A stretch of DNA of 63,241 nt, filler included, from Stramenopiles sp. TOSAG23-6 (taxonomy: Eukaryota), in assembly GCA_900128565.1 (NCBI GenBank). It is 4 parts of 4 records of this genome, joined end to end, with 100 filler letters (N's around TTAATTAATTAA, not from the genome) between each part and the next. Parts side by side here need not be neighbours in the genome. Positions count along the whole stretch, not along the records: positions 1 to 15,814 come from LT636105.1; positions 15,915 to 31,668 come from LT636106.1; 2 more parts are not named here. One strand, 5' to 3'. The position numbers and the translations under genes are program-made. The notes beneath the pieces are model-generated. The model was not told the origin of the DNA and did not search any database. It saw only the letters and a program-made list of their open reading frames with translations. Below are positions 1 through 63,241 of this stretch, piece by piece (position 1 is the first letter of the stretch; each line of letters opens with the position of its first letter).

Positions 1-79
1 AAAAAAAAATCTTTTTTGTTTAGGTACAAAATTTCGTACGAAAAAAAAAATAAATTTGAAATTCATGATGGAAACGTAC
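1..79 (-). mobile_element. Introner-family intron copy I1 (5' part; runs off window start)
   Basis: Minus strand: exon ...ccatta t|GTACGTTTCC...TTTTTCGTACGAAATTTTGTACCTAAAC; ORF stops just inside it. Confidence 0.85.
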
Positions 80-938
80 ATAATGGTATGTTTTTTTTAT
101 CTCGTAAATTGTGACATATTTCGTATTCAACTGGGATTTCAGATACGATACGCTCCCGCCGTAGTTGTCTGATATAATTCTCGTTATAATTTGTTCCATC
201 ACGACGTTTACCCTTTGAGTTTTGAAAATATGCATGAATGTTTTTAAACAAAGTAGAAGCATTTCTTTGAGGGAAAAAGACATGTATTTTGGAAAAATAT
301 TTCAAAAAAAAAAAACTAACATTTGTTAGGTACAAAATTTCGTACGAAAAAAAAATTGGAATTCGAAAAAAAATAAAACATACATCTTTGTACGTTTTTT
401 CACAAGTTTCTAAGAGACTTTTATCATCACCATCTTTAAACAGTAAATTACATTGAAAAGGAATAGGACATGGCAGTAGATCAATAGCATCATTTGGATT
501 TAAGAAAGAGTCATGGTGACCTACACATGGGAACGTGGAACGGAATGTTTGCGCCACATCCTCACATCTTCGACATCTGTTTGTGACGCCGAAATCGTTT
601 GGAGTTTTGTTTTTCATTTTGTTTGCAGTATTGGGATAAATAGTATTCTCCCTTTGTCCTATCTTCTTGAAATGAATTTGCTCTTGTAATGATCCTTTAT
701 GCTTTATAGCTTTACTCTTATTTCTTTTCTTTGTTTCAGCTTGTAGCTCCTGTATACTAAGAATCAATTGACGCTGCTGCAGCCGTGTGTTTTCTTTTTT
801 TCGATCTTTTTTTGCTACGCCATCATCTTGATAGCTTGCGTTAGTTTTACTACCAACAACTATCAATGCAAACATGATTACGAAAAGCGTATACTCTATC
901 CTATATTTAATTGATAAATGCTTAACATATCTTGCCAT
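80..938 (-). CDS. Hypothetical protein with N-terminal hydrophobic anchor (exons 938-384, 281-80; continues beyond window)
   Basis: ORF 63..1025; first ATG at 938 followed by YTLFVIMFALIVVG; 34-aa FFSYEILYLTN-type segment is a read-through intron. Confidence 0.55.
282..383 (-). mobile_element. Introner-family intron I2, 102 nt, GT...AT, stop-free and in frame
   Basis: aaagat|GTATGTTTT...TTCGTACGAAATTTTGTACCTAAC...AAATATTTTTCCAAAATACAT|gtcttt. Confidence 0.85.
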
Positions 939-1068
939 TCTCTTTCTTAGAGAAGCGATTTGATTTGATTTAGATTTTAGATTTGATTTTTTGATTTTTT
1001 GATTCGATTTTTGAAAAAACAACAATGTATGTTTTTAAATTTGAAATTTCTCCAAAATCTCCTGTGTG

Positions 1069-1086
1069 TTAGGGTTAGGGTTAGGG
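1069..1086. repeat. (TTAGGG)3 telomeric motif in divergent intergenic region
   Basis: ttagggttagggttaggg read directly. Confidence 0.9.
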
Positions 1087-1261
1087 GTAAATGGTAATCC
1101 GGTAACCCGAAAATTTGAAATTGAAATTCATCTTGAATCCGCGAGTGAAAACTTTGAAGAATAATAATAAATAATAGAAGTTTTAAAGTGCTCAATAAAC
1201 ACTTCATTGAGGTGAGCAGCAATTCCACGGGTATACCGTTTTTGCGTTTGTTAATTTAATT

Positions 1262-4200
1262 ATGCCAATAAGAGTTTTATCACCAGAGTTAGTGCGCGAG
1301 ATTTGTTTAAGTCACCCAGGTCTACGAAACTTGAACCTTTCTTGTAATGAGATTACTGTTGTCGCTAACCTTCAGGTCCTACAGCGACTAGAGACACTAA
1401 ATATATCTCAAAATAAAATACACACACTTGATTGGACTAGTTTCATTGGATTACCTATGCTTGCTAAAATTAATGTTTCTCAAAATAGTGTAGAGAATTT
1501 GATTGATAGTCCAAATACTTGTAGGCTGCGAGCTCTAAGTTTTGTTGATCTTTCAAACAACTCGCTTGTTGATTTGACTTCCACTTTGAAATCTTTAGCA
1601 AAATTACCCAAATTGTCCACTCTTCGTCTTTTGGGAAACCCTCTATGTACACATATTAACTATCGGACGAAAGTGCTACAGGAATTACCACATTTAACTT
1701 ATTTAGACGATGAATTCATTTCCTCAGCGGAGAGGAGGTACATTCGTTTGTTAGAGGTTGATAGTGCCGTTGATGGTGATTTTAGTTTATCCTTTCATAA
1801 AAAACAGAGGCGGACATCACCGATTATCTTAGAAAGTTCAGATTCTTTTCATTTACATAGTCCGTCGGAAAAATCTTCACCACGCATAGAAGAATATTCA
1901 TCAAAAAGAGATAAATTAGAAATTGACGCATATTCACCAAAAAGAGATAAATTAGAAATTGACGCATATTCAACTGCTGAAAATCATTCGTCTGCAAGAA
2001 GTTTGTTGCGAGATCGTATGAAAGACTCTGATAAGAAAATAGAATACGACGAACTAGTCAAAACATTACATGCCCAACAATCAGACTTAAATAGTTTGCG
2101 AAAATATTTTGGTGTTGAATTGAATTCTGAAGAGAAATTTGAAAAAAAATTTCAAAATGTGCAAAATTGTAGTAATAACATTCTATGTACGAGTGGAAAT
2201 ATCTCAATAGATCACAAAACGAAGTTCAGAAATAAAGAAAATAATTTCTCAAAACTTCAAATTGAGGTTCAAAGTCAAACAGAAATCAACAACAAAAATA
2301 GATTACGTATCGAAGAAGAAGTCAAATTTCGAACGAAGGAACTTCAAAAACAAGCTGATTTAGCAAAACTTCGTGCTGATGCTATAGAAAAAACCTTAAT
2401 TATTCAAGAAAAAGCATTAGCAACAGCAGCATTTGATTCAAATAAAACTAAAACAAGCCCTAATCAAAGTAAACTGCCTCCAATGACTTCAGAAAGTTTT
2501 GCTTTACTTTTAACACGTTGGAGGACAAGTGTTTTTGAAATGAATATTGTACTTTGTCCATTTTTCAAATTCAAATTCATTTTTTTTTTTAAATCATACC
2601 TAACAAATTTCAAACTTATTTCATATTTCTTCATAATGCTTCAACAAGAACAAAATAAGTTACTTATAAAACTACTTAAAGAAGAACATAACATTGAAAT
2701 GGAAAAAATGCGTGATGAAATTAACGATTCACAAAGAGAAGTCAAAATATTAGAACAAAAAGTTCAAGCTTCCGTCGCTGGAAATGATTTACTGAAATCA
2801 ACCATAGCTGAACAAATAAGAAAAGTCGAATCACAAGCTCAGGAAGAAAAAAATTTAAAAATGAAACAATTGTATTTTATAGTACAAAAATGCGCTGCAA
2901 TGTTCGAACGTAGTGCAATACAAAGCGGTGAACTTGTCGAAACTGCTCTTACCGAATTAAATAGTTATTGTCATCGAGTTTCTTTTGCTAAACGACGTTT
3001 AAACATGTTGCAGAGTTTACTAAAGCAAAAAAAAAATTCTGTTCATAATGAGATGAAAATTTTACAAGAAAGATATGATAAAAGACGTGTTGATGAAGTA
3101 CCTCAAGAGGAGAAATTGTCCAATGCATTAAATCCTGACAAAATCAAAAATATAGAGAAAGAAATAAATACTTCTCTGGTTAATACAAAAAATCCATTTA
3201 AAAATATTAACATTGCTGAACCACTAAAACAATCAGAATTAATGTCTTTATGTACATTTTCATCATGATTTTTTTTAAAATTTATTTTTCATACGAAATT
3301 TTGTACCTAACAAAAAAAAATATATATATATATTTCACAATATATCACATCACGAAATACGCTCGGAAGCTATTCGATTAAGTAAAGAAAGAAGTTTATT
3401 ATTACGTCATATCCAGTTAGATCGTCAAACAATGTTGCAACATCAAAGTTTTAGAGAGGAAGAACATAAAAAGTATGTTTGTGATTTAACTAGAAAAAAA
3501 TCTGTACTTGAGCGGCAACTTGCAGATAATAAATCTGCATTTGCGTCTGAAAGTTTACGACGAACTGCATTAGAGTCTCAATTGGTTGAATTACATACTA
3601 TTATAGAAAAAAATAAATCGGACAATGCCAATATGCGTATAGAAATGAAACGAAATGCTTCATTTATGCAAAAAGAAAAAGCTGAAGCATTACGCATGGC
3701 ACAAGAAGAAGCTATTGTATCAAGACAAAAAATGTCCGTGGAAGCATCTCATGTACGTTTTCATATTTTATTTTTGGTAGAAAATTTTGTAGCGAACTAT
3801 TTTTTACTAAAAAAAAAATATATATATATATATATTTTAGTAAAAATAACCCTAACCCTAATATATATATTTGTACACTACAGTTACGAAGAGATAATAC
3901 AAAACACATTATTCGTTGTCGTCATTTAGAACGTGAAATAATTCGTTTAAAACAGGATAGAGACAATCACGATGTCTCTACTGAAGAATATTGGAAATTA
4001 AAAGTAGGTGAAATGGAAAAAAAAGTTGAAAACGTTCGTAAAGAAAGAAACGCATTACTCTCTGCTTTACGAGAAAATGAAAGGAAAAGTAATTTTAAAA
4101 TGGATACTGATCAGATTGCAGCTAGTGGGAGTAGCCGAGAAAATAGTTTTATTACGCCATCCGGTGCATGTTCAGGATCAGGTGGAACTTCAAATTCGTC

Positions 4201-4522
4201 TGTTGTTGGTAGAGTTTCTAAATCAAAAAAATATAATGTATTTCCAAAACAAATGACAGAAAATAATCCACTTTGTATAAAGGATGAAAATCAATTGAAT
4301 GTAGGTGTAGGGTCAGGTTTACCTAACCCTAATCAATTGAATATATCTTCTTTATGTGATTCATCAGATGAAGATAGTTATAGAAATAGTAATAACGTAT
4401 CTAGAACAGTACATGTCAATAGTATGATAGATGATGTTGGAATGTATGGAAGGAATGGGGATATTAAGAATACATTAGATGAACTAGATGCATTGACTGT
4501 GGCTATATTAGATGATGAATGA
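1262..4522 (+). CDS. N-terminal LRR + CCHCR1(HCR)-like coiled-coil protein (exons 1262-2548, 2642-3251, 3346-3752, 3884-4522)
   Basis: LxxLNLSxNxI repeats with LRR cap (GNPLCTHINYR); spliced motifs LLTRWRTSVFEMNIQ, RVSFAKRRL, KERNALLSALRE, LDELDALTVAILDDE resemble CCHCR1 from recall. Confidence 0.7.
1895..1972 (+). repeat. 36-bp in-frame tandem duplication (YSxKRDKLEIDA x2)
   Basis: tattca[t/c]caaaaagagataaattagaaattgacgca at 1895 and 1931. Confidence 0.9.
2549..2641 (+). mobile_element. Introner-family intron I3, 93 nt, GT...TT, in frame
   Basis: aatatt|GTACTTTG...CATACCTAAC...CATATTTCTTCATAATGCTT|caacaa; TT on both sides; removal deletes a Phe-rich insert from a coiled coil. Confidence 0.75.
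3252..3345 (+). mobile_element. Introner-family intron I4, 94 nt, GT...AT
   Basis: ttat|GTACATTTT...CATACGAAATTTTGTACCTAAC...CACAATATAT|cacat; joins two ORFs in frame (MSLSHHEIRSE). Confidence 0.85.
3753..3883 (+). mobile_element. Diverged family intron I5, 131 nt, canonical GT...AG
   Basis: cat|GTACGTTTT...degenerate core GGTAGAAAATTTTGTAGCGAAC...AACCCTAACCCTAA...CACTACAG|ttacga; restores frame to ORF 4013..4522. Confidence 0.8.
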
Positions 4523-4813
4523 AAAATTTCTATAATTTTTTTTTCAATTTTTAAATTCATTTCAAAATAAAGCTGGCATATTTATGCATTTGGACAATTG
4601 GTTACACAAATTCAAAATTTGATATATATTATATTTTGAATTTGACAGACCTGCTTTTTCTGTAATAAAATGGCACATTAAATTTTGATTTGGCATAAAT
4701 GGGAGAAAAATCTTTTTTTTTTGACAAGCGAAGAAGAGAGATGACAGTGTGTGTGACACTTATAAGTTATACCGCTGTTGTCACTCTTTCCTTTCTTTTT
4801 TTCGACATTCCAA

Positions 4814-6408
4814 ATGTATCATACATTTACCAAATTGGATGTTGAGGATGTAGATGCTGAAATTGATGCATCTTTGGATACGTGGAGTAAGAAGAGAAAA
4901 CGCGTATTGGGAGGTGTTTTGTTGTTTTCGGCATTATTTCTTATGATCAACACTGTCAGCTTGAGGGGGGATACTTCTTTTCGAAACCTTGCCTCGGATA
5001 AGGAATCGGAGAGCAAACATGAAGTTCAAAACGAACACCACGAGGAACGACGCCAAGAAATGAAAAAAAAACATCATGAGGAAGAACAGCACAAGGAACG
5101 TAAGCACGAGATGAGAAAAAAGCATCACGAGGAAAAGATTGCTATCAAAAAGGAACATGAGAAGTTGACGAAAGAATCTGGAAAAGATAAAAAGTTGGAA
5201 AAAGGTTGGGAAAAGATTGAGAAAAAAGACAAAGATGAAAAACCGAAAACAATTAAAAAAGTTCAAGCTCGTGGAAACCTAGCTTTGCAACGTGTATTGG
5301 ATGATGAACATATCGTACCAAGTGGTTTAGTCTGGGTTGGTCATTCTCCTCCTGACACAGACTCTGTATTTGCTGCGATCGGTGCTGCACACTTGTTCCA
5401 CGGAGAAGCTGCGATTGGTGCACCAGAAAATCCAGAATCTGAATGGTGTTTACAACACTTCAAGCTTCCAACACCAAAATTGACAACAGAGCCCAAATTT
5501 CAAGAGGAAGGCATCAAGTGGGGGATTGTTGATCATGGTTCCTCTGGAAAACTTTCCCCGGGTGTTGTTGAACGTAATATTGAAGTTGTTATTGACCATC
5601 ATCAACTTGCTGAAGACGAAGTAAGTCAAAAACATCCAATTAATGTGACTATTCGTCCATGGGGTTCTACGTGTACATTTTCATTATGAACTTATAATTA
5701 ATTTATTTTTGTATGAAAATTTCGTACCCTAACGATTTTTTTCATGATTTCGTTTTTTTTTTTCACAATACATGTACAATATTGGCATATATGTATGCAG
5801 ATAAGCGTGTTACTGTGCCTGAAGATATTGCTGGGGGATTATTTTGTGGGATTGTATCCGATACTCTCAACTTAAGATCTCCCACTGCAACAGATTTTGA
5901 TCGCAAGGCGTTAAATGCTCTCGGTGATATAATTGGTCTTAATAATGAAGCAAAAAGAATTGAATTTGCACGTGCTTTATTCACTGCCAAAAGTAATGTT
6001 TCACACTTATCAATGAAAGAAGTTGTTCTTTTGGATTTTAAAAAATATAGTCTCCCAAATGATGAAGTAAAAAAATTTGGTTGGGGCAGTGGAGAAACTG
6101 TAAATATGGAAGAAACTATCGCTAAAATTGACGAAATAAAAACAGCAATGCTTGAAATAAAGAATGAAATGGGATTGGTATACATATTTTATTCGATTAC
6201 TAATATTGATCCTACGGTTTTAAAACCATTTACGTATATTGTTGTAGCTTCGCCTGAAGATGAGGAATTGGCAAAGAAGGCATTTCCAAACGGGAAACCA
6301 GTCCCTGGAAAATCAGGTTTAATTGACGTAGGAGAGCTAATATCACGAAAAGTTCAATTTATTCCAGGCGTGGAGGATGTTTTAGAAAGTGGAACTTCAG
6401 AAAAGTAA
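4814..6408 (+). CDS. Family II (DHH/DHHA2, Mn-dependent, PpaC-like) inorganic pyrophosphatase with N-terminal membrane anchor (exons 4814-5672, 5774-6408)
   Basis: Motifs GHSPPDTDS, IVDH, IDHH, RPWGSTCTI (across the junction), GIVSDTLNLRSPT, DFK, SRK; hydrophobic VLGGVLLFSALFLMI. Confidence 0.9.
5673..5773 (+). mobile_element. Introner-family intron I6, 101 nt, GT...AT
   Basis: acgt|GTACATTTT...TTCGTACCCTAAC...TTCACAATACAT|gtaca; no AG inside; restores GSTCTIL. Confidence 0.85.
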
Positions 6409-6454
6409 TTTGTTTTACTTATTTATTCAACTTAGCGATTAAAAAGAAATATTG

Positions 6455-7222
6455 CTATACTAAAAAATGTTTTCTTCGTTTTTCTCGCTTTGATTTCATT
6501 TCTAATTGCACTTGTCGTCTAACTATTTTAGACATTCCCGAATGTGCTCGACTTACTCCGAGTACATTTGGCCATAATTCTTGTGTTATATTTGTATGTA
6601 TCATATTGTTATTTGTATCTATCATATTGTTATTTGTATCTATCATATTGTTATTTGTATCTATCATAGTATTATCATTATTTTCAATAGATGTTATTGC
6701 ATTGTTTTTTACTATGCTTGACGAAGATAACATAGGAGTCTTCGATATAGATTTCTGTTGAATTGTCTCAATACTTGCAATATATTTGGGATTTTCACCA
6801 GTTTTTGAGTTTTCCTTTGATGGTACTTCTTCATCATATAAAATGAACTTTTTCTTCTTTGCTTGAATTTTAAAATTCTCAACAATACAATCAATATCGA
6901 GAGTAGTGTCTATCAACCATTCGTGGATTTTCTTACGGGAGTTAATAAAGTTTTCCACGTGACCATTTGATTGACAATCCCAGGGATTTACATTTTTGGA
7001 ATCTTTTGTTGTTGACATGTAATGTTGTTGTGAGATATTTGATAGTCTCTGAGCACGCTGAATAAACATGAGCACATTAGATGCATGATCATTTACATTA
7101 GTAACACTATTTTCTTTACTCTTTGTCTCTATATTAATTTTATTATTACGTTCTTGTCTCAAGAGAAACTGTTGTTTTGCACGTGCAAAGCGAGGCATGG
7201 TATCTATAGAGTCTGAACTCAT
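6455..7222 (-). CDS. Hypothetical protein with MIDTNNN repeats
   Basis: ORF 6455..7342, first ATG at 7222; no recognised domain. Confidence 0.55.
   Translation of the reverse strand: MSSDSIDTMPRFARAKQQFLLRQERNNKINIETKSKENSVTNVNDHASNVLMFIQRAQRLSNISQQHYMSTTKDSKNVNPWDCQSNGHVENFINSRKKIHEWLIDTTLDIDCIVENFKIQAKKKKFILYDEEVPSKENSKTGENPKYIASIETIQQKSISKTPMLSSSSIVKNNAITSIENNDNTMIDTNNNMIDTNNNMIDTNNNMIHTNITQELWPNVLGVSRAHSGMSKIVRRQVQLEMKSKREKRRKHFLV
6590..6670 (-). repeat. 21-bp coding tandem repeat (~4 copies)
   Basis: tatcatattgttatttgtatc repeated on plus strand. Confidence 0.85.
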
Positions 7223-7455
7223 TATGTGAGTGGCACTTCTCAATGAAAATCTAAGGAAAGGATTTGAAATCCAGAACTTTTTCAAATGTGCATACCATGA
7301 AGATACTTGTATTTCAATGCAAAATGTATGCAGGCTAGCCAACTTGGAACTAACTATCTAATTGAAATTCGAATTTTTCCTTTTTTTCTCTCTTTTTTTC
7401 TCTTTTTTTTTCTCTTTTTTGTCGACTTCATTTGTAATTTCAAATTTGAATTTTG

Positions 7456-7475
7456 AAAATGCCACGTGGCATTTT
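7456..7475. promoter_or_regulatory. Perfect 20-bp palindrome containing a G/E-box (CACGTG) in the divergent promoter of PRP31
   Basis: aaaatgccacgtggcatttt. Confidence 0.5.
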
Positions 7476-7586
7476 TTACTTTTTTTTTTTTTCGAGTTCG
7501 TCGTCGTCGAATAATAAATCGAACTCGGTGTGTGAGTCGTGACGACGAACTTCTTCTTCTTCATTCTTGTTTGATTTGGAAAAGAA

Positions 7587-9182
7587 ATGACTGAGACATT
7601 AGTACCTGATAGCTTTCTCGATGACCTTGATGATCTCGACGATGTCGAAGATTCCAATGATATTATTCAGTCGGGTAAAAATGGTGTAGAGGGCGATATA
7701 AACCCATCGGAAAATGATATAAAATTATTGAATGGAAAAGATAGTACGCATAGCAACGCGAATAGGGGTGTAGGTAGTAATTCATTAAAAATACCTTCTC
7801 CGGTAAAGTTTCAAAATGTAGCTAAACTAAGAAGTACTCTACGATATAAAAACCATATGTCGGCTATAAGGGCGTCATTAGAATGTCCCACAAAACCGTC
7901 AATTACAGAAGCAGATAGTGACTACGATCTTGTAATGAGTTCCAATGAGCTTTTGCACGAAATGTCGACTGAAATTTCAAACGTCAGGGTTATTTTAAGC
8001 AAACTATATTTGAAAAAGTTTCCAGAATTGGATAACCTTGTCAAAGACTCTGTGGTGTATGCTAGCGTAATAAAATGTATTGGGAAGGAAAAAGATATTA
8101 CTGCAATTGATTTAGGGAATATTTTACCAAACGCCTTGTGTATGGTTGTTACTGTTACTGCTTCGACTACCGTCGGTACGGATTTAACTGAGAATGAAAT
8201 TGCAGAGGCTTTGTTTGCAGCGGATGAATTACTTGGAATTTCTTCTGATAGAAAAATAATTGTAGATTTTATTGAAAGTAGAATGTGTGCTTTAGCTCCA
8301 AATACATCTGCATTAGTTGGAACAACAATAGCCGCTCGACTTGTATCACATACTGGCGGTCTGCTAGCTTTAGCTCGCATTCCTTCGTGCAATATTCAAG
8401 TGGTTGGTAAAAAAGTAAAAGCGGCAATGGGTTTTGGTGTTGCTGCAACTCAACCAAACGTTGGAATTATTTTTGACGCAAGTTTAGTTCAATCTGCACC
8501 GTCATTTCTTCAAATAAGAGCTTTACGTGCTGTGTCAGCAAAGACTGCTTTGTGTGTCCGTGCGGATTGTGCTGGATCAAGTAATTGTAGTACAGCAGAA
8601 GGGTCAAGAGGTGATATGGGAAGACGTTTCAAGCGAGAACTTGAAGCTAAAATTTTAAAATGGCAGGAGCCACCGAAAGGTAAAGCTCTACAAGCTTTGA
8701 AGGTACCTGGTTCACGACCACCTAGAAAGCGTGGAGGACGCGCACAACGTGCTAGAAAAGAAAAATTTGCAATGACAGAAGTGAGAAAAGCTCAAAATAA
8801 AATTTCCTTTGGTGATTTTAGGGACGAATATGGAGATAATGCCATGGGGTTAAGCAAAGGAGTTCTCGGGAAGGGTGGGATTGTTGGACAACTTCGTGCG
8901 CAGCGAGAAAAGAAACAAAAGTGGATTGATAAAAAAAAACAGAAAGGAAAGGGTAAGTCACACATACAACAACAACGTATATTAAGGAAGATGAACGCTG
9001 GATCCAGTGGTGTGACTTCTGGCCTGGCATCCTCTTTAGTATTTACTCCAGTTCAAGGCATGGAATTAGTTAATCCGGAGTTACAAAAAAAGAAATTGGA
9101 AGTTTTAAGTAATTCATATTTTTCTGAGGATGCATCTTTTCAGAAAGTGAATCATGTAAATAAGAAAAGAAAAATAAATTGA
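7587..9182 (+). CDS. PRP31: U4/U6.U5 tri-snRNP protein Prp31
   Basis: KKFPELDNLV, NOP-domain APNTSALVG...PSCNIQVVG, RKRGGR, SGLASSLVFTPVQGMELVNP. Confidence 0.95.
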   Translation: MTETLVPDSFLDDLDDLDDVEDSNDIIQSGKNGVEGDINPSENDIKLLNGKDSTHSNANRGVGSNSLKIPSPVKFQNVAKLRSTLRYKNHMSAIRASLECPTKPSITEADSDYDLVMSSNELLHEMSTEISNVRVILSKLYLKKFPELDNLVKDSVVYASVIKCIGKEKDITAIDLGNILPNALCMVVTVTASTTVGTDLTENEIAEALFAADELLGISSDRKIIVDFIESRMCALAPNTSALVGTTIAARLVSHTGGLLALARIPSCNIQVVGKKVKAAMGFGVAATQPNVGIIFDASLVQSAPSFLQIRALRAVSAKTALCVRADCAGSSNCSTAEGSRGDMGRRFKRELEAKILKWQEPPKGKALQALKVPGSRPPRKRGGRAQRARKEKFAMTEVRKAQNKISFGDFRDEYGDNAMGLSKGVLGKGGIVGQLRAQREKKQKWIDKKKQKGKGKSHIQQQRILRKMNAGSSGVTSGLASSLVFTPVQGMELVNPELQKKKLEVLSNSYFSEDASFQKVNHVNKKRKIN

Positions 9183-9296
9183 TAAAAAGAATATCTAATA
9201 TAAAACATTGAAATTTATTGAATGTATTGATACTACTTATATCCAAATACATACTTCTTTTTTTAAGTCTATTGTATACATTTTATATCCAAATAC

Positions 9297-11483
9297 TTAT
9301 AATAATTTTGCAAGTGCAGGTGAAGACGCAGAAATACGATTTTCTATATGCCGAATTCCTGGTAATTCTTTACCTTCTTCTACCATTCTACAAACGTCTT
9401 CCATTGTAGCTTCTTCCATCGTAGCTTCAATAACTGTAGAACTTAAAGATATATTAGAATCATCTTTTGTCAAAATACTTAACAAATCTGATTTATCATT
9501 TGAGATATTTTGATTTGGTTTTGATAGTATCATATCATTTTGTACATCATTTTGTGTAGTATGTTTATCATTTCTAGAAGGTGAAAATTGTGCGCTTTTT
9601 TGTCCAGGGGATGAGATTGAATGTTTAGTAGTATTGCCATTTTCTTGAGGTGTGGGGGTGATACTTGGCAAATTCGAAATTGTATCCGTGCCTAAATTCG
9701 TACCTAATGAATTTCGAATTTGGTTAGAGGATACAGTTGTCTCTCTACTGTTTTCCAATTTGTTTTGTTGTTCTTGAGTATTTAATTTAGGATCCAATGT
9801 AGTCATTTTTATATAATCATTTCCAGAGTTTTCACTTTTATTCATTTTATCAGACAATGACGTAACTGTTTTAAGTAAATCAACAGCTACTCTTAATATT
9901 GGTAAAAACTTTTCACAATCAGAATTATGCGACCATTTCCATTCAAATGTGATACCTGTTAGTGATCGATGAAAACCGACAGATTCAAGAAAATCTTCAT
10001 GACCGTGTAACGGTGCTATTTTTTGTTTATAAAATTCATTAGTTGTATGTAATTTTTGATATCTAGGAACATCACTATGTAATATGACTTTATTCAAAAC
10101 CATAATGAGCATATCTTTGGCTGGATTGATCAAAGTTGATGAATTGTTCTTTCGTATTCTATCCAAAGTTTCAGTCATACGAATAAGCTCAGCTTTTACA
10201 TCAGGAGAAACACTATGAGTTTTCATTAAAACATCAATACTTCTTGTGGGCTGCGTAGATAATATTGAAGATGATTTTACTTTTGATTCCTCATTTGACA
10301 CTGCGGAAACTAAATCTTTATTAACAATATTTGCATGACAAGGCACATTCATATTTTCGTTTGAGTCTGTCTGAATCTGTATACTTCCGTCACTTCCACC
10401 ATCAGTGGTTGTAGAGATTTGTTCCTCAATATTTTCTGAATTATTTTTCACTCCAATGAAATCATTTGAACTTTGTGTCATTATACTATTCGTTATTTTA
10501 TGTATCATTGTTTTTATAGTTTTCATATCAGTTTCCGATACTACACTTGAAGAACCTTCATCGATATTTCGTGTTTTGTAGATCAATAGCAGTAATGCTT
10601 TTAGCGCATTTATTTCAGATTTCACATTACTCACTTTTAAATTTGTTGATTTCATAGATTGTAATTGCTCCAGATATTCAATCTGTTTCCTCTGTAACAT
10701 TTTAATTTCCTTTGATAACTCACTGATTTCAGTCACCTGGCGTTCGTTAGCTCTTTGAAGGACTTCTACTGACTGCCGTAGAGCTTTGACTTCAAGAGAG
10801 GGACCACGGCGACGACGTTCATAACTTTCTTGCTCCCAACGATTTCGTTCTCGGTTTCTTTCTTCACGCAATTCATCTCTATTCGACATATTTTCAGATG
10901 CAAGTAATCTAGCTTGTTTTAGCTGTATTTCCCAAGGTGAAGTAGTTGACTTTGTTTCCGACACATTATTATCAGCTGAAGTAGAAGTATTGTCAAGAGT
11001 GGAGGGACTTGAAATTGTCGAATCTACCACAGATGGTGGTCTATCGCGATCTTTATATGTTGAAGCTAAATCATCGTATGCCATCTTTGCTACTGTACCA
11101 AGGGTAAATAGGGTACCGGCGCCTATAAGTGTACTAGCCCATCTGCTCAAGAAACCACCACTTGAAGAAACTCTCCTGTTATCAACAGTTCGATTTTGCA
11201 CGTGTTGTTCGGGAGAAGTTTCTGAAAGGACACGATTGGAACGCTTCTGAGATTCTTCGATTTCAGCATTTGTGAGACCTTTATTACGAAGAAACTCGAT
11301 TCGTTTGGAAACTGGTATGTCCTCTACTGAAGGATGAAGAAGAAAGCCAACACCCGTTGTTACCATTCCCTCACGAATTGGTTTCATATCTACTTTAGGA
11401 CTAGAACCAGTTACATTAGTAACAGATTCTGCAGATGCTACAATTGGGCATGTATCATTTACTTTTGGAGAATCGCCAACCAT
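9297..11483 (-). CDS. PEX14: Peroxin 14 with internal PUB-like domain
   Basis: Pex14_N motif REGMVTTGVGFLLHPSV...KRIEFLRNKGLTNAEI; hydrophobic segment, coiled coil; PUB-like NKVILHSDVPRYQKL...FLESVGF; C-terminal MEDVCRMVEEGKELPGIRHI. Confidence 0.85.
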   Translation of the reverse strand: MVGDSPKVNDTCPIVASAESVTNVTGSSPKVDMKPIREGMVTTGVGFLLHPSVEDIPVSKRIEFLRNKGLTNAEIEESQKRSNRVLSETSPEQHVQNRTVDNRRVSSSGGFLSRWASTLIGAGTLFTLGTVAKMAYDDLASTYKDRDRPPSVVDSTISSPSTLDNTSTSADNNVSETKSTTSPWEIQLKQARLLASENMSNRDELREERNRERNRWEQESYERRRRGPSLEVKALRQSVEVLQRANERQVTEISELSKEIKMLQRKQIEYLEQLQSMKSTNLKVSNVKSEINALKALLLLIYKTRNIDEGSSSVVSETDMKTIKTMIHKITNSIMTQSSNDFIGVKNNSENIEEQISTTTDGGSDGSIQIQTDSNENMNVPCHANIVNKDLVSAVSNEESKVKSSSILSTQPTRSIDVLMKTHSVSPDVKAELIRMTETLDRIRKNNSSTLINPAKDMLIMVLNKVILHSDVPRYQKLHTTNEFYKQKIAPLHGHEDFLESVGFHRSLTGITFEWKWSHNSDCEKFLPILRVAVDLLKTVTSLSDKMNKSENSGNDYIKMTTLDPKLNTQEQQNKLENSRETTVSSNQIRNSLGTNLGTDTISNLPSITPTPQENGNTTKHSISSPGQKSAQFSPSRNDKHTTQNDVQNDMILSKPNQNISNDKSDLLSILTKDDSNISLSSTVIEATMEEATMEDVCRMVEEGKELPGIRHIENRISASSPALAKLL

Positions 11484-11595
11484 CTTTCCCAAGTCAAAAA
11501 TGAATTATAATGGCTAAATCTGGATATTTTTTAAAGGTTGTATTTTTACTACGACTAGAACAGAACGCCTGAAATTTTTCACAAAAAAGCTAGCC

Positions 11596-11611
11596 TAGGG
11601 TTAGGGTTTAG
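11596..11611. repeat. Telomeric motif in PEX14/ACBP divergent promoter
   Basis: tagggttagggtttag. Confidence 0.8.
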
Positions 11612-11810
11612 ACCACCATTGACTCTCATTTCGTCATGAGTGCGTCATGAGTCATTGAGTCATTATTGACCATCCATTCGCATTGACCACACTCTTTTTC
11701 ACGTCGGAACTGTACGCGAGATATTTTTTTTTATCATGAACACTCTCACAATGTCATAATAATTTTCTCGAGATTAGAGGTTGTCAATTATAAATTACGG
11801 CTAAAGTATA

Positions 11811-12110
11811 ATGTCCCGTGAAGGTTTATTTCAAGATGCGGTTGCATTTGTGAAAAGTGGTACCCCAGCGTTGAAGGTATCAACTGCAACACGTCTACAA
11901 TTTTATGCTTTTTTCTCCCAGGCAACAAAGGGTTTCTGTGTAGGACCTTCTCCCTCACGTTTCCAATTTGTGGCACGGCAAAAGTACAATGCCTGGAAGA
12001 AGCTTGGGGAAATGTCTGTGAGCGAGGCAAAACATAGGTATGTAGTTCTGCTGGATACTGTCTGTGTTTCTTGGCAATTGAATACGAAAAAAATAGTGTC
12101 AAGACTATAG
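11811..12110 (+). CDS. ACBP: Acyl-CoA-binding protein
   Basis: FQDAVAFVK...LQFYAFFSQATKG...KYNAWKKLGEMSVSEAKHRYV. Confidence 0.9.
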   Translation: MSREGLFQDAVAFVKSGTPALKVSTATRLQFYAFFSQATKGFCVGPSPSRFQFVARQKYNAWKKLGEMSVSEAKHRYVVLLDTVCVSWQLNTKKIVSRL

Positions 12111-12864
12111 TTGTTTGGATAAAAACGAATCACGCAATGTAGTATGTGTTATATATGACCATCCTCTTTACCCACAAAAAATCTCAGGATATGGTCTCCA
12201 AGTGTTTTATATAATCATTGTTTCTTTTGCTATCTCCATTTTTTTAATCTTTTGATTCTTACATTTAGTTTTCGCTAGCATAGCCATTATGTGGATCGAG
12301 TTATTATCCACTTAAAAATGCACTGGCGATACATTTATTTTGGTCGTGTTCATTTGTTTCACTTTTCTGATTTTCCCATAAATCAGTAAAGTACTGCTGT
12401 TCATGTTTTGGTATAACACTGGACGTGGTGAATGATACGTTAAATACAGAGTAACGCCTTATACTACGGCAATGTTGTTTCTGTCGACCGTATAGTTGTT
12501 CAATGTGCCGTCTGTAGTAAGATTAACTTACGTTAATGAAACTATTGTGGTTGCTTCGTTCAACATAAAAAAACACTTGATCTTATCTGAAAGAAGTATA
12601 AGAAAATTTGAGTGACTGTATTACAGTATATCTTTTTATGAAGTGTATTGTTTTAGTGACTTCTTATTTTGTTTATGTTTTCTTCGTGATCAATCTAAAT
12701 TAACTGAGTCCGGAGACTTCAGAAACCTTCAAGACAATGATGTTATTTTTCTTTTGAGTGAGTTGGTACAGTTAATTGATTGTAATATTGATATCTACAC
12801 AGTTCGATTCTGTGTCACTTATGATTCATATAAAAGGACTTTTAATTTATTTTTCTAATTTAAA

Positions 12865-14271
12865 TTAATTGAATTCACCAACATTTCGCTTTCCTTTACT
12901 CTTTCGCCTTTTATCCACTTTTCCCTTTTTAAACCGAGAAATCATCAATCGTTTTTTCATAAATTTAGCTTCCTGCTTATCTTTGAATTTCTTCAATCGT
13001 TTTGCTGCTCCTTCTTCATAAATTCTTTGTTTTATTTTAGTTTTACCATTTTTTGTATTTGTTTGAGTTTCTTCTTTACGTTTACGCTTTTTTGCTGTTT
13101 TCGATTTTTTATTGCTAGATTTGTGCGCTTTTATCCGTTGAGCTTTGCGTAATGAAACATGCTGGATAACACCAACTGTCATACATACGGCACGCATATC
13201 CCCAAGTGTCCCACTTTTTCCCATCGTCGCAACTGCATCTTCCGTTGTTAGTCCTATACCATCATTACTTGCTTTCTCATCAATATTCCAAACTTGTAAA
13301 ACACCATTTGATGAAATAGCCCATAATAATGCAGAAGTGTCATCAAAAGAATTATCTTTTTTATCCTGATTTTTATCATTTAGAATAGTCGGGTTAGAGT
13401 TTTCCCCAACGTAATTTCGAGAAAAACCCAAAGAACGAAGTCTAGTTGGTTGCCCAGATGCCCATGAATGCACAAGTGATGAAGAAGAATCTTCTGTGTC
13501 ATCAGTGTAGTGCCATAAACGAAGAATTTTATCTTCTCCAGCAGTGACTATTTTTTTATCATCTAAAAAAACAAAGTCGTTCGCTCGATACTTATGCTCG
13601 AAAGCACAAATTCTTCCAGTATTACCAGTCTTATATACATATACATTATATAAACCAAGACATGCATAATAATTACCAGATGGAGAGAATCGAACATGAT
13701 GCACTTCTTCATCAGTAGGAACACTTGACAAAAAATTTCCTGTCAATGTAGACATGTTCCAGAGTTTGAGTCGTTTATCTTTTCCAGTACTCAAAAACAA
13801 TTTTCCACTAGGGTGAAAGTCAATAGAAAGTACTCCTTTTTTATGAGCTTTTAATGCTGCAAGACACTCGAAGTCATATACTCTCCATACACATACTAAA
13901 CCGTCTTGAGACCCACTGAGTAAATATCTACCATCTGGAGAAAACTTGAGCGTGGTAATAGCTCCTTCATGTTTACTCAATTGACCTAATTCTCTATATT
14001 GATCCAAATCGAAGAGTTTAATATACTCATCTATACCACCAGTTGCCAAAATGGCTACTCGACCAGTTGTTGACATCGCTAGCGCTTTTACAGTACCATC
14101 ATGGACAGACATAGCACATCGTTTTTTCAGTTCAGTCGCTGTCTCAAGTAGAGGAGTTGAACCATCTTCTGTTACTGCACCACTAGCGTAACCAACAATG
14201 CCACCACTGTAAGTACCCACAAAAGCATGAACTTGCATTTTATCACGTAATACTTTTAAATTAGACTCCAT
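12865..14271 (-). CDS. MAK11: WD40 ribosome-biogenesis factor, Mak11/PAK1IP1-like
   Basis: N-terminal VGTY, LATGGIDEYIKLFDL, HPSGKLFLSTGKDKRLKLWNM; basic C-terminal tail. Confidence 0.8.
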   Translation of the reverse strand: MESNLKVLRDKMQVHAFVGTYSGGIVGYASGAVTEDGSTPLLETATELKKRCAMSVHDGTVKALAMSTTGRVAILATGGIDEYIKLFDLDQYRELGQLSKHEGAITTLKFSPDGRYLLSGSQDGLVCVWRVYDFECLAALKAHKKGVLSIDFHPSGKLFLSTGKDKRLKLWNMSTLTGNFLSSVPTDEEVHHVRFSPSGNYYACLGLYNVYVYKTGNTGRICAFEHKYRANDFVFLDDKKIVTAGEDKILRLWHYTDDTEDSSSSLVHSWASGQPTRLRSLGFSRNYVGENSNPTILNDKNQDKKDNSFDDTSALLWAISSNGVLQVWNIDEKASNDGIGLTTEDAVATMGKSGTLGDMRAVCMTVGVIQHVSLRKAQRIKAHKSSNKKSKTAKKRKRKEETQTNTKNGKTKIKQRIYEEGAAKRLKKFKDKQEAKFMKKRLMISRFKKGKVDKRRKSKGKRNVGEFN

Positions 14272-14511
14272 AATAGATCTATATTGGTGTTGTTATTGGG
14301 ATTACCACAATCTATCAGAAATATATCGCCTAAATTACTATCACCGGCCGAGGGTACTATACTTGATTTCATACTAGAACTCCGCAACTGAGCTGACTTG
14401 ATTTTCATTTCTGTTGTGATTTGATGGCTCTGAAACGAAGGTGTACACTAACTACTAACACTACAGTATTTGTGGTAAATATTACATTCTTTCACTGGGT
14501 ACTTTTTCGTG

Positions 14512-15713
14512 ATGGATTGCTCTGTTACTGACGGATACATATGGCATATTTCTCCACCAACAAAACAAAAAATTCAATCAAAGCTAAAGCAGGAAGAGTA
14601 TAAGGAAAAGGTGAATAATTTACTTGAATGGGCCAAAACAAATGGAGGTGACGTTTCTCGTATTCGTGTTTCTCACATACCTGGTCGAGGACTCGGCGTT
14701 GTAGCAACGTGTGATATTGATATGGGCGAACCAATTCTCAGCATTTCACCCGCAATGCAACTGACAGTATCGTCTGCGTCAAAGTCTCCTCAAGGCCAAA
14801 CATTAATTCAGTACAGCAAACAAAATCAACGGCCTGTCAGTGCACGGTGTTTAATATATGCAACTCTTATAGCTGCGAAATTTGATAGAGCACATCATTG
14901 GCATGAATATGCAACTCTATTACCCCAGAAACATTCTGATCCTTTATGGTGGTCAGATGAAGATTTAAAACTATTGCAGGGAACACAGTTAGCTCATGAT
15001 GTTCCAGTACATTTAACAAAACTAAGATCATTGTATACTGAATATTTCCCAATTATTTCACAAATACACCCATCAATTTTCCAACCCAACCTTTTTACTT
15101 TTCAGAATTTTTTGTGGGCGCGATCCTGCTTAACCTCAAGGTGTTTTCATGAAGATTCTCTTCGTCAGCAATGTGCAACTTTATTAAAAACGACTGTCGA
15201 AGACTCAACTTTATTAAAAACGACTGTCGAAGACTCAACTTTATTAAAAACGACTGTCAAAGACTCAAACATTCTTCAAGATTGTCCCGCTGTAATGTTC
15301 CCTGTACTAGACTTGACGAATCATGATACAACGGCTGTTGTTCGTGTAGGCATGGTTACATCGACCACAAACGTTGGCATTTCGTGTGTTTCTCGAAATA
15401 TCAAAGTTGATGAGGAAATACCAAATAATTACGGTTCTCGCTCTAATTATATACTTCTTCTTAGTTTTGGATTTTGTATGTTAGATAATTCTGCTGATAA
15501 TGTTCCAATGAGAATGGGTGTTCGACCTGGTAGTTTAAGTAATTACAAAAAAAAAATATTAGATATATGCAACTTAGATGTGACAGAGCTCCACTATATT
15601 TCACTGGATAATTTAATGCCTACTCGTCTCTTAGCTTGCATTCGTTTACTGCTAATTGATGAACCTGTGCTTACTGCATTTCACAATGATTCTTTTAATT
15701 CTACGAGTCCCAT
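14512..15713 (+). CDS. SET-domain protein lysine methyltransferase (SETD3/Rubisco-LSMT class), 3'-truncated by contig end
   Basis: GRGLGVVAT, FLWARSCLTSRCF, MFPVLDLTNH, NYGSRSNYILLLSFGF. Confidence 0.85.
15176..15268 (+). repeat. 30-bp in-frame tandem repeat x3 (TLLKTTVEDS)
   Basis: caactttattaaaaacgactgtcgaagact repeated. Confidence 0.9.
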
Positions 15714-15814
15714 GTATGTTTTTTTTTTTTTTTTGAGCCTTAAAAAAAAATCGAATTTATTTTTTATAAAAATTTTGTACCTAACAAATTTTAGTTTTTT
15801 TTTGAAATATTTTT
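15714..15814 (+). mobile_element. Introner-family intron I7 (3' end lost at contig end)
   Basis: cccat|GTATGTTTT...AATTTTGTACCTAAC...GAAATATTTTT then N. Confidence 0.85.
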
Positions 15815-15914
15815 NNNNNNNNNNNNNNNNNNNNNNNNNNNNNNNNNNNNNNNNNNNNTTAATTAATTAANNNNNNNNNNNNNNNNNNNNNNNNNNNNNN
15901 NNNNNNNNNNNNNN
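15815..15914. other. Artificial contig linker N44-TTAATTAATTAA-N44
   Basis: Six-frame stop spacer, identical at three places. Confidence 0.97.
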
Positions 15915-15916
15915 AT

Positions 15917-16909
15917 GGTGAATGTAACAAGTGTAATGCTGGTTTCTACACTCAATCATATGATGCGACGGAATGCCTTTCTTGTGAGCCTGGCAAGTAT
16001 TCAGATTCCGATGGTGCTACCGATTGCATAAATTGCCCGGCAGGAACGGCAAACTTTGGGTCTGGTGGCACTGCAAGTGATTGTGAAGAATGCGCTACAG
16101 GAAAATACAGTAGTACAGCTGGAAGTTCAGAATGTAGTGAGTGTTCTACTGTGACAACAACAGGCGCTACTTCCTGTCCAGCACCAACAACATCATCATG
16201 CGTTTGCCAAAACGGAACAGTATCAACAGATGCAGACTGTGCTATAATGATTGCTTACAATGGAAAAAATGAAAGTTGCTCCTCTTGTAATGATGGTTAC
16301 TATGCAATACCTGCGAATGATGATACAGTACCTGGTGTGACTTGCGATAAAAATATCTGCCAATGTACAGATGGGGTTGAAGCTACTGGAACTGATTGCC
16401 CAAATCATTTTGATAATCTATGTGTCAGTTGTAATGATGGATTCGATTTAAGTGGTGGTGATTGCATTGAAAGGTGGTGTAATTGTGATGACGGTGAGCA
16501 GGCACAAGGTGCTGACTGTCCAGCTGATGGTGATGATGCTTGCACTGCTTGTTGGGAAGGGTATGTGATGACCAATGCTGTTCAACAAGACTCAGGGACG
16601 ATGGTTGGAATCTGCGAAGAACAAATATGTACATGTGAAAATGGAACTCCTGAAGATGATTGTTCGCACTTTAATATTGTAGAAGTTGAAGCCTGTCAAC
16701 ANTGTGATGACGGCTATCATCAGGCTGATGGTGATATGNATAATCAGGATCAGGTCTGTAAGGAAAATGAATGTACATGTGATAACGGAACGGCAGTGTC
16801 ACACGACAGATGTTATTCAGATGGTGATCTCAACTGTGACAGCTGTGACGGTGGTTACTCTCTCGGCTCCTCACCTTCAACGGGTTGGCCAATTTGTATA
16901 CAAGATTAG
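15917..16909 (+). CDS. Cysteine-rich repeat surface/secreted-type protein, 5'-truncated
   Basis: Frame open from contig start: CNKCNAGFY...CLSCEPGKYS...CINCPAGT (GCC2/GCC3-like) then CxCxxG...CxxCxxGY repeats. Confidence 0.8.
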   Translation, partial: GECNKCNAGFYTQSYDATECLSCEPGKYSDSDGATDCINCPAGTANFGSGGTASDCEECATGKYSSTAGSSECSECSTVTTTGATSCPAPTTSSCVCQNGTVSTDADCAIMIAYNGKNESCSSCNDGYYAIPANDDTVPGVTCDKNICQCTDGVEATGTDCPNHFDNLCVSCNDGFDLSGGDCIERWCNCDDGEQAQGADCPADGDDACTACWEGYVMTNAVQQDSGTMVGICEEQICTCENGTPEDDCSHFNIVEVEACQXCDDGYHQADGDMXNQDQVCKENECTCDNGTAVSHDRCYSDGDLNCDSCDGGYSLGSSPSTGWPICIQD

Positions 16910-17113
16910 AGTGTGTGATATAATAAAAAAAATACACATCTTATCTATGAGCTACAACAATTGCGGCATTTTTGATTTATTATTTATGTATTAGAAAAAA
17001 TAATTTCATTCGTTGGTTAAGTCCATACATGCTCCCTTCCTCTGGACCACGAAATCAAACAAAAAAAGCATAGAATTATTATTAGCAAACAATGATACCA
17101 CTCAATGATAATA

Positions 17114-17217
17114 ATGTATTTTGGAAAAATATTTCAAAAAAAATTCTTAAAATATTTGTTAGGTACAAACTTNCGTACAAAAAAACAAATTCAAATTTTC
17201 AAAAAAATAAAACATAC
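17114..17217 (-). mobile_element. Introner-family copy I8, 104 nt, GT...AT, outside any long ORF
   Basis: aat|GTATGTTTT...TTGTACCTAAC...GAAATATTTTTCCAAAATACAT|tatt. Confidence 0.85.
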
Positions 17218-17414
17218 ATTNCACGCGTTTTTTAATGTAGCTACTTTTGATTTCCTCTTTTTTATTGGTTTATCTAGAATTATGTCTAATATTTTTTTAT
17301 AAACCTAAAAATATTATTAACAAAAAAAGGAAAATACAAATATTCCATAAGGAGTTATCCAAGTAGATTAATTATTCAATCGCTTCCATTAATAAATCGG
17401 AAAAAAAACGAAAA

Positions 17415-17429
17415 CTAACCCTAACCCTA
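17415..17429. repeat. Telomeric motif upstream of cyclin H
   Basis: ctaaccctaacccta. Confidence 0.8.
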
Positions 17430-17648
17430 GCGCTAGCGCGAAAATCAGATTCTTGACTTGACAACAACAAATCAAGCCTCGAGCCCTACAATCAAAAAAG
17501 ACTCAAAAAACAAAGTTTACCTCGGTAAAAAGAATTCTGATAGGCCGATTGTGTAAGACCATTGAGCATTTAGAAGATATTTTTGTCTGTGTGGCTCTAC
17601 AGTTAGGACATTGCTTCATCAATTTCTCATTAGTGACCAGTTGATATA

Positions 17649-19142
17649 ATGGCAAAATTCCAGACTTCGACACAGCGGCAATTTTGGATGTGGAGTATGG
17701 ATGAGTTGAGCTCTTTACGCAAACAAACAAATAATTCATTATACCGTCGCTTTTCCACGACTGAACCATTTTCCCCGGATCCTGATGGATCGTGCAAAAT
17801 ATCAAGAAAGCCTCCTGCTACGCCTGCAACCGCTGTGGCTCAACAACTGACAGAGTTTGCTCTTTTATCGCCTGAACCACTCGCACCTTCTCAAGGTGAT
17901 TCCAACGTTGATAGTGAAAGGAAGACATTAACTGGGCGCAAACGGTCGCGGGAAAGTACCGAAACAGCAACAACACCAAAGCAAGTCATTAAATTTCTAT
18001 CCCCTGATCAAGAACAGTTACTCCTTGAGGGTTATCAAACAAAACTTTTTAAAATTTGTTCGCAGCTTGCACTGAGCGATCGCGTGACTGCGACAGCTGC
18101 TATATTCTTTAAAAGATTTTACGTCCACCATTCTCTTATGGAGTTTGATGCCCGATATATGATGCTCACTTCTATATTTACAGCTGCAAAAGTGGAAGAA
18201 CAAGAAACTCGTGCAAAAGCTGAGAAAATTGCAGATTTATGTTCATCTAATAAGGTACCCGTTGAGTCTTCAACAATCTTGGCTAACGAATTAACCCTAA
18301 TTATGGGATTAAAATGCAATTTAGTGGTACATCATCCTTTCCGCGCCTTGAGAGGTTTCGTGATGGATATTGATAAAGAAGGTAAAAAACGGGCGAATGA
18401 AATCGCTCGCAATGAAAATGTACAGAATGAAGGGATTGCATTTCGATTATGGGAGGAGCCAGGTCGGAAAGCACGTCTCGAACAAATTCGACTTACAGCA
18501 CACGAAATAATCAAAGAATCTCTAGTCACTGATTGTGCGCTTTTATTTTCCCCATCACAGATTGCACTTGTAGCATTATCATACGCAGTGGACAATGCAT
18601 TCCAAAATGAAGATGGATATAATGGGGAAGATGTGATTCAAGCATATTTGAAACAAAAATTTCCTTCGAAATGCACAAGTCTTGTATCAAGTATACAAAA
18701 AGCTAGAATATTAATTGATGCATATAGAAAAAAACAAAATGAGTTAATAGGTCCCAGTGAATCTGCAGAATCTGCTAGAAAGAAACATACACGAAAATTG
18801 CGAAAAATAACGAAAAGGTTAAAACTTTGTCGTGCAGTCATGTATATTTTATTTTTTTTCAAANTTCNANTTTNTTTTNGTACGAAANTTTNTACCNAAN
18901 AAATTTTTTAAGTTTTTTTTTGAAATATTTTTCCAAAATACATCGTTCCAATTATTGAAAAAAACCGCGAAGAAAAACGAAACAGAGAAAAATCTGAATT
19001 AGCAAATTTGAAAACTCATCGTAAAGCTATAAAAAATCAACAATTATTACTTGGTAATAATGAAAATGGGGATAAAACTGAGGATAATAATAGTGATTTT
19101 GTGTTGAGGAGACCCAAGAAACTTTGTCGGAAAAAATTATAA
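17649..19142 (+). CDS. CCNH: Cyclin H (exons 17649-18841, 18944-19142)
   Basis: N-terminal FQTSTQRQFW, cyclin box ATAAIFFKRFY...AAKVEE, LVVHHPFRALRGF, LLFSPSQIAL. Confidence 0.9.
18842..18943 (+). mobile_element. Introner-family intron I9, 102 nt, GT...AT
   Basis: gtcat|GTATATTTT...GAAATATTTTTCCAAAATACAT|cgttcc; opens a terminal exon to stop 19142; many ambiguous bases inside. Confidence 0.85.
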
Positions 19143-19342
19143 ATTGAATTTCAAGAAATTATAAAAATTTGGATTTTTATTGATGACTGATAGTAATTCT
19201 CGACACTCTTGGGGTATTATTTATCCTATTTAATCCCCAAAACGACATATACAGTTGTATCGAAATGTTCATTCATTGCATTGATCATCCAAAATTCACA
19301 ATGTTTTTTTCCTAGGCAACATTCAGAGAAGTTTTTAGAAAT

Positions 19343-19802
19343 TTAGAAAACTTTTTCAATTGTTTTGGGATCTATCCATTGATCCCACTCATCATTAAAT
19401 GATTTATAATGAATTTTTAAAAGAGGTCCCACGTAGTTTTTTTTCACAATAGCATCAAATAAAATTTTTTCTTTGCCCCAACACGCAACTACGGAATCAC
19501 CTTCACTAAACATTGGCCTATTTTCATTTGATATATCATTCGTAACAAATGTAGTATCTTTCGGCATCAATTCATCAATTAGTTTATACTCGTCAAATTT
19601 TTTATCCCATTCATTATAATGGACTTTCAGGGCATTTGCTTTACGTTTTATACTAATTATTGTAGCTTTTCGAAACTTGGAATCGTATGATTTTATTAAG
19701 ATTTCATCACCAACATGGACCTCGTATGACGTCATTTATTTTTGAAAAATATATCAAATTCAAAATGTATTAGGCTCAAATTCAAAATTCATATAGCACA
19801 AC

Positions 19803-19859
<57 letters not shown>

Positions 19860-22760
19860 TATACACAAGGTAGGAAAAAAATAAATAAAAATTCCAATAA
19901 TATATTTCAACAATACATACGAAATTAAAATGAATAATGATGAAAAAAATAAATAAAAATTCCAATAATATTATCAACAATACATATGAAATCAAAATGA
20001 ATAATGATGAAAACGTGCATTTCAAAATTTTCTTTTGTTCCTTTTTCTGTTTTCTTCGATGTTTTTTTTTTTAAACGGTCTTTTCCGCAGACTCGACATC
20101 GTAGCACTTTATGACTGTTTAATAAAGTGCAATACTTGCAACTCCATTCCTTTTTCTCTATATATACAATTAACCCACAATCAGCAATATTTTGTTTATT
20201 TCTATGTTCCTTTATTTTGGAAATAGACTTAGGGTTAGGTTTCTTTTTTTTTGTATTTTGTATGTCTTTATAATGTCCAGTATTATTTGATTTGTCTGAT
20301 GGATCCAAAGTGTTCAAAATACTATTTTTTGTATTATTTTTTGTACTATTTTCTGGATGATTTACTACTGATACACTTCCATCTGGATAAGATATACAGG
20401 TGTCAAGATGTTTTTCTTCATTCTTTGAAGCACTAATAACTTTACTCATATTCGATATTTTTTGGAAAATGTTTTTGCATCTATCCATCAGATTGTCAGT
20501 CTCNTTTTTTTTNCNTTTCGTCAGNTTTTGACAGTAAAATTGACAAACCAAATCCTAACGACGTTGTTGCATCATGTATACGTTCTTCAATGAATGCCAG
20601 CATTACATCAATACCAGATAATAATAGTCGCCAATCCCATTTATTATCAAATACTTGAGGAGATGCTGAGAACGTAAATCCAACAAAATCTACATTCGCA
20701 TAACTTTGAACTAAATGGCGTAAAGCACGAAGAAGAGTCAAAGTTTTTATCGAGCATATACCAATTTTATTAGGGTTAGGGTTAGGGTATATACCAATTT
20801 TATTCTCATGACAAAATCGCATATTTTTATGAGTTATTTCGTTTGAAGTTGCGCTACGATTTGTTCTAGATCTCTTATTTTGTTTTGTATTCAATTCATT
20901 TTTATCTGAAAAACATCTTTTATTTTTAGAGTTTCCATTAGAGTTAGTTGTAGAGTCATTTAATTTGGAAAAATATTTCAAAAAAAATCTTGAAAAAAAA
21001 TGTTAGGTATAAAAGTTCGTACGAAAACCAAAAAAAAAAAACAAAAAAAAAAAAATTTAGAATTTGAAAAAAAATAATACATACATTGAATTTATCTTGA
21101 GGTTTCTTTTTTTCTATAATTGATCTTACATTTGGCGCATGTAAGGCATGTAAAAAATCTGCACCAGCAAATATTATATCGAGCATCGATTGAACAGCAT
21201 TCCAAACAATTTTTCGATGATTTATAGCATAAGGCCACATAGAATTCAGGCTACATTTTGTATCAAACGAATTTCGAATTTGCGTGTTGCGCTTATCTTT
21301 TGAATTCCCTTGTGAATTAGACTTTGTGTCGCATTTTGTACCTAATATATTTATACCGCGTTCCCCGAGCCAATGATGATCCTCAACACCGACCAAGTAC
21401 TGTGAAAAAATATGTCAAATTTGAATTTTGTAAGGTATGAAATTTCAAATTTGGTTTAAAAAAAAAAAAAAAAAAAAAAATCTTGAGCTACTTACATATA
21501 ATAGCCAGATCGTATTAATTTTTGTCTATTTTTTAATGAAGATTGTTTTATTAACTGTGAATTGGGGAATGCATTTGAAAAGAATCTTGGTATAGATTTG
21601 ATACCTAAATGAAACGTTTTACCTACAATCAAGGGAATGTCTTTTCCCCCGAAATGTCCTAGGGTTAGGGGTTTTCCCTCGAAATGTCCTAGGGTTAGGG
21701 GTTTTTTGGTTGGAAATTGTCGGATTATAAAAAGAGTCTCCGGTGGTAATATTAAAAGATCACCAGTATTAATACAATGATTCCATATACGTGCGTAATC
21801 AATCATTGGGCAACCATGTAATAAATTCTCCAATGGAGAATTATTTTCTAACTTTCTAGGGTTATTTTCTAAATTCGTAGGGTTAGGGTTTCTAGTGTTT
21901 GACTTATTATCAGTAGGGTTAGGGTTTCTAGTGTTTGACTTATTATCAGTTTGAGATTGCTGGTCTACAAAGAAATTCGGTAATAACCATGCCTTATCTT
22001 CTCTGTGTATTGCTATAATTTCTACACATCCACTGATACACGAAATAATTGTATTAAAAGGATGCTGTTCCCAATTACCAAATTCATTATTTTTGGAATG
22101 TCCAATAGTTAAAAATTGAAAAGAATCTCCTGGAAACGAATGACTTGAAATATCAGCTGATGTATCAGATGTATCAGATTGTATAGAATTAGAATTTCCT
22201 AATTTGGTTTTATTACCACTTTGAAGCCGTAAGATATCTAACCCTAGACATTCAGGCAATCTAAATCGGAAACGCTCGGCTCCTTTTGTAACACCAAATT
22301 TCCAATTATTGATTTTGTATAATAAACTTCTTCTAGACGATACGTGGGGCTTGGAAATTAGTTTATCGTCTTTGTCTTTTTTATTTTTCAAATGTTTACC
22401 ATCGCCGGATAAAATATGTAGAGCTTCGCGAAGTTTCTTCATAACTGTAGATCTTGGTGTACCGTCTGGAAAAATCTCTTGTATGGGAACTAGTTCATCC
22501 CCCAACATAGTTATTAGATAATCACTGATTGTACCATCATTATTAAGCCACTGATTTGCAAAAGGACAAAAACAGTAATCATCAACAATTTCTGAACTAT
22601 CTGATACAAGGTTAGTGTGACGCGATCCAAAACCAGATTTATACGAAATAACTATGGGGTCGCCACTACAAATATACTTTCCAATAGTTTCTTCGAGTCC
22701 TTTCTGTCGAATACTAATCACCTCTAACGGTAGAAAAGAGGTGAAGGTGTCACGTAACAT
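19343..22760 (-). CDS. Putative chromatin protein: cupin/JmjC-like region, RanBP2-type zinc finger, two Tudor-knot/chromo-barrel domains (3 introns; frameshift near 20500 at ambiguous bases)
   Basis: Five collinear ORFs joined by introns I10-I12; WSCKYCTLLN..RCRVCG; VHYNEWDKKFDEY and IHYKSFNDEWDQWI; GDLLILPP cupin-like motif. Confidence 0.6.
19734..20018 (-). mobile_element. Diverged family intron I10, 285 nt, GC...AT, enlarged by internal duplication and microsatellite
   Basis: gaaat|GCACGTTTTCATC...GAGCCTAAT...ATATTTTTCAAAAAATAAAT|gacg; restores frame (FEMTSYEV). Confidence 0.7.
19803..19860. repeat. (TAGA)n microsatellite inside intron I10
   Basis: agatagatagat... read directly. Confidence 0.95.
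20958..21084 (-). mobile_element. Introner-family intron I11, 127 nt, GT...AT
   Basis: ttcaat|GTATGTATT...TTTCGTACGAACTTTTATACCTAAC...AAATATTTTTCCAAATTAAAT|gactct; phase 0 join. Confidence 0.8.
21395..21495 (-). mobile_element. Family intron I12, 101 nt, GT...TT
   Basis: tatat|GTAAGT...TTTCATACCTTAC...CATATTTTTTCACAGTACTT|ggtc; the nearby CAG gives an out-of-frame join. Confidence 0.7.
21650..21950 (-). repeat. Two in-frame tandem duplications (30 bp and 36 bp), each unit carrying TAGGGTTAGGG
   Basis: KPLTLGHFxG x2 and TDNKSNTRNPNP x2. Confidence 0.85.
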
Positions 22761-23074
22761 CAATGAATGTTATAACATTAAAACAATTATTCCTTAATCA
22801 TATGATTCATATCATATTGATGATTCTGAATATTTCTGATGAATAGAAAGAATCTCAAGTACTCACGACTCACGAGACGAGTCAAGTCACTCAAGTGACA
22901 GTCACGACACAAAAGAAGAATTCAAATGATTTATTGAGATTTCGTGTTTTGCATAAGATATATCGAACGTTTCAAATAAAGGACATGTTGACTGACCCAC
23001 TCTAACCAACTTTAACAAAACTTATATCAAAAGCATTCAGAAAGTGAATAATTATTGTACGGCTGAGATTAACT

Positions 23075-26000
23075 ATGGTTATTGTTGTTCCAGATTTCAC
23101 AAAGGGTCCAAGTTCGTGTATGTCTCCGACAATAAGACCTCGCACAGTGCGCAGCATACTACGTGACACCAGTAGAGAACTAATAAAGCCTTCGCGTACT
23201 CCGTTGCCTCATGCATCTACCTTTAGAGAAAAAGATGAACTTGAAGGATTAATAAAGCAAAAGGAAATCAAGAAAATCCAGGCTAGTAGGAGACGACAGA
23301 AAGCAAAAATACAAATGCGTAAAGACCGGATCGTCAGGAGGGGTGCTAGAATTTCCCCAGCGGAAGAAGCCGCTAGGACGGTCGTACCAGGCTTAGATTC
23401 TCCGAAAGATAAGTCTTACATTGGTAAAAATAACAGCGAATGGCGTCCATTGGATTTTGCACCTTTGCCGCTACCAGAATTTGGTATAGTTCGTAGTAAT
23501 GTGCGTATTCATAGAGGTAAGTGCAATTCGAAGAAAGAAAAAGCACTAAAAACATTGTCTGAAAAGGGATTCGCCGATCCTTTGACAGGAATAGTTTCTC
23601 TTATGGGACATACTCCACACAGAAATAATAAAATAGACAATGTTCAAAGTGTAAAATCTGTAAAGAATCAAAACGTCGGCCATAACACGAACAGGAAACA
23701 AAAGTTACTATACTTTGATTTGGGATATGGTCATGGACACTCGAAAGAACACATTGTCGAAGACAACTTTGAAGAGACTTCTATGAATGCAACTGGGGAG
23801 GATAGTTCTCAGAATAATACTAGAGAAAAGAGTTTCCAAAATACTACCAAACAGGGTAACTCTGAAATAGAACAAAATAGTGGTGATCTGGATAGCAAAA
23901 ATCATAAAGTATCAGAATCTGATAAAAGTATTAATGACGCAACAGCTGCTGAATTACTTCTTAAGGGTTTTCGTCGTCGTAAATCTAAGGTGAAGGCAAC
24001 GGAGAGTTTAGCCGATATTTTAAAATTGGCAAAGAACCAGAAAGATGGTTTATATCGACATTTGGGAGAATTAGAACAAGAGCAAGTTTATTTAAATATG
24101 CATAATTGGGTAAACAATTTCAGTCGTGAAAAAACAGAGTATGCTTCGAACGACGTATTTCTTCAAGTAAAGTTGGCATCTGTTTTTTCCATTACGTCAG
24201 ACATGTCTACAACCTCAGATCTCTCAAGAGATAGGGTACATGCTATTCTACAACTTTTGATTGAATATGGTGAAAGACTTGGGGAAACATCACCATTGGC
24301 TATTGTTGCTTTAGCAGTTTGTAAACATTCGATAATGCATGCACGCGAACCAGAAGGTCAAGGCGAAGCACACACGACAATTGAAAATCTTACAGCGCTC
24401 TTTTCAGGACAAAGAGTTGAAAGTGATGAAGAATTGCAGATTAGCCTTGCGATGCTGAGTATATTAAGTGGTGGTAATTCGGTACAAGAACGTTGGAAGT
24501 TCTTGCGAAGGCATTTACTATATTTCAATGCGTATGCGCGAAATAAGGGCAAATTATATATGGAAAAGAAAAGACGTAAAGCTATAGTTTTTAAGCTTGC
24601 GCGACGTGATAGACAACGAGTAGTTGAAAAGCGCGCAGCTGAGAATATAAGAATGTGTTGGAGTTCGGCATTTCTTTTGCCTTTTCTTCTTCACTGGAAA
24701 AAGTTTGTCTTAATGAAGGAAGGTAAGAGAATTCAGGAAGTTGCTGCGCATTTTCTTAATGCTGTTAGAAGGAAGAGTACTGTTTCATACTTTCAATCGT
24801 GGGTAGTTTACGTAGAACAGTCTAAATGTCGTAAGGCTCTTGCATTAAAAGAAGGACAGTTAAAGCGTATACGCATCTTAACCGGAAATGTCAAACGTGT
24901 AAAACAGTCCATACTCAACAAACAGAAAGAGAAGGAAATTGTTGCTGCCAAAGTTAAAGAAATTCAAGAAAAACTTGATGATGCCCTCCGTATACTTCGC
25001 TTACCAGAAAGACAGCCCCCAACACTAGCTTCAATCCTGAAAGGGTTCTGTAGTGCAGCAATACCATTAGAGCGTGTGCTTGACTGTGGGTCACACGATA
25101 TTTTAAATGATATCTGTCGAGGAGGCTCAGGTACAGAAAGATTTCAGCCCATGATGATGTATGATTCATCGGGTAATAGTAAAAATGTAGGTGAAGAAGA
25201 GCAAGAAGATCCTTGGGATGAAACGAAAGAAGAAGAAATCAGGTCTTGGGTACCAGGTAAACATCTACTTACAGTGGTTAAAGAGAAAACACCAGCATTC
25301 AGACCATTTAGTACTCGAGTGGGACACAGATTACTTCGCTGGTTGAATTTTCAAGTTGCTGAAAGTGGAATTTTAACTGAAGAAATCTCTAAATTAATAA
25401 ATGCGACGAATGGGGAAAGCATGTATTTGGCAAAGCCCCTTCAAGATGGTAAACTTTTGACAACTATTATCCGCACCCTTTCGAAGAAAGAATTTGCAAT
25501 GAACAGAACAAAACTCATATATCCTTCGTTTTTCAGGTGCATTCATGTCGAGCGAAATGATGCTACAGGTACAAAAGAAGGTGTGTACTACTGGGCTCCA
25601 GGTCACGTCATTCCTCGAATGAAATATGAGCATATTGGACCAGGTTTCAAACTATCTGAAAAAGAATGGCTAGAACGCTTTCCTGAAAATGAAGAAGAAT
25701 TGGTCCCTGGGAGTTTTGGTTATTTAACCCGAGAAGAGTTGAATCAGATGACTAATGAACCTATTGCCTTTGATGATGCAAAATTTGCATCTTTGAGCAA
25801 TAAAGAGGTTCGTTGGGTTTATGTAGCATGGCTGAGAAATGGTGTGCGTATTGTGCTCACCCCAGATGAATTTAAACAACGATTTCCAGGTGATAAAGGT
25901 TTCGATTTTAAAAAAATGGTATCTCTTGAATCTTTATCTTGCCTTAAAGCTGCTCTGTCCGAGATACAAAATTTATTTCAGTGTGGTCGTTTTGTAAACA

Positions 26001-27797
26001 CCACTGAGAAAATTACAGGGAAAACAGAACCTCCTACGGCAGAGGAACTACAGATCCAAGCCGCAAGACTTGAAAGGTTAAAACAACGTGAATTATCAAC
26101 AGGTATCGTTGTACATGTCATGAGTAAATATTGTGGTACTCGGGTTGCCATACCAACTGAAAGTGTATTAGAGCCTTTCGCCTTCGCTCTAATTGGTCAA
26201 ATTTGCTGTCTCCATCCAAATACGCAAATAACAGCACAAATGCAAGTTTACCGTGACAAAGCAACGGTTGCCGCTTGTGAAGCTATTCAAAAAAAGTTGT
26301 TTTGGATCAATTCGCACATAATTCGAATTTTCTATCATAATGATGTCGCACCGGTAGATCTAAGCTTGGATGAGTTAGATGGGCGTATTACTAAGCTTAG
26401 ATCTGTGCGACAACAGCTATTCGAAAACTATATAGATGCAATGAATCGAATGCAAGTATGCCGCGCCGAGCGAGCTGCTTTCAAAGAGTGGACTAGCGAC
26501 ATTATACATGTTTCTAATCAGTCACTGTGCACTACCATACTTTCTCGGAAAGTGCGCAAAGAAGAAGATTTGGATGATGGCACTTATACTACTGTTGATT
26601 CTGTACAATTGCAGGCAACTTTCCAGAAAATCGGAGGAGAAATTGTCAAAGATAGTACGCTACAAGAAGACGAAATCAAAAAAATATCCCAAGTTCTTCG
26701 CCAACGAATTCGTGATTTAAAGCGCATTTTTGCGTTTTACTGTGCCATGGGGACATCAAATGATGGTAATGATGATGAAGTCGGTGGCGAAGCTTCATTA
26801 GATAAGGCTGAATACTGGCGCTGGGTAAAAGATTGCAAATTTCAGAAGAATCGTAAAGCTTTGCCTTCAGTTCGACTCGATTTAATCTTCCAAAATGCAA
26901 TGACCGATTATAGTAAAACAGGGAAAGCTCGAATAGCAGGATTATCAAGCAACGACTTGGTTGCAAAACAATGGATCAATTCATTGGTTCGCATTGCTTG
27001 TTATCGTTTTCAACATGTGAAGCCGCCATTAAAATTGCATAAACGCGTGGAGAAATTATTACACGAATGGATAATTCCTAATGCATGTATGTTTTATTTT
27101 TTTTCAAATTCGAATGTTTTTTTCGTACGAAATTTTGTACCTAACAAATTTTTTTTCAAATATTTTTCTAAAATACATGCTCTGTCGACATAGATGTGTT
27201 CCGCGATCGGGTGGCTTTAAAAGAAGTTCAAGCTCGTCTTACAGCGATGCGAAGATTCTTGAAGCCAATATTTAATGAATATGCTGCTGATGACGACAGT
27301 GATGCTGCTATTAATTCACTTGGCACTGTCAATGTAAATGAATTAACTACATTTGCAAAAGAATGTAATTTATTTGGTCCTTTGTTTGGATATCGATCAC
27401 TGCGAACAATATTTTGCTACTGCCAACAGGAAGAGGAAGCATTAGAGGAAAACGAAGAAGATGGAGAAGAGTCAGAAATGGTATATTCGGAATTTAAGGA
27501 GGTGGTCGTTGCAATAAGTTGTTTTATGCGACCTAATCCATATGTAACTAGTATGTATTATTTATTACACTTTTGTATTCATATATCCAACGTATTACCC
27601 ATTTTTCTTGTTTACTACACAGCAGTTTTAACACTTGTATAAATATTCATCATATATATACTTTTCTTTTCAATATCAACAACACTACAGTGGAAATCAA
27701 TGCTTATAATTTTGTAAATGAAATGGTGATGCCTGCTTTAGTAAGTTTACCACGATTTGGTGGTAAAAAAAAACTTAAATGGAAGAAACCAAAGTAA
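23075..27797 (+). CDS. Large hypothetical protein with coiled coil and C-terminal EF-hand-like region (exons 23075-27086, 27179-27550, 27691-27797)
   Basis: 1372-aa ORF plus two exons joined in frame; LKRIFAFY...LDKAEYWRWVKDC, MVYSEFKEVV. Confidence 0.7.
27087..27178 (+). mobile_element. Introner-family intron I13, 92 nt, GT...AT
   Basis: gcat|GTATGTTTT...TTTCGTACGAAATTTTGTACCTAAC...AAATATTTTTCTAAAATACAT|gctct. Confidence 0.88.
27551..27690 (+). other. Canonical GT-AG intron I14, 140 nt, lacks the family core
   Basis: acta|GTATGT...CACTACAG|tggaa; in-frame join. Confidence 0.8.
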
Positions 27798-27905
27798 TTT
27801 TATATAAATGTCAATGTAACTATTTTAACGAATATTGCTATTTATTTTTGTAGTAAAGATATATCTCGTAACTATATCCAACTACTACATTCGTATATCA
27901 CAAAT

Positions 27906-30900
27906 CTACCGTTTACCTCGATATCTTAACCCAGAAGAAGTAGAAGACGCAGAAGAAACATTCTTACTTCCCGTCGAAGTAGACTTTGTTACATTTTCGG
28001 ATGTACTACTTAATAATTCCGCTGCGGCAGCTTTCCGTCTACGCCAGTACATAAAGGCGCATCCTCCCCACACAAAAATATTTCCAGAACAGAAGATCAG
28101 TAAACCACCAAACACTTTAATAAATGTCATAAATACTGGCATTAAATCAGAAAGAGTGGTTGCCTTCGCACTTTCCATCATTGCTGAAAATATATCTGGA
28201 GAAAATACCCACGTACAGAACCTATCCCATACAAACGTACCAACTAATGCTAGAGAGACGAGATACATTACATGAAAACGAAATGCATCATCAGGAAATG
28301 GTTCCAAATGAATTAAACCATTTACATATGGGCTTACAGCCCACGCGCATGCACCCACGCCAGCAAAACATAAAAATAACGACAAAAATAAAGCGTGATT
28401 TTCAATTGTACCTTTCATCCATGGTCTACCTTTGTAGTTTACAAATAAAACAGCAACGATTGATGATGTTTCTACCAAAAATACGACTGTATTCATCAAA
28501 TTTGGCATAAATGGACGTGACCACATAAACATAATATCTGCAAAAGGGTCGGCAGTTACATCTGTAATGTCAGATTCTGAGGAATCCGATATTGCTTGGA
28601 GTGCATCATAATCATCATCATATGTCTTTGCAGCATTGCGATTGAAAGCAACCACAGCTTTTAATGCTTTTGGGCCCATTGCTTCTGTTGCTAGATGTAC
28701 TGCTGAAACCATACAATACAAATGTATGCAGGCCTGGCCAATCATTGAAATAAATATTGTCGGGTGAAATAGTGAATGCAATGGCCGTGTACGATGCATT
28801 TTATCTACAGGAGTTGCGTATGAAAAGGCTAAAGATGCAATCATAATAAGCCAAGACGAAGCCATCAACTGCCGTTCCGAACTTCGTGCACCTTCAAGTG
28901 ATAAAGCTGAGAGAGTGTACGCTGAAATTATACATTCAAGCATCATATATAGTAAAAAAATATGTTTGAAGTTTGAATTTTGTTAGGCGCGTGACAAAAT
29001 TGGACAACAAAAACAAATTAAAATTGGAATGAATGATGAAAACATACATGATCTGTTGCTGTTGAAGGGCACTAAGTAAAGTACAACGCCCTTGGCGAAT
29101 AATATCAACAACCGTGCGAATCGTTGGCGTCCTTGAGGTAAAAGGAGCAGCCACTGATGCATCACCTGGGCGCACAACAGGAAGCATACCTCCCATATCT
29201 TCCATATCACCTAAAGCATCCATTGGATTTCCAGAATCTGCTTTGTACACATTATTCTTCGAACCAAGTCTTCTTGATTCCATTTGCATTTCATTTTTGA
29301 CTCGCAAAGTTACATTCTTTAAAGCAGTCAAATTTGCCATGAAACCTGTTTGCCCTTCTGCCGCAAGTCTTGCAAGTTCTTCTTCCAGCATTTCTTTTTG
29401 TTTTCCTGCCAATTCCTTTTGTTTTGTAGCGAGAATAGCTTTAGATTTTGCCTGCATCACCGCCTGGGAACGTTTTAAATCTTCGGCCTGTTTATTCAAC
29501 TCATCTTCAGTACTTCCAGCACTATTTTCAATTTTGGATAATGATGTTTTATCATCTTTAGCTGTCGTTGTGTTGGCATTGCCGTACCCTGAAAGCAATG
29601 CTAGGCCAACATCAGCTTGTTTTAATGCACCAACGTCATTACCACCATCACCACACATAAGAACATGGTGACCTTTACGCCGCTGCATCTCACGAATAAG
29701 TATTGTGAAAAAATATTTCAGAAATTTGAAATTCGTTAGGTATGATATTTTAACTAAAAATAAATGAATTCATTAAAATAATCAAAACGTACAATCTTGG
29801 CTTTTCCTTGAGGAGACATTCGAGCAAATACTTGAATAGCATCAACATGATCCCACAACGTTCCACCACTTTTCTCTGCTGCCGCTAAGAGAACTTTTTC
29901 TGTTACAACCAAATTATTATGTTTTGCAAGTTCAGGAATTCCTAAAGCATTAAAGGGAACAGAAATACGTTCTGATACATCACCCGTTGCAGAATTCCAT
30001 GTAAATTGTTCACCAGTACTATCAACAGTCAATACCAATGACGAATAGCTATCCGTACCGATTTTAGATAAGACATTCTTCTTAGAGTCACTTCCATTTT
30101 GTACAACATTGTCACGGCATATACCCACCTCTTTAGCAACATGAAGCGCTGTCAAAGGCGCATCACCTGTAATCATTGCAACGGAATGGTCAGATTCACG
30201 CAAGGATCCTATTACTATACGCGAGTCTTTGCGAATCATACAAGTGAATGCAATAAAACCAGCGAAATGTAAATTGCTTTCTACCCACTCACGAGATGGA
30301 CCATCACCACCTTCTGTACCGCATTCTCCCTTTGCACATTGTTTATAAGCGAGCGCAAGCACACGCATTCCATGTTCGGCAAGATGTCGATAACTCTCAT
30401 CATACCAAGATGGAGCAGCGCCTTCAGCAAGTAATGATCGTAAAGCTTCAGGGGATCCTTTGACAAGACAATATTTACCACTGGAAAGGCCATTTTGGCG
30501 CCCCTCAACTTTACACACAACACTCATTCTCTGAAGCTTCGACGAGAAATGATACCGATGAAGTATCTTTGAAGATGAAACAGCAGAATTTCGAGCTTTT
30601 TTTTCAACACTACAAATTTTATTACGAATATTATCTATATCCTTTTGTAAATCGGAAATTTGCATATTTTGTTCAGGAGTTGCAGGTGCATTACCCGATT
30701 TGATTAAATCATGTAAAGCCTTCAATTTTTCAGATACCATTTTTTCACGCTTTTTGAGATTAATTGTAGTACCAGGAGTAGCAGTGTTAGTATCTGCATT
30801 AAATTGCCATTGAACGCCTTTTAGAGCCGCGAGTTCTATAGGATCACCTACCATACCAACATCTTTAACCTTTACCAAAGAGTGACACGATGCAAGAACT

Positions 30901-31613
30901 AATGCAGCCTCGGCGGATGATTCAGGTACTGGGCTAGTTTTACGAGGACATTTAGACACATCAAACTCTCCTGACTTTTGTTTTGCTTTTCCTACCTTAA
31001 GATCAGGTTCTGAATTAACAGTAACTACACCAACAGGCGATAACGTATCCGTTGTAATTGTCCCAGTCTTATCAAACAAACAATGTGAAACCTTTCCAGC
31101 ATACGGAACTCGAAATGGCTCGGTGCAAAAAAGACCCGCTTTCGTGAGAGACATGAGGGCAGTATTTACAGCTAATGCCATTTGCAGAGGAAGTCCTCGA
31201 GGAACGACAGATGTGATTATGTAATGAAGAAAAATATTTTGAGTTCGAAATTCGTTAGGTACAAAAACTTTGTTTTTTTTTTAATTGTTTTGGATTGTTT
31301 TTAATTGTTTTGGATTGTTTTGGATTGTTTTGAATTGTTTTGGATTGTTTTGGATTATTTTGGATTATTTTGGATTAGGTGCAAAAAAAGTTTAGGTAAA
31401 AAAACATACATAATGACACATTTCAATAATAATTCATGTGTCGTTCGATCACCCTTTTCAAGTCCTTTCTTCAAGACATATCCAGATGCAACTAAAGCAA
31501 AGAATAATAACAATAATAATGCTAAACCAATCTCTTTGGAATCTCCAGAGACTTTTTGAGTCGATGCAAACTCAATCATCTGCATTAACTCACCTTGCGA
31601 TGAACTGAACCCG
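27906..31613 (-). CDS. ATP13A1: P5A-type ATPase (Spf1/ATP13A1), 5'-truncated (exons 31613-31410, 31218-29793, 29697-29048, 28944-27906)
   Basis: TGFSSSQG, ITSVVP, FDKTGTIT, FSSKLQRMS, MITGD, MCGDGGNDVGALKQA, GDASVAAPFTS, IRQGRCTL, VNYKGRPW. Confidence 0.92.
28945..29047 (-). mobile_element. Family intron I15, 103 nt, GT...AT
   Basis: atcat|GTATGTTTT...GCCTAAC...CATATTTTTTTACTATATAT|gatg; no AG inside. Confidence 0.88.
29698..29792 (-). mobile_element. Family intron I16, 95 nt, GT...TT
   Basis: aagatt|GTACGTTTT...CATACCTAAC...AAATATTTTTTCACAATACTT|attcgt; TT on both sides. Confidence 0.82.
31219..31409 (-). mobile_element. Family intron I17, 191 nt, GT...AT, enlarged by a 10-bp tandem array
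   Basis: attat|GTATGTTTT...TTGTACCTAAC...AAATATTTTTCTTCATTACAT|aatc; restores CVIIITSVVP. Confidence 0.9.
31281..31378. repeat. 10-bp minisatellite (TTGTTTTGGA-like) inside intron I17
   Basis: tggattgttt repeated with variants. Confidence 0.9.
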
Positions 31614-31668
31614 GTGTATTTTGGAAAAATATTTCAAAAAAAAATTCGTTAGGTACAAAATTTCGTAC
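31614..31668 (-). mobile_element. Family intron I18 (3' part), inferred end ...AC
   Basis: GTACGAAATTTTGTACCTAAC...CCAAAATACAC|cgggttc (TGF motif); 5' end lost at contig end. Confidence 0.85.
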
Positions 31669-31768
31669 NNNNNNNNNNNNNNNNNNNNNNNNNNNNNNNN
31701 NNNNNNNNNNNNTTAATTAATTAANNNNNNNNNNNNNNNNNNNNNNNNNNNNNNNNNNNNNNNNNNNN
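31669..31768. other. Artificial contig linker
   Basis: N44-TTAATTAATTAA-N44. Confidence 0.97.
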
Positions 31769-31820
31769 TACGAAATTTTGTACCTAACAAATTTCGAATT
31801 TAATTTTTTTTACAATATAT
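31769..31820 (+). mobile_element. Family intron I19 (3' part), ends ...AT
   Basis: TACGAAATTTTGTACCTAAC...TTTACAATATAT|gtggata. Confidence 0.82.
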
Positions 31821-34800
31821 GTGGATAAGTCGGAATAATATTTGTTTTGATACCGAAAACCCACACTTTTTTGCTGCGCGTGTAGCTGCCGCTCTTCGTG
31901 GTCGCTCGGAATTTGAACAACAAGTTGCATATGGAGTTTATATCGATGAAATGCCAACAGGGGGGGGGTTACCTAATCTTGCAACACATTGGATGGATCG
32001 TATTATTGACGTTGCATGTAACACGAAATTATTACGGGGAAAGCAGGAGAAATTGAATGTTGGGGTTCTGACTGTAATGGCCAATAATGAATATCAACGA
32101 CACATGAATAAGATTATTTTTGACTTGTATATGAAAAGTAATATGAAAATATTTTCGCCTCTAGGGGTAAGACTTCCGTCCACACTGAATGTTCACAAGA
32201 TTCCTCAAAATGGAACTCTTCCTCTTGAGCTCGCAAGAGATAATGGTGGTTTCGTGGATAATGAAGCTCCAACATATAATCAAAACAAATCATTGTTTAC
32301 AAATGTTTGTATTTATACCAGCACTGAAAGTGCATTCAAAACATTGGAGCTAGTTGCGGCNGAAAACACGAAATTAGATAGTCAATTAGCCTACACCATT
32401 TCTGAAAGTGATAGCCCGCCTTGTAGACTTCAGAACTTCATTGCCGTACAAACTAGCCAAATGAAAGAAATCTATAACTATATGGATGGTGATTGGGTTG
32501 CAGCAGTTAAGGATCATATTTTGACTAACATGAAAGATGAGGGGCGTGAATTTAATCTTAAAGAATCCAATCGGGAAAAGTATGTATTGACTCAACTATC
32601 TCGATTTTTACGACTTGTAAACTATACAATGTCAGATTCACTGAGATACTTTGTACTAAACTCAATCGAAGCATACAAGAATATGATACTTTCTGCGGGT
32701 GGAGGAACAGAATATATTGAATTTGTTAATGAAGTAGTTCCAAACTCAGAAGATGTTTCTTCTCTTGAAGTAGCTGCGGATGATGAAGCCAAAGAGGAGC
32801 CTGCAGATAATCCTGCAAAAATAAAACCTGAGCATGAAGATTCTGCATCAACCGACAAGCCTGATGAACTAAGTTCACCTCTGTTTATACTTGATGTTGC
32901 CATCGCAGAAGTTGAGACTGTAAAAAAGAAAAGTTCTAAAAATTCCAAAAAGGCCAAAAAGGACAAAAAGGACAAAAAGAGTGGTATGGATAAGAAAAAA
33001 AGTACCAAAAAGAAAGATGTAAAAGACGAAGAGACAGTTATACCTAAAGAACCTACAGTGAAGCGTAAGAATTTTGTGTTCCAAACAAGCCCCGAAGATA
33101 TTCACAAAACAGTTGTTGAACTGATGGAAACTACTATAACCACTCTTGGAGGTATTCCTATTGTCGAACGCAAAGTGATGAATAGACTCTATTGGAAAAC
33201 AAAACCTTCAATCGCAAGCTGTACACTTAAGGACGATGCTGTCAAAAACACCACTAATGAGATTAATGAACACTTTCAGGCATGTATCGGACCGGTCAAC
33301 AAATATCTATCTAAAACATTCAAAAAGTATGTCAAGTTTATTCGAAGTGACATTGATACTCTTCTCGATGCCCTAGAAAAAAAGTATGATGGTTCGGAGG
33401 GCGGTGATCCGGAAGAAAATATGCTTGCTATGGTGGAAGAAGTCACTAAAAAGGTGAAGAAACACAGCAAAGAAATCAAATCAATTGCGACTAATATTCC
33501 TGACGCAATTCGAATTAATATCTTTGAAATATCGTGCCTCCATATTAAAAATGTATTGATTCATAAACATCAGAACTTCAAACGGCGCTTATTAAACGTT
33601 CTGGCTGAAAGTAATAACAAAGCATGTCAAGCCCTAAACGAGCGATTTGAAGTAATAATGGAACATTTTCGTCTACCAGTAGATAAAATAGAACAGCTGG
33701 ATGAAATGGAGGAATATATCAAAGGATGTCCTGATCTTGTCAATGAAATTAATCTTAAGGCGAAACGCATTCATGAGAAGTTTGGTCTTCTTGATGAAAT
33801 GAAATTTCAGTTGGCAGATGATGATTTCATCAACAAATGGACACTTTATGGCTATCCTCACTACATATACGAAAAAATGAAATCATTGAAGAAAAGTAAT
33901 GCAATAAAGATGGAAGAATATTCCGAATCCTTGAAAGATGAACAACAACTCTTCGATGAAGAACTTCTGAAATTAGATAAAGAAGTACAAGATCTCCAAA
34001 AATATAATGAGTTATCTAAACTGAAAGAAGTTGTACCTATATGTACGAGTATAAGAAAGCGGCTTGAAAGCATGAAGCTTCAAACTCAGCTCTTCAACTC
34101 GCGTGAATCCCTTTTTGGATCAGATATTACAGAATATTCTGCTTTAAATGGTATTGCAAAAGCTTTCCTTCCTTTTGAAAACTTATGGATGACGTGTTCT
34201 CGTTGGCAAGAAGGACAAAAGAGTTGGTTCAAAGATCAGCTTTTAACTTTGAATCCGGAACAGATTGAAAAGGATGTTGCTGAATTCACCAGAAAACTGA
34301 ATAAATCAGCCAAAGCGATGAAAAAATCTGGTTTGAGTAAAATTGCTGATGTAGCAAAATCTACAATGAAAGAAGTAAAACAATTTTCACACCTCGTGCC
34401 TCTTGTTATGTCTGTTGTGACCCCAGGTATGCGCGATCGTCACTGGGAAGCAATGGCAACGAAACTGTCAATTGATATTGATCAATATTCTCGAGATTTC
34501 ACACTTGAAAAACTGCAAAATATGGGAGTGCCTGAGCATTTGGAAGAAGTCACTAAAATTGGTGAAATTGCTAATAAAGAGTATCAAATTGAAAAAGCAA
34601 TGGAAATGATGCGCGATCAATGGAAACCCATCGTACTAGTTGTGGAACCATACAGAGAAACTGGTACAAGTATATTTAAAGAAGCTGATGTTATAATTGC
34701 ACTTCTTGATGAACACATTACAATGACCCAAGCAATGTCATTTTCCTCTTTTAACAAACCATTTAAAGAAGATATTGAAGCCTGGGATAAAACTCTTTCA

Positions 34801-37800
34801 ACCGTATCGGAAGTAGTCGAAGAATGGTTAGCAGTACAGCGTAATTGGTTGTATTTGCAACCCATTTTTGATAGCGATGATATCAAAAGACAATTGCCTA
34901 GTGAAAGTAAGCGGTTCTTCACTGTTGATAAAAACTGGCGCCAGACTATGAAAGATGCGTCAAAGAATGCTTTGGCTATTGAGTTCTGTGACAGTGAAAA
35001 ATTATACGAACGATTTCGCGAAAGCAATAATTATCTTGATATGGTACAGAAAGGTTTGAGTGATTATTTAGAAACAAAGCGAGCAGCATTCTCTCGTTTT
35101 TATTTCCTTTCAAATGATGAATTGCTTGAAATTCTTTCTGAGACGAAGGATCCAACAAAAGTACAACCCCACCTTAAAAAATGCTTTGAGGCCATTGTCA
35201 GTGTTAATTTCAATAAGCAATCTGAAATTACATGTATGCGTTCCAGGGAGAAAGAACAGGTCCAATTTGTTACTAACGTAAAAACTAAAGATATCCCTGT
35301 AGAATCGTGGATGAATGACTTACAACAAGCAATGTGTGATGCAGTTAAATCTAATTTTTACGCTGCGGTACAAGATTATCTTGTGGTCCCAAGAACAGAA
35401 TGGATGCAAAAATGGCCAGGTCAACTTGTACTTAATTGTAGTCAAGTTCATTGGACAAAAGAAATGGAGGCTGCAATGGAAGCTAAAGGCGCAGAAGGTG
35501 TCAAGGAATACTACCAAAAACAGCTTCAACAATTGAATGATATGGTTGCGCTAGTGAGAAGTCCAAACCTTGCTAAACTTGCGCGATCATCTGTTGGCGC
35601 TCTTTCGGTAATTGATGTACATGCAAGAGATGTTTCAGTTGAGATGATCAAGATAGGAGTTAAAGATAAAAAGGCATTTCTTTGGATGTCTCAAATTCGA
35701 TATTACTGGATCAGAGATACTGACGAGAATGGCGAAGATTTGAACCCTGGAGTGGAAGATTGGACCACAGGAAAAGCATTTGGTATAATGGTTACATCAA
35801 AACGACGATATTCTTGCGAATACCTTGGTAACTCCTTTCGGCTTGTGATAACACCTCTGACAGATAAATGTTACCTCACACTTATGGGTGCTTTGGAGAT
35901 GATTCTTGGTGGATCTCCCGCCGGGCCTGCTGGGACAGGTAAGACAGAAACCGTTAAGGACTTAGCCAAGGGATTAGCTAAGCAATGCGTCGTATTTAAT
36001 TGTTCCGATGGAATGGACTACAAAATGACTGGTAAATTCTTTAAAGGATTAGCTTCATGTGGTGCTTGGTGTTGTTTCGATGAGTTCAATCGTATTCTAA
36101 TTGAGGTACTCTCCGTTATTGCACAGCAAATTATGACACTCCAGGCTGGTGTGTTGCAGGGAAAGCACCGAGTTCTATTCGAAGGAACTGATATCGCTCT
36201 GAGCTGGGAATTTGCTGTGTTTATTACAATGAATCCCGGATATGCTGGACGCACTGAACTGCCTGATAACCTTGCTGCCTTATTCCGGCCAGTCGCTATG
36301 ATGGTTCCAGATTATGCCATGATTGGCGAGATTATGCTCTTTGCATACGGATTCGGCAGTGCCCGTAAATGTGCACAGAAGATGGTTGCCACATTTACCC
36401 TGTGCTCCGAACAGTGTTCGAATCAACCACATTATGATTATGGTATGAGAGCTGTTAAAACAGTTATTGTCGCATCTGGTAACTTGAAACGTGAAGAGCC
36501 CGACCTAGATGAAGAAATGCTGATGCTTCGCGGTCTTATTGACGTGAATGTTCCTAAATTTCTCAGTCACGATTTACCATTATTTGAAGGTATCATGGGA
36601 GATTTATTTCCTGGTAAAACTAAGCAATATATAGATTACGGGGCGTTATTATCGTGTATGAAGATAAAATGTAAAAGGCGACAATTGATGCCAACCCCTT
36701 GGTTTATTGAAAAGGTTATTCAATTGTATGAAATGATATGTGTAAGACACGGACTGATGGTTGTAGGTCCTACGAATGGTGGTAAGAGTAGTTGTATCCG
36801 TGTTCTTCAAGAGACTTTAACTATGCTCAAAGATGAAGGAGTTGAAGGAAATCGCTTTGAAACTGTATGGGTGAAATATATCAATCCCAAATCTATTACT
36901 ATGGGTCAATTATATGGTTGTTTTGATCCAAATACACACGAATGGCAAGATGGTGTCCTTGCGAATATGATTCGGCTTTGTGTCCAACAAGCTGACTCAT
37001 CCCTCAAGTGGGTGCTCTTTGATGGCCCAGTAGATACACTATGGATAGAATCAATGAATACTGTATTGGATGATAATAAAAAGTTGTGCCTTAATTCGGG
37101 CGAAATGGTTGCTCTGTCGTCTGAAATGACAATGATGTTTGAACCTGCTGATTTGGCTGTAGCATCACCTGCTACAGTAAGCCGATGTGGTATGATTTAT
37201 ATGCAGCCACATTCGCTTGGTTATAGTCCTATTACTGATTGTTGGTTAGAAAATATCCCAGCGTGCTTCTCTAACGAAATGAAAATAAAATTGATGATTC
37301 TCATGGATGTACTGCTTCAACATACAATGACATTTTTGCGCCGCAATCTCAAGGAATGCGTCCCTACAGTAAACCATCAACTACAGTGGTCGTTACACAA
37401 ATTGTTGGATTGCTTCTTTGCTAGTTTCATAGTTAAAGATGGTGAAGAACCCATAAAACCAGAGGTAATTGCCAATTTTGAGAAGAATATTGAGCAAGTC
37501 TTTGCATATGCTTTCACATGGAGTGTCTGCGTTACAGTCAACCTTGAAGGACGTAAAAAGTTAGATTCTTTCATTCGCAATACTTTAGATTCAAATAACA
37601 TATGTCAGACACCTAACATTCCAAATGAAGGCATGATTTACGACTATTGGTTTGATATAGAAACTACGAAATGGATTTATTTTCAAAAGTTGGCCCCAGA
37701 ATATGTATTTGACGGGTCACTTGGCTTCAACGAACTTGTTGTGCCCACGATGGATACGGCTAGATACACAAAAGTACTTGATATGCTTTTAATTAATAAT

Positions 37801-40800
37801 CATCACGTCATGATGTGTGGGCCTACAGGTACAGGAAAGACAGTAAATATTTCTAAACACCTTCAATCTGGCATGGACAAAATGTACATCCCTTTATGTT
37901 TCACTTTTTCTGCACAAACTTCAGCCAATCAAACACAAGACATTATCGATGGTAAATGTGACAAACGGAGAAAAGGTGTATTTGGACCAATGGCAGGCAA
38001 AAGATATTTAATTTTTGTAGATGATTGTAATATGCCACAACGAGAGATATATGGTGCGCAGCCGCCAATCGAATTACTTCGACAGTGGCTTTGTGGCCAA
38101 GGGTGGTACGATAGAAAGACTTTAAAGTGGCGCCAAATTATTGATTCTACTCTTATTTTAGCATGTGGTCCGCCCGGGGGTGGTAAAAACCCCGTAACAC
38201 CACGATTCAAGCGCCATTTTAATTGTATTGCATATACCCAATTAGAAAATTCAGTAATGTATACAATTTTCAAGTCAATATTTGAAGGATTTTTGGCTAA
38301 TTTCGAGCCAGAAGTTCAAAAAATGTGCGAATCTATAGTATGGTCGTCAATAGAAATTTACAACACCACTGTTAGTGATCTTCTGCCGACCCCTATAAAG
38401 CCCCATTATACGTTTAATACTCGCGATCTTGCCAAGGTATTCCAAGGCCTTTTGATGGCTACTAATCGCAAAATAACTTCCTCAATACAAATAGCTCGAA
38501 TGTGGGTACATGAAATTTGTCGTGTATTCGCAGATCGTTTAGTTAATGACGAAGATGAAGGTTGGTTCAAAAATTTAGTCTTTCAAAGGTTAGAAAATCA
38601 ACTCCAATTAGATAAGAGTGAAGTGCTACCTAACGATTTACTCCTCTATGGTGATTTTATGATTCCTGGGGCAGATCCCCGAATATATGCAGAAGTAGTT
38701 AAAGTAGATGAAGTTCTGCCAATTGTTAATGAATATCTTGCTGATTATAATGCGGAATCCAAAAATGCGATGAATTTAGTATTATTCACCGATGCCATTC
38801 GACATGTCAGTCGAATATCTCGTATTATTAGACAACCTCTTGGAAATGTATTATTGCTTGGTGTTGGTGGTTCAGGGAGGCAATCCCTTACTAGACTTGC
38901 AACTTTTATGGCTGAGTATGAGTGCTTTCAAGTAGAAATTGCGAAAGGGTATGGTTTACCAGAGTGGAGGGAAGATCTTAAACAATGCTTGCTCAAAGCA
39001 GGTGTTGATAACAAACCTGTTGTATTCCTCTTTGTCGATACACAAATAGTATTTGAAGGAATGCTTGAAGACATTAATAATATTTTGAATTCTGGTGATG
39101 TTCCAAACTTATATGGACCTGAGGAGATGGAACAAATTAATAATACTTGCCGTATTGATTGTCAAAAGAAGCGCATCCCACCAACAAAAATCAACATTTA
39201 TGCCCAATATATTATTAGAGTTCGTCGAAATATTCATATGGTTATTGCAATGTCTCCAATGGGTGAACCTTTTCGTCGCCGGCTTCGTATGTTTCCTTCA
39301 TTTGTAAATTGTTGTACGATTGATTGGTTCGCAGAATGGCCAAACGAAGCATTGTTATCGGTTGCTACTAATTCAATGAATATGACTGATATGGAACTAG
39401 GAGATTCTTTTGATAAAGTCGTAGACTTCTTCAAAACGATTCATCAGACCGTAGCTAACTCATCGAAAGATTTTCTTACCGAATTAGGACGACATAATTA
39501 TGTCACCCCAACATCATATTTGGAATTGCTTGATACATATAAAAAGATTATCAAGATCAAACGAATAGAAGTTGGAGATTTACGTGATAAACTTCAAAAT
39601 GGTCTCAATAAACTAATTTCTACAGGGGAAGCTGTCAATGATCTGCAAACAAAGCTTGAAAAAATGCAACCCGAGCTTGCTGCAACCCAAATTGAAGTAG
39701 ACGCCATGATTGTCACAATTAAAGCAGATACAGTTGAAGCCGATAAAACAAAAGCGATAGTGCAAGAAGCAGAAGCAGAAGCAAATATTCAAGCAGCTGA
39801 AGCCAAAGCAATTGCTGATGATGCTCAAAGAGATCTCGATGAAGCCTTACCTGCACTTGAAGAAGCAGTTGCGTGTCTGAAACTTTTGAAGAAAGCGGAC
39901 ATTGACGAGGTCAAGTCGCTGAAAACACCACCTTCGGGTGTAAAATTAACAATGGAGGTTTGTTGTGTTATGTTTTCGGTTAAGCCTGTTTTAGAAAAAG
40001 ACCCAAACAAGATGGGAGCCAAGATAAAAAATTATTTCGCCGCTTCAAAAACCAAATTGTTGTCTGATGCAAAAGCGTTTTTGGCAAGACTCACAGAATT
40101 TGACAAAGATAATATGGAGGATGCCTTGGCAACAAAATTGAAAGTCTACGTTGATGATCCAAACTTTACACCAAAAATGATTGAGAAGGCATCGAAGGCC
40201 TGTAAAGCTGTTTGTATGTGGGCTCGAGCTATGTATAAATACCACACAGTAGCAAAAGAGGTTGAACCCAAGCGTATTCTACTTGCCAGTGCACAAGAAT
40301 CGCTAGCTATTACAATGAAGAAGTTGAAGTCTGCGCAAGATCAGCTTAGTGTTGTAACTGCAAAATTAGATAAACTTGATGCACAACTTCAAGAGTCATT
40401 AACAAAGAAGGATAACCTCGCCCGCGAAGTCAAGCTATGTGCAGATCGATTAGTACGTGCTGATGTTTTGATAGGCGGCCTCGGCGGAGAAAAAATTCGA
40501 TGGGCAAAATCTGTTGATACGTTAACTCTTGCATATGATCGCCTGATTGGGGATGTACTTATTGCATCTGGAACAGTGGCTTATTTGGGACCTTTTACAC
40601 CTGGATTTAGAAAGAGAATTGTAGATATTTGGAATAACAAATTACTTTCAACCGCAGAAGTTCTTCCATTCACAGACGGATGCAATATGACTTCAGTGCT
40701 CGCTGAACCTATTCAGGTACAAGCTTGGAAGATTTTGGGTCTACCAACAGATGGTCACTCTTTAGAGAATGCAATTGTTATGGATATAGCTCGCCGCTGG

Positions 40801-43800
40801 CCTTTGCTCATTGATCCTCAGTCACAAGCAAATCGATTTATTCGTAACATGGGTCGTGATAAATCACTTGCAGAAGGTGGAATGGATATTACAAAGTTAA
40901 CCGATCCAAACTTTTTAAGAACATTAGAAAACGGAGTTCGATTTGGAAAGTGGATTCTTCTTGAAAATATATTGGAGAAACTTGACGCTTCAATGGAACC
41001 ACTACTTCAACAGCAATTGTTCAAGCAAGGGGGAACTCTAATGATTCGACTAGGTGACTCCACTATACCATGGAACGACACGTTCAAGTTCTTCATGACT
41101 ACGAAACTTCCAAATCCTCATTATCCACCAGAGGTATGTGTAAAAGTAACGTTGCTTAACTTTACAATTACTCCTGGAGGATTAGAAGATCAGTTACTAG
41201 GTGTCGTAATTGCTAAGGAGAGACCAGATTTAGAAGCTCAAAAGAGTGAACTCGTCATTAGCAATGCTGGAATGAAGAAAACTCTTAAAGGTATAGAAGA
41301 TCAAATTCTTCAATTGTTGAAAGATTCATCGGGAAATATCCTTGATGACGTGGCCTTAATTGAAGCACTTGATGTTGCGAAGAAAACATCAAATGAAATT
41401 AATACAGCTCTAAAGGAAGCTGAACAAATTGAGGCAACAATTGATTCTACCCGTGAAGAGTACAGACCTGCTGCATTTAGAGGATCTTTATTGTATTTCT
41501 GCATTTCACTCCTTGCAGATGTTGATCCAATGTATCAGTACTCCCTTCAATGGTTCACTGCACTATTTACTCAGGGTATTGAAGAGGCAGAACAAAATGA
41601 TGATGTGAGTCAACGCGTGAAAAATTTGATTGAATTTATTACGTACAAGCTATATGAAAATATCTGTCGGTCTCTTTTCGAAGCACATAAACTTTTATTT
41701 TCATTTATGATGGCTATTAAAATACTCATAGGTGCAGGTACAATTGACATGACACAATGGAAATTTCTAATTTCGGGTATCGGGCCTTCTGTTGTTGAAT
41801 CACCTAATCCTGCCCCAGAATGGATCATTGGGAGAGCTTGGAATGAGGTTCAAGCTATTAGCAGCATTAGTATATTTGAGGGTTTGTATAAGTCATTTAC
41901 CACAGATCTTCCAGCTTGGAGAAAAATTTACGATTCAGCTACTCCTCAGACGGAACCATTACCAGGTAAATGGAATGATTTGAATTCACTTCAGAAATTA
42001 TGTGTATTAAGAATTTTACGTCCTGATAAAGTTACCGAAGCGGTACAACTTTATGTAATTGAACATTTGGAGCAACGGTTTGTTGAGCCCCCGCCATTCA
42101 ATCTCAACGCTTGCTTCAACACATCAAAAAATAATATACCATTAATTTTTGTTTTAACAACTGGATCCGATCCTACTAAGATGTTTTATGAATACGCAGA
42201 GGAAATGGGTTTTGGTGAAAAAGTTAAAGGAATTTCACTTGGCCAAGGACAAGATGTCGTTGCTGAGAAAATGATTGATGAAGGTGTAAAAGAAGGCACT
42301 TGGGTGTATCTTCAAAATGCCCATCTTTACATTTCCTGGATGAGTACATTGGAACAGATTTGCGAAGAGATTGATCCTGAAGAGTGCCACCAAGATTATC
42401 GTTTATGGCTAACTTCGATGCCGTCGAAAGACTTCCCAGTATCTGTCCTCCAAAATGGCGTTAAAATGACATTGGAGCCTCCAAAAGGTTTAAAGGCAAA
42501 TTTAAAGAATGCATACTTCAAACTTGATGACGAAAAACTTCAGATAACTACGAAACCATTTGCATATCAGAAATTATTATTTGCTTTGTGCTTTTTTCAT
42601 GCCAATGTCCAAGAACGACGGAAGTTTGGTCCTCTGGGTTGGAATAAGCCTTATGATTTCAATGACACCGATCTTGCCATTTCTAAAGCACAGCTTGAGA
42701 AGTTTATAGATACATACGATGAAGTACCCTTCAAAGTACTAAATATTATGACATCATACATTAATTATGGTGGTCGAGTGACAGACTACATTGATCTTCG
42801 CACGATTGACGTTATCCTTCGTCGTTTATTTACGGAAGAAATTTTAGGAGATGATTATTCTTTCTCACCTTCAGGTCTCTATTACTCGGTGCAAGTTGAC
42901 AAGGAACATCCACATGATGTATATATGGATTACATTGACAAGTTGCCTTTAAATCCAGCCCCAGAGGCCTTCGGTATGCATGAAAACGCAAACATTATTT
43001 GCGCTGAAACGGAGACTACTGCAATGTTTTCGACTATTTTGTCGCTAGAAGCTCGTTCATCCGGCGGTGATGGCAAAAGCAGGGAAGACATTCTCGATGA
43101 GACAGCGGATACTATATTTACCAAAATACCTGAAGTATTTGAGGTGCAAGCGATAGCCATGATTTATCCTTTGGCATATAATGAATCAATGAACACAGTA
43201 CTTGTGCAAGAATGTATGCGATATAATCCAGTTGTAGATCTTATTAAAACTCAACTTCCACAATTACGTAAAGCCCTTAAAGGATTAGTTGTAATGTCAG
43301 TCGAATTAGAAAATGTTTGTACGGCCCTTTTTACACAGAAAGTTCCGGATACTTGGGCTAATCTTGCTTTTCCTTCTTTGAAACCATTAAATTCATGGGT
43401 CGACGAATTGGCTGAGCGTCTCGCATTTTTGCAGAAGTGGGCGGATGAAGGTATACCTCCATGTTTTTGGATATCAGGTTTTTATTTCCCACAAGCTTTT
43501 CTTACTGGTACAAAACAGAATTATGCGAGAAAATATACATTACCAATTGACACGTTAGAATTTGATTTCATTGTACTTGATGACAAGAAACCATCGGATT
43601 TTACGGAAAAAGCTGAGGATGGTTGTCGCATTTATGGATTATATCTCGAAGGTTGCAGATGGAATTACGATAAACATACTCTTGACGATTCCCTCCCAAA
43701 ACAGTTGTATACAGAGACACCACTTATATATCTCCTGCCTCATAAGGATAGAGAAGAGCCCGATGGTGGGATTTATCGATGTCCTGTTTACAAAGAACTA

Positions 43801-43962
43801 AGTCGCGCAGGTATTCTTAGCACAACGGGCCACTCTACTAATTTTGTATTATGGCTTGAATTACCAGGTGGACGGGAGGATATAAAAAATAACTTGGGCA
43901 TGAATGATCAGGAGTATTGGATCAAAGCTGGAGTCGCTGCTTTTACAGCACTTCGTTATTGA
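31821..43962 (+). CDS. DNAH1: Axonemal inner-arm dynein heavy chain, DNAH1-like, 5'-truncated; one 12.1-kb exon
   Basis: P-loops GPAGTGKT, GPTNGGKS, GPTGTGKT, GVGGSGRQS; RFYFLSNDELLEIL; N-terminal WISRNNICFDTENPHFFAARV resembles the DNAH1 clade (ortholog call less certain than family call). Confidence 0.93.
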
Positions 43963-44031
43963 TAAAAACAAAATATCAAACCAAATAAAATAATAATGTA
44001 GTATAGTTTTTTTTGCAATAATATAAATATT

Positions 44032-45519
44032 TTATCGCAAATTCAATCTCTCCGGTAATAAGAAATATTCAAATGACTGATCATATAGCGACACCCCAAA
44101 ATGAAGAATATCCCCATCCTTTGTTCGCACCAAGCTTTGTCTATTCCCTGCACATACTTCAACAATATGAATACCTTTTAATGCAACTATTTGCTTAGGC
44201 AGGGTTTGAATATCACATATACCGTGTCCCAACTCACCACAACTACCATCTCCCCATGAGTATACAATACCATCTGCAGCCACCGCAAAACTATGTGATG
44301 AACCAGCTGAAATTTGAACTATATTTTTGAGATAATTTAAGTTTACTTTTTTAGGAACAAACTGAAACTCAAAGTCCCCATGTCCAAGATTCCCTTTTTC
44401 TCCGTCTCCCCACGTGTACAATGTACCATCTCCGGTAAGTGCCATGCTGTGTGCGATACCTGCGGATATTTGAATAATATTTTCATTCCTCAAAGATTCT
44501 ATTACCACTGGCACATCTGTGTTCTGAACATAACCATGACCAAGTCTTCCGTCAAACCCATCTCCCCATGAAAACAATACACCGTCTGATGTAAGTGCCA
44601 TGCTGTGTCGAAACCCAGCTGCAATTTGCACGATATTTTGTTTACACAAAGCTTCAACAATCCTCGGGATATGTTGCTCATTACAGCTATCATATCCCAG
44701 AGCTCCAAAGACAGCAGAACCCCATGTATATACTTCACCTTTTGCAGTGAGAGCCATACTAAAGTGTTCCGAAGCTGCAATTTGAACCACTTGTTTCCCC
44801 CGCAATGCCACGATTTCTTTCGGTTGTTGTTCTGATAAACTATCGCCGTGTCCAAGCTGCCCACTGTATCCTTCCCCCCACGAGAAGACACGACCTTTTA
44901 ATGATAGGGCCATCGACGTTTGCCCTTGTATAGAAATTTGTACAAATTTATCTTCTTTGTCAAGATACACGCTGTTCGAGTATAAAAAATTAAGGGTAGT
45001 ATTTTCCCCGTGCTCAACTAAAAAATCTGTTTTGAAATCCCAAATACCATTTGCCGATAAAACAAAAGCCGAAGACAGGTATTCTTCATGGGAATCCAAG
45101 CTAATTCGTATTTTATTGTAATCTGTATGCGGTAATGCCAAGTGATTATGTTGCCGATATTTCATAATTGACATGTATTCAATATTGTCTAACCACTTAC
45201 TCCAACTTTCTAAGCTGCCGTTTCGTCTACTGCGTCGTTTTGGTTGCAATTCAACTGGGAGATACAACTTTGCCCGGATTTCACAAGCAATCTGAACATG
45301 TCCCTTATTCCATTTTGTTTCGCGACCTAGATGACGGATGCCGAAACTGAATGTTTTAGACGTGCAGCAGGTAATTGCGAGATCTTTTGATTCGAGGAAT
45401 GTGAGAGAGTGAATCAATACGTCACTCGGCAACGTCAAAAGATCTTTAGAAAAGTCATTATATCCCAAAATGTTAGGAGCATATTTCGACAATATTTTTA
45501 TAGTTTTTGGTAAATGCAT
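44032..45519 (-). CDS. F-box-like motif + RCC1-repeat protein (start uncertain)
   Basis: LLTLPSDVLIHSLTFLESKDL; repeated VFSWGxGxxGQLGHG / IVQIAAGxxHSMAL. Confidence 0.85.
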   Translation of the reverse strand: MHLPKTIKILSKYAPNILGYNDFSKDLLTLPSDVLIHSLTFLESKDLAITCCTSKTFSFGIRHLGRETKWNKGHVQIACEIRAKLYLPVELQPKRRSRRNGSLESWSKWLDNIEYMSIMKYRQHNHLALPHTDYNKIRISLDSHEEYLSSAFVLSANGIWDFKTDFLVEHGENTTLNFLYSNSVYLDKEDKFVQISIQGQTSMALSLKGRVFSWGEGYSGQLGHGDSLSEQQPKEIVALRGKQVVQIAASEHFSMALTAKGEVYTWGSAVFGALGYDSCNEQHIPRIVEALCKQNIVQIAAGFRHSMALTSDGVLFSWGDGFDGRLGHGYVQNTDVPVVIESLRNENIIQISAGIAHSMALTGDGTLYTWGDGEKGNLGHGDFEFQFVPKKVNLNYLKNIVQISAGSSHSFAVAADGIVYSWGDGSCGELGHGICDIQTLPKQIVALKGIHIVEVCAGNRQSLVRTKDGDILHFGVSLYDQSFEYFLLPERLNLR

Positions 45520-45703
45520 ATCTTTTATATTCTGGGTATCTCCAACGATAGTGATAACATGCACCCTCTCTATTTAGAAGGTTATAGCGCAAGTCTATTT
45601 ATAATAGTTATAAAGGAATATATATCTTCGAAATATTTTTACTCGCTCTGACATTCTTGATGTTTTTTCAAAAGATAATGATGTCATCGGGGGTATTATA
45701 AGC

Positions 45704-45740
45704 TTAGGTACAAATTTTTGGTACGGAAATAAAAATAACA
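45704..45740 (-). repeat. Degenerate relic of the introner core in intergenic DNA
   Basis: Minus strand TTATTTCCGTACCAAAAATTTGTACCTAAG versus core TTTTTCGTACGAAATTTTGTACCTAAC. Confidence 0.55.
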
Positions 45741-45900
45741 GCTCTTCTTTTGAGTCTGACTGATCAATCCATCAAGTCATCATCATCTTGTGTATATTTC
45801 TTCGTATTTGAAGTCTTTTTATATCTCCAGATGCAGATTATCCGCAAGGTCAATTCACTCGACGAAACTCAAAGTACCTCTTATTGGATCATTCTTTAGA

Positions 45901-46542
45901 ATGGCGTCTTCGAGTCAAAGCAGTAGGCATCCAATTGCTTTGTTGGGCTTTATAGGATTAGGGTTATTGGGTGTCTCATTGTATTTGCTCCTAACAATGA
46001 ACAACTTTGACCCTTCAAATCTTTTATCTGGAACATGTTCCTCAATTACAATAATACAAGATACGGAGAATTTGAAGACTGAATATGAAGGCGATGATGA
46101 TAATTCAGATGAGTTGTACTACAGGGTACGCCAAGTCAAGATTGCTACAACGTTCACCCCCGAAGCTTGGGTGTTTGATGCCGCCACTCGACCTCCAGTG
46201 GACACAACACCAAGGAAACTAAAACGAAGTGAAGAATTTAGAGAAAAGATTGAGAGAGGATGGGGTGTCGTTCTTGGTCAACCATCAAAAGATTCACAGG
46301 CAGCCGCAACTCAAATAAATGAAGCAAAGGTGAAAATCTGGATCAATAAGTATACCCCAATAAATATTTGTTTCGCTTTTTCAGAGGTAGACAATGGTTG
46401 GTTTGTGACAAAGGAAATGTACGAGGAGATTACTGAAAGACCACAATGGAGGATGGCAAAAGGCATTGTATGTGGCTGTATTAGTTTTTTGTTCGTTGGG
46501 ATGTACGTTGCAATAGCGAGAAATAAACGCAAGTCTAGCTGA
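45901..46542 (+). CDS. Hypothetical two-TM membrane protein
   Basis: ATG 45901; hydrophobic stretches near both termini. Confidence 0.65.
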   Translation: MASSSQSSRHPIALLGFIGLGLLGVSLYLLLTMNNFDPSNLLSGTCSSITIIQDTENLKTEYEGDDDNSDELYYRVRQVKIATTFTPEAWVFDAATRPPVDTTPRKLKRSEEFREKIERGWGVVLGQPSKDSQAAATQINEAKVKIWINKYTPINICFAFSEVDNGWFVTKEMYEEITERPQWRMAKGIVCGCISFLFVGMYVAIARNKRKSS

Positions 46543-46725
46543 TAAACTATAAAATAAAGAAGACCCCAAAATTTTATTTTCTTTGTTATTTCGAAAGAAA
46601 TTTATATTTCCTACTTGCATCATTCATTATGTGGCCGACTTCCAGATGCAGCTCAGGGCGCAAATCATCTTTTTGGTTTATTCTACCGAATGGGTTTCAA
46701 GGTCCTGCCAATCACGGGTCGATAG

Positions 46726-46740
46726 AAACCCTAACCCTAA
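46726..46740. repeat. Telomeric motif AAACCCTAACCCTAA between convergent ORFs
   Basis: Read directly. Confidence 0.85.
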
Positions 46741-46839
46741 TTCTCTCTGACTTAATGCAAATCAAAGTCGGAGAAAGATAAAAAAAGTAGCTATCCACGC
46801 TGATAGTAATCCCGCCAATCCCCAACGCCAAGTGGGCGA

Positions 46840-47469
46840 TTACCCATTTTCGGTTTCCCTCCTTTTTCTCGTTTTTTTCCGGGGGGAGAATTTACATTTG
46901 TCACAATTCTCACATTTGTCTATTCCACAATCTTCCACCCATTTTTCCCATTCCTCCGCCTGTTTGTCTTCGTCATCACAATTTAATTTTAAACCCTTTG
47001 GCTTATGTATACAAAGTCTATATGGAGCTTGCAAAATGTTCCAAAGAGCTGTTCCACAATCTTTCTTCCTTTTAGCTTCGTCATCTTTCTTCTTGTTCAA
47101 CTTTTGGTGGCAATCATGTAAGTTTATTTCATGAAATTTTGATTTTTTTGTAGCATTGTTTAGTTCGGTATATAATTTGCTAGCAGTCGAGCAATTTTCT
47201 CCCCATTGAAAAAATATACGTGCGTGTTTTACTCTATCTATTTCAAGTCCGGCAATTTCTTTGTTTTTTTCTTTTTCCCCTTTCGGCCAATATAACAAAT
47301 GGTTTGGTGGTGGAACACACACTTTTTTTTTCTTTGGACATTTCTTTACCAAATGAAACTTGTCGTTGAGGTCTTGCGGGTAGTTTCGTTCTATGTATTC
47401 CATAACTTTATCTATAATTTCAATAAATAATCTGCATTTTAAGTTCTTTGAGTTTTCTACAAGTTTCAT
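46840..47469 (-). CDS. Hypothetical Lys/Cys-rich protein at contig end
   Basis: 209-aa ORF, no recognised motif. Confidence 0.45.
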   Translation of the reverse strand: MKLVENSKNLKCRLFIEIIDKVMEYIERNYPQDLNDKFHLVKKCPKKKKVCVPPPNHLLYWPKGEKEKNKEIAGLEIDRVKHARIFFQWGENCSTASKLYTELNNATKKSKFHEINLHDCHQKLNKKKDDEAKRKKDCGTALWNILQAPYRLCIHKPKGLKLNCDDEDKQAEEWEKWVEDCGIDKCENCDKCKFSPRKKTRKRRETENG

Positions 47470-47480
47470 AATTTTTTTTT

Positions 47481-47580
47481 NNNNNNNNNNNNNNNNNNNN
47501 NNNNNNNNNNNNNNNNNNNNNNNNTTAATTAATTAANNNNNNNNNNNNNNNNNNNNNNNNNNNNNNNNNNNNNNNNNNNN
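47481..47580. other. Artificial contig linker
   Basis: N44-TTAATTAATTAA-N44. Confidence 0.97.
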
Positions 47581-49071
47581 TGCGATGAACTATCTAATAC
47601 AAATAAAGAAGCACATAAAAAGGCAATGTTGGGTATATTGAGCACACTTCCATGCTTAGAAATGTCGAAAGCTAACTCTATTCAACACAAACAAGCTTTA
47701 CGCGGTGTATTGAATCAATTACCATGTAATGAACTATCTAATACAAATAAAGAAGCACATAAAAAGGCAATGCTAGGTGTATTAGAAACGCTTCATTCTT
47801 CTGTGATAAATAATGTAAGTACTCACATGAATAGTTCTACTGACTTGTTAGAAATTACATCAGCTTCATTAGCTGATTTTTATAGGCAAATTGAATCGGC
47901 GAATAAGACCATAGAAAAAATCGACCATCGCCAAAATTTAGATGTTGAGGAAACTCAAGGCCAAACCAAGGTCTACATAGAAAAGAATCCCATCAACAAT
48001 GTACGATTCCCACCCGAGGATGTGTGCAATACATTTGATATTGACACTGCTACTAGAATATGTACTGTAAAGAAAAATACAGACACCATTATTAGTCAAA
48101 ATAGCACTTTTTCTGACGTCGATGCTGCGTTCAAGATTGAACAAATCAAGAAATGGCATACAATTGAGCTAGATGAACAGAAAATGTTGTTTCAGAAAGA
48201 AAAAGGTAAAGCAGATGGTTACAAGATGTTACTTGCAAAGAAAATGCGTAATATTGCAAGTAACTTGGATTCCTATAAAATTGGGATGAAGAAACAAAAT
48301 GAAAGTCATTACCAAAATGTGAAGGAAATGCAAGCTGCGTTCAATGCAAAGATTGCAAATATAGAAAAACAGAAGGCTTATGATATAAATAGTCTTCAAG
48401 AGACGGTTCAGATACTGGAATCGCGCATAAAACAAATACAAGGAGAAATTGAAAGAGACAACCACATGCGTAAACAAGAATTGTCGTCTTTGAAGCAAAT
48501 CCATTCTGGAGAAGTAGATGAAGTTCGCAAATGTGCATTACAGGAGCAAAAACAATGTACATTATCCCACAAAGAAGAAATGTATAAACTCCAAATCGAC
48601 CATGATATAGCCCATATAAAAAAAATACAAGGAGAAATTGATAGAGAATTGTCAATTTTGAAGCAAATACATTCTGAAGAGGTAGATGAAGTTGACAAAT
48701 GTGGATTACAGGAGCAAAAAAAATGTTCATTATCTCACAAGGAAGAAATATATAGACTCCGAATCGAACACCAGAAAATACGAATGAAAAAGAAAATTAT
48801 GATATTAGAAAAAAGGAAGGAAATATTTAAACTGAAAGAGAAATTATTTGATCAATTTCAGCAGTATAAAAATGAAAAGAATGATCAATTTCTTAGTACT
48901 AAAAAATATCATATGGAACAGATTGAAGCGACTCGCACAATATTGGAGGCAAAGCACGCAGCAGAGCTAGTTAGTCTACAATATAATTTTGAAGAAGCAT
49001 CATCTGCAGCTTTATCGGCTTCAATACGTCAAGTGCGGCAAGAAATGCGAGTAACAAAAGACCAAAAATAA
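47581..49071 (+). CDS. Hypothetical coiled-coil protein with internal duplications, 5'-truncated
   Basis: Frame open from contig start; CxELSNTNKEAHKKAMLG x2 and KQIHSxEVDEVxKCxLQEQK x2. Confidence 0.65.
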   Translation, partial: CDELSNTNKEAHKKAMLGILSTLPCLEMSKANSIQHKQALRGVLNQLPCNELSNTNKEAHKKAMLGVLETLHSSVINNVSTHMNSSTDLLEITSASLADFYRQIESANKTIEKIDHRQNLDVEETQGQTKVYIEKNPINNVRFPPEDVCNTFDIDTATRICTVKKNTDTIISQNSTFSDVDAAFKIEQIKKWHTIELDEQKMLFQKEKGKADGYKMLLAKKMRNIASNLDSYKIGMKKQNESHYQNVKEMQAAFNAKIANIEKQKAYDINSLQETVQILESRIKQIQGEIERDNHMRKQELSSLKQIHSGEVDEVRKCALQEQKQCTLSHKEEMYKLQIDHDIAHIKKIQGEIDRELSILKQIHSEEVDEVDKCGLQEQKKCSLSHKEEIYRLRIEHQKIRMKKKIMILEKRKEIFKLKEKLFDQFQQYKNEKNDQFLSTKKYHMEQIEATRTILEAKHAAELVSLQYNFEEASSAALSASIRQVRQEMRVTKDQK

Positions 49072-49207
49072 TCACAAAATGTTTCATTGATTGTAAAGAT
49101 CATCAATACTACATAAAATGAAACATTTTCGGCTATGTGTCAAAAGAAATAGAACACTGTTCCACAAAATTCTATTGAGTACATAAGAATCATGATGAAA
49201 TAGTTTA

Positions 49208-50008
49208 TTATACATTTGTAATTTTTGCAATTTTGTTCTCTTTGTACTCATTTACACTAGTTTCAATACGAGACACTATTTCATTGACATCAGCAAGTTG
49301 TGTATAGAAATCAATAAAGTTTCCATCTGGATCTACCAAATACATAACTATTGAGTGATCTACCAAATAATCTGTATCTTCATCATCGAGATTATTTGTG
49401 TCGCTAAAATATACTCTATACCAACGGGCAGCTGCTGCTACCTGTTTTGGTGTACCGGTTAGAAAATCGAACTTCGGATGGTAATCCTGTTTGTAGTTTT
49501 TCAATTGAGCTATGCTATCTCTTTTCGGGTCCACAGATATAAAAACAGGTTTAATTACCGCATCAACTTTAGGATTTGCATCTATTCTGTCAATAGCGGC
49601 TCCCATTTTCACAAGTTCGGACGGACAAATATCGGGACAGAAGGTGAAACCAAAATATAGAAGCATCCACTCACCACGTTTTTTGTATGTTTCATCACTT
49701 ATAGGAGTTCCATCATGATGAAATAAGTTGAAAGGACCACCAAGAGAAGGCTTACCCACTGTCCGTACTTTAGACATTACTTGAGTTTGGCGTCTTTCCT
49801 TCTCTTTCATGTAGTATGCTACAATACCTGCACCAGTCAATATAGAAACCCCAAAGCCAGCCCAAGTAATAGGTCCTCGATCCTTTCCTGCACCCAATCG
49901 ACGACTGGCGTTGGGAGGAGTAAAGCTCTGTGTTTTTGTCTTTGAAGAACAAAATCGGGAACTATTCAACATATAATATATACGCTTATGGTAGCGTCGA
50001 AGCATCAT
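49208..50008 (-). CDS. SCO1: Mitochondrial copper chaperone SCO1/SenC
   Basis: LGGPFNL, YFGFTFCPDICP, ISVDPKRD, YLVDHSIVMY; presequence-like N-terminus. Confidence 0.95.
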   Translation of the reverse strand: MMLRRYHKRIYYMLNSSRFCSSKTKTQSFTPPNASRRLGAGKDRGPITWAGFGVSILTGAGIVAYYMKEKERRQTQVMSKVRTVGKPSLGGPFNLFHHDGTPISDETYKKRGEWMLLYFGFTFCPDICPSELVKMGAAIDRIDANPKVDAVIKPVFISVDPKRDSIAQLKNYKQDYHPKFDFLTGTPKQVAAAARWYRVYFSDTNNLDDEDTDYLVDHSIVMYLVDPDGNFIDFYTQLADVNEIVSRIETSVNEYKENKIAKITNV

Positions 50009-50327
50009 AGTCTCTGGATTACTTCTTCTACGTAATTCAATATGTGTTCTGTAATTCAGATAAAATACTTGTGTGTACCTTCCCAGGTGACACGAGTCAA
50101 AATATTTTTGAACAAACCTGCTTTTTCTAACAAAATTAATAGCTCGCATCTCAGATCTGATGATGATCGAGATCTCGATAGTGAGTTCCTCTTAAAAAGT
50201 TCAAAACAAATCCACATCATAATCTCTGGGTTTTCTTCACCAAAGGATCCATTCATTTTGTGGTATAACTAATTTTGTTTCAGTTTGGTACATTACTTTA
50301 TTAAAATCAATTGATCTATTTTGAGTG

Positions 50328-53300
50328 ATGGAGAATCTTATCATTCGATCACTTGAGAAAATACGCAAGGCGAGTAGACGAAGTGAGAAGGATCTCCGCC
50401 AGGCTTGTGACAATGTATTACAAGGTCTCAAATCTGCAAAGGCTGAAGGTGTTGCAGAGCACCAACCTGGTGCCGGTGCGGCTGATAAATATTTTCTTCC
50501 TTTCAAATTAGCGTGTGCTTCAACTCTTACAAAAGTTCAGGGTGCATCTTTAGACTGCATAGAAAAGCAAATTGCTCATGGCTATTTACGCGGTAGTGCT
50601 CCAGTCGCAGTAGTCGATGAAAATGGAGACGTCATTGACGGTGAAACACAGACATTAATGGACGTCGTTATACAGACAATTTGTAAATGTAAAGATGCAA
50701 CAAATAGTGATAATGTTCAGTTACAAGTGATAAAGGGTTTACTCACTGCAGTGTCATCTTCAACTTGTGAGGTCCATTCTAAAAGTCTTGTGATGGCTGT
50801 TCAGGCTTGTTATCACATTTATCTAATTACTCGTAACGAAGTAAATCGAACTACCGCAAAAGCGTGTCTCACACAAATGCTTCATGTAGTTTTTCGAAAG
50901 ATGGAATTAGAACATGGAGCAATTGAAAATGAAAGAATGCGAAACCTCATAGAGTCGTCGGCAGAGCTTAAAACTCCACAAAAACCAGGTATGGCTGTAA
51001 ATGGAAAACCTAAAGGATATCTTGGTATTAATGACACAGACTATGGAAAACCTACAATTAATGGACTGTCAGTTTCCGCAGTTACTGATTTACCCATATA
51101 TCCAGCTGTTGCTGAAATGCTCGGAATAGATGTTTCGTGTTTTTCAAAATCTAGTGAGCCTGATGATGACAATGATATAGCTTTATTGAACAAACTGGAA
51201 TTCAGATCATTATTACATCAAGATGCATTCTTCATATTTCGTGCTCTTTGTAAATTAGCAATGAAAACATCAAATGATAATAATAATAATAGAGATGAAT
51301 GGGGTCTAAAAAGTAAACTTCTCTCTTTAGAACTTATTTTTTCTGTCTTGGATCAAGCAGGTCCAGCATTTAGAGGATCAAAGATATTTCTGGCACAAAT
51401 TCGTACACAACTTTGCCGTGCTCTCATACAAAATTGTCTTTCTAATCAACACGAAATCGTGTGTATTTCATTACGCATTTTTATGGTTCTAGTCAATCGA
51501 TTCAAAGATCATGTGGTTGAACAAGTAGAAATTTTCATAAATCAGATTTTTTTACGAATTATTGAATCTTCAAACTCGTCCTTTGAACATAAAATTCTCG
51601 TATTGGATGTTTTTTATAGAATTTGTCAAGATGCAAATGTTGTCGTAGAATTATTTCTTAATTATGATGATACACATGAATCTGGAAGTGAATTTAGTAA
51701 TTTACCTCAGATGCAAGGATTGTTTGAACGAATCGTACACGCACTGGAAAGAGTAGCACAGGGAGTGAGTATGTCATCTGATGGTAGTATGGTATCCAAT
51801 AAAGATAGTAAAAGTAGTATTGCTCAAGATTTAAAATTGCGAAAAGTGGCATTAGCTTCACTTGTTGGAATTTTAGATTCTCTTATAAAATTCACTGATG
51901 AGAATGATAGATCTGATAGTATTTCTCGTTCAGGTACAATGTATAGTGATGGTAGTAATAATCAACGAGATGCTACTACTAGTGATATTGATCCGAATAC
52001 CCCAAATCGACCAAATAATCCAAATGCAGCTCCTGCTGATGGAGAATGGGAAGAAGATGCAAAAGAGACGGATAGTGAAGATAATGAAAATGCTGTTTCC
52101 ACTCCATTTGATAAAAAACGTTCATTACAAAGAGATTTAGAAACAGCATTCCTGAAATTTAAAATGAAACCTAAAAACGGAATTGAATATCTAATCTCAA
52201 AGAAACACTTAAAACGAGATCCCGTAGATGTTGCTTCTTTTCTCCGTCGTTACCCTGATGAATTAGATAAAACACAATGTGGTGATTACCTTGGAAATGA
52301 AAAACCATTTAATATCAAAGTGTTATACGCGTACATTGATTCCATGGATTTTACTAGAATGGAATTTGATAATGCCATCCGGTTTTTTCTTTCAGGTTTT
52401 CGTTTACCAGGAGAAGCTCAAAAAATCGATCGAATAATGGAAAAATTTGCTGAGAGATTTCATCGTTGTAATAAGGATTTGGATTGTACTCCGGGTAGAT
52501 GGGAGTCTGCGGACACAGCATTTGTATTAGGGTATTCTATTATTATGCTTAATACTGATCTACATAATCCAAATATAAAACCAGAGAAGAAAATGTCACT
52601 CCCACAATTTGTAAATCAATGCAAAGAAATTGATGGTGGTAATGATATTGAATATGATTATTTAGCTGGTGTATACTCTCGTATAAAAGAAAATGCAATT
52701 TCTCTAAAAGAGGATGATGATTTACGTGATGCTGTGAAACCCTCTGGAGGTATCTTCTTTGATGAAAGTAGATTTCGTGCAAAAATGTTTAATAAGGAAA
52801 GAGATACGATATTAGGTGGCGCGGAAGCAATGCTTACTCAATTTCAAGGTAAGAAAACACAAAAACGTATTTTTCGATCAGCCGCGGCGTTTGGTAATGC
52901 ACATATCAAACCAATGTTTAATTGTGCATGGGAACCAATGCTTGCTGTGTTTAGTGTCATGCTTGCAACGACTGATAATCAATCTATTGTGGAATTATGT
53001 TTGAGAGGTGTTCGTCATTCTATTCATATTGCTGCTGTTGAATCATTGGAAACACCATTGATGACTTTTGTTGCATGTTTAGTCAAATTTACTGGGCTTC
53101 AAGAACCTTTTGCACATAAAGGTAATAAAGAGATTGAATGTATGAAAGCTCTAGTTGCTGTTGCATTAAGTGATGGTAATTACCTTGGTGCTGTGTGGGA
53201 TAGTGTACTTGCAGCTATATCTCAAGTATCTAGACTACATTTCGCTGCATCCGGTGTAAAATCTATAGCATTTGCACAAAATCAACAAAAGAAAGAAAAT

Positions 53301-55700
53301 CAAAATGGAGGTTTTAGTGGTGGTGTTATCAGTATTATGTCTGGTATGGTAAATCTCAATCAACCAACTGATGAAGAATTAAAACGTACTAAAGCTGAAG
53401 AAATGCGATCTGTTGCTCAATTTGTCATGGATCGAATTGATGTTCGTTCCATTGATCGTATTTTTACATCAAGTCCAAGAATATCTGCTAAAGCTATTCA
53501 TTTTTTTGTTGCAGCTTTGTGTAAAGTATCATTGAAAGAACTTAATGATGCTCGTAATGTATCTGGATTTTCCAAGTCTGATCAACTAGATGATACTCAA
53601 AGTCAACCTCGAATATTTTCATTACAAAAAGTTGTTGAAGTTGCTGACTTTAATATCAGTTGTAGAGGGCGTATTACATGGGCTAAAATTTGGCATGAAT
53701 TATCAGGTTATTTCACTTCTGTTGGATGTCACAAAGAACCTTCCATAGCCATGTATGCTATAGATAGTCTTAAACAATTATCTATGAAATTTTTGGAAAA
53801 AGAAGAATTGGAAGGATTTCAATTTCAAAAACAATTTTTACGTCCTTTTGAAACAATTGTTCGAAAAAGTAAAAATCCTGCTACAAAGGAACTCATTTTA
53901 TGCGTAGTTCAGCATATTGTACTTGCTCGTGTTGATATGTTAAAATCTGGTTGGTCACAAATATTTTCTGTATTAAAAGTTGCTGGAAATGAAAACAATG
54001 CTGAATTAGTTCAATTAGGTTTTTCAATTCTTGATCGAATCACAAAAGATCATTTTGCTTTAGCTGCAGAACATGATTTTGTCGGACTTACAAAATGTCT
54101 TCTTCGTTATTCATGTAGTATATCTGTAAATATTAGTTTAAGTGCATTAGCTCATGTAAGAAACTGTATTTCAAATTTAGCAGATGGTGCCGTCCCAATT
54201 CGTGATTGTACAGATGATGAATTAAAACAAATAGAAAAAAATGAAAGAATCACATTTAGTAATATACCTCGTCATACAGAGCTATGGTGGCCTATGCTCA
54301 CCGGTCTTGCACAACTTGTGACGGAGCCACGTATAGAAGTCCGCATGAGAGCCGTACAATCGTTATTTGGTAGTCTTAATACAGTAGGAAAACAATTTTC
54401 TGAAGATTTATGGCAGGTTATTTTTCAACAAATTTTATTTCGTATTTTTGATGACGTTGATGTCATGGCCCGCGAACAATTAACAAAAGGTCGCCCAGAT
54501 GAACATTCGTGGATGCAAACAACTTGTATGGCTGCTTTAGGTGCACTTATTGATTTATTTTCCATATATTTTGATATTTTGAAGTTTTTACTCCCTGGTA
54601 TGATGCAGTTATTACGTAACTGTATTGATCAAGAAATCCAAGATCTTGCTTGTATTGGTATTGTTTGTTTAAAACAATTATTTATTCTCGTTGGTTCTCG
54701 ACTTGATGATGAAATGTGGGATGAATGTTGTAAATTCTTTGTCTTACTCAATCAGGATACGATGCCATCTGTACTTATTGAAGCAAAACAAGCGATGGAA
54801 TTACCAGTTAGTGATAGTCCACCTACACCACCGCCACGTCCAACTAAGACGCCATCTATGAATAATACACCAGAAGAAGATGTAGATGCAGCAAAAGTAC
54901 CTGAAACAAATGAGTTTCCAAAAGAAAATATGAATGAACAAAATGTAGTCTCGGAAACTGAAAATACTACAAGCAAGAAACTTTTATGGATGCAGACAAG
55001 ATTGAAAAATGGGTTTTTACCATTTAATGAACAAAAAGTCTTTTCACAGTGTAAGATTCAACTAGAAATGTTACCTGCTATTGGAGAAATTATTAAAGTT
55101 TGTTTTCCAACATTACGTGCTCGTCATTTGAAAAAATTAATAGGTTGTTTAAAACATGCATATGCTGTTGCCGCTGTTTTTAATTCATCAAAAGAGTATA
55201 GAGTTGCTATGGCTAATGCAGGATTTATGCGACATCTTAATCTTAAACGTCTTCCTAATTTATTACGTCAAGAAACTGTATCACTCGTACAGTTATTACG
55301 TGTGTTGTTTCGTGTGTATAAAGAAGTTGACTCGGAAGATTTCGTGTTCTCTGATGAGTGGAAGGAGAGACAAACTCTTGTATCAGAACAAATTAAAGAA
55401 ATCAGTATTTCTGTTATATCGAGATATATCAAATTAGATACTCAAGTCAATTTGTCTGGGGCAATTGCATCACCAACTGATATAGAAGAAGGTCGAATGA
55501 TGATTAATGTCACACCACTTCTTGTACAAATTCTTACAGGATTTTTACGCGTTCGTGATGAACAATTTATTGAACATATTGACTGGTTGTATCCAATACT
55601 AGGTGAACTTGTTCAGTGTAGTAGTCGAGATCTTCGATGCGTATTGAAAGAAATATTGGTCAACAGAGTTGGTCCACTTGTGTGTAAGAAGAAAATGTGA
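50328..55700 (+). CDS. Brefeldin A-inhibited ARF-GEF (BIG/Sec7)
   Basis: DCB/HUS region, Sec7 FRLPGEAQKIDRIMEKF, IIMLNTDLHN, HDS motifs FSLQKVVE and YAIDSLKQLSMKFL. Confidence 0.95.
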   Translation: MENLIIRSLEKIRKASRRSEKDLRQACDNVLQGLKSAKAEGVAEHQPGAGAADKYFLPFKLACASTLTKVQGASLDCIEKQIAHGYLRGSAPVAVVDENGDVIDGETQTLMDVVIQTICKCKDATNSDNVQLQVIKGLLTAVSSSTCEVHSKSLVMAVQACYHIYLITRNEVNRTTAKACLTQMLHVVFRKMELEHGAIENERMRNLIESSAELKTPQKPGMAVNGKPKGYLGINDTDYGKPTINGLSVSAVTDLPIYPAVAEMLGIDVSCFSKSSEPDDDNDIALLNKLEFRSLLHQDAFFIFRALCKLAMKTSNDNNNNRDEWGLKSKLLSLELIFSVLDQAGPAFRGSKIFLAQIRTQLCRALIQNCLSNQHEIVCISLRIFMVLVNRFKDHVVEQVEIFINQIFLRIIESSNSSFEHKILVLDVFYRICQDANVVVELFLNYDDTHESGSEFSNLPQMQGLFERIVHALERVAQGVSMSSDGSMVSNKDSKSSIAQDLKLRKVALASLVGILDSLIKFTDENDRSDSISRSGTMYSDGSNNQRDATTSDIDPNTPNRPNNPNAAPADGEWEEDAKETDSEDNENAVSTPFDKKRSLQRDLETAFLKFKMKPKNGIEYLISKKHLKRDPVDVASFLRRYPDELDKTQCGDYLGNEKPFNIKVLYAYIDSMDFTRMEFDNAIRFFLSGFRLPGEAQKIDRIMEKFAERFHRCNKDLDCTPGRWESADTAFVLGYSIIMLNTDLHNPNIKPEKKMSLPQFVNQCKEIDGGNDIEYDYLAGVYSRIKENAISLKEDDDLRDAVKPSGGIFFDESRFRAKMFNKERDTILGGAEAMLTQFQGKKTQKRIFRSAAAFGNAHIKPMFNCAWEPMLAVFSVMLATTDNQSIVELCLRGVRHSIHIAAVESLETPLMTFVACLVKFTGLQEPFAHKGNKEIECMKALVAVALSDGNYLGAVWDSVLAAISQVSRLHFAASGVKSIAFAQNQQKKENQNGGFSGGVISIMSGMVNLNQPTDEELKRTKAEEMRSVAQFVMDRIDVRSIDRIFTSSPRISAKAIHFFVAALCKVSLKELNDARNVSGFSKSDQLDDTQSQPRIFSLQKVVEVADFNISCRGRITWAKIWHELSGYFTSVGCHKEPSIAMYAIDSLKQLSMKFLEKEELEGFQFQKQFLRPFETIVRKSKNPATKELILCVVQHIVLARVDMLKSGWSQIFSVLKVAGNENNAELVQLGFSILDRITKDHFALAAEHDFVGLTKCLLRYSCSISVNISLSALAHVRNCISNLADGAVPIRDCTDDELKQIEKNERITFSNIPRHTELWWPMLTGLAQLVTEPRIEVRMRAVQSLFGSLNTVGKQFSEDLWQVIFQQILFRIFDDVDVMAREQLTKGRPDEHSWMQTTCMAALGALIDLFSIYFDILKFLLPGMMQLLRNCIDQEIQDLACIGIVCLKQLFILVGSRLDDEMWDECCKFFVLLNQDTMPSVLIEAKQAMELPVSDSPPTPPPRPTKTPSMNNTPEEDVDAAKVPETNEFPKENMNEQNVVSETENTTSKKLLWMQTRLKNGFLPFNEQKVFSQCKIQLEMLPAIGEIIKVCFPTLRARHLKKLIGCLKHAYAVAAVFNSSKEYRVAMANAGFMRHLNLKRLPNLLRQETVSLVQLLRVLFRVYKEVDSEDFVFSDEWKERQTLVSEQIKEISISVISRYIKLDTQVNLSGAIASPTDIEEGRMMINVTPLLVQILTGFLRVRDEQFIEHIDWLYPILGELVQCSSRDLRCVLKEILVNRVGPLVCKKKM

Positions 55701-56036
55701 TTATTTCAAATTTATATGATTGATAAACAGTTTCAACATTAAAAAAAAATATTGTTTCCTTACTTTTTTATTCCATACGATTTTTCCGGATCCACACAAT
55801 TATAGCGAAGTGATGTTTGACCACTTCTTGCGAACGAATTTCGTGTTTTTCGTTTTACTTCAGCTCAAGTCGCATATATACTGTCAAATATATCATATCC
55901 CCCTCGTCCTCTTAAGTTCTTACCAAAATTACCGGCAATTGCACTACAAGTACTATAGGCATTTAGTATGATATATTCGCATGACACATCAGTGTCTATG
56001 CTACGATAGTAATAATAGTATATTGATCATTCCCCA

Positions 56037-59000
56037 ATGGGAACTTCGGCATCGTCTCTATTACTCCGGGAGAACTTTGACCCAAAGATTCGACAGTGGA
56101 GTAAATTTGTGTCTTCAAACTCACTTAGAACTTCGAGTCTGAAAGAGAACTTAGGGCATTCTGGCACTGTCAATACATTGGATATATACGCATGTTTTAT
56201 TCTTTCTGGCTCAGATGATGCTACGGTAAGATTATGGGTCATCAGCAATAAAAGTTGTCTAAATATTTTATTGGGACATACTGGGCCAGTAACGAGTGTT
56301 CGATTTCACCCTGCTGGAGTTCTCTGTGTTAGTTGCTCCATGGATAAAACAATTCGTCTCTGGAATCCACACAAAAATGTACAGATGGGAGTCTGGACAG
56401 GGCATTCAATGGGTGTATTTGATTGTTCTTTTTCTCGTGGTGGTCAACTATTAGCTTCAGGTGGAACTGACGGTACGCTCATTATTTGGGACGCTCTATC
56501 TTTGTCAACAACGACCCCTTTACAACATCTACGAGGTCATACAGCATCTGTAAATTGCATTTCATTCAGCAAAGAAGATCATTCATGGGAATTATTATTA
56601 TCTGGTTCTAGTGATATGTCGTTGCGATTATGGAATTGTACTAGTGGCTATTGCTTACGTGTTTTCATAGGTCATGAATCTTCTGTAACTACATGTGAAA
56701 TTTCTAGTGATTCCTTTATTATTTCAAGTGATTCGTCAGGTATGGTTAAAGCGTGGGACCTCTCTGAAGGATTATGTTTACAGAGTTTTGATGATTTCGT
56801 AGAACCAAATAGTACTATGAATAATGACTGTATCCGTGGCATATGGTTTTATGATGATAGTGTCTATTTATATACAAANAATAATACAATTTATAAATGG
56901 ACTATAACTGCTAAATCTCCTGCGATAAAATTGATTAGTTCAGCTGATAATATACAATCCTGTACAACAGTACGTTTCATTGATTCCATGGGTTCCATGG
57001 TAATTGGTTATGAAGATGGTTCTATAAAAATATGGCAAATATTTGATCCTCAACATATTTCAAAATTAAGTAAAGTAGATCAAAATGATGCAAATCTAAA
57101 TCAAATGATAAACACTACTTATACATTAGAAGAAGATCTGAAAAGTATTCACAATGATCTATCTATTTATGATGCATATGACGATAATAATTTGCTATCT
57201 TCAAATGGAACAGAGTTATATATGACTTCATTGCAGAGGCGAAATGGTATTACCACTCATGACATAGCTACAGCATCGAAGAATATTCAGTCAAGTACAC
57301 ATAAAAAATGTAAAAAGAATTATAAAGTTTTATCAGAGTGTGTAGCAAAAATGATGATGAGACGAAAATCACGTCATCATAAAAATGAAGAAAGCACCCC
57401 AAATGATACAACAAATACTGCACTAGATAGTATTACAAAAAAAACAAATAGGGGTACAGTGTCGGGTGTTTCAGTTCAACTTGTAACAGAATTTTCGAGT
57501 GTGCAAGATGCACATTTAGAGGCAGCAAGAGCAGCAGAAGCTTCATTAATATTTTTATCGCGTCCAAGGGGAAACAAAGGAGTTCCTCATATTAAAGCTT
57601 GGACTTCTTCTTCATACAGAGATGATGGAATTGGTAAATTAGAAACTGCAAATCCCAAGGCTAGTATTGTTGCTTTTACAAAAGCTGTGAATGCGACAGT
57701 TGAAACATCAAATAAATCGAATAAAAACAAATCGATGCTAGAATCAAAACAGAATTCATTGAAACATCAAAAACGTAAATATATATGGCGTGGGTTAGCT
57801 GGTCTCAAAAGTTCACGGCTAAGATTAGGAATGGCAAAATTATCAGATTTGCCTGTGGAAGATGCAGATCGAATGAAAATCAATTCTTTTATTGACACAT
57901 CATTTAAAGATTCTACTTTTATGAAAAAAGACGAATTCCAAGAAAAGTGTTGGAAAGAATGGGTTGTTGTAGAAACCTCTATATCTCGAACAGTTGGTTA
58001 TTTTACACCTACAAGAAATGATACAGAAAAGAATAATAAATCTTCATATGCTTCAGAGAATTCTGAACCCTCTGTAAACATTAAATTAGAAATAGACAAA
58101 GAGTTCAATCGTAACAGTCGTATTTGGTGGTCAAGACCTTATCGATATGGTTTCACCTCATGGTTGAAAGAATTTTATGCCAATCAAAGGACTAATTTTC
58201 CAATTGGTAATCCTCGAGTGATTAATATTTTACATGCTTATAGTGGTCGTGAGGGTAGATTATTAGCGGTGTTGCATCGAAAGTATGACTTAATTGATGT
58301 TGCTCATCCAGAATCTGCTGCTGTAGTACGCCGTACAAAAATGTTCGAAAATGGTAGTAATTATTTAGGTTGTGTAGAGTCAAAAACTATACCTGATAAA
58401 GAGACTAAATCTAATAGCAACATTGATGAAAAATGTTGCAATGTAGAAAAAGAGACTAAAGAAGCATCTCCCATCAATAATGCATGGCCTAAAGATATTC
58501 TTCTTTGTCCTACTGTTGCTTCTCACAATATACCCGTTCCCGATTTATATATCATTATTGGAAGCTATATTTGGTTTCCCCCTCCAATAAACGAAACGTT
58601 TAGCGAAAGCTTGAAATCACTCATAAATGGTTGTCCAGCAGGAGAAATGACCCCAAAATATTCCAAAGTTCTTAAAAAAGTTGAAAATTCAGCAGCTAAA
58701 GTCGGTTATACATTAGATCATAAAAAAATGCTTGGATTTAGTGATTCCGAGTATTGGTATTGTATCCCATTTGTTGCAAAAGCATCTCGTGATGTAAAGA
58801 GTCTTCCAACAAATCCAAATACTTCAAATGAAATTAAGAATTTTCTGGGAACAGGGGCCGAGTCAAATAAGCATGAAACTGGATTGAAAAGACTTTTAAT
58901 TCCTTTTGAAAAAGACATGGAAAATTTATACAAAATACCAGTTCAATATACAGTTCTAGACTTGGGATCTCCGAAATCGAAAGTGATGGTATTTGTATCA

Positions 59001-61070
59001 ACAACAGAAAAATCACACGCTACTCTGGAACAAAATAATCAAAGAAAGTTTTTAGAAAATGTTGTAAAGGATATGAAAACGGAATCTTTGGTGGTTGATA
59101 GTTCTACAGTTATTTGCATTCAGAGATATTTCCGTGGTTATCGCTGTAGGATGACACGAAAACGAATTTTAAGTGCAGTTAAATGTATTCAGCGACACTT
59201 CCGTGGGCATCGCTGTAAGATTAAACATAAACGAGTTTTAAGTGCAATTATGTGCATCCAGCGACATATTCGAGGTCATCAGAGTCGATGGAATGTGAGT
59301 CGATTAAAAGCAGCACTTATTGAAGAGCAAATAGATTTTGGTCGGGCTATTGTATTTAGAAGGTCGAGACTAAATTATTCTAATGCATCACAAGAACAAT
59401 GTTCGGCTGTATATGCGCCAGCGGGTACCGTTGGACTAGTATTACCTTCGGTTGCAATCAACGCTGCAAAACAGAACAAAAATCAGAGTTGGGGTATTCA
59501 TGCATATGGACAGACTTCATATCGTTGGTTTGCTAATAATTTACGTCCAATTTGTTTTCGTACATTTTATAATGAGGATCTAACTCATAGTGAGAGACTT
59601 ACTTCTACTCGATCTCTTCGAGTGCGCACAGCGGTTGTCCATGGAAATAGTAGTAGTATTCGATCTACAATTACGTCTACTTCTACTGCAAGGGCTGCTG
59701 CCCCAACAGTGGCAGAAGCAAGTGCGGCCGCAACATTGGCAGCGGCATTAGGATCAGAGCCTACTGTAGACGAAATTCGAATTCTTGGTGAAGTTGCATC
59801 AATGCAATTAGTGAATGGTTTAGTAGCGCGAGGTAGAACTTTATTTCCTGTATCTGTTTCATTTCCAAGAGACACCGGGCATTTAGGAGGATTACACCAA
59901 CAACTTCCACAGCTTATCTCACGAGTGAATACAGTTGGAATCGGAGGTAGAAGAGATATCATTGTAGAAGAAAGCACACGAGTAACTACAGAAGATGCAA
60001 TTGAACGAACAGATTCTTCAGATTATGAGTACTATAGCGACTATACGGATGATGAAACAAACACTCAAGAAGAACTTTTGCATTCACATAACTTTTATGG
60101 CAGTCCGAATTATAAAACAACAGCAAACTCAATTATGACAGCTACAGCTCTTTCAGCAATAGATTACGGATGTTCTGTTCCAACTGCATATGTTGGTCGA
60201 AGACCTTACCCAAATAAAGTGCATACACGTGAGAATAGCCAATCTTTGCAAGATGGTGATAGAAATGCTAAACATCGTTCGCAAATAGGATCAACTGCAA
60301 ATCGACAACGTAAAATCGAAAATTTTTACAGAAATATTTTTGATATAAATTCACCAAAACCAAACAAAACAACAATAATTAATGAAAAATTTGTGCTTGG
60401 TTCAAAATTAATTAATACGGGAAAAGCTAATAAACAGAAAGAGAATAGCAATATGAAATGTACAATTCCTGGTAAAGACCAACATACGAACAATAGTTGT
60501 AATATAGATATACAAAATAAGTCAGGTAAGACTTGTAGTGGAAATATTTCTGAAAGTCTTGAATGTATTCGCGAGTGGCATAATTCTTCTTTAAATGTAA
60601 CACAACACGATATTTTAATGCAAAAATGTCACAATGCTAAATCTCGTGTGAGAATTCGTAATAAATCACCTGAAGAAACAGTTGGTGATATAATATGCGA
60701 AAGCAAGATAAAATCAGCAGAAACTGAAGTAGTCGCAAAGGATGAAATTACTGACTTTATAAAGGATCAGAAAATTATTGTATCAAAACGGGCTAATTTA
60801 ATTACAATGTTTCTTGGACGACATGGTGCCCGTGTGTATAGTCGCCAATTTGGCATTGATGAAGTAAATGTTGTCAAGAGTGTTTTAAAAGAAAATGCAA
60901 AACGAGCTGAAAAGAAAAAAAAACAGATGGAAAGTAAAAGTAAGGATATTGCAAAATATAATATTATTTTGAAACCTCAGGAGTTGAAGAATATCAAAAC
61001 TAGTAACAATAAAGTTGGAATAACAAAGGTTAAAAGTCTAAAACGAAGGAAAAGAGTTGAAGGGAAATAA
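56037..61070 (+). CDS. WD40-repeat + IQ-motif protein
   Basis: GH...WD repeats in first ~335 aa; three IQRxxRGxxxR motifs near 59110-59290. Confidence 0.8.
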   Translation: MGTSASSLLLRENFDPKIRQWSKFVSSNSLRTSSLKENLGHSGTVNTLDIYACFILSGSDDATVRLWVISNKSCLNILLGHTGPVTSVRFHPAGVLCVSCSMDKTIRLWNPHKNVQMGVWTGHSMGVFDCSFSRGGQLLASGGTDGTLIIWDALSLSTTTPLQHLRGHTASVNCISFSKEDHSWELLLSGSSDMSLRLWNCTSGYCLRVFIGHESSVTTCEISSDSFIISSDSSGMVKAWDLSEGLCLQSFDDFVEPNSTMNNDCIRGIWFYDDSVYLYTXNNTIYKWTITAKSPAIKLISSADNIQSCTTVRFIDSMGSMVIGYEDGSIKIWQIFDPQHISKLSKVDQNDANLNQMINTTYTLEEDLKSIHNDLSIYDAYDDNNLLSSNGTELYMTSLQRRNGITTHDIATASKNIQSSTHKKCKKNYKVLSECVAKMMMRRKSRHHKNEESTPNDTTNTALDSITKKTNRGTVSGVSVQLVTEFSSVQDAHLEAARAAEASLIFLSRPRGNKGVPHIKAWTSSSYRDDGIGKLETANPKASIVAFTKAVNATVETSNKSNKNKSMLESKQNSLKHQKRKYIWRGLAGLKSSRLRLGMAKLSDLPVEDADRMKINSFIDTSFKDSTFMKKDEFQEKCWKEWVVVETSISRTVGYFTPTRNDTEKNNKSSYASENSEPSVNIKLEIDKEFNRNSRIWWSRPYRYGFTSWLKEFYANQRTNFPIGNPRVINILHAYSGREGRLLAVLHRKYDLIDVAHPESAAVVRRTKMFENGSNYLGCVESKTIPDKETKSNSNIDEKCCNVEKETKEASPINNAWPKDILLCPTVASHNIPVPDLYIIIGSYIWFPPPINETFSESLKSLINGCPAGEMTPKYSKVLKKVENSAAKVGYTLDHKKMLGFSDSEYWYCIPFVAKASRDVKSLPTNPNTSNEIKNFLGTGAESNKHETGLKRLLIPFEKDMENLYKIPVQYTVLDLGSPKSKVMVFVSTTEKSHATLEQNNQRKFLENVVKDMKTESLVVDSSTVICIQRYFRGYRCRMTRKRILSAVKCIQRHFRGHRCKIKHKRVLSAIMCIQRHIRGHQSRWNVSRLKAALIEEQIDFGRAIVFRRSRLNYSNASQEQCSAVYAPAGTVGLVLPSVAINAAKQNKNQSWGIHAYGQTSYRWFANNLRPICFRTFYNEDLTHSERLTSTRSLRVRTAVVHGNSSSIRSTITSTSTARAAAPTVAEASAAATLAAALGSEPTVDEIRILGEVASMQLVNGLVARGRTLFPVSVSFPRDTGHLGGLHQQLPQLISRVNTVGIGGRRDIIVEESTRVTTEDAIERTDSSDYEYYSDYTDDETNTQEELLHSHNFYGSPNYKTTANSIMTATALSAIDYGCSVPTAYVGRRPYPNKVHTRENSQSLQDGDRNAKHRSQIGSTANRQRKIENFYRNIFDINSPKPNKTTIINEKFVLGSKLINTGKANKQKENSNMKCTIPGKDQHTNNSCNIDIQNKSGKTCSGNISESLECIREWHNSSLNVTQHDILMQKCHNAKSRVRIRNKSPEETVGDIICESKIKSAETEVVAKDEITDFIKDQKIIVSKRANLITMFLGRHGARVYSRQFGIDEVNVVKSVLKENAKRAEKKKKQMESKSKDIAKYNIILKPQELKNIKTSNNKVGITKVKSLKRRKRVEGK

Positions 61071-61121
61071 CTTTTACTTTTTATTGTGAAAACTTTTAAA
61101 TGTAATGAATAAAATAATACA

Positions 61122-63154
61122 TCATGGACTAGATGCATTTTGAATGGCTTTTTGTAGAGATTTTTCAACAAGCGGAATAATGGCTGGACTACAATGTGTT
61201 CCATCGCATTCATATTGCTGAGACAAAAACTCGACTTCATAATGACTCTCTTCTTCCTCTCCTAAATTACATTCGCCTATTTGAATAACATCTACAATAT
61301 CTGTAGCATAATCTAAAAGCCAAATTCTATTCAATGCTTTTCCAGTACCTAATATTTTGCGATCAATTAATAATGCTTTGCGTAATTCCATGTTAAATAA
61401 ACGGGTTATTTTAGCACGTTGAATTTCTTTTTCACTTGGTATTTTAGCCCTACAAACATTTTCTAACAATATATCTTTAGTCTGCCTTTTTAGTGTGGGA
61501 GGAGGCACCGGCATGAGAAAGAAGCGAATTTCCGGATATTTTTGAAGAGTTCGATGAATTCCTTCAAGGAAACTTTGTACTGTTTTCTGTACTGCTTCTT
61601 CAAATGATACATACTTTTTTTTACCTACTGCAGTAATGATCCCTTCTCTACAGTCTATTTCACCTACTGTGAGAATAATATCAATAATATTTCCAATATT
61701 TCGATTATTTGTAGTATGAATTTCATTTTCAAATAGTATTAGTCTTTCAATAGCACCAATAAAATTTGAAGTAGTGAGAAACTCAATTGGCGAGGAAACA
61801 CCTCGAAGATGCCAAGCTTTTAATCCAGTTATCAGATGTGGTATAAATACACACCTTTTCATATTATTTTCTCTTGTAGAAGAAGTTAATATATCTTTAC
61901 ATTGTCGCCATGCAAGACTTAGACAATGCGAATCTCCTAATACATGGACTTGACATGTAGATTTATGATAAATACTTTCTAATTCTAGATTGTCCGTCAT
62001 AATATCATTGTTATTCTTTATTTTTACAGGGCAAGGAAGGCCATATTTTGTTACAAGATTTTGTATGAAATGTTTATATCCCCAATGAGTCGGCAATTCT
62101 CGTCTTAAATCCTGTTGAACTTTTATTGGTAAATTTGAAATTTTCTTCAGTAATTTTGTAACACGTTGTAATTGAGTATTTTGAGTTCTATAAGGTGCAC
62201 AATAACATAATTTAAGCAATAATAAAAGTATAGCTAATTGATGTAAATTAGTACTTAAACCATCACTCTTATTTTTTCTAAAAGTAGAGGAATGTTTCGC
62301 TATATATTCACGAAATGAATCTAAAAGATTTATTGCAGAGTCATAGTTTCCAATATATTCAAAACATTGGGACATATTAAATACATGTGATGGTAAAGGT
62401 GTTTTTTGTATATTTGAAGAACAATTTAATGTATTAAACAGATGATGAATGGAAGGACATGTTTCAGTGTTTAGAATTGAATCATCAAAACAAGAAACGT
62501 TTTTAAGAATACTATCAATACTCTTTTCATTGGTATATAGACCACTTTTACGAATATTATCAATATTCTCTTCATTCAATGAAAGTTGTTGAATCTTAAT
62601 TGTTATTCGGTATGCATTTAATGCTTGAAGAAACAAACCATAATCTTTAAGTGTATTTGCAAGACCATGTATGATGAAAAAATATTTAAAAAAAAACTAA
62701 AATTTGTTAGGTACAAAATTTCGTATGAAAAAACATTGGACAAAAAATTGAAATGAAAACGTACATGAAACGCATCAATTAATTGTTGATGTTTTTGTTT
62801 CATTTGCTTCTTTTGCTCCTCTTTTGAATATTTTTGATTTTGAATGATTAAAACTAAATCTTGGTTTATAAGTGGAATCGATTTTTTATAGTAATCTATA
62901 GCTTTTGACCATTTTTGTTGACCATGATACACTTCAGCACATAATAATAATGCAAGTGATTTTGTAGCTGCAATTTCAATTTTATTTTCTGATTTTGAAT
63001 CTGAATCGCATAAATCAAGTGACTTATTTAAATAATCTAATGCATCACTGTACAATTTACGTTCTAAAAGCTTACCACCTACTACAAGAGAAGGCCAAGC
63101 ATCTGCGGGAGTACACAAAATTGGCCATAAAAATTGTTTCGCTTCCTGTATTGC
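61122..63154 (-). CDS. TPR-repeat protein with C-terminal SGNH/GDS-like domain, 5'-truncated (exons 63154-62765, 62666-61122)
   Basis: TPR-like YSDALDYLNKSL, WSKAIDYYKKSI; VLGDSH, GEIDCREG, DGTH. Confidence 0.7.
62667..62764 (-). mobile_element. Family intron I20, 98 nt, GT...AT
   Basis: tttcat|GTACGTTTT...CATACGAAATTTTGTACCTAAC...AAATATTTTTTCATCATACAT|ggtctt; in-frame AFHGLANTLK. Confidence 0.88.
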
Positions 63155-63241
63155 ATGTATTTTGGAAAAATATTTGAAAAAAACATTCGTTAGGTACAAA
63201 ATTTCGTACGAAAAAAAATTCAAATTTGAAAAAAAATAAAA
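63155..63241 (-). mobile_element. Family intron I21 (3' part), ends ...AT
   Basis: TTTCGTACGAAATTTTGTACCTAAC...AAATATTTTTCCAAAATACAT|gcaata. Confidence 0.88.

Follow-up and report, generated by a model that had tools for sequence, protein, structure and literature searches.

The genes in this stretch of stramenopile DNA (63,241 nt in total, referred to as the window) are interrupted by short, mutually similar sequences that start with GT and mostly end in AT or TT, and we were interested whether these are real introns with non-AG ends, by which rule they are cut and from where the two terminal bases are derived. A profile search with a profile built from seven copies led to 15 complete and five truncated copies, i.e. 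about 20 in the 63-kb window, with the family consensus GTAYGTTTT…CGTACGAAATTTTGTACCTAAC…AAAATACAT. The ends of the complete copies were set via the family alignment and reading-frame continuity; these copies are given here from first to last intron base, and the flank denotes the two exon bases before the donor. Every intron seen in the window is a member of this family. Element lengths are mostly about 92-131 nt, and the copies carry a yeast-like 5' splice site (GTAYGT) at the first base, a small hairpin GUACGAAAUUUUGUAC leading into the branch site UACCUAAC, a T-rich tract and a 3' terminus of UAC plus two nucleotides. The short imperfect inverted ends described in the initial annotation (GTAT(G)TTTT/AAAATAC) were seen in the commonest subfamily, where the longest repeat is ATGTAT-TTTT/AAAA-ATACAT, and at least a GUA/UAC pairing is present in 13 of 15 copies; terminal inverted repeats as in introners are thus found. 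All 19 genic copies (14 complete, five cut by contig or window ends) are in sense orientation and are spread over at least ten genes, so that, as in introners, many similar copies serve as introns of unrelated genes. One further complete copy (17217-17114, minus strand) is intergenic, with AT on both sides and no long frame on either side, between two plus-strand genes. The truncated copies comprise a 5' part with flank AT at the window start (5..85, minus), a copy with flank AT whose 3' end is lost at a contig end (15713..15814, plus; sense in ORF 14479..15870), two 3' halves cut at a contig end (31614..31668, minus, ending ..AAAATACAC before the exon) and at a contig start (31769..31821, plus, ending ..ACAATATAT directly ahead of a dynein reading frame), and a 3' part at the window end (63153..63241, minus, ending ..AAAATACAT), all five being profile matches. 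Both window ends and three of the six internal contig ends fall within copies. Sequencing depth over element parts exceeded that of the flanks thousands-fold in a seawater DNA run, a figure which is not a copy number. With their short inverted ends, the intergenic copy and the assembly breaks within copies, the elements look like mobile non-autonomous DNA and are most likely MITE-like introners of a MAST-3-like stramenopile.

Exact removal joins the flanking long reading frames at 14/14 complete genic copies, and the frame is open for at least 80 codons on both sides at 11 of these junctions, the remaining three having a shorter flanking exon. RNA evidence, among the joints listed, covers two of the 14 copies and homology one; for the other 11 the evidence is the reading frame. 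Three polyA metatranscriptome contigs from two studies, with 0-2 other letters each, skip two copies exactly. The complete copy at 29792-29698 (minus, GT..TT, flank TT) is absent from X10 record 4 and X8 record 27, one from each study, which both join 29697 to 29793. For the copy at 29047-28945 (minus, GT..AT, flank AT), X10 record 2 from one study joins 28943 to 29047 with sides of 55 and 237 nt; the skipped 28944-29046 is the same cut as 28945-29047 after a slide of 1 nt. The third case is the complete element at 5673-5773 (plus, GT..AT, flank GT) in a DHH/DHHA2 pyrophosphatase-like gene, where solved-structure alignments and an alignment with P0100, P0102 and P0103 require IRPWGSTCTILAYMYADK at the junction, and therefore exact removal and not the AG at 5799-5800. 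Hence both the proposal that the acceptor bases need not be AG and the proposal that splicing removes the element plus one repeat copy are borne out by the RNA contigs for 29698-29792 and 28944-29046 and by the homology for 5673-5773.

If these were ordinary GT-AG introns, the true acceptor would be the next AG and the AT and TT ends would be mis-delimited. This AG is indeed in frame at 3252, 5673, 27087 and 29792, and the 3753 copy does end in AG, but the junctions in the RNA are at the element end, and the AG that lies 9 nt (29698 copy) or 23 nt (28945 copy) further downstream is passed over; splicing at the AG at 5800 would remove a stretch, CTILAYMYAD, that can be aligned to homologues. 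Among 13 genic copies, the AG that comes first behind the branch site is in frame in only five, as expected by chance. An ordinary acceptor is thus refuted for three copies (two by RNA, one by homology) and very improbable for the family. Nearby AGs are ignored, and the protein neither gains nor loses residues. In the copy at 383-282 (minus, GT..AT, flank AT), exact removal keeps the frame, whereas the AG that comes first behind the branch site would not; in 21495-21395 (minus, GTAAGT donor, TT end, flank AT; profile and frame) a CACAG lies inside the copy, 5 nt short of its end, and is likewise out of frame; the near-consensus copy 27087-27178 (plus, GT..AT, flank AT; profile and frame) has no internal AG. 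The skipped forms might also reflect removal from DNA, as in the eliminated sequences of ciliates, or RNA from insertion-free alleles; contigs cannot reveal a lariat, and the skipped form in DNA was looked at among the joints listed. Against this, DNA contig X3 record 13 (28042-29730; 2024 seawater) contains the 28945-29047 copy uninterrupted, RNA-library contig X7 record 21 (29613-29853) retains 29698-29792, i.e. is unspliced, and a conserved donor, branch site and T-tract together with 19/19 sense orientation are what RNA splicing selects. We know of no germline/soma nuclear dualism in stramenopiles, and regard removal from DNA as scarcely credible. The non-AG intron ends are real, with the cut running from the G of GT through the second repeat copy. 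In genomes of this kind, gene predictors bound to GT-AG will break up most interrupted genes or model them wrongly.

The remaining complete genic copies were delimited by family profile and frame continuity: 3252-3345 (plus), 18842-18943 (plus, in a cyclin-like gene, with several N inside), 21084-20958 (minus) and 62764-62667 (minus) are GT..AT with flank AT, as is 31409-31219 (minus), which is enlarged to 191 nt by a 10-nt tandem repeat and whose junction reads CVI-I-ITSVVP. The copy at 20018-19734 (minus, ..AT, flank AT) is enlarged to 285 nt by internal tandem repeats and has the only GC donor. A diverged copy at 3753-3883 (plus, flank AT) has AG where others have AT (UAC+AG) and contains (CCCTAA)2 and (AT)n. 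The copy at 2549-2641 (plus, 93 nt, GT..TT, flank TT) is degenerate (nhmmer E = 0.05, 3' half only); the frame is open across it (ORF 1211..3268) so that retention is possible, and it is among the copies without RNA evidence.

In copies with matching repeats, the same mRNA would result from an intron register shifted by 2 nt, i.e. WT-GTA...UAC, mostly AT-AC (a known non-canonical pair), with the exon keeping the downstream repeat copy. In that register 8/15 copies would be AT..AC, and UAC would be a constant 3' end in 10/15. The RNA-verified copies, however, would then be AT..AT (29049-28947) and TT..AC and share no constant pair, GT or GC stands at +1,+2 in 15/15 copies, and the conserved GTAYGT fits a donor recognised by U1 and U6 in the GT register. 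U12-type introns start with /RTATCCTT and have their branch site 10-20 nt from the 3' end, whereas the 5' end is here GTAYGTTTT without ATATCC, and in typical copies 34-45 nt separate the branch A from the 3' end; an AT-AC intron of the U12 type was therefore rejected, and the shifted register as a whole appears improbable. No U12-family RNA or other Rfam family was found in the window. The copies were also compared with euglenid nonconventional introns and rejected as such, as +4..+6 is YGT, ATT or AGT, and not CDG, in 15/15 copies; they are closer to the euglenid "intermediate introns".

Returning to the GT register, the 3' ends of the 15 complete copies are AT (11), TT (three) and AG (one), which departs from the canonical GT/GC-AG borders of the introners of Micromonas, Aureococcus and most families surveyed. 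In 12 of 15 copies, the terminal dinucleotide of the intron is identical to the exon dinucleotide ahead of the donor (AT/AT in ten, TT/TT in 2549-2641 and 29698-29792), exactly the count given in the initial annotation, and its further statement that all donors follow a T was confirmed in 17/17 copies (the 15 complete ones and the two with a lost 3' half, at the window start and at 15713). Mismatches of flank and end occur in 3753-3883 (AT/AG), 21495-21395 (AT/TT) and 5673-5773 (GT/AT), the GT of the latter falling on a synonymous third-codon position. A flank of AT is found in 12/15 copies, compared to a frequency of 0.119 before all 1989 GTA of the window (binomial 2.6e-9), and an additional preference for C at -3 (6/15, P = 0.04) and G at +1 (8/15, P = 0.002) suggests a palindromic, CATG-like target. 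When flanks were permuted over copies, at least 12 matches were obtained with P = 0.033, and Fisher's test for the association of TT with TT gave 0.029; the covariation proper is weak, as both figures rest on the two TT/TT copies. AT is its own reverse complement, so the ten AT/AT copies cannot tell a direct repeat from an extended inverted repeat, which leaves the two TT/TT copies to argue for a duplication.

From the sequence, it is plausible that the 2-nt repeat represents a target-site duplication: 12/15 repeats match, including the two TT/TT, and the intergenic copy is also AT..AT. Against it stand the three mismatches among 15 and the fact that the TT-ended copies are 3/3 among the four copies with the ATACC branch variant (4 of 455, about 0.009), so that inheritance of TT with the element fits better. 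Alternatively, nothing may have been duplicated: what moves would be the entire intron with a terminal WT of its own, i.e. exactly the spliced-out piece, landing after a matching WT by 2-nt microhomology in DNA or cDNA integration or because the preferred target depends on the end that the element carries. In that case the repeat would reflect target choice and TT a heritable subfamily trait, in line with the one TT-ended copy that has an AT flank (21495-21395). Sequence and empty site are identical in both cases, and an empty site cannot discriminate, as a single dinucleotide copy is expected under duplication as well as under an element-borne WT. The short inverted ends and the palindromic C-AT-G target are, however, typical of transposase cuts, the intergenic copy 17114-17217 demands integration outside coding RNA, and no reverse transcriptase was seen in the window, which makes an element-borne WT unlikely. 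Of the non-autonomous transposon with a 2-bp duplication proposed initially, the non-AG introns, the removal of one repeat copy and the mobile appearance hold; the duplication, for which the two TT/TT copies speak, is no more than plausible. The transposase-bearing partner with the same ends that had been suggested as a check was not among the 28 reading frames scanned in the window, and further element copies could not be recovered from metagenome or viral contig collections. Tc1/mariner elements duplicate the 2-bp TA; a MITE of this type was rejected because the repeat is AT or TT and TA occurs in 0/15 copies. To our knowledge, no cut-and-paste superfamily gives 2-bp AT or TT duplications. 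Helitron-derived introners insert between A and T without duplication and end in 5'-TC ... CTRR-3', and were rejected in view of the ends GTA... and ...TACWT found here. One helitron-like introner family inserts between TT and TC (PMC12130899).

The whole is best explained, with a probability of roughly 0.6, by an introner family with a conventional donor and branch site, a 3' cut set by position and probable spread as DNA. An ordinary U2-type spliceosome would perform the first step, and the 3' cut would be chosen by position and not by dinucleotide: in typical copies it would come 34-45 nt after the branch A, two nucleotides downstream of the UAC, which is the complement of the 5' GUA with which the inverted ends begin. 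With less certainty, the elements may spread as DNA into C-AT-G-like sites via a 2-bp staggered cut, the second AT or TT being the target-site duplication. Positions +1..+3 (GUA) can pair with -5..-3 in 13/15 copies, while 2/15 cannot form GUA/UAC pairs; the minimum-energy fold closes both ends in 11/15 copies, with weak fold energies (z -3.4 to +1.3, most -2 to 0), and the end stem predicted for the TT/TT copy with RNA support uses a different register. In the single AG-ended copy (3753-3883), the AG is at the same UAC+2 position. A stronger version, which we consider doubtful though conceivable, is that the spliceosome of this lineage is blind to the 3' dinucleotide and cuts 2 nt past the GUA-paired UAC, so that any 2-bp transposon duplication serves as acceptor. 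If true, one element family could fill an otherwise nearly intron-free genome with introns, and AG-independent splicing would have been reached independently for a third time, besides the tunicate and the euglenozoan/syndinian routes, and here with a conventional donor and branch site kept.

That a duplication supplies a non-AG 3' splice site is already published for Fritillaria borealis, where MITE-derived introns (Henriet et al. 2019) have inverted ends, duplicated exonic bases form the non-AG 3' site AC or AT, and a modified U2-type spliceosome removes these introns (PMC11282704). The elements described here are likewise short, with inverted ends, a short repeat and a non-AG 3' end. The Fritillaria introns, however, depart from the canon at the 5' end as well (AG-AC, AG-AT), and the exon motif duplicated there is TAC (PMC11282704), whereas the present elements, from a stramenopile protist, contain a conventional 5' site GTAYGT and a conventional branch site and have a 2-nt repeat, AT or TT. 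The introners of Micromonas pusilla and Aureococcus (Worden 2009; Huff 2016) are also MITE-like, sense-oriented introns, with hundreds to thousands of copies (PMC11282704, PMC7789003), one splice site being element-borne and the other supplied by the duplication (PMC11282704); their borders are canonical GT/GC-AG and a 3-nt duplication must supply the AG, in contrast to the AT or TT end here. Amoebophrya, a marine protist as well, has repeated introns with terminal inverted repeats and short direct repeats overlapping the exon/intron borders (Farhat et al. 2021), and a hairpin was proposed to bring the exon ends together (PMC7789003). In Amoebophrya, terminal dinucleotides are conserved at neither end, the direct repeats measure 3-5 nt and the inverted repeats 8-20 nt, and U1 went undetected (PMC7789003). 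The elements described here, in contrast, retain GT (once, at 20018, GC) together with a strong branch site, and their inverted ends span no more than 3-8 bp. In Euglena (Nomura et al. 2025, PMC12501133) and in hemistasiid diplonemids (PMC12621601), nonconventional introns are cut at fixed distances from a short helix formed by their ends, their borders can slide along direct repeats and a MITE origin is suspected (PMC12501133, PMC12621601). Slidable repeat borders, a suspected MITE origin and a position-set cut, here inferred for the 3' end, are shared. The Euglena code N3-CDG ... CHG-N5-6 (euglenid signature 5'-N3CDG ... CHGN5-6|R) includes neither GT nor a consensus at the branch site, and the machinery that reads it is unknown (PMC12501133), whereas only the 3' end is unconventional here. 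Transposon-derived introns that end in bases other than AG have thus been described before, in Fritillaria, Amoebophrya and Euglena, and the present introns are a further variant of them.

The present introns bear on the mechanistic problem of how the second splicing step locates its target when AG is missing. Of the AG-less systems known, most (Euglena, Amoebophrya and Fritillaria) are unconventional at both intron ends, which makes the altered part of the machinery hard to pinpoint; here, donor and branch site are textbook-like and the acceptor alone is odd, so that 3' site choice is isolated as a single variable, and the variation among the copies (AT, TT, AG, GC donor, swollen variants) amounts to a mutagenesis series provided by nature. 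In addition, introns would here be brought by a mobile element into a genome otherwise poor in them, and this in a lineage of ocean grazers that is abundant and uncultured. No report of unusual introns in the MAST lineage was found in the literature searched, as far as the partial texts extend. Prp31 is encoded in the window, and a spliceosome is therefore encoded. As this Prp31 shares 97% identity with a EukProt CDS that bears the label GSMAST32, with stramenopiles as the next matches, the host is most likely a marine stramenopile of the MAST-3 kind.

Repeated mobile introns of about 100 nt were identified in the window by repeat finding, a motif scan and a profile built from seven copies, with the element consensus GTAYGTTTTATTTT..CGTACGAAATTTTGTACCTAAC..T-rich..GAAATATTTTTCCAAAATACAT. 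Of its copies, 15 are complete and five truncated, at a contig end or an end of the window; 14 of the complete and all five truncated ones lie inside reading frames, invariably in sense orientation (19/19). The remaining complete copy (17114-17217) is intergenic; the genes to either side of it are on the + strand, and no long frame adjoins it. The window is gene-dense and nearly intron-free, with uninterrupted reading frames of 4052, 1791 and 1683 codons, and across these 63 kb the family accounts for every gene interruption found. Each of the gaps at 15815-15914, 31669-31768 and 47481-47580 is an N44-TTAATTAATTAA-N44 spacer with stops in all six frames, so the window is an artificial join of four contigs, each about 15.7 kb long, and genes across gaps need not be linked. 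Of the internal contig ends, three of six lie within copies, as do the two ends of the window. Internal tandem repeats have enlarged two copies, 19734-20018 with (ATCT)n and a 67-nt unit present twice, and 31219-31409 with a 10-nt CAAAACAATC-like unit. Donors of the 15 complete copies are GT, except for GC in 19734-20018.

The initial annotation had claimed that these introns need not end in AG, and this was borne out by RNA contigs for 29698-29792 and 28945-29047 and by homology for 5673-5773. Within the N-free stretch 20526-31668, for which RNA contigs were compared, polyA metatranscriptome contigs from two studies (record 4 of set X10 and record 27 of set X8) join 29697 to 29793, and a further one (record 2 of X10) connects 28943 with 29047 and extends 55-237 nt beyond that junction in either direction; the three contigs have 0-2 other letters each. 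After a 1-nt slide permitted by the sequence, these junctions correspond exactly to GT..TT (29698-29792) and GT..AT (28945-29047), and AGs 9 and 23 nt downstream are bypassed. A DNA contig reads through 28945-29047 and one RNA-library contig retains 29698-29792, as expected for removal at the RNA level. None of the RNA contigs listed bridges the copies at 20958, 21395, 27087 and 31219, which speaks neither for nor against their splicing. In the DHH phosphoesterase gene, the segment IRPWGS-CTILAY aligns without a gap to solved pyrophosphatases and three homologues (alignment A1), which requires the exact removal of 5673-5773 and excludes use of the AG at 5800. Exact removal joins the flanking long frames at all 14 genic complete copies, and at 11 of these both sides are then open over 80 codons; past the branch site, the first AG would keep the frame in 5 of 13 copies, which is chance level. 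From RNA junctions and homology, splicing of element copies at non-AG ends is confirmed. Protein look-ups gave no match for the exon 3348-3752 at 74-237 residues, and for the DHH exon no near-identical annotated protein, only homologues with 39-55% identity. At copies with mismatched ends, the residue at the junction would be either Met or Leu (21395) and either His or Gln (3753).

AG is wholly absent from five of the 15 copies, which rules out a stwintron, in which two nested introns create the acceptor, and other copies have an unused AG soon past the branch site. Features constant across copies are the donor, a T tract, a branch motif that in typical copies lies 34-45 nt before the 3' end, and a closing UAC (or UAU, UGC) with exactly two bases after it; in the sole AG-ended copy the AG occupies this same position. 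Positions +1 to +3 can pair with -5 to -3 in 13/15 copies. Minimum-energy folds close both ends in 11/15, with weak z-scores, and as these fold statistics are too weak we do not claim a conserved RNA structure. Taken together, the constant features and the AG-less copies suggest that the first splicing step would be conventional and that the 3' cut may be set by position relative to a terminal helix. In Euglena, genetics has demonstrated a similar spacer rule (PMC12501133). The element core, e.g. 27126-27145, also holds a conserved near-palindrome, GTACGAAATTTTGTAC. In predicted folds this forms a hairpin of 6 bp, with the branch motif TACCTAAC overlapped by its 3' arm, and its role may be to present the branch site or to bind a transposase.

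That a duplication can supply a non-AG acceptor is already known from Fritillaria borealis; in Micromonas the donor is carried by the element and the duplication provides an AG acceptor (both in PMC11282704). In Amoebophrya, introns that are repeated and non-canonical have been described, bordered by direct and inverted repeats (PMC7789003); helix-measured cuts occur in Euglena (PMC12501133) and hemistasiid diplonemids (PMC12621601). What sets the present family apart is its textbook donor and branch site, together with a 2-nt AT or TT end. A literature search for MAST-3 together with introners found no paper, and the main-text passages on introns or splicing seen in MAST genome papers dealt with gene-prediction methods only.

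In 12 of the 15 complete copies, exactly as initially counted, the intron's last two bases repeat the final two of the preceding exon (the flank), with AT/AT (flank/intron end) ten times and TT/TT in 2549-2641 and 29698-29792. The mismatched copies are 3753-3883 (AT/AG), 5673-5773 (GT/AT, where the G of the flank falls at a third codon position and is synonymous) and 21495-21395 (AT/TT). A T precedes each of the 17 visible donors, as had also been stated, and AT precedes the donor in 12/15 copies, compared to a frequency of 0.119 ahead of GTA across the whole window (binomial test, 2.6e-9). The proposal that this repeat is a 2-bp target-site duplication is plausible, though 15 copies do not prove it. 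In its favour, TT/TT, present in two copies, is incompatible with an inverted repeat; mismatches concern single bases, at a rate not above the divergence between copies; the flanks have the palindromic consensus C-AT-G (C at -3 in 6/15, G at +1 in 8/15); and one copy is intergenic. On the other side, ten of the 12 matching repeats are the self-complementary AT, a permutation test gave only P = 0.033 (Fisher's test 0.029), and one TT/TT copy is degenerate, in-frame and without RNA support. All three TT ends fall among the four copies with an ATACC branch motif (4 of 455 by our arithmetic), one of them with an AT flank. An element carrying its own WT (W, A or T) and inserting after a matching WT would give an identical sequence and an identical empty site, so the empty sites proposed initially as a check cannot discriminate between this and a duplication. 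Shifting the register by two bases, to WT-GTA..UAC with often AT-AC introns, cannot be told from the GT register in copies with matching repeats, but is disfavoured as the RNA-verified copies would read AT-AT and TT-AC. Duplication of TA with a correspondingly shifted element was ruled out, as it needs ATG-TA-CAT at every target.

The window has a G+C content of about 35%, being AT-rich eukaryotic DNA, and Pfam names within it include Prp31, a Sec7/BIG protein, RCC1, SCO1, a cyclin and the DHH/DHHA2 phosphoesterase. The Prp31 frame shares 97% identity with an EukProt CDS labelled GSMAST32, with stramenopiles as the next matches, which points to a marine stramenopile of the MAST-3 kind as the host. 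A protein atlas look-up with a dynein region was uninformative on lineage, and Rfam gave no match in the window. Seawater metagenomes carry near-identical DNA and polyA metatranscriptomes carry parts of it. In a seawater DNA run, contig depth over element parts was thousands-fold higher than over flanks, a depth that does not equal copy number; joints from this run listed among element copies are repeat-driven and were disregarded. A 17-nt core motif was found at 64 loci in metagenome contigs and six in viral contigs, and a 19-nt 3' motif at nine viral loci, the element profile matching none of either beyond the typed motif. Six of the viral loci (L072-L075, L077 and L079) were rejected as element copies, as they represent one homologous AT-rich giant-virus region near the contig end, which shares the 19-nt motif by chance and no other element part.

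Telomere-type repeats occur within non-coding DNA at two places, as (CCCTAA)2 at 3847-3860 inside the intron 3753-3883 and as TAGGGTTAGGGTTAG (read on the - strand) at about 17425-17440, upstream of the intergenic copy 17114-17217; in one contig of the DNA run, CTAACCCTAACCCT adjoins an element. The gene at 27906-31668 (-) contains at least four element-derived introns. Its motifs ITSVVP and MCGDGGNDVGALKQADVG are those of what we take to be a P-type ATPase; Pfam at E <= 1e-5 assigned no family to its three long frames. Scattered single Ns at 20504-20525 mark the overlap of the - strand frames 20496..21002 and 19925..20554, which are in different frames, and an assembly error may have split a single gene there. 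The - strand frame 6455..7357 holds, at its 3' end (6589-6693), four to five repeats of the 21-nt unit TATTTGTATCTATCATATTGT.

Follow-up and report, generated by a model that had tools for sequence, protein, structure and literature searches.

Splice register and possible origin of a GT...AT intron family in the genome of a stramenopile

The two ends of intron I6 lie within a direct repeat, which raises the question where this intron starts and what removes it. In the window (the whole stretch of 63,241 nucleotides from Stramenopiles sp. TOSAG23-6 analysed here) the repeat is 10 nt long with one mismatch and has a spacing of 101 nt (TACGTGTACA at 5668-5677, TACATGTACA at 5769-5778). Because of this repeat, 101-nt cuts starting anywhere from 5668 to 5678 yield the identical protein, WGSTCTILAY. 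The eleven cuts are equivalent and the splice register is undecidable from the DNA alone, as a preliminary description of the locus had recognised. The mRNA codon divides the cuts into two sets: ACA for starts at 5668-5671 and ACG for starts at 5672-5678. An alternative reading with ends shifted to AT...AC had been put forward as well. It is allowed by 73 of the 151 phase-confident copies of the intron family described below, but not by I6 in the form proposed, since a 2-nt shift there gives GT...AC (5671-5771); in I6 the ends AT...AC appear only as a +4 shift (5677-5777), which is peculiar to this intron.

Intron I6 and its pyrophosphatase host gene

The halves of the host gene match the Pfam domains DHH and DHHA2, as well as Mn-dependent pyrophosphatases in the PDB, in line with a family II (DHH/DHHA2) Mn-dependent inorganic pyrophosphatase. 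Exon 1 (4814-5672, + strand), delimited by its open reading frame, the DHH match and an RNA contig over 5011-5671, has an inferred ATG start codon and ends in ...TCT ACG T. Exon 2 (5774-6408, +) carries the DHHA2 domain and is covered by Pfam, PDB homologues and an RNA contig over 5773-5883. Between them lies I6 (5673-5773, +), a GT...AT intron of 101 nt in phase 1 with the donor GTACATTT and the end TTCACAATAC-AT, placed by the RNA joint and the family register. The upstream copy of the flank repeat, GT (5671-5672, +), is exonic, and its G5671 is the diagnostic base that is present in the mRNA contig; the downstream copy, AT (5772-5773, +), is intronic and forms the 3' splice-site dinucleotide. 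In a branch-point-like CCCTAAC (5727-5733, +) the putative branch A is 5732, at a distance of 41 nt from the end of the intron. The neighbouring gene encodes a Prp31 that is 97% identical to a protein labelled GSMAST32..., the next matches being at most 46% identical, and because of this source label we infer that the host, an uncultured protist, is probably a MAST-3-like marine stramenopile.

Twelve RNA runs were listed, and the contigs of four were placed on window positions 100-9200. A contig of the polyA run X6 (772 nt, depth 4.48), with 0 other letters over 5011-5671, contains a joint from 5671 to 5773 that skips 101 nt with 6 letters of slack and leaves ACG in the mRNA. This is the codon that the earlier lean towards a GT start had predicted for the cDNA, and the sole spliced contig thus bears that lean out. 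The contig falls in the ACG set and so rules out, for that transcript, both the 2-nt shift and the use of the CAG at 5800. It is compatible with all starts from 5672 to 5678, among which the family position fixes 5673. The joint occurs in one contig of only one of the four runs, possibly from another strain. Intergenic DNA and the unspliced element are covered by runs X1 and X2, which probably contain DNA and were set aside as evidence of expression. Their joint from 3274 to 5715 was rejected as a splice: 18 foreign letters lie between its two sides, and another copy of the repeat is involved.

It could be argued that splicing does not occur at these ends: canonical AG acceptors close by would serve instead, or the genes would be broken. 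In I6 a CAG (5798-5800, +) is indeed in frame, and an AG lies between branch and intron end in 44 of the 151 copies, in frame in 6 of them. The spliced contig bypasses this CAG, joining at 5773 and not at 5800, and the earlier warning that its use would delete a protein segment was justified: the product would read WGST-Y-KRV, and the homologues retain the segment (TATVLKFLF, TATILNKMY). Moreover, the first downstream AG preserves the frame in only 44 of the 151 copies, about chance, and at another family junction the Pfam domain EFG_III continues exactly from one exon (2-31) into the next (32-72). Use of canonical acceptors, or breakage of the genes, is in our view scarcely credible.

The register across the intron family

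We propose that I6 belongs to a family of spliceosomal introns of ~100 nt that is spread over the whole genome and read in the GT register; its members would start with GTAYGTTTT and end two bases past a conserved ...AATAC, mostly in (C/T)AT. The census sample comprised 760,879 bases, i.e. the window and other loci of the same genome. Seeds for the motif caller were GT donors and the branch motif TACCTAAC; the terminal two bases lay outside the model. The conservation of donor and branch is therefore partly circular. The caller made 180 calls, 166 of them distinct, and missed some copies; the family matches are far above chance (40 of 40 scored at E <= 1.5e-15). Similar introns, of median length 99, were found at unrelated loci. 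The 159 copies with at least 15 open codons on each side have GT (148), AT (6), GC (3) or GA (2) as donor, and AT (128), TT (10), GT (10), AC (4) or AG (1) among their last two bases. After masking of two ambiguous bases for the frame calls, the phase was confident in 151 of the 166 copies and 15 were dropped. These 151 include 115 GT-AT introns and a single GT-AG intron; the 3' triplet is CAT in 101 and TAT in 18 (YAY/YAT ends), and TACCTAAC, the search anchor, is present in 115. The branch A lies 33-46 nt from the intron end (5th-95th percentile). Searches with the element core gave 0 matches in viral contigs and, in metagenome contigs, one locus (L110) with one ordinary GT-AT copy. At several census loci (L025, L033, L038, L051, L017 and others) the donor is AT, GC, GA or, apparently once, TT, while the remaining U1-matching donor is intact.

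Within the window, further GT...AT members were found at 282-383 (-, AT/AT flanks), 3252-3345 (+), 18842-18943 (+), 20958-21084 (-), 27087-27178 (+), 28945-29047 (-), 31219-31409 (-, with an internal repeat expansion) and 62667-62764 (-). A polyA contig of run X3 ends at 3251 with 17 unaligned letters, a weak hint of splicing of the second of these. Two copies have GT...TT ends and TT/TT flanks: the intron at 29698-29792 (-) and the predicted 93-nt copy at 2549-2641 (+), which is in frame and stop-free. Retention of the latter would insert 31 residues and leave the reading frame intact. The copy at 17114-17217 (-) is flanked by stops in all frames and may be part of a UTR or of a broken gene. 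At 15815-15914, 31669-31768 and 47481-47580 separate contigs are joined by N runs with a TTAATTAATTAA linker; several of these breaks fall within family copies.

The flanks are mismatched in 42 of the 151 copies. Here the GT register leads to 0 stops, a shift of -1 to 1 and a shift of -2 to 4, so that the -1 shift is contradicted by only 1 copy. Random dinucleotide placement is expected to give 3.6 stops for the downstream type and 2.7 for the upstream type, and because of the latter value the contrast of 0 versus 4 is modest when taken alone. The asymmetry of the flanks is more pronounced: AT is preserved downstream in 29 of the 42, upstream in 4 and on neither side in 9 (binomial p 1.1e-5). 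A test on wobble positions went in the same direction, non-significantly (p 0.089). The mismatches are non-synonymous in 32 cases (61 exons scanned), two of which were compared with PDB proteins, one informatively: in a DEAD-box gene (L058) the GT register encodes Leu and the shifted one His, at a position occupied by L, L, L, F and F in the five PDB alignments shown. For the other, an EF-G junction (Glu versus Asp), a PDB search with the 35-aa exon gave no match. The mismatch codons of two window introns are as described previously, and their coordinates were assigned from those codons: I5 (3753-3883, +), a divergent family member, is predicted to be GT...AG with His, or Gln if shifted, and I12 (21395-21495, -) to be GT...TT with Met, or Leu if shifted by 2. 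Among the RNA contigs listed for positions 100-9200, none spans I5.

A separate class of NN-GTA...AC introns had been contemplated in the preliminary description; such introns, mostly AT-AC and removed by the minor or the major spliceosome, receive no support from these data. U12-type introns have the donor (A/G)TATCC and the branch TCCTTRAC near the 3' end. Neither such a donor, ATATCC included, in either register nor the branch TCCTTAAC occurs in any of the 151 copies, confirming the reported lack of a U12 signature, and the branch lies 33-46 nt from the end; the only resemblance to U12-type AT-AC introns is that the shifted reading seems to have AT...AC ends. U6atac and U12 were not found in this incomplete genome, in searches whose controls were silent. 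The shifted class can draw on the 73 copies mentioned above, on the +4 cut of I6, which leaves the same mRNA as the GT cut, and on A-C terminal pairs, which the available text of PMC13326754 describes as isosteric to G-G. It is opposed by the retention of G5671 in the X6 contig, the 4 stops, the flank asymmetry, the His at a DEAD-box position that is otherwise hydrophobic and the pairing with U1, which covers only 3.2 of 11 positions after the shift. We consider it very improbable, and hold with high confidence that the GT...AT register is correct for I6 and family-wide.

U1 and the choice of the acceptor

The 5' end of U1 in this genome, AAACGUACAUGG, differs from the Rfam consensus AUACUUACCUGG by three changes in a gap-free alignment, giving the variant form AAACGUACAU, and is complementary to CAT|GTACGTTT. 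Of these changes, U2A faces +7 U, U5G faces +4 C/U, and C9A faces the U that ends the exon. Over positions -3 to +8 of the 151 donors the mean number of Watson-Crick pairs is 9.17 of 11 in the GT register, versus 3.23 after a shift of -2 and 6.99 with the consensus U1 (duplex -9.05 versus -1.85 kcal/mol). The U1 match scores 54.1 bits (E 5e-13), below the Rfam gathering score of 69.5. The gene is present in two identical copies, and no other U1 was found. A family intron lies on its contig, and the two U1 clusters, although divergent past base 664, have the identical U1; both points speak against contamination and against a single assembly error. As predicted from the gene sequence, U1 appears to have been altered to match the starts of the family introns.

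The other snRNAs look ordinary. U5, U2, U1 and U4 lie head to tail in one 640-bp cluster (L012:9-645) with gaps of ~3-25 bp, on two contigs, and U6 is located elsewhere; the GUAGUA branch box of U2, the U5 loop and the ACAGAGA box of U6 equal the Rfam consensus. The CTAAC branch point is accordingly expected to pair with a canonical U2. Prp8 matches its human counterpart across the searched region, without a telling change in what we take to be the alpha-finger region. Its gene (L117) has no family intron over ~7.2 kb and is uninterrupted save for an N-rich frameshift. A U2AF35-like protein was found neither among 15 zf-CCCH matches nor by a motif search; because the genome is incomplete, the missing U2AF35, U6atac and U12 show nothing.

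The AG acceptor expected of U2-type introns is present in 1 of the 151 copies, and the RNA joint of I6 lies off an AG. First-YAT scanning was rejected as an acceptor rule, as an earlier YAT at least 8 nt past the branch is skipped in 137 of 151. Given these counts and the near-chance frame of the first downstream AG, the position of the acceptor follows neither from AG nor from scanning to the first YAT. We suggest that the introns are removed by the major, U2-type spliceosome, with the changed U1 5' end pairing to CAU|GUA(C/U)GUUU, and that the acceptor is defined by the branch point, a U-rich tract and the ACAAUAC/AAAAUAC motif. In structures of the spliceosome, the A at intron position -2 contacts the branch A. 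A 3' AU would retain this A(-2) and swap only the last G.

Changes of this kind in U1 have been described in Entamoeba and Mastigamoeba, where the 5' arm is likewise complementary to an atypical donor, including an A that extends the pairing to +7 U; there the changes face intron positions, whereas C9A here faces the last exon base, within the duplicated AT (available part of 10.1101/2022.06.08.495308). The same text calls such changes rare, and absent in 69 yeasts, the Mamiellales and Thecamonas. According to the accessible part of PMC13326754, ~99% of introns in most eukaryotes obey the GT-AG rule; of the introns sampled here, about three quarters are GT-AT, and an AG end is found in fewer than 1 in 50. 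With the catalytic region of Prp8 and the boxes of U2, U5 and U6 of ordinary appearance, and U1 showing three matching changes, the case shows how little machinery may need altering for a swap of the acceptor. Gene finders that require AG will mis-model this lineage.

Origin of the family and its relation to other introns

The covariation between exon end and intron end is found at positions -1 and -2 only and is absent at -3 to -6. Among the intron ends other than AT, 15 of 28 repeat the exon end, versus 1.73 expected, and the flank match drops with divergence from the consensus (16/18, 40/49, 31/46 and 22/38; p 0.002). The two-base flank therefore behaves like a target-site duplication that was co-opted as 3' splice site. 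The reconstructed target prefers C-AT-G, and both C-AT-G and the ends CAT-GTA...TAC-ATG are palindromic. Dimeric transposases favour palindromic targets. We propose that a short mobile element, GTA...TAC, duplicated two target bases with a preference for C-AT-G; it would bring the donor and the branch point, while the second copy of the duplication would become the 3' splice site and the first would remain exonic. Three results speak against a plain DNA transposon. The terminal inverted repeat measures only 3-4 bp (85% match over 3 bp, 77% over 4, 55% over 8). No parent transposon was found in a search restricted to PF13359, which gave 5 matches with one element read to its ends, and the comparison of pyrophosphatase exon 2 with metagenome contigs gave no related locus as an empty site.

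Alternatively, the GT register may be right without the repeat being a footprint of insertion: splicing could favour a 3' end that copies the 5' exon end, and the copies would resemble each other through RNA-mediated spread (reverse splicing) or through gene conversion, with the rewritten U1 in place. Several points would fit such an explanation: the C-A-T preceding the donor is itself paired by U1, the inverted ends are very short, the sense frames on either side are confidently open in 151 of the 166 calls, and the one Harbinger element examined has a TTA duplication and GGCC ends, unlike the introns. A repeat maintained by splicing accords less well with a flank match that peaks in the least diverged copies and then decays like a footprint, with the tolerance of mismatches in 42 of 151 copies, and with the palindromic target and ends. 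We regard it as unlikely, and the model as a whole, namely an introner origin, removal by the major spliceosome with a rewritten U1, and an AG-independent acceptor, as well supported.

The family works like an introner of the Micromonas pusilla type spliced by the U2 machinery, and is not of U12 type. As far as the accessible text of PMC11282704 goes, the Micromonas introners also form a repeated family in unrelated genes, in which the element supplies the 5' site and a target-site duplication the 3' site; there, however, an AG is co-opted from a 3-nt duplication and the inverted repeats are clear, whereas here the duplication is 2 nt, mostly AT without AG, the inverted repeat is 3-4 bp and no autonomous partner was found. 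In a survey of introners, the 3' sites listed are AG and AC (PMC12130899, in the part available). The U2-type introns of Fritillaria borealis and F. pellucida share AT as the commonest 3' acceptor (34% and 44%), a YAY triplet at the intron end and often also before the donor, and unchanged recognition boxes in U2, U5 and U6 (PMC13326754, available text), and have a transposon-like origin with inverted repeats and target-site duplications (PMC11282704, likewise in part). They differ in their diverse donors (AG-AC, AG-AT), a strictly conserved U1 5' end and a duplicated U2AF, according to what is accessible of PMC13326754. In contrast, the stramenopile-like host studied here has GT donors in 148 of 159 copies, AT ends in 128 of 159, one dominant family and a U1 changed at three positions. 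Our search of the open-access literature gave no report of a stramenopile with dominant GT-AT introns or with this U1; its scope did not extend to subscription papers or to supplements, whose intron tables could bear on this.

It is conceivable, if somewhat short of an even chance, that one mobile element re-coded the splicing of this lineage: old introns would have been mostly lost, the pattern CAU|GUAYGUUU...AAUAC-NN imposed, U1 rewritten to read the exonic duplicated AU, and AG made dispensable. The acceptor would then lie two bases past a motif borne by the element, and U2AF35 may have been lost or replaced. If true, this would be a major spliceosome with GT-AT as default and a natural test of the near-universality of AG. 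The system ties intron invasion to a change in an snRNA and offers thousands of natural variants for probing the 3' cut.

A family-blind search gave 217 gaps between coding segments on the same strand, 158 of which are family-like. Inspection by eye of 35 of the other 59 identified ~18 intron-less frameshifts (many in homopolymers), 4 intergenic or unclear cases, 10 missed family copies and 3 divergent introns. GT-AG introns are real (L024, L058 and I5) but rare in the sample; an apparent further one, L064:3435-3490, proved intergenic. Three introns lack the family core: one in L058 (-, ~8440-8590), a clear GT-AG with the U1-matching donor GTACGTT, one in L067 (-, ~3000-3150), GT-TT with TT flanks, and one in L030 (-, ~5710-5800), possibly AT-CA with CA flanks. 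They are perhaps older introns.

One PF13359 locus was rejected as parent of the family: L116:503-3609 (C2432, with near-identical matches in C2433, C2439 and C2440) is an apparently intact PIF/Harbinger element with a TTA duplication and GGCC-type inverted ends, unlike the introns. Its two genes, for a DDE_Tnp_4 transposase (1938-3410, -) and, converging on it, a second ORF (839-1750, +), are separated by a stretch that includes the intron core as a short, degenerate copy. The other PF13359 locus, L111, showed no clear ends. Frameshifts in homopolymers are common in this assembly. Telomere-like CCCTAA/TTAGGG repeats occur in introns, e.g. at 3850-3862 inside I5 and in introns of L005 and L036, as well as between genes, with 55 dimers in the 761-kb sample.

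Follow-up and report, generated by a model that had tools for sequence, protein, structure and literature searches.

The window, that is, the whole stretch of DNA analyzed (63,241 nucleotides, filler included, from Stramenopiles sp. TOSAG23-6), is gene-dense, eukaryotic and has a GC content of roughly 35%. Its minus strand carries a gene of four exons. Exon 1 (21496..22760) ends in ...RSGYY and is JmjC/cupin-like according to a weak atlas lead; exon 2 (21085..21394) contains a WPY...IVWN block conserved in the homolog P0011; exon 3 (20019..20957) encodes a CxxC...CxxC zinc-finger-like motif and has an N-rich frame break at 20504-20525, which is likely an assembly error; and the last exon (19343..19733) encodes a Tudor-knot domain. 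The exons are separated by intron I12 (21395..21495, minus strand, 101 nt, GT...TT, phase 2), which is a member of a genome-wide family, by the next intron I13 (20958..21084, 127 nt, GT...AT), and by the last intron (19734..20018), which has a GC donor, a non-AG end ...AAATAAAT and an (ATCT)n microsatellite with a duplicated 68-nt block. The window also contains long intron-free ORFs at 31804-43962, 50325-55700 and 56019-61070 (dynein heavy chain of 4,052 aa, Sec7 GEF and WD40 protein), and, judging by these very long ORFs, old introns seem to be scarce in this genome. In addition, telomere-like TTAGGG 11-18-mers occur at ten internal places (1069, 3850, 11596, 17419, 20770, 21660, 21690, 21878, 21914 and 46729). 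Several of them sit within open frames and short local duplications and encode NPNP or KPLTLG peptides that are missing from the homolog; these stretches are possibly scars of break repair. Elsewhere in the genome, the 18S gene looks stramenopile-like by its signatures, a tentative assignment, and a further hit of lower score that spans the whole eukaryotic SSU rRNA model (L052; G000:C137:3115-4595) is probably of organellar or bacterial origin.

With exon 1 as the query, HMMER found a sole homolog among 1.84 billion representatives, P0011 (820 aa). It is a single distant homolog with 22% identity over the BLAST alignment, which aligns over exons 1, 2 and 3 and whose sequence also has the zinc-finger-like and Tudor-like stretches encoded by the last exons. 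Exon 2 used alone as the query gave no match in the homolog search, and exons 1–3 gave none in Pfam. Since P0011 spans all the exons and is gap-free at the I12 junction, the ORF that ends at 21492 does not represent a gene of its own, which the original prediction had named as a possible refutation. Judged by this one homolog, exon 1 and the downstream exons are one gene.

On the minus strand, the I12 region reads ...GGC TAT TAT AT / GTAAGT (21495-21490)...ATACCTTAC...ATATTTTTT CA CAG TAC TT (21395) / G GTC GGT, where slashes mark the splice junctions. The 5' splice site TAT/GTAAGTAG (21488..21498) can form seven Watson-Crick pairs and one G-U pair with the U1 of this genome (8/11; the family mean is 10.1/11). 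The branch-site-like sequence ATACCTTAC (21430..21438) corresponds to the family consensus GTACCTAAC, with the putative branch A at 21431. The T-tract ATATTTTTT (21405..21413) is read as the anchor of the 3' end, and the alignment of the family places the 3' end at TAC-TT/G (21395..21399). Between the two lies a CAG (21400..21402), read as skipped, which corresponds to an A-to-G change at position -6 of the family block ACAATAC.

It had been claimed from the sequence that this CAG, 5 nt upstream of the inferred 3' end, is passed over, and that splicing at it would shift the frame and soon meet a stop codon. The CAG is indeed present (21402-21400) and off-frame: from the phase 2 donor, a CAG junction leads to a stop after 16 codons, whereas the junction after TT (21395) keeps the frame open as far as the next donor at 21084. 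Twelve of the 15 AGs from the I12 donor to the next intron lead to a stop, and the first in-frame AG lies 144 nt beyond the family end. An assembly indel was considered as a source of the frame clash and rejected, because both flanks match RNA-library contigs letter for letter and without gaps (21209-21442 with one substitution, 21490-21776 with no difference). Comparison with P0011 points to the same junction, with GYY/MVGVEDHHWLG opposite GYY/FNGRNDFPWFG in a gap-free alignment. The 11 residues past the family junction score 20 in register, as compared with -13 for the CAG and -20 for the in-frame TAG (21251), and none of the other 11-mers of P0011, of 658, scores as high as 20.

As for the family, the pattern ACCTAAC-N12-40-ATATTTTT had 6,921 matches in the 21-Mb assembly versus 6 for the reversed control; the number is inflated, because contigs are palindromic and duplicated, and genome-wide counts are therefore upper bounds. 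Such contigs (C2, C4, C27 and C37; C13 and C14 of assembly G000) are typical of whole-genome amplification. The window and about 0.97 Mb of other DNA of this genome contain 191 distinct family elements, and other genes (L031) carry about a dozen family copies. The ends were placed by a 3' matrix that is blind to the frame and to the last two bases and was trained on a frame-selected subset from a looser finder. The family end fits the frame in 128 of 141 frame-clear elements; among the 13 misfits, seven are mis-anchored (a family end 13 nt on fits) and six are truly off by one base. The latter are L006, L014, L037, L058, L071 and L095, of which five fit if two further exon-side bases are removed; these five would then be introns starting with AT, GT or TT, and assembly error is possible.

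Among 102 copies, defined as frame-fitting copies outside the CAG-targeted loci, the intron ends in AT in 79, TT in 9, GT in 5, AG in 5 and other letters in 4; the 3' YAG of U2-type introns is rare among them, and most introns of this marine protist seem to end in AT or TT. The family consensus is (C)AT/GTAYGTTT ... GTACCTAACR ... ATATTTTTYC-A-M-A-A-T-A-Y-A-T/G. The CCTAACR branch site is part of the definition used by the finder and can pair with the canonical U2 GUAGUA. U12-type donors have the consensus ATATCC or GTATCC; the family donor GTAYGTTT, with G at +5 in 93% and T at +6 in 99%, departs from it. A search of about 860 kb for an abundant separate class of AG/GTRAGT introns, which is a weak test, found such words unenriched (18 seen versus 21 expected).

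The closest pairs among the family copies reach a nearest-neighbour similarity of 0.91. In 93 of 128 elements, exon and intron end in the same two bases (shuffle mean 61; non-AT matches 19 versus 3), which is as would be expected of a 2-nt target duplication. The match falls from 35/42 in the most similar copies to 29/44 in the most diverged ones. In the 35 mismatched cases, AT stands at the intron end in 23 and at the exon end in 3 (p = 9e-5), so AT is either preferred at the 3' site or borne by the element; old copies show no drift to AG (3/44). The inverted ends comprise only 3-4 nt, GTA(T) and (A)TAC, and show no covariation (+4 versus -6, p = 0.29); an origin of the internal AG from maintained inverted-repeat pairing was thus unsupported.

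Two sister introns in the window have informative surroundings. The intron at 28945..29047 (minus strand, GT...AT, 103 nt) contains no AG at all and is joined in one polyA contig. The intron at 5673..5773 (plus strand, GT...AT) interrupts a gene for a DHH/DHHA2 pyrophosphatase inside its conserved motif RPWGS-TC-TILAY, and the intron's junction is set by homology (RPWGST/CTILAY versus RPWGSACTILAY in P0003). In two family-like introns, 3753-3882 and 27551-27689 (both plus strand), the end seemingly reads ...ACACTACAG, so that an AG occupies the family position; for the second, another end that keeps the frame and is not AG lies 12 nt upstream.

The explanation preferred here, with a probability of roughly three in four for the explanation as a whole, is that a U2-type spliceosome adapted to transposon-derived introns removes I12, and does so as a GT...TT intron.

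I12 itself departs from its family at several points. Its GTAAGT donor, originally called perfect, is so by the textbook consensus and not in this genome, where GTATGT and GTACGT dominate and A at +4 occurs in 2% of the 102 copies. Its branch site is CCTTAC versus CCTAACR in the family, and its end does not match the target duplication (exon end AT versus intron end TT). I12 is an old family copy altered at donor +4, in the branch site, at -6 (creating the CAG) and at -2 (AT to TT). These departures may lower the efficiency of its splicing, and a minority of transcripts from its gene may use the CAG.

Three studies supplied the four seawater metatranscriptome runs whose contigs were compared with 20526-31668. 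Pieces of 150-320 letters with 0-2 differences indicate that the organism was present in these samples. One polyA contig covers 28801-28946 and continues with 12 letters that match only 29050-29061, which is an in-frame join across the AG-less sister intron. The contig has a depth of 3.2 and a short side of 12 letters only; it is uninformative on the register, because one AT is kept, and a contig from an allele without the element could look identical. Both RNA-library contigs over I12 are unspliced, as are two contigs through the intron at 29792, and in such contigs DNA and pre-mRNA are indistinguishable. The spliced form of I12 was not among the metatranscriptome contigs over 20526-31668.

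These data bear on the possibility that the family rule is real and I12 has decayed, being retained or spliced at the new CAG with little full-length protein made. The rare donor, the CCTTAC branch site and the TT end that does not copy the AT of the exon are what such decay would leave, and the two unspliced contigs over I12 and the frame break in exon 3 agree with it. It is nevertheless considered improbable: all four exons are open and match P0011 through the last domain, the other copies with the same AG hold the family frame in 16 of 16 cases, and further introns are likewise unspliced in these RNA runs.

Removal at the family end implies that AGs are passed over, and the family as a whole is informative in this respect. 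A depletion of AG between the branch point and the 3' end, suggested earlier as a genome-wide check, was looked for and not found: an AG lies between the branch site and the end in 35 of 102 copies, in 6 of them at the position of I12. In all 16 frame-clear elements of the 17 found with an AG at -5, the family end fits the frame. In the CAG-targeted set, the frame is longer from the family end in 19 of 21 rows, and the other two were interrupted by N. Under a first-AG rule, the frame survives in only 25 of the 97 non-AG copies. The genome has 93 matches of the CAG-TAY class and 151 in which an AG closes the intron at the family position, which indicates that AG is tolerated at the end and not sought.

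The distance from the branch A to the intron end varies from 28 to 55 nt, and a fixed distance from the branch point was therefore rejected as the end rule. The distance from the first T of the tract to the intron end is 15-16 nt in 105 of 119 cases; the end tracks the T-tract together with the conserved A-M-A-A-T-A-Y block (CAATAC motif). This spacing may be either read by the machinery or simply inherited from the element. The proposal that a positional or motif-based choice of acceptor overrides AG scanning is thus supported by the frames, the homology and one contig across a sister intron, except that the position is not measured from the branch point.

One alternative is ordinary GT-AG splicing at other sites. 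The true donor and some nearby AG are in frame in 35 of 97 copies, and loose rules (any nearby GT or GC with any AG) give in-frame alternatives for 76 of 97; because such alternatives abound, frames alone cannot exclude GT-AG in single cases. For I12, the candidates are its own donor with the TAG at 21251 or a donor at 21626 with the CAG, and both are in frame. Use of the donor at 21626 instead of 21495, however, deletes a block of 43 residues conserved in P0011, lowers the bit score from 128 to 101, and relies on a site that pairs with U1 at only 6 of 11 positions. The TAG at 21251 is the eighth AG past the branch site, and its use comes at the cost of the G..D..W.G match (122 bits, with a junction score of -20). 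As the joined RNA contig also spans an intron without any AG, ordinary GT-AG splicing appears highly improbable.

The small nuclear RNAs also bear on splicing in this genome. The 5' end of U1, AAACGUACAUGG, differs from that in Rfam, AUACUUACCUGG, by three changes, U2A, U5G and C9A. The changed U1 is complementary to CAT/GTACGTTT; the complement of its 5' end, CATGTACGTTT, is the family donor plus the exon end. The three changes face the departures of the donor from the textbook sequence, namely T at +7 (100% paired), Y at +4 (95%) and T at -1 (90%). Averaged over 128 donors, this U1 pairs at 10.1 of 11 positions, as compared with 7.3 for the Rfam consensus U1 and 5.9 in the register shifted by 2 (AT-AC). 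It is the only U1 found (one locus assembled twice) and scores 54.1 bits, which is below the Rfam cut-off of 69.5. A metagenome scan for its relatives gave seven matches, with no U1 among them. The U2 GUAGUA, U5 loop 1 and U6 ACAGAGA (U6 located by pattern) are canonical. The complementarity of U1 is the strongest sign that the major spliceosome handles the family and does so in the GT register.

U5, U2, U1 and U4 are encoded head to tail by the same strand of a single contig (L054:9-645; G000:C1146), with spacers of only 2, 23 and 5 nt, an arrangement that suggests a single precursor transcript; the U6 gene is located apart (L145). A U12 snRNA gave no match in this incomplete genome, which is weak evidence. 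The small subunit of U2AF was not among the 7 of 17 zf-CCCH matches read, nor among 2 of 4 motif matches; the other 10 zf-CCCH matches are close-spaced arrays or lie within a long ORF. Because the assembly is incomplete, this result says nothing on loss.

The same evidence weighs on an AT...AC register, in which both cuts would be made two bases earlier, by a U12-like or shifted machinery, and I12 would give GYY-L-VG. Because of the 2-nt repeat, neither most copies nor the RNA contig can tell the two registers apart, CCTAAC and CCTTAC resemble the U12 branch site, and the residue F of the homolog leaves M versus L undecided. The shifted register, on the other hand, loses the pairing with U1 (5.9 versus 10.1 of 11) and produces two stops in 35 discriminating cases (NN..AC), where the GT register (GT..NN) produces none. 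In addition, 34 of the 102 copies would begin with letters other than AT, and no U12 match was found, a weak point given the incomplete genome; the AT...AC register is therefore very improbable. Equally slight is the probability of a hairpin-guided removal that bypasses the spliceosome, like that of euglenid nonconventional introns, or of an expressed allele without the element: the short inverted ends GTAT and ATAC with the 2-nt repeat do resemble such introns (PMC11282704), and the joined contig could derive from an empty allele, but the donor and branch motifs are strict, U1 is altered exactly where the donor departs from the consensus, and the inverted ends lack covariation.

The preferred explanation, removal of I12 as a GT...TT intron by an adapted U2-type spliceosome, can be outlined as follows. 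A small element, GTAYGT...ATAC, would have copied itself around the genome, leaving a 2-nt target duplication, so that the final two bases of the exon, in most cases AT, would be repeated where the intron ends. At the 5' end, the three U1 changes, which are seen in the sequence, would pair with CAT/GTAYGTTT and thus fix the GT register. The canonical U2 GUAGUA would pair with CCTAACR at the branch site. The T-tract and the A-M-A-A-T-A-Y block would position the 3' end a short, constant distance away, and YAT/G would be preferred there. A 3' site of this kind would not need AG, and therefore upstream AGs, including the CAG at -5 of I12, would be passed over. As for the reader of the 3' block, a changed or lost small subunit of U2AF, as in Fritillaria, is the leading guess by analogy.

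A further suggestion, rather unlikely, is that at both exon junctions U1 itself has switched the code of the spliceosome from AG to AT, and that its A9 may read the 3' splice site directly. Nucleotides 8-11 of U1 (CAUG) are complementary both to the exon end CAT/G and to the commonest intron end, CAT/G, which is found in 43 of 128 elements (TAT/G in 10 more). Pairing of U1 with the 3' splice site was reportedly proposed for fission yeast by Reich et al. in 1992. If this reading of CAUG is true, an AG inside an intron would be no signal at all in this organism.

Several known systems share parts of this picture; the comparisons below draw on the available portions of the cited papers. In Fritillaria borealis and F. 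pellucida, AT is the commonest 3' intron end (34% and 44%, respectively; PMC13326754; PMC11282704). As in Fritillaria, the introns here probably have a transposon origin with a target duplication forming the 3' site, the boxes of U2, U5 and U6 are conserved, and the uridine tract is kept. Unlike Fritillaria, the GT donor is kept here and one family is dominant (79 of 102 with AT, 5 with AG). Moreover, the 5' end of U1 is strictly unchanged and U2AF is duplicated in F. borealis (PMC13326754), whereas here U1 is altered at three positions, and the organism is a protist and not a tunicate.

The family also resembles introners of Micromonas, Aureococcus and others (10.1101/2022.06.06.494994; PMC12130899) in that its short, similar introns number in the thousands and sit at unrelated sites, with the element carrying the 5' site and the target duplication providing the 3' site. 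The 3' sites considered there are AG or AC, whereas the duplication here gives AT, TT or GT. Stramenopile GT-AT families are unmentioned in the main texts of these two papers, whose supplements may list this organism. Co-evolved U1 has been described in Entamoeba (ACAAAC) and Mastigamoeba (ACGUAC) (10.1101/2022.06.08.495308), where, as here, the 5' arm of U1 is altered to fit an atypical donor. The U5G change is the same as that of Mastigamoeba, and U2A resembles the extended pairing of Entamoeba. In contrast, the accessible part of that paper describes no counterpart of C9A, which pairs with exon position -1 (T and not G), and no loss of AG ends accompanying the changed donors. A majority of non-GT-AG introns is a feature shared with Amoebophrya (PMC7789003), where they exceed 60% and where introner elements have direct and inverted repeats, as the elements here may have; unlike the stereotyped ends and matching U1 found here, however, the ends in Amoebophrya are highly variable, its hairpins are long, and no U1 was found there. 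The intron passages of PMC5778133 and 10.64898/2026.04.17.719054 are silent on splice sites. A protist family of GT-AT introns with a changed U1 was not found in the literature searched, from which subscription papers were mostly absent. The family of I12 may be regarded as a variant of transposon-derived non-canonical U2 introns, with a co-changed U1.

Among splice signals, the 3' AG is the most conserved, and it is near-universal. A free-living protist in which the main class of introns ends in AT, textbook YAG sites are passed over and U1 is altered at exon position -1 would be a natural experiment on the choice of the 3' splice site; this case also bears on whether U1 takes part in this choice. 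It would represent a core RNA of the spliceosome adapting to a transposon invasion by a route unlike that of Fritillaria. Gene finders that assume GT-AG introns would break most intron-containing genes of this lineage. Since the AG lies 5 nt from the true end, I12 and roughly 90 similar copies are the sharpest test cases, and for some of these copies a single read would also be enough to decide the splice register.

Follow-up and report, generated by a model that had tools for sequence, protein, structure and literature searches.

Candidate introners lacking a terminal AG interrupt a P5A-type ATPase gene of a marine stramenopile

The terminal AG is among the most constant features of spliceosomal introns, and the catalytic centre reads it directly when the exons are ligated. 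U12-type (AT-AC) introns have a 3' end that is not AG and is chosen without one, together with a strongly conserved branch motif, a 5' site of the form /RTATCCTT and a branch site about 10–15 nt from the 3' end. The introners of Micromonas, Aureococcus, Chrysochromulina and dinoflagellates are multi-copy, near-identical, small, non-autonomous DNA transposon-like elements with a short target-site duplication at their borders. In the sections of PMC9860276 drawn on here, one of the splice sites comes with the introner itself, and splicing takes out a single copy of the duplication, leaving the mRNA length unchanged; a Chrysochromulina type has a 5' splice site of its own and borrows the 3' one. 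The introners described in those sections are GY...AG, the co-opted duplication supplying the AG, and their target duplications measure 3–9 nt (PMC9860276). The introners of Amoebophrya (Syndiniales), an alveolate and likewise a marine protist, have short direct repeats over non-GT-AG borders, hairpin-forming inverted repeats of 8–20 nt and terminal dinucleotides that follow no consistent pattern, and a transposon-like spread has been proposed for them (excerpt of PMC7789003). In the tunicate Fritillaria borealis, transposon-derived introns are processed despite non-AG 3' ends (excerpt of PMC11282704); the 5' end is non-canonical too (AG-AC, AG-AT), ~95% of introns fall outside the rule, and the reading of these 3' ends has been attributed to divergent U2AF paralogues (excerpt of PMC13326754). 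Introns of euglenids and hemistasiid diplonemids also combine non-canonical borders with duplication-like junction repeats and a suspected MITE origin; as described in the excerpts used, they are without GT, a U1-complementary 5' end or a polypyrimidine tract, and their ends pair extensively (PMC11282704, PMC12621601). Annotated introns are the starting point of introner surveys, one of which drops families with unfamiliar splice sites that are without RNA support (excerpt of PMC12130899), so a family such as the one reported here could be missed. Our literature search found no non-AG introner family in a marine stramenopile; the surveys' family tables sit in supplements, where a listed family could escape such a search.

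Here we describe a family of interruptions in a stretch of DNA from Stramenopiles sp. TOSAG23-6, the whole of which (63,241 nt, filler included) is referred to as the window. We consider it probable that the interruptions are copies of an abundant transposon-like "introner" in an AT-rich marine stramenopile, and that what is removed is the element plus one 2-nt repeat, with no AG. The best labelled matches of a dynein heavy chain in the window are stramenopiles, the top label containing "MAST32" (77% identity over 601 residues), and a diplonemid origin was rejected on this ground. Four copies were reported in a preliminary description to interrupt one conserved enzyme, and this was borne out: positions 27906–31668 of the minus strand hold a P5A-type ATPase gene, cut by three whole copies (I15, I16 and I17) and by the 3' stub of a fourth, I14, of which the last 55 nt alone are present, the contig end falling inside the intron. 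In the order of transcription the features are as follows.

31614–31668, minus strand: I14, 3' stub; CCTAAC at 31653–31648; terminus ..AAAATAC at 31616, then AC
31410–31613, minus strand: P5A-ATPase exon A; ..TGFSSSQGEL...KCVI; from the open reading frame and homologue alignments
31219–31409, minus strand: I17, 191 nt; GTATGT...CCTAAC (31259–31254)...TTCATTAC+AT; found in DNA contigs X3 records 15 and 16
29793–31218, minus strand: P5A-ATPase exon B; M4 segment, DKTGT, then N and P domains; TIGR01657 positions 405–793
29698–29792, minus strand: I16, 95 nt; GTACGT...CCTAAC (29740–29735)...CACAATAC+TT; X3 records 14 and 15 enter it from both sides
29048–29697, minus strand: P5A-ATPase exon C; MCGDGGNDVGALK hinge and long loop; TIGR01657 positions 801–864
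28945–29047, minus strand: I15, 103 nt; GTATGT...CCTAAC (28987–28982)...ACTATAT+AT; found in independent DNA contig X3 record 14
27906–28944, minus strand: P5A-ATPase exon D (last); TAG stop at 27906–27908; TIGR01657 positions 871–1047; Spf1 and fungal P5A alignments

Position 28945, which the preliminary description gave as a start coordinate, is the last base of I15.

When I15, I16 and I17 are taken out, the four exon pieces listed above join into a single frame of 1105 codons that ends at the TAG. The type V P-type ATPase profile TIGR01657 matched exons B, C and D collinearly and in order, the matches adjoining one another across the joints, with E-values of 9.5e-89, 1.2e-25 and 2.9e-17, respectively (the exon scores lie under the whole-protein cut-off, the pieces being fragments), and the phosphorylation motif DKTGT was located in exon B. 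The best solved structures for the exons were the P5A enzymes ATP13A1 and yeast Spf1. Exon C was nearer to P5A than to P5B, with P5A structures at E ~1e-18 versus 7e-8 for ATP13A2, and the structure matches of exon D were P5A chains only. The M4 signature of P5A-type ATPases is PP(E/D)xP, and some homologue matches read VVPPELP or VVPPDLP at M4. In the homologue alignments this signature is absent from the ATPase of the window, which reads VVPRGLP; its closest relatives, which are unnamed, have VVPRQ(L/M/F)P there. From its M4 residues the enzyme is judged to belong to a divergent subgroup.

Inspection of the 3' ends found no terminal AG in I15, I16 or I17. In I15 the dinucleotide AG is absent throughout all 103 nt, and using the next AG downstream would cost 23 exon nt and the reading frame. 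The sole internal AG of I17, which also holds a 10-nt tandem repeat of 9.3 copies (31284–31376), is located upstream of the branch motif, and the first AG past the branch point would likewise cost 23 exon nt with loss of frame. The joint left by I15 (..QQQQIM/MLECIISAY) was ungapped in all 12 spanning homologue HSPs and against Spf1 residues 994–999, and that left by I17 (CVI/IITSVVP) had no gap within 12 residues in 76 of 77. The earlier argument that these two junctions rule out an AG acceptor is thus upheld, and the comparison peptide on which it had leaned is replaced here by tool-derived alignments of the spliced protein with P5A homologues. The third intron, I16, has an in-frame GAG 9 nt downstream of its non-AG end. 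Seventy-three of the 81 HSPs spanning its joint were gapped within 12 residues; among the matches listed, these gaps always fell in the variable loop after ..REMQ and never at the joint itself (KAKI/IREMQ), where the closest relatives read KAK(V/I)IR..Q without a gap.

A poly-A metatranscriptome contig of 180 nt (X9 record 27) joins position 29697 to 29793, with 85 + 95 nt and zero mismatches, i.e. with I16 out as GT...TT and the in-frame GAG bypassed; this junction RNA is one contig from one run at a depth of 3.3, and concerns I16 alone. The preliminary description had called I16 less decisive, which holds for the in-frame GAG and no longer for the junction, since the RNA shows the non-AG one; it had also named other junctions in cDNA as a possible refutation, and the RNA seen carries the predicted junction and no other. 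For I15 and I17 there were zero crossing RNA contigs among the rows listed for X7, X9 and X11. In another RNA library, X7 record 23 covers I16 unspliced. Exon C is covered by RNA contigs X7 record 22, X9 records 25–26 and X11 record 6. In an independent metagenome (DNA run X3, records 14–16), I15, I16 and I17 are present in place.

The spliced contig X9 record 27 is also exactly what carried-over DNA or the transcript of an insertion-free allele would give. This bears on the proposal that the insertions are never removed, either because the gene is dying or because another nucleus or life stage excises them from the DNA, with the RNA coming from an insertion-free allele or paralogue; that the family is partly young, with copies up to 95% identical, agrees with such a history as well. 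We regard it as highly improbable, given that 1105 codons are open despite four insertions in one gene and that no exon–exon joint was among the joints listed for DNA run X3. Moreover, all 10 exonic differences from environmental contigs were synonymous third-position changes, including those in the X3 DNA contigs that themselves carry the introns, and every one of the 10 coding copies, which lie in at least eight genes, keeps the frame. The exons are under purifying selection, and since every one of the 10 differences is synonymous, the ATPase locus is no pseudogene. The untranscribed pseudogene that had been raised as a second possible refutation is contradicted by these differences, the 1105-codon frame and the RNA contigs on the exons.

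The reading of the interruptions as introner copies that are removed from RNA draws on the family as a whole. Fifteen copies of this introner-like family were found in the 63 kb of the window, in at least eight genes, with a core length of about 90–105 nt. Those outside the ATPase gene are as follows.

282–383, minus strand: m329, family copy
2549–2641, plus strand: m2600, terminus ATGC, flanking repeat TT
3252–3345, plus strand: m3307, family copy
5673–5773, plus strand: m5729, in a DHH/DHHA2 (family II pyrophosphatase-like) gene
15714–15814, plus strand: truncated copy at a contig end, 5' part present
17114–17217, minus strand: m17162, flanked on neither side by a long open frame (intergenic or in an untranslated region)
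20958–21084, minus strand: m21006, family copy
27087–27178, plus strand: m27141, in the neighbouring 1381-codon gene; GT...ATAC+AT; 95% identical to m329
31769–31820, plus strand: 3' part of a copy that a contig end truncates, where the frame for the dynein heavy chain starts
62667–62764, minus strand: m62710, family copy
63155–63241, minus strand: 3' part of a copy that the window end truncates

Over their full length, the copies were 54 to 95% identical in pairwise comparison, with a median of 64%, versus 37% for shuffles. CCTAAC and GTA were invariant in 10 of 10 aligned copies while the flanking columns vary, and a U-rich tail follows. The 5' site of the 11 complete copies reads GTATGT or GTACGT in eight, GTACAT in two and GTACTT in one. 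If the conserved GT is taken as the cut site, nine copies end in AT and two in TT, so that T is the last base in 11 of 11 and no copy has AG as its end. The alternative registers would give 3' ends of AC/GC/AT/AA or CA/CT. The family thus presents a 5' site that reads as U2-type, a putative branch site and a U-rich tract, and lacks the terminal AG. A fourth junction, that of m5729 (GST-C-TIL), is backed by homology, being ungapped against solved pyrophosphatases, and homology accordingly sets the predicted intron lengths at I15, I16, I17 and m5729.

The 2 nt before the GT equal the 2 nt after the element terminus in 10 of 11 copies (AT in eight, TT in two). In the two copies with TT/TT flanks the repeat pair varies together; in m5729, which is flanked by GT and AT, just 1 nt repeats. 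Removal of the element plus 2 nt keeps the reading frame in all 10 coding copies of the window, a test in which m329 is open at another offset too and the terminus of m2600 was re-read as ATGC after a first guess failed. The next downstream AG breaks the frame in six of the 10 coding copies (seven of 11 overall), a rate of about two-thirds that is the expectation for AG positions unrelated to frame. The 3' end lies at a constant +2 offset from the ATAC-like terminus of the family. Between the branch motif and the 3' end, by comparison, the spacing is anywhere from 34 to 45 nt, and a model in which the 3' site is measured off from the branch point by a fixed ruler was therefore rejected.

Long shared signal motifs are possible in intron-poor protists, and I15 and I16 are just 59–74% identical to other family copies; on these grounds the copies might be ordinary old introns, alike only through very strict extended splice signals and with no mobile element behind them. 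We give this reading almost no weight. The likeness spans the whole length and reaches 82–95% among four copies in unrelated genes, the flanking repeat co-varies as TT/TT, three contig ends fall inside family copies, and one copy (m17162) lies outside any long frame. There is also a thousands-fold excess in DNA depth, the family bins of X3 having a summed contig depth of ~18,000–34,000 versus ~9 for unique sequence, by a rough measure. Were the copies old introns, the non-AG result would stand anyway. In X9, the library with the spliced contig, family bins were at 5–7 versus 2–4 for exon bins, and in the RNA libraries X7 and X11 family sequence was in DNA-like excess, a depth comparison that is a weak hint only, contig depth being unfit for ranking gene parts.

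As abundant transposon-like copies, the family resembles the described introners and departs from them, as far as the cited sections go, at its borders: AT or TT is repeated and no AG is supplied, the putative target duplication is 2 nt rather than 3–9 nt (PMC9860276), and the inverted termini are only 3–4 nt. No transposase was seen within the window, nor was an empty site or a lariat seen. A scan of metagenome contigs with a 19-nt family motif gave three loci, all unrelated and without family context.

With the 2-nt repeat standing at both borders, the exact register of the cut (GT..AT or AT..AC) is unreadable from mRNA. The same introns and the same mRNA would result if both cuts lay 2 nt upstream, giving mostly AT...AC introns; the upstream repeat would provide the AT and the element terminus the AC, a pair already known to be workable. 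I15, I16, I17 and the RNA contig are fitted equally well by that register; AT precedes the GT in eight of the 11 complete copies, eight of 11 end in ..AC or ..GC (the other three in ATAT, ATAT and TTAA), and AC and AT are common 3' ends in Fritillaria (excerpt of PMC11282704). Shifted in this way, however, the 5' ends become heterogeneous (AT in eight, TT in two, GT in one), the 3' ends vary among AC, GC, AT and AA, and a perfectly conserved GTAYGT is left two bases inside the intron, whereas a cut at the GT gives GT and a last base of T in 11 of 11. The comparison with U12-type introns is similarly unfavourable. The family shares with them a non-AG 3' end and a conserved branch motif, but its 5' site is GTAYGT(T), the sequence ATGTATGT is unlike the U12-type 5' site given above, and CCTAAC is not close to the 3' end. 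We therefore consider the AT...AC register unlikely, and even in that register the 3' end would still be non-AG.

Removal without spliceosomal reading of splice sites, as for the nonconventional introns of euglenids, hemistasiid diplonemids and Amoebophrya, would account for a direct repeat that overlaps both borders, a non-canonical 3' border and the complementary GTAT/ATAC termini. The available parts of two reports offer parallels, Amoebophrya introners having direct repeats of 3–5 nt plus inverted repeats (PMC7789003) and diplonemid non-canonical introns pairing their ends (PMC12621601). Against this, RNAalifold predicted zero conserved pairs on 10 copies, the terminal complementarity is 3–4 nt only, and GTAYGT and CCTAAC, invariant amid variable columns and accompanied by a U-rich tract, have the signature of selected spliceosomal signals. 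We judge such a route very unlikely, somewhat more so than the shifted register. The family differs from the Amoebophrya elements in having no conserved pairing, a canonical GTAYGT and branch site with only the 3' end deviant, and a stramenopile rather than an alveolate host; the features given above for the euglenid and diplonemid introns in the cited excerpts do not apply to it. Rfam gave zero matches in the window, snRNAs included.

Under the spliceosomal reading with the cut at the GT, each copy would supply its own 5' splice site (GTAYGT), branch site (ACCTAAC) and U-rich tail with an ATAC-like terminus, and would be flanked by a 2-nt target repeat, usually AT and sometimes TT, that may be the target-site duplication of a DNA transposition. 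The excised piece would be the element plus one repeat copy, restoring the original frame. Removal would fall to the major spliceosome, with branching at CCTAAC and cleavage at the G of GTAYGT, and the second step may be aimed by the conserved 3' block (..ATATTTTTYCAYAATAC) at a fixed +2 offset, in which case neither an AG nor the distance from the branch point would set the site. The block could be read by a U2AF-like protein or through GUAU/AUAC complementarity of the two ends; the U2AF paralogues reported for Fritillaria are a precedent for such a reader. The family is distinguished from Fritillaria by its GTAYGT 5' site and by the coexistence of candidate AG-ending introns in the same window. 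These candidate non-family introns seem to end in an in-frame AG and, if they are real, the same cell would need AG and non-AG modes. An AG-independent second splicing step acting on thousands of introns, with the element's block setting ligation 2 nt beyond its end and operating beside ordinary AG introns, is in our estimate a tentative proposal with slightly less than an even chance.

The whole family keeps textbook 5' and branch signals yet dispenses with the AG and, if this is confirmed, would offer a natural setting in which to ask what other feature can aim the second step. In such organisms, abundant marine grazers that are uncultured, most genes will be mis-annotated or missed by any gene finder or introner survey that takes GY-AG for granted. 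The family indicates that a harmless intron can arise from a transposon whose target duplication is 2 nt, with no AG needed in the target. If the proposed mechanism is true, the element could land in almost any coding sequence harmlessly, its 2-nt target duplication being removed too, and this would represent a co-adaptation of transposon and spliceosome, with the 3' splice site defined through where it lies with respect to a motif that the element encodes, rather than through the sequence of the site itself.

Four open stretches on the minus strand, running from 31613 down to 27906, fall in order on the type V P-type ATPase profile TIGR01657 (the last three at profile positions 405-793, 801-864 and 871-1047, with exact abutment across intron I15), and solved P5A enzymes (ATP13A1, yeast Spf1 and a fungal P5A) were better matches to them than P5B. 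The gene is interrupted by four copies of one repeated intron family:

31614-31668, minus strand: I14, last 55 nt only, the contig ending inside it
31219-31409, minus strand: I17, 191 nt, complete
29698-29792, minus strand: I16, 95 nt, complete
28945-29047, minus strand: I15, 103 nt, complete

Joining the exons at the borders of I15, I16 and I17 produced a single 1105-codon frame to a TAG, lacking the N-terminal part of the protein, which is lost at the contig end (31668). In the M4 segment, at the start of exon B (31190-31215, minus strand), the sequence is VVPRGLP, where the closest unnamed relatives have VVPRQ(L/M/F)P and Sphaeroforma-type and animal-type matches have VVPPELP or VVPPDLP. 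By sequence, the protein belongs to a divergent subgroup of P5A enzymes in which the substrate-pocket motif is altered.

The preliminary description had claimed that the junctions of this gene fix the intron lengths and exclude AG acceptors. The spliced product was aligned locally to 120 homologues returned by a search, and at the I17 joint 76 of the 77 spanning alignments had no gap within 12 residues (for example, DRTTHELLLKCVIIITSVVPRQLPMQ in a relative), while all 12 spanning the I15 joint were ungapped (for example, CTLLSALQQQQIMMLQCTISAYTLSA). At I16 there was a gap within 12 residues in 73 of 81 spanning alignments; among the alignments listed these gaps were in a variable loop after REMQ, and KAKIIREMQ of this protein aligned ungapped with KAKVIRNLQ, KARVIRAMQ or KATVIRMMQ of the closest relatives. 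I15 contains no AG at all, and use of the next one would delete 23 exon bases. The sole internal AG of I17 is upstream of the branch motif, and the first AG past that motif likewise deletes 23 bases; downstream of I16 an in-frame GAG does occur, at 9 nt. The sequence statements of the preliminary description were thus all correct, and its claim on lengths and acceptors is supported by the homologue alignments, the single frame and an RNA joint at I16. The extra length of I17 is due to a 10-nt tandem repeat at 31284-31376 (9.3 copies of the plus-strand unit ATTGTTTTGG, with 91% matches), a stretch in which the window and the environmental DNA contigs are not identical.

Contigs of three metatranscriptomes (X7, X9 and X11) and one DNA metagenome (X3) were mapped to 22000-31668. 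A 180-nt contig from a poly-A library (X9 record 27) matched 29613-29697 and then 29793-29887 without mismatches or added letters, as expected for removal of I16 as a 95-nt piece, GT...TT, with the in-frame GAG unused, and a transcript of a never-inserted allele would give an identical contig. A second RNA contig (X7 record 23) retained I16 unspliced. RNA evidence for the joints is thin, being this one contig; no RNA contig across I15 or I17 was present among the contigs listed, a minority of the total. In the independent metagenome X3 the introns were in place (record 14, 28042-29730; record 15, 29713-31313; record 16, 31304-31616). All 10 differences between the window and environmental contigs in the P5A exons, including ones on intron-bearing DNA contigs, were synonymous third-position changes. 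Purifying selection thus acts on the interrupted gene, which is not a pseudogene.

Fifteen copies of the family were identified in the window, 11 of them complete and four cut by contig or window ends. Their consensus begins GTAYGTTTT and continues through an A/T-rich middle to TTTTCGTACGAAATTTTGTACCTAAC and a U-rich tail ending in GAAATATTTTTYCAYAATAC, followed by 2 nt. Whole-length pairwise identity was 54-95% (median 64%), versus 37% for shuffles, and both CCTAAC and the 5' GTA were the same in all 10 aligned copies, with variable adjoining columns. The P5A copies, 59-74% identical to other family copies, are probably older members. Four copies at unrelated sites, one of which is not in a long frame, make up a subfamily with 82-95% identity:

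282-383, minus strand: subfamily copy
17114-17217, minus strand: subfamily copy
20958-21084, minus strand: subfamily copy
27087-27178, plus strand: subfamily copy

Their similarity suggests that this subfamily is young and that the family has spread recently or may still be spreading. Summed contig depth in the DNA metagenome, a rough measure, was thousands-fold higher for bins of the family than for unique sequence.

In 10 of the 11 complete copies, the 2 nt preceding the GT were the same as the 2 nt following the ATAC-like terminus (AT in eight copies, TT in I16 and copy m2600); the flanks of the remaining copy, m5729, have T alone in common. The terminus of m2600, re-read as ATGC after a first guess failed the frame test, was counted as the weakest case. 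With the element plus 2 nt removed, both flanks of the joint stayed in an open frame in all 10 coding copies, another offset also being open for copy m329; the eleventh complete copy, m17162, adjoins no long frame. The next downstream AG broke the frame in six of 10 coding copies (seven of 11 overall), which is about the chance expectation, so that AG positions appear not to be under selection. A fourth junction was confirmed in the following gene:

4766-6408, plus strand: DHH/DHHA2 gene resembling family II inorganic pyrophosphatases, cut by m5729 at 5673-5773

There, GST-C-TIL aligned ungapped with GSTATI and GCTATVL of solved family II pyrophosphatases. The hexamer TGTACA is found at both m5729 junctions, so this joint could fall anywhere within seven positions.

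Several candidates for what sets the 3' end were considered. An AG was ruled out by the non-AG ends, a fixed distance from the branch motif by its range of 34-45 nt, and an RNA hairpin by RNAalifold, which returned no conserved pair across 10 copies; complementarity of the element ends was limited to GUAU/AUAC. The constant feature was the offset, 2 nt past the conserved terminal block. With 2 nt repeated at the borders, GT...AT, TG...CA and AT...AC cuts would be indistinguishable in mRNA. We prefer the GT register, as it gives uniform ends (GT and a last base T in 11 of 11 copies each) and makes the conserved GTAYGT the 5' site. We propose that a MITE-like element, on insertion, creates a 2-nt target duplication and brings a strong 5' site together with a branch site and U-rich tract; the first step would be performed normally by the major spliceosome, and the 3' block, through some reader, would aim exon ligation at +2, the intron thereby taking one copy of the duplication with it.

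The 63,241-base window consists of four contigs, with breaks (N-linkers) at 15815-15914, 31669-31768 and 47481-47580, and three contig ends lie inside family copies:

15714-15814, plus strand: family copy at a contig end
31614-31668, minus strand: family copy at a contig end (I14)
31769-31820, plus strand: family copy at a contig end

The repeat is thus what breaks the assembly, costing the P5A gene its N-terminal part and the following gene its first exon:

31821-43962, plus strand: dynein heavy chain frame, about 4050 codons, uninterrupted after its first intron, a family copy

Introns are therefore sparse and unevenly spread: the P5A gene has four within 3.7 kb, the dynein frame none after the first. 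The window is AT-rich (29-40% G+C) and has long eukaryotic frames under the standard code, among them this 4052-codon axonemal dynein heavy chain, whose best labelled relatives are stramenopiles (top match 77% identical over 601 residues, with a label containing 'MAST32'; others from Triparma, Ectocarpus, oomycetes and similar). Near-identical DNA was present in seawater metagenomes and in a small data set labelled with an organism, and parts of it in seawater metatranscriptomes.

Candidate non-family introns with an in-frame 3' AG were assigned from the reading frame only:

3753-3883, plus strand: candidate intron with a family-like 5' half and telomere-like CCCTAACCCTAA inside
27551-27690, plus strand: candidate intron
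18703-18790, minus strand: candidate intron

Two of the three end in ACACTACAG. Ten interstitial telomere-like blocks, (CCCTAA)2-3, occur in the 63 kb:

1086, 11606, 20787, 21670, 21700, 21888 and 21924, minus strand: telomere-like blocks
3850, 17419 and 46729, plus strand: telomere-like blocks

Those at 20787, 21670/21700 and 21888/21924 fall within open frames, where short tandem duplications flank or enclose them.

Introners that co-opt target duplications have been described, as GY-AG introns (PMC9860276; PMC12130899). In Amoebophrya, repeated introns of non-canonical type carry direct as well as inverted repeats, and their termini follow no consistent pattern (PMC7789003). The AG-AC and AG-AT introns of Fritillaria derive from transposons (PMC11282704), and divergent U2AF paralogues are reported to read non-canonical 3' ends there (PMC13326754). 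The nonconventional introns of euglenids and of some diplonemids pair their ends (PMC12621601). The present family differs from these four systems in that a fully canonical 5' site and branch site occur together with a 3' end other than AG and with unpaired ends, and in its stramenopile host. No paper describing such a family was found in a literature search that covered texts exclusive of supplementary tables. The preliminary observation is confirmed and its interpretation supported: the family is best read as transposon-derived introns with a non-canonical border.
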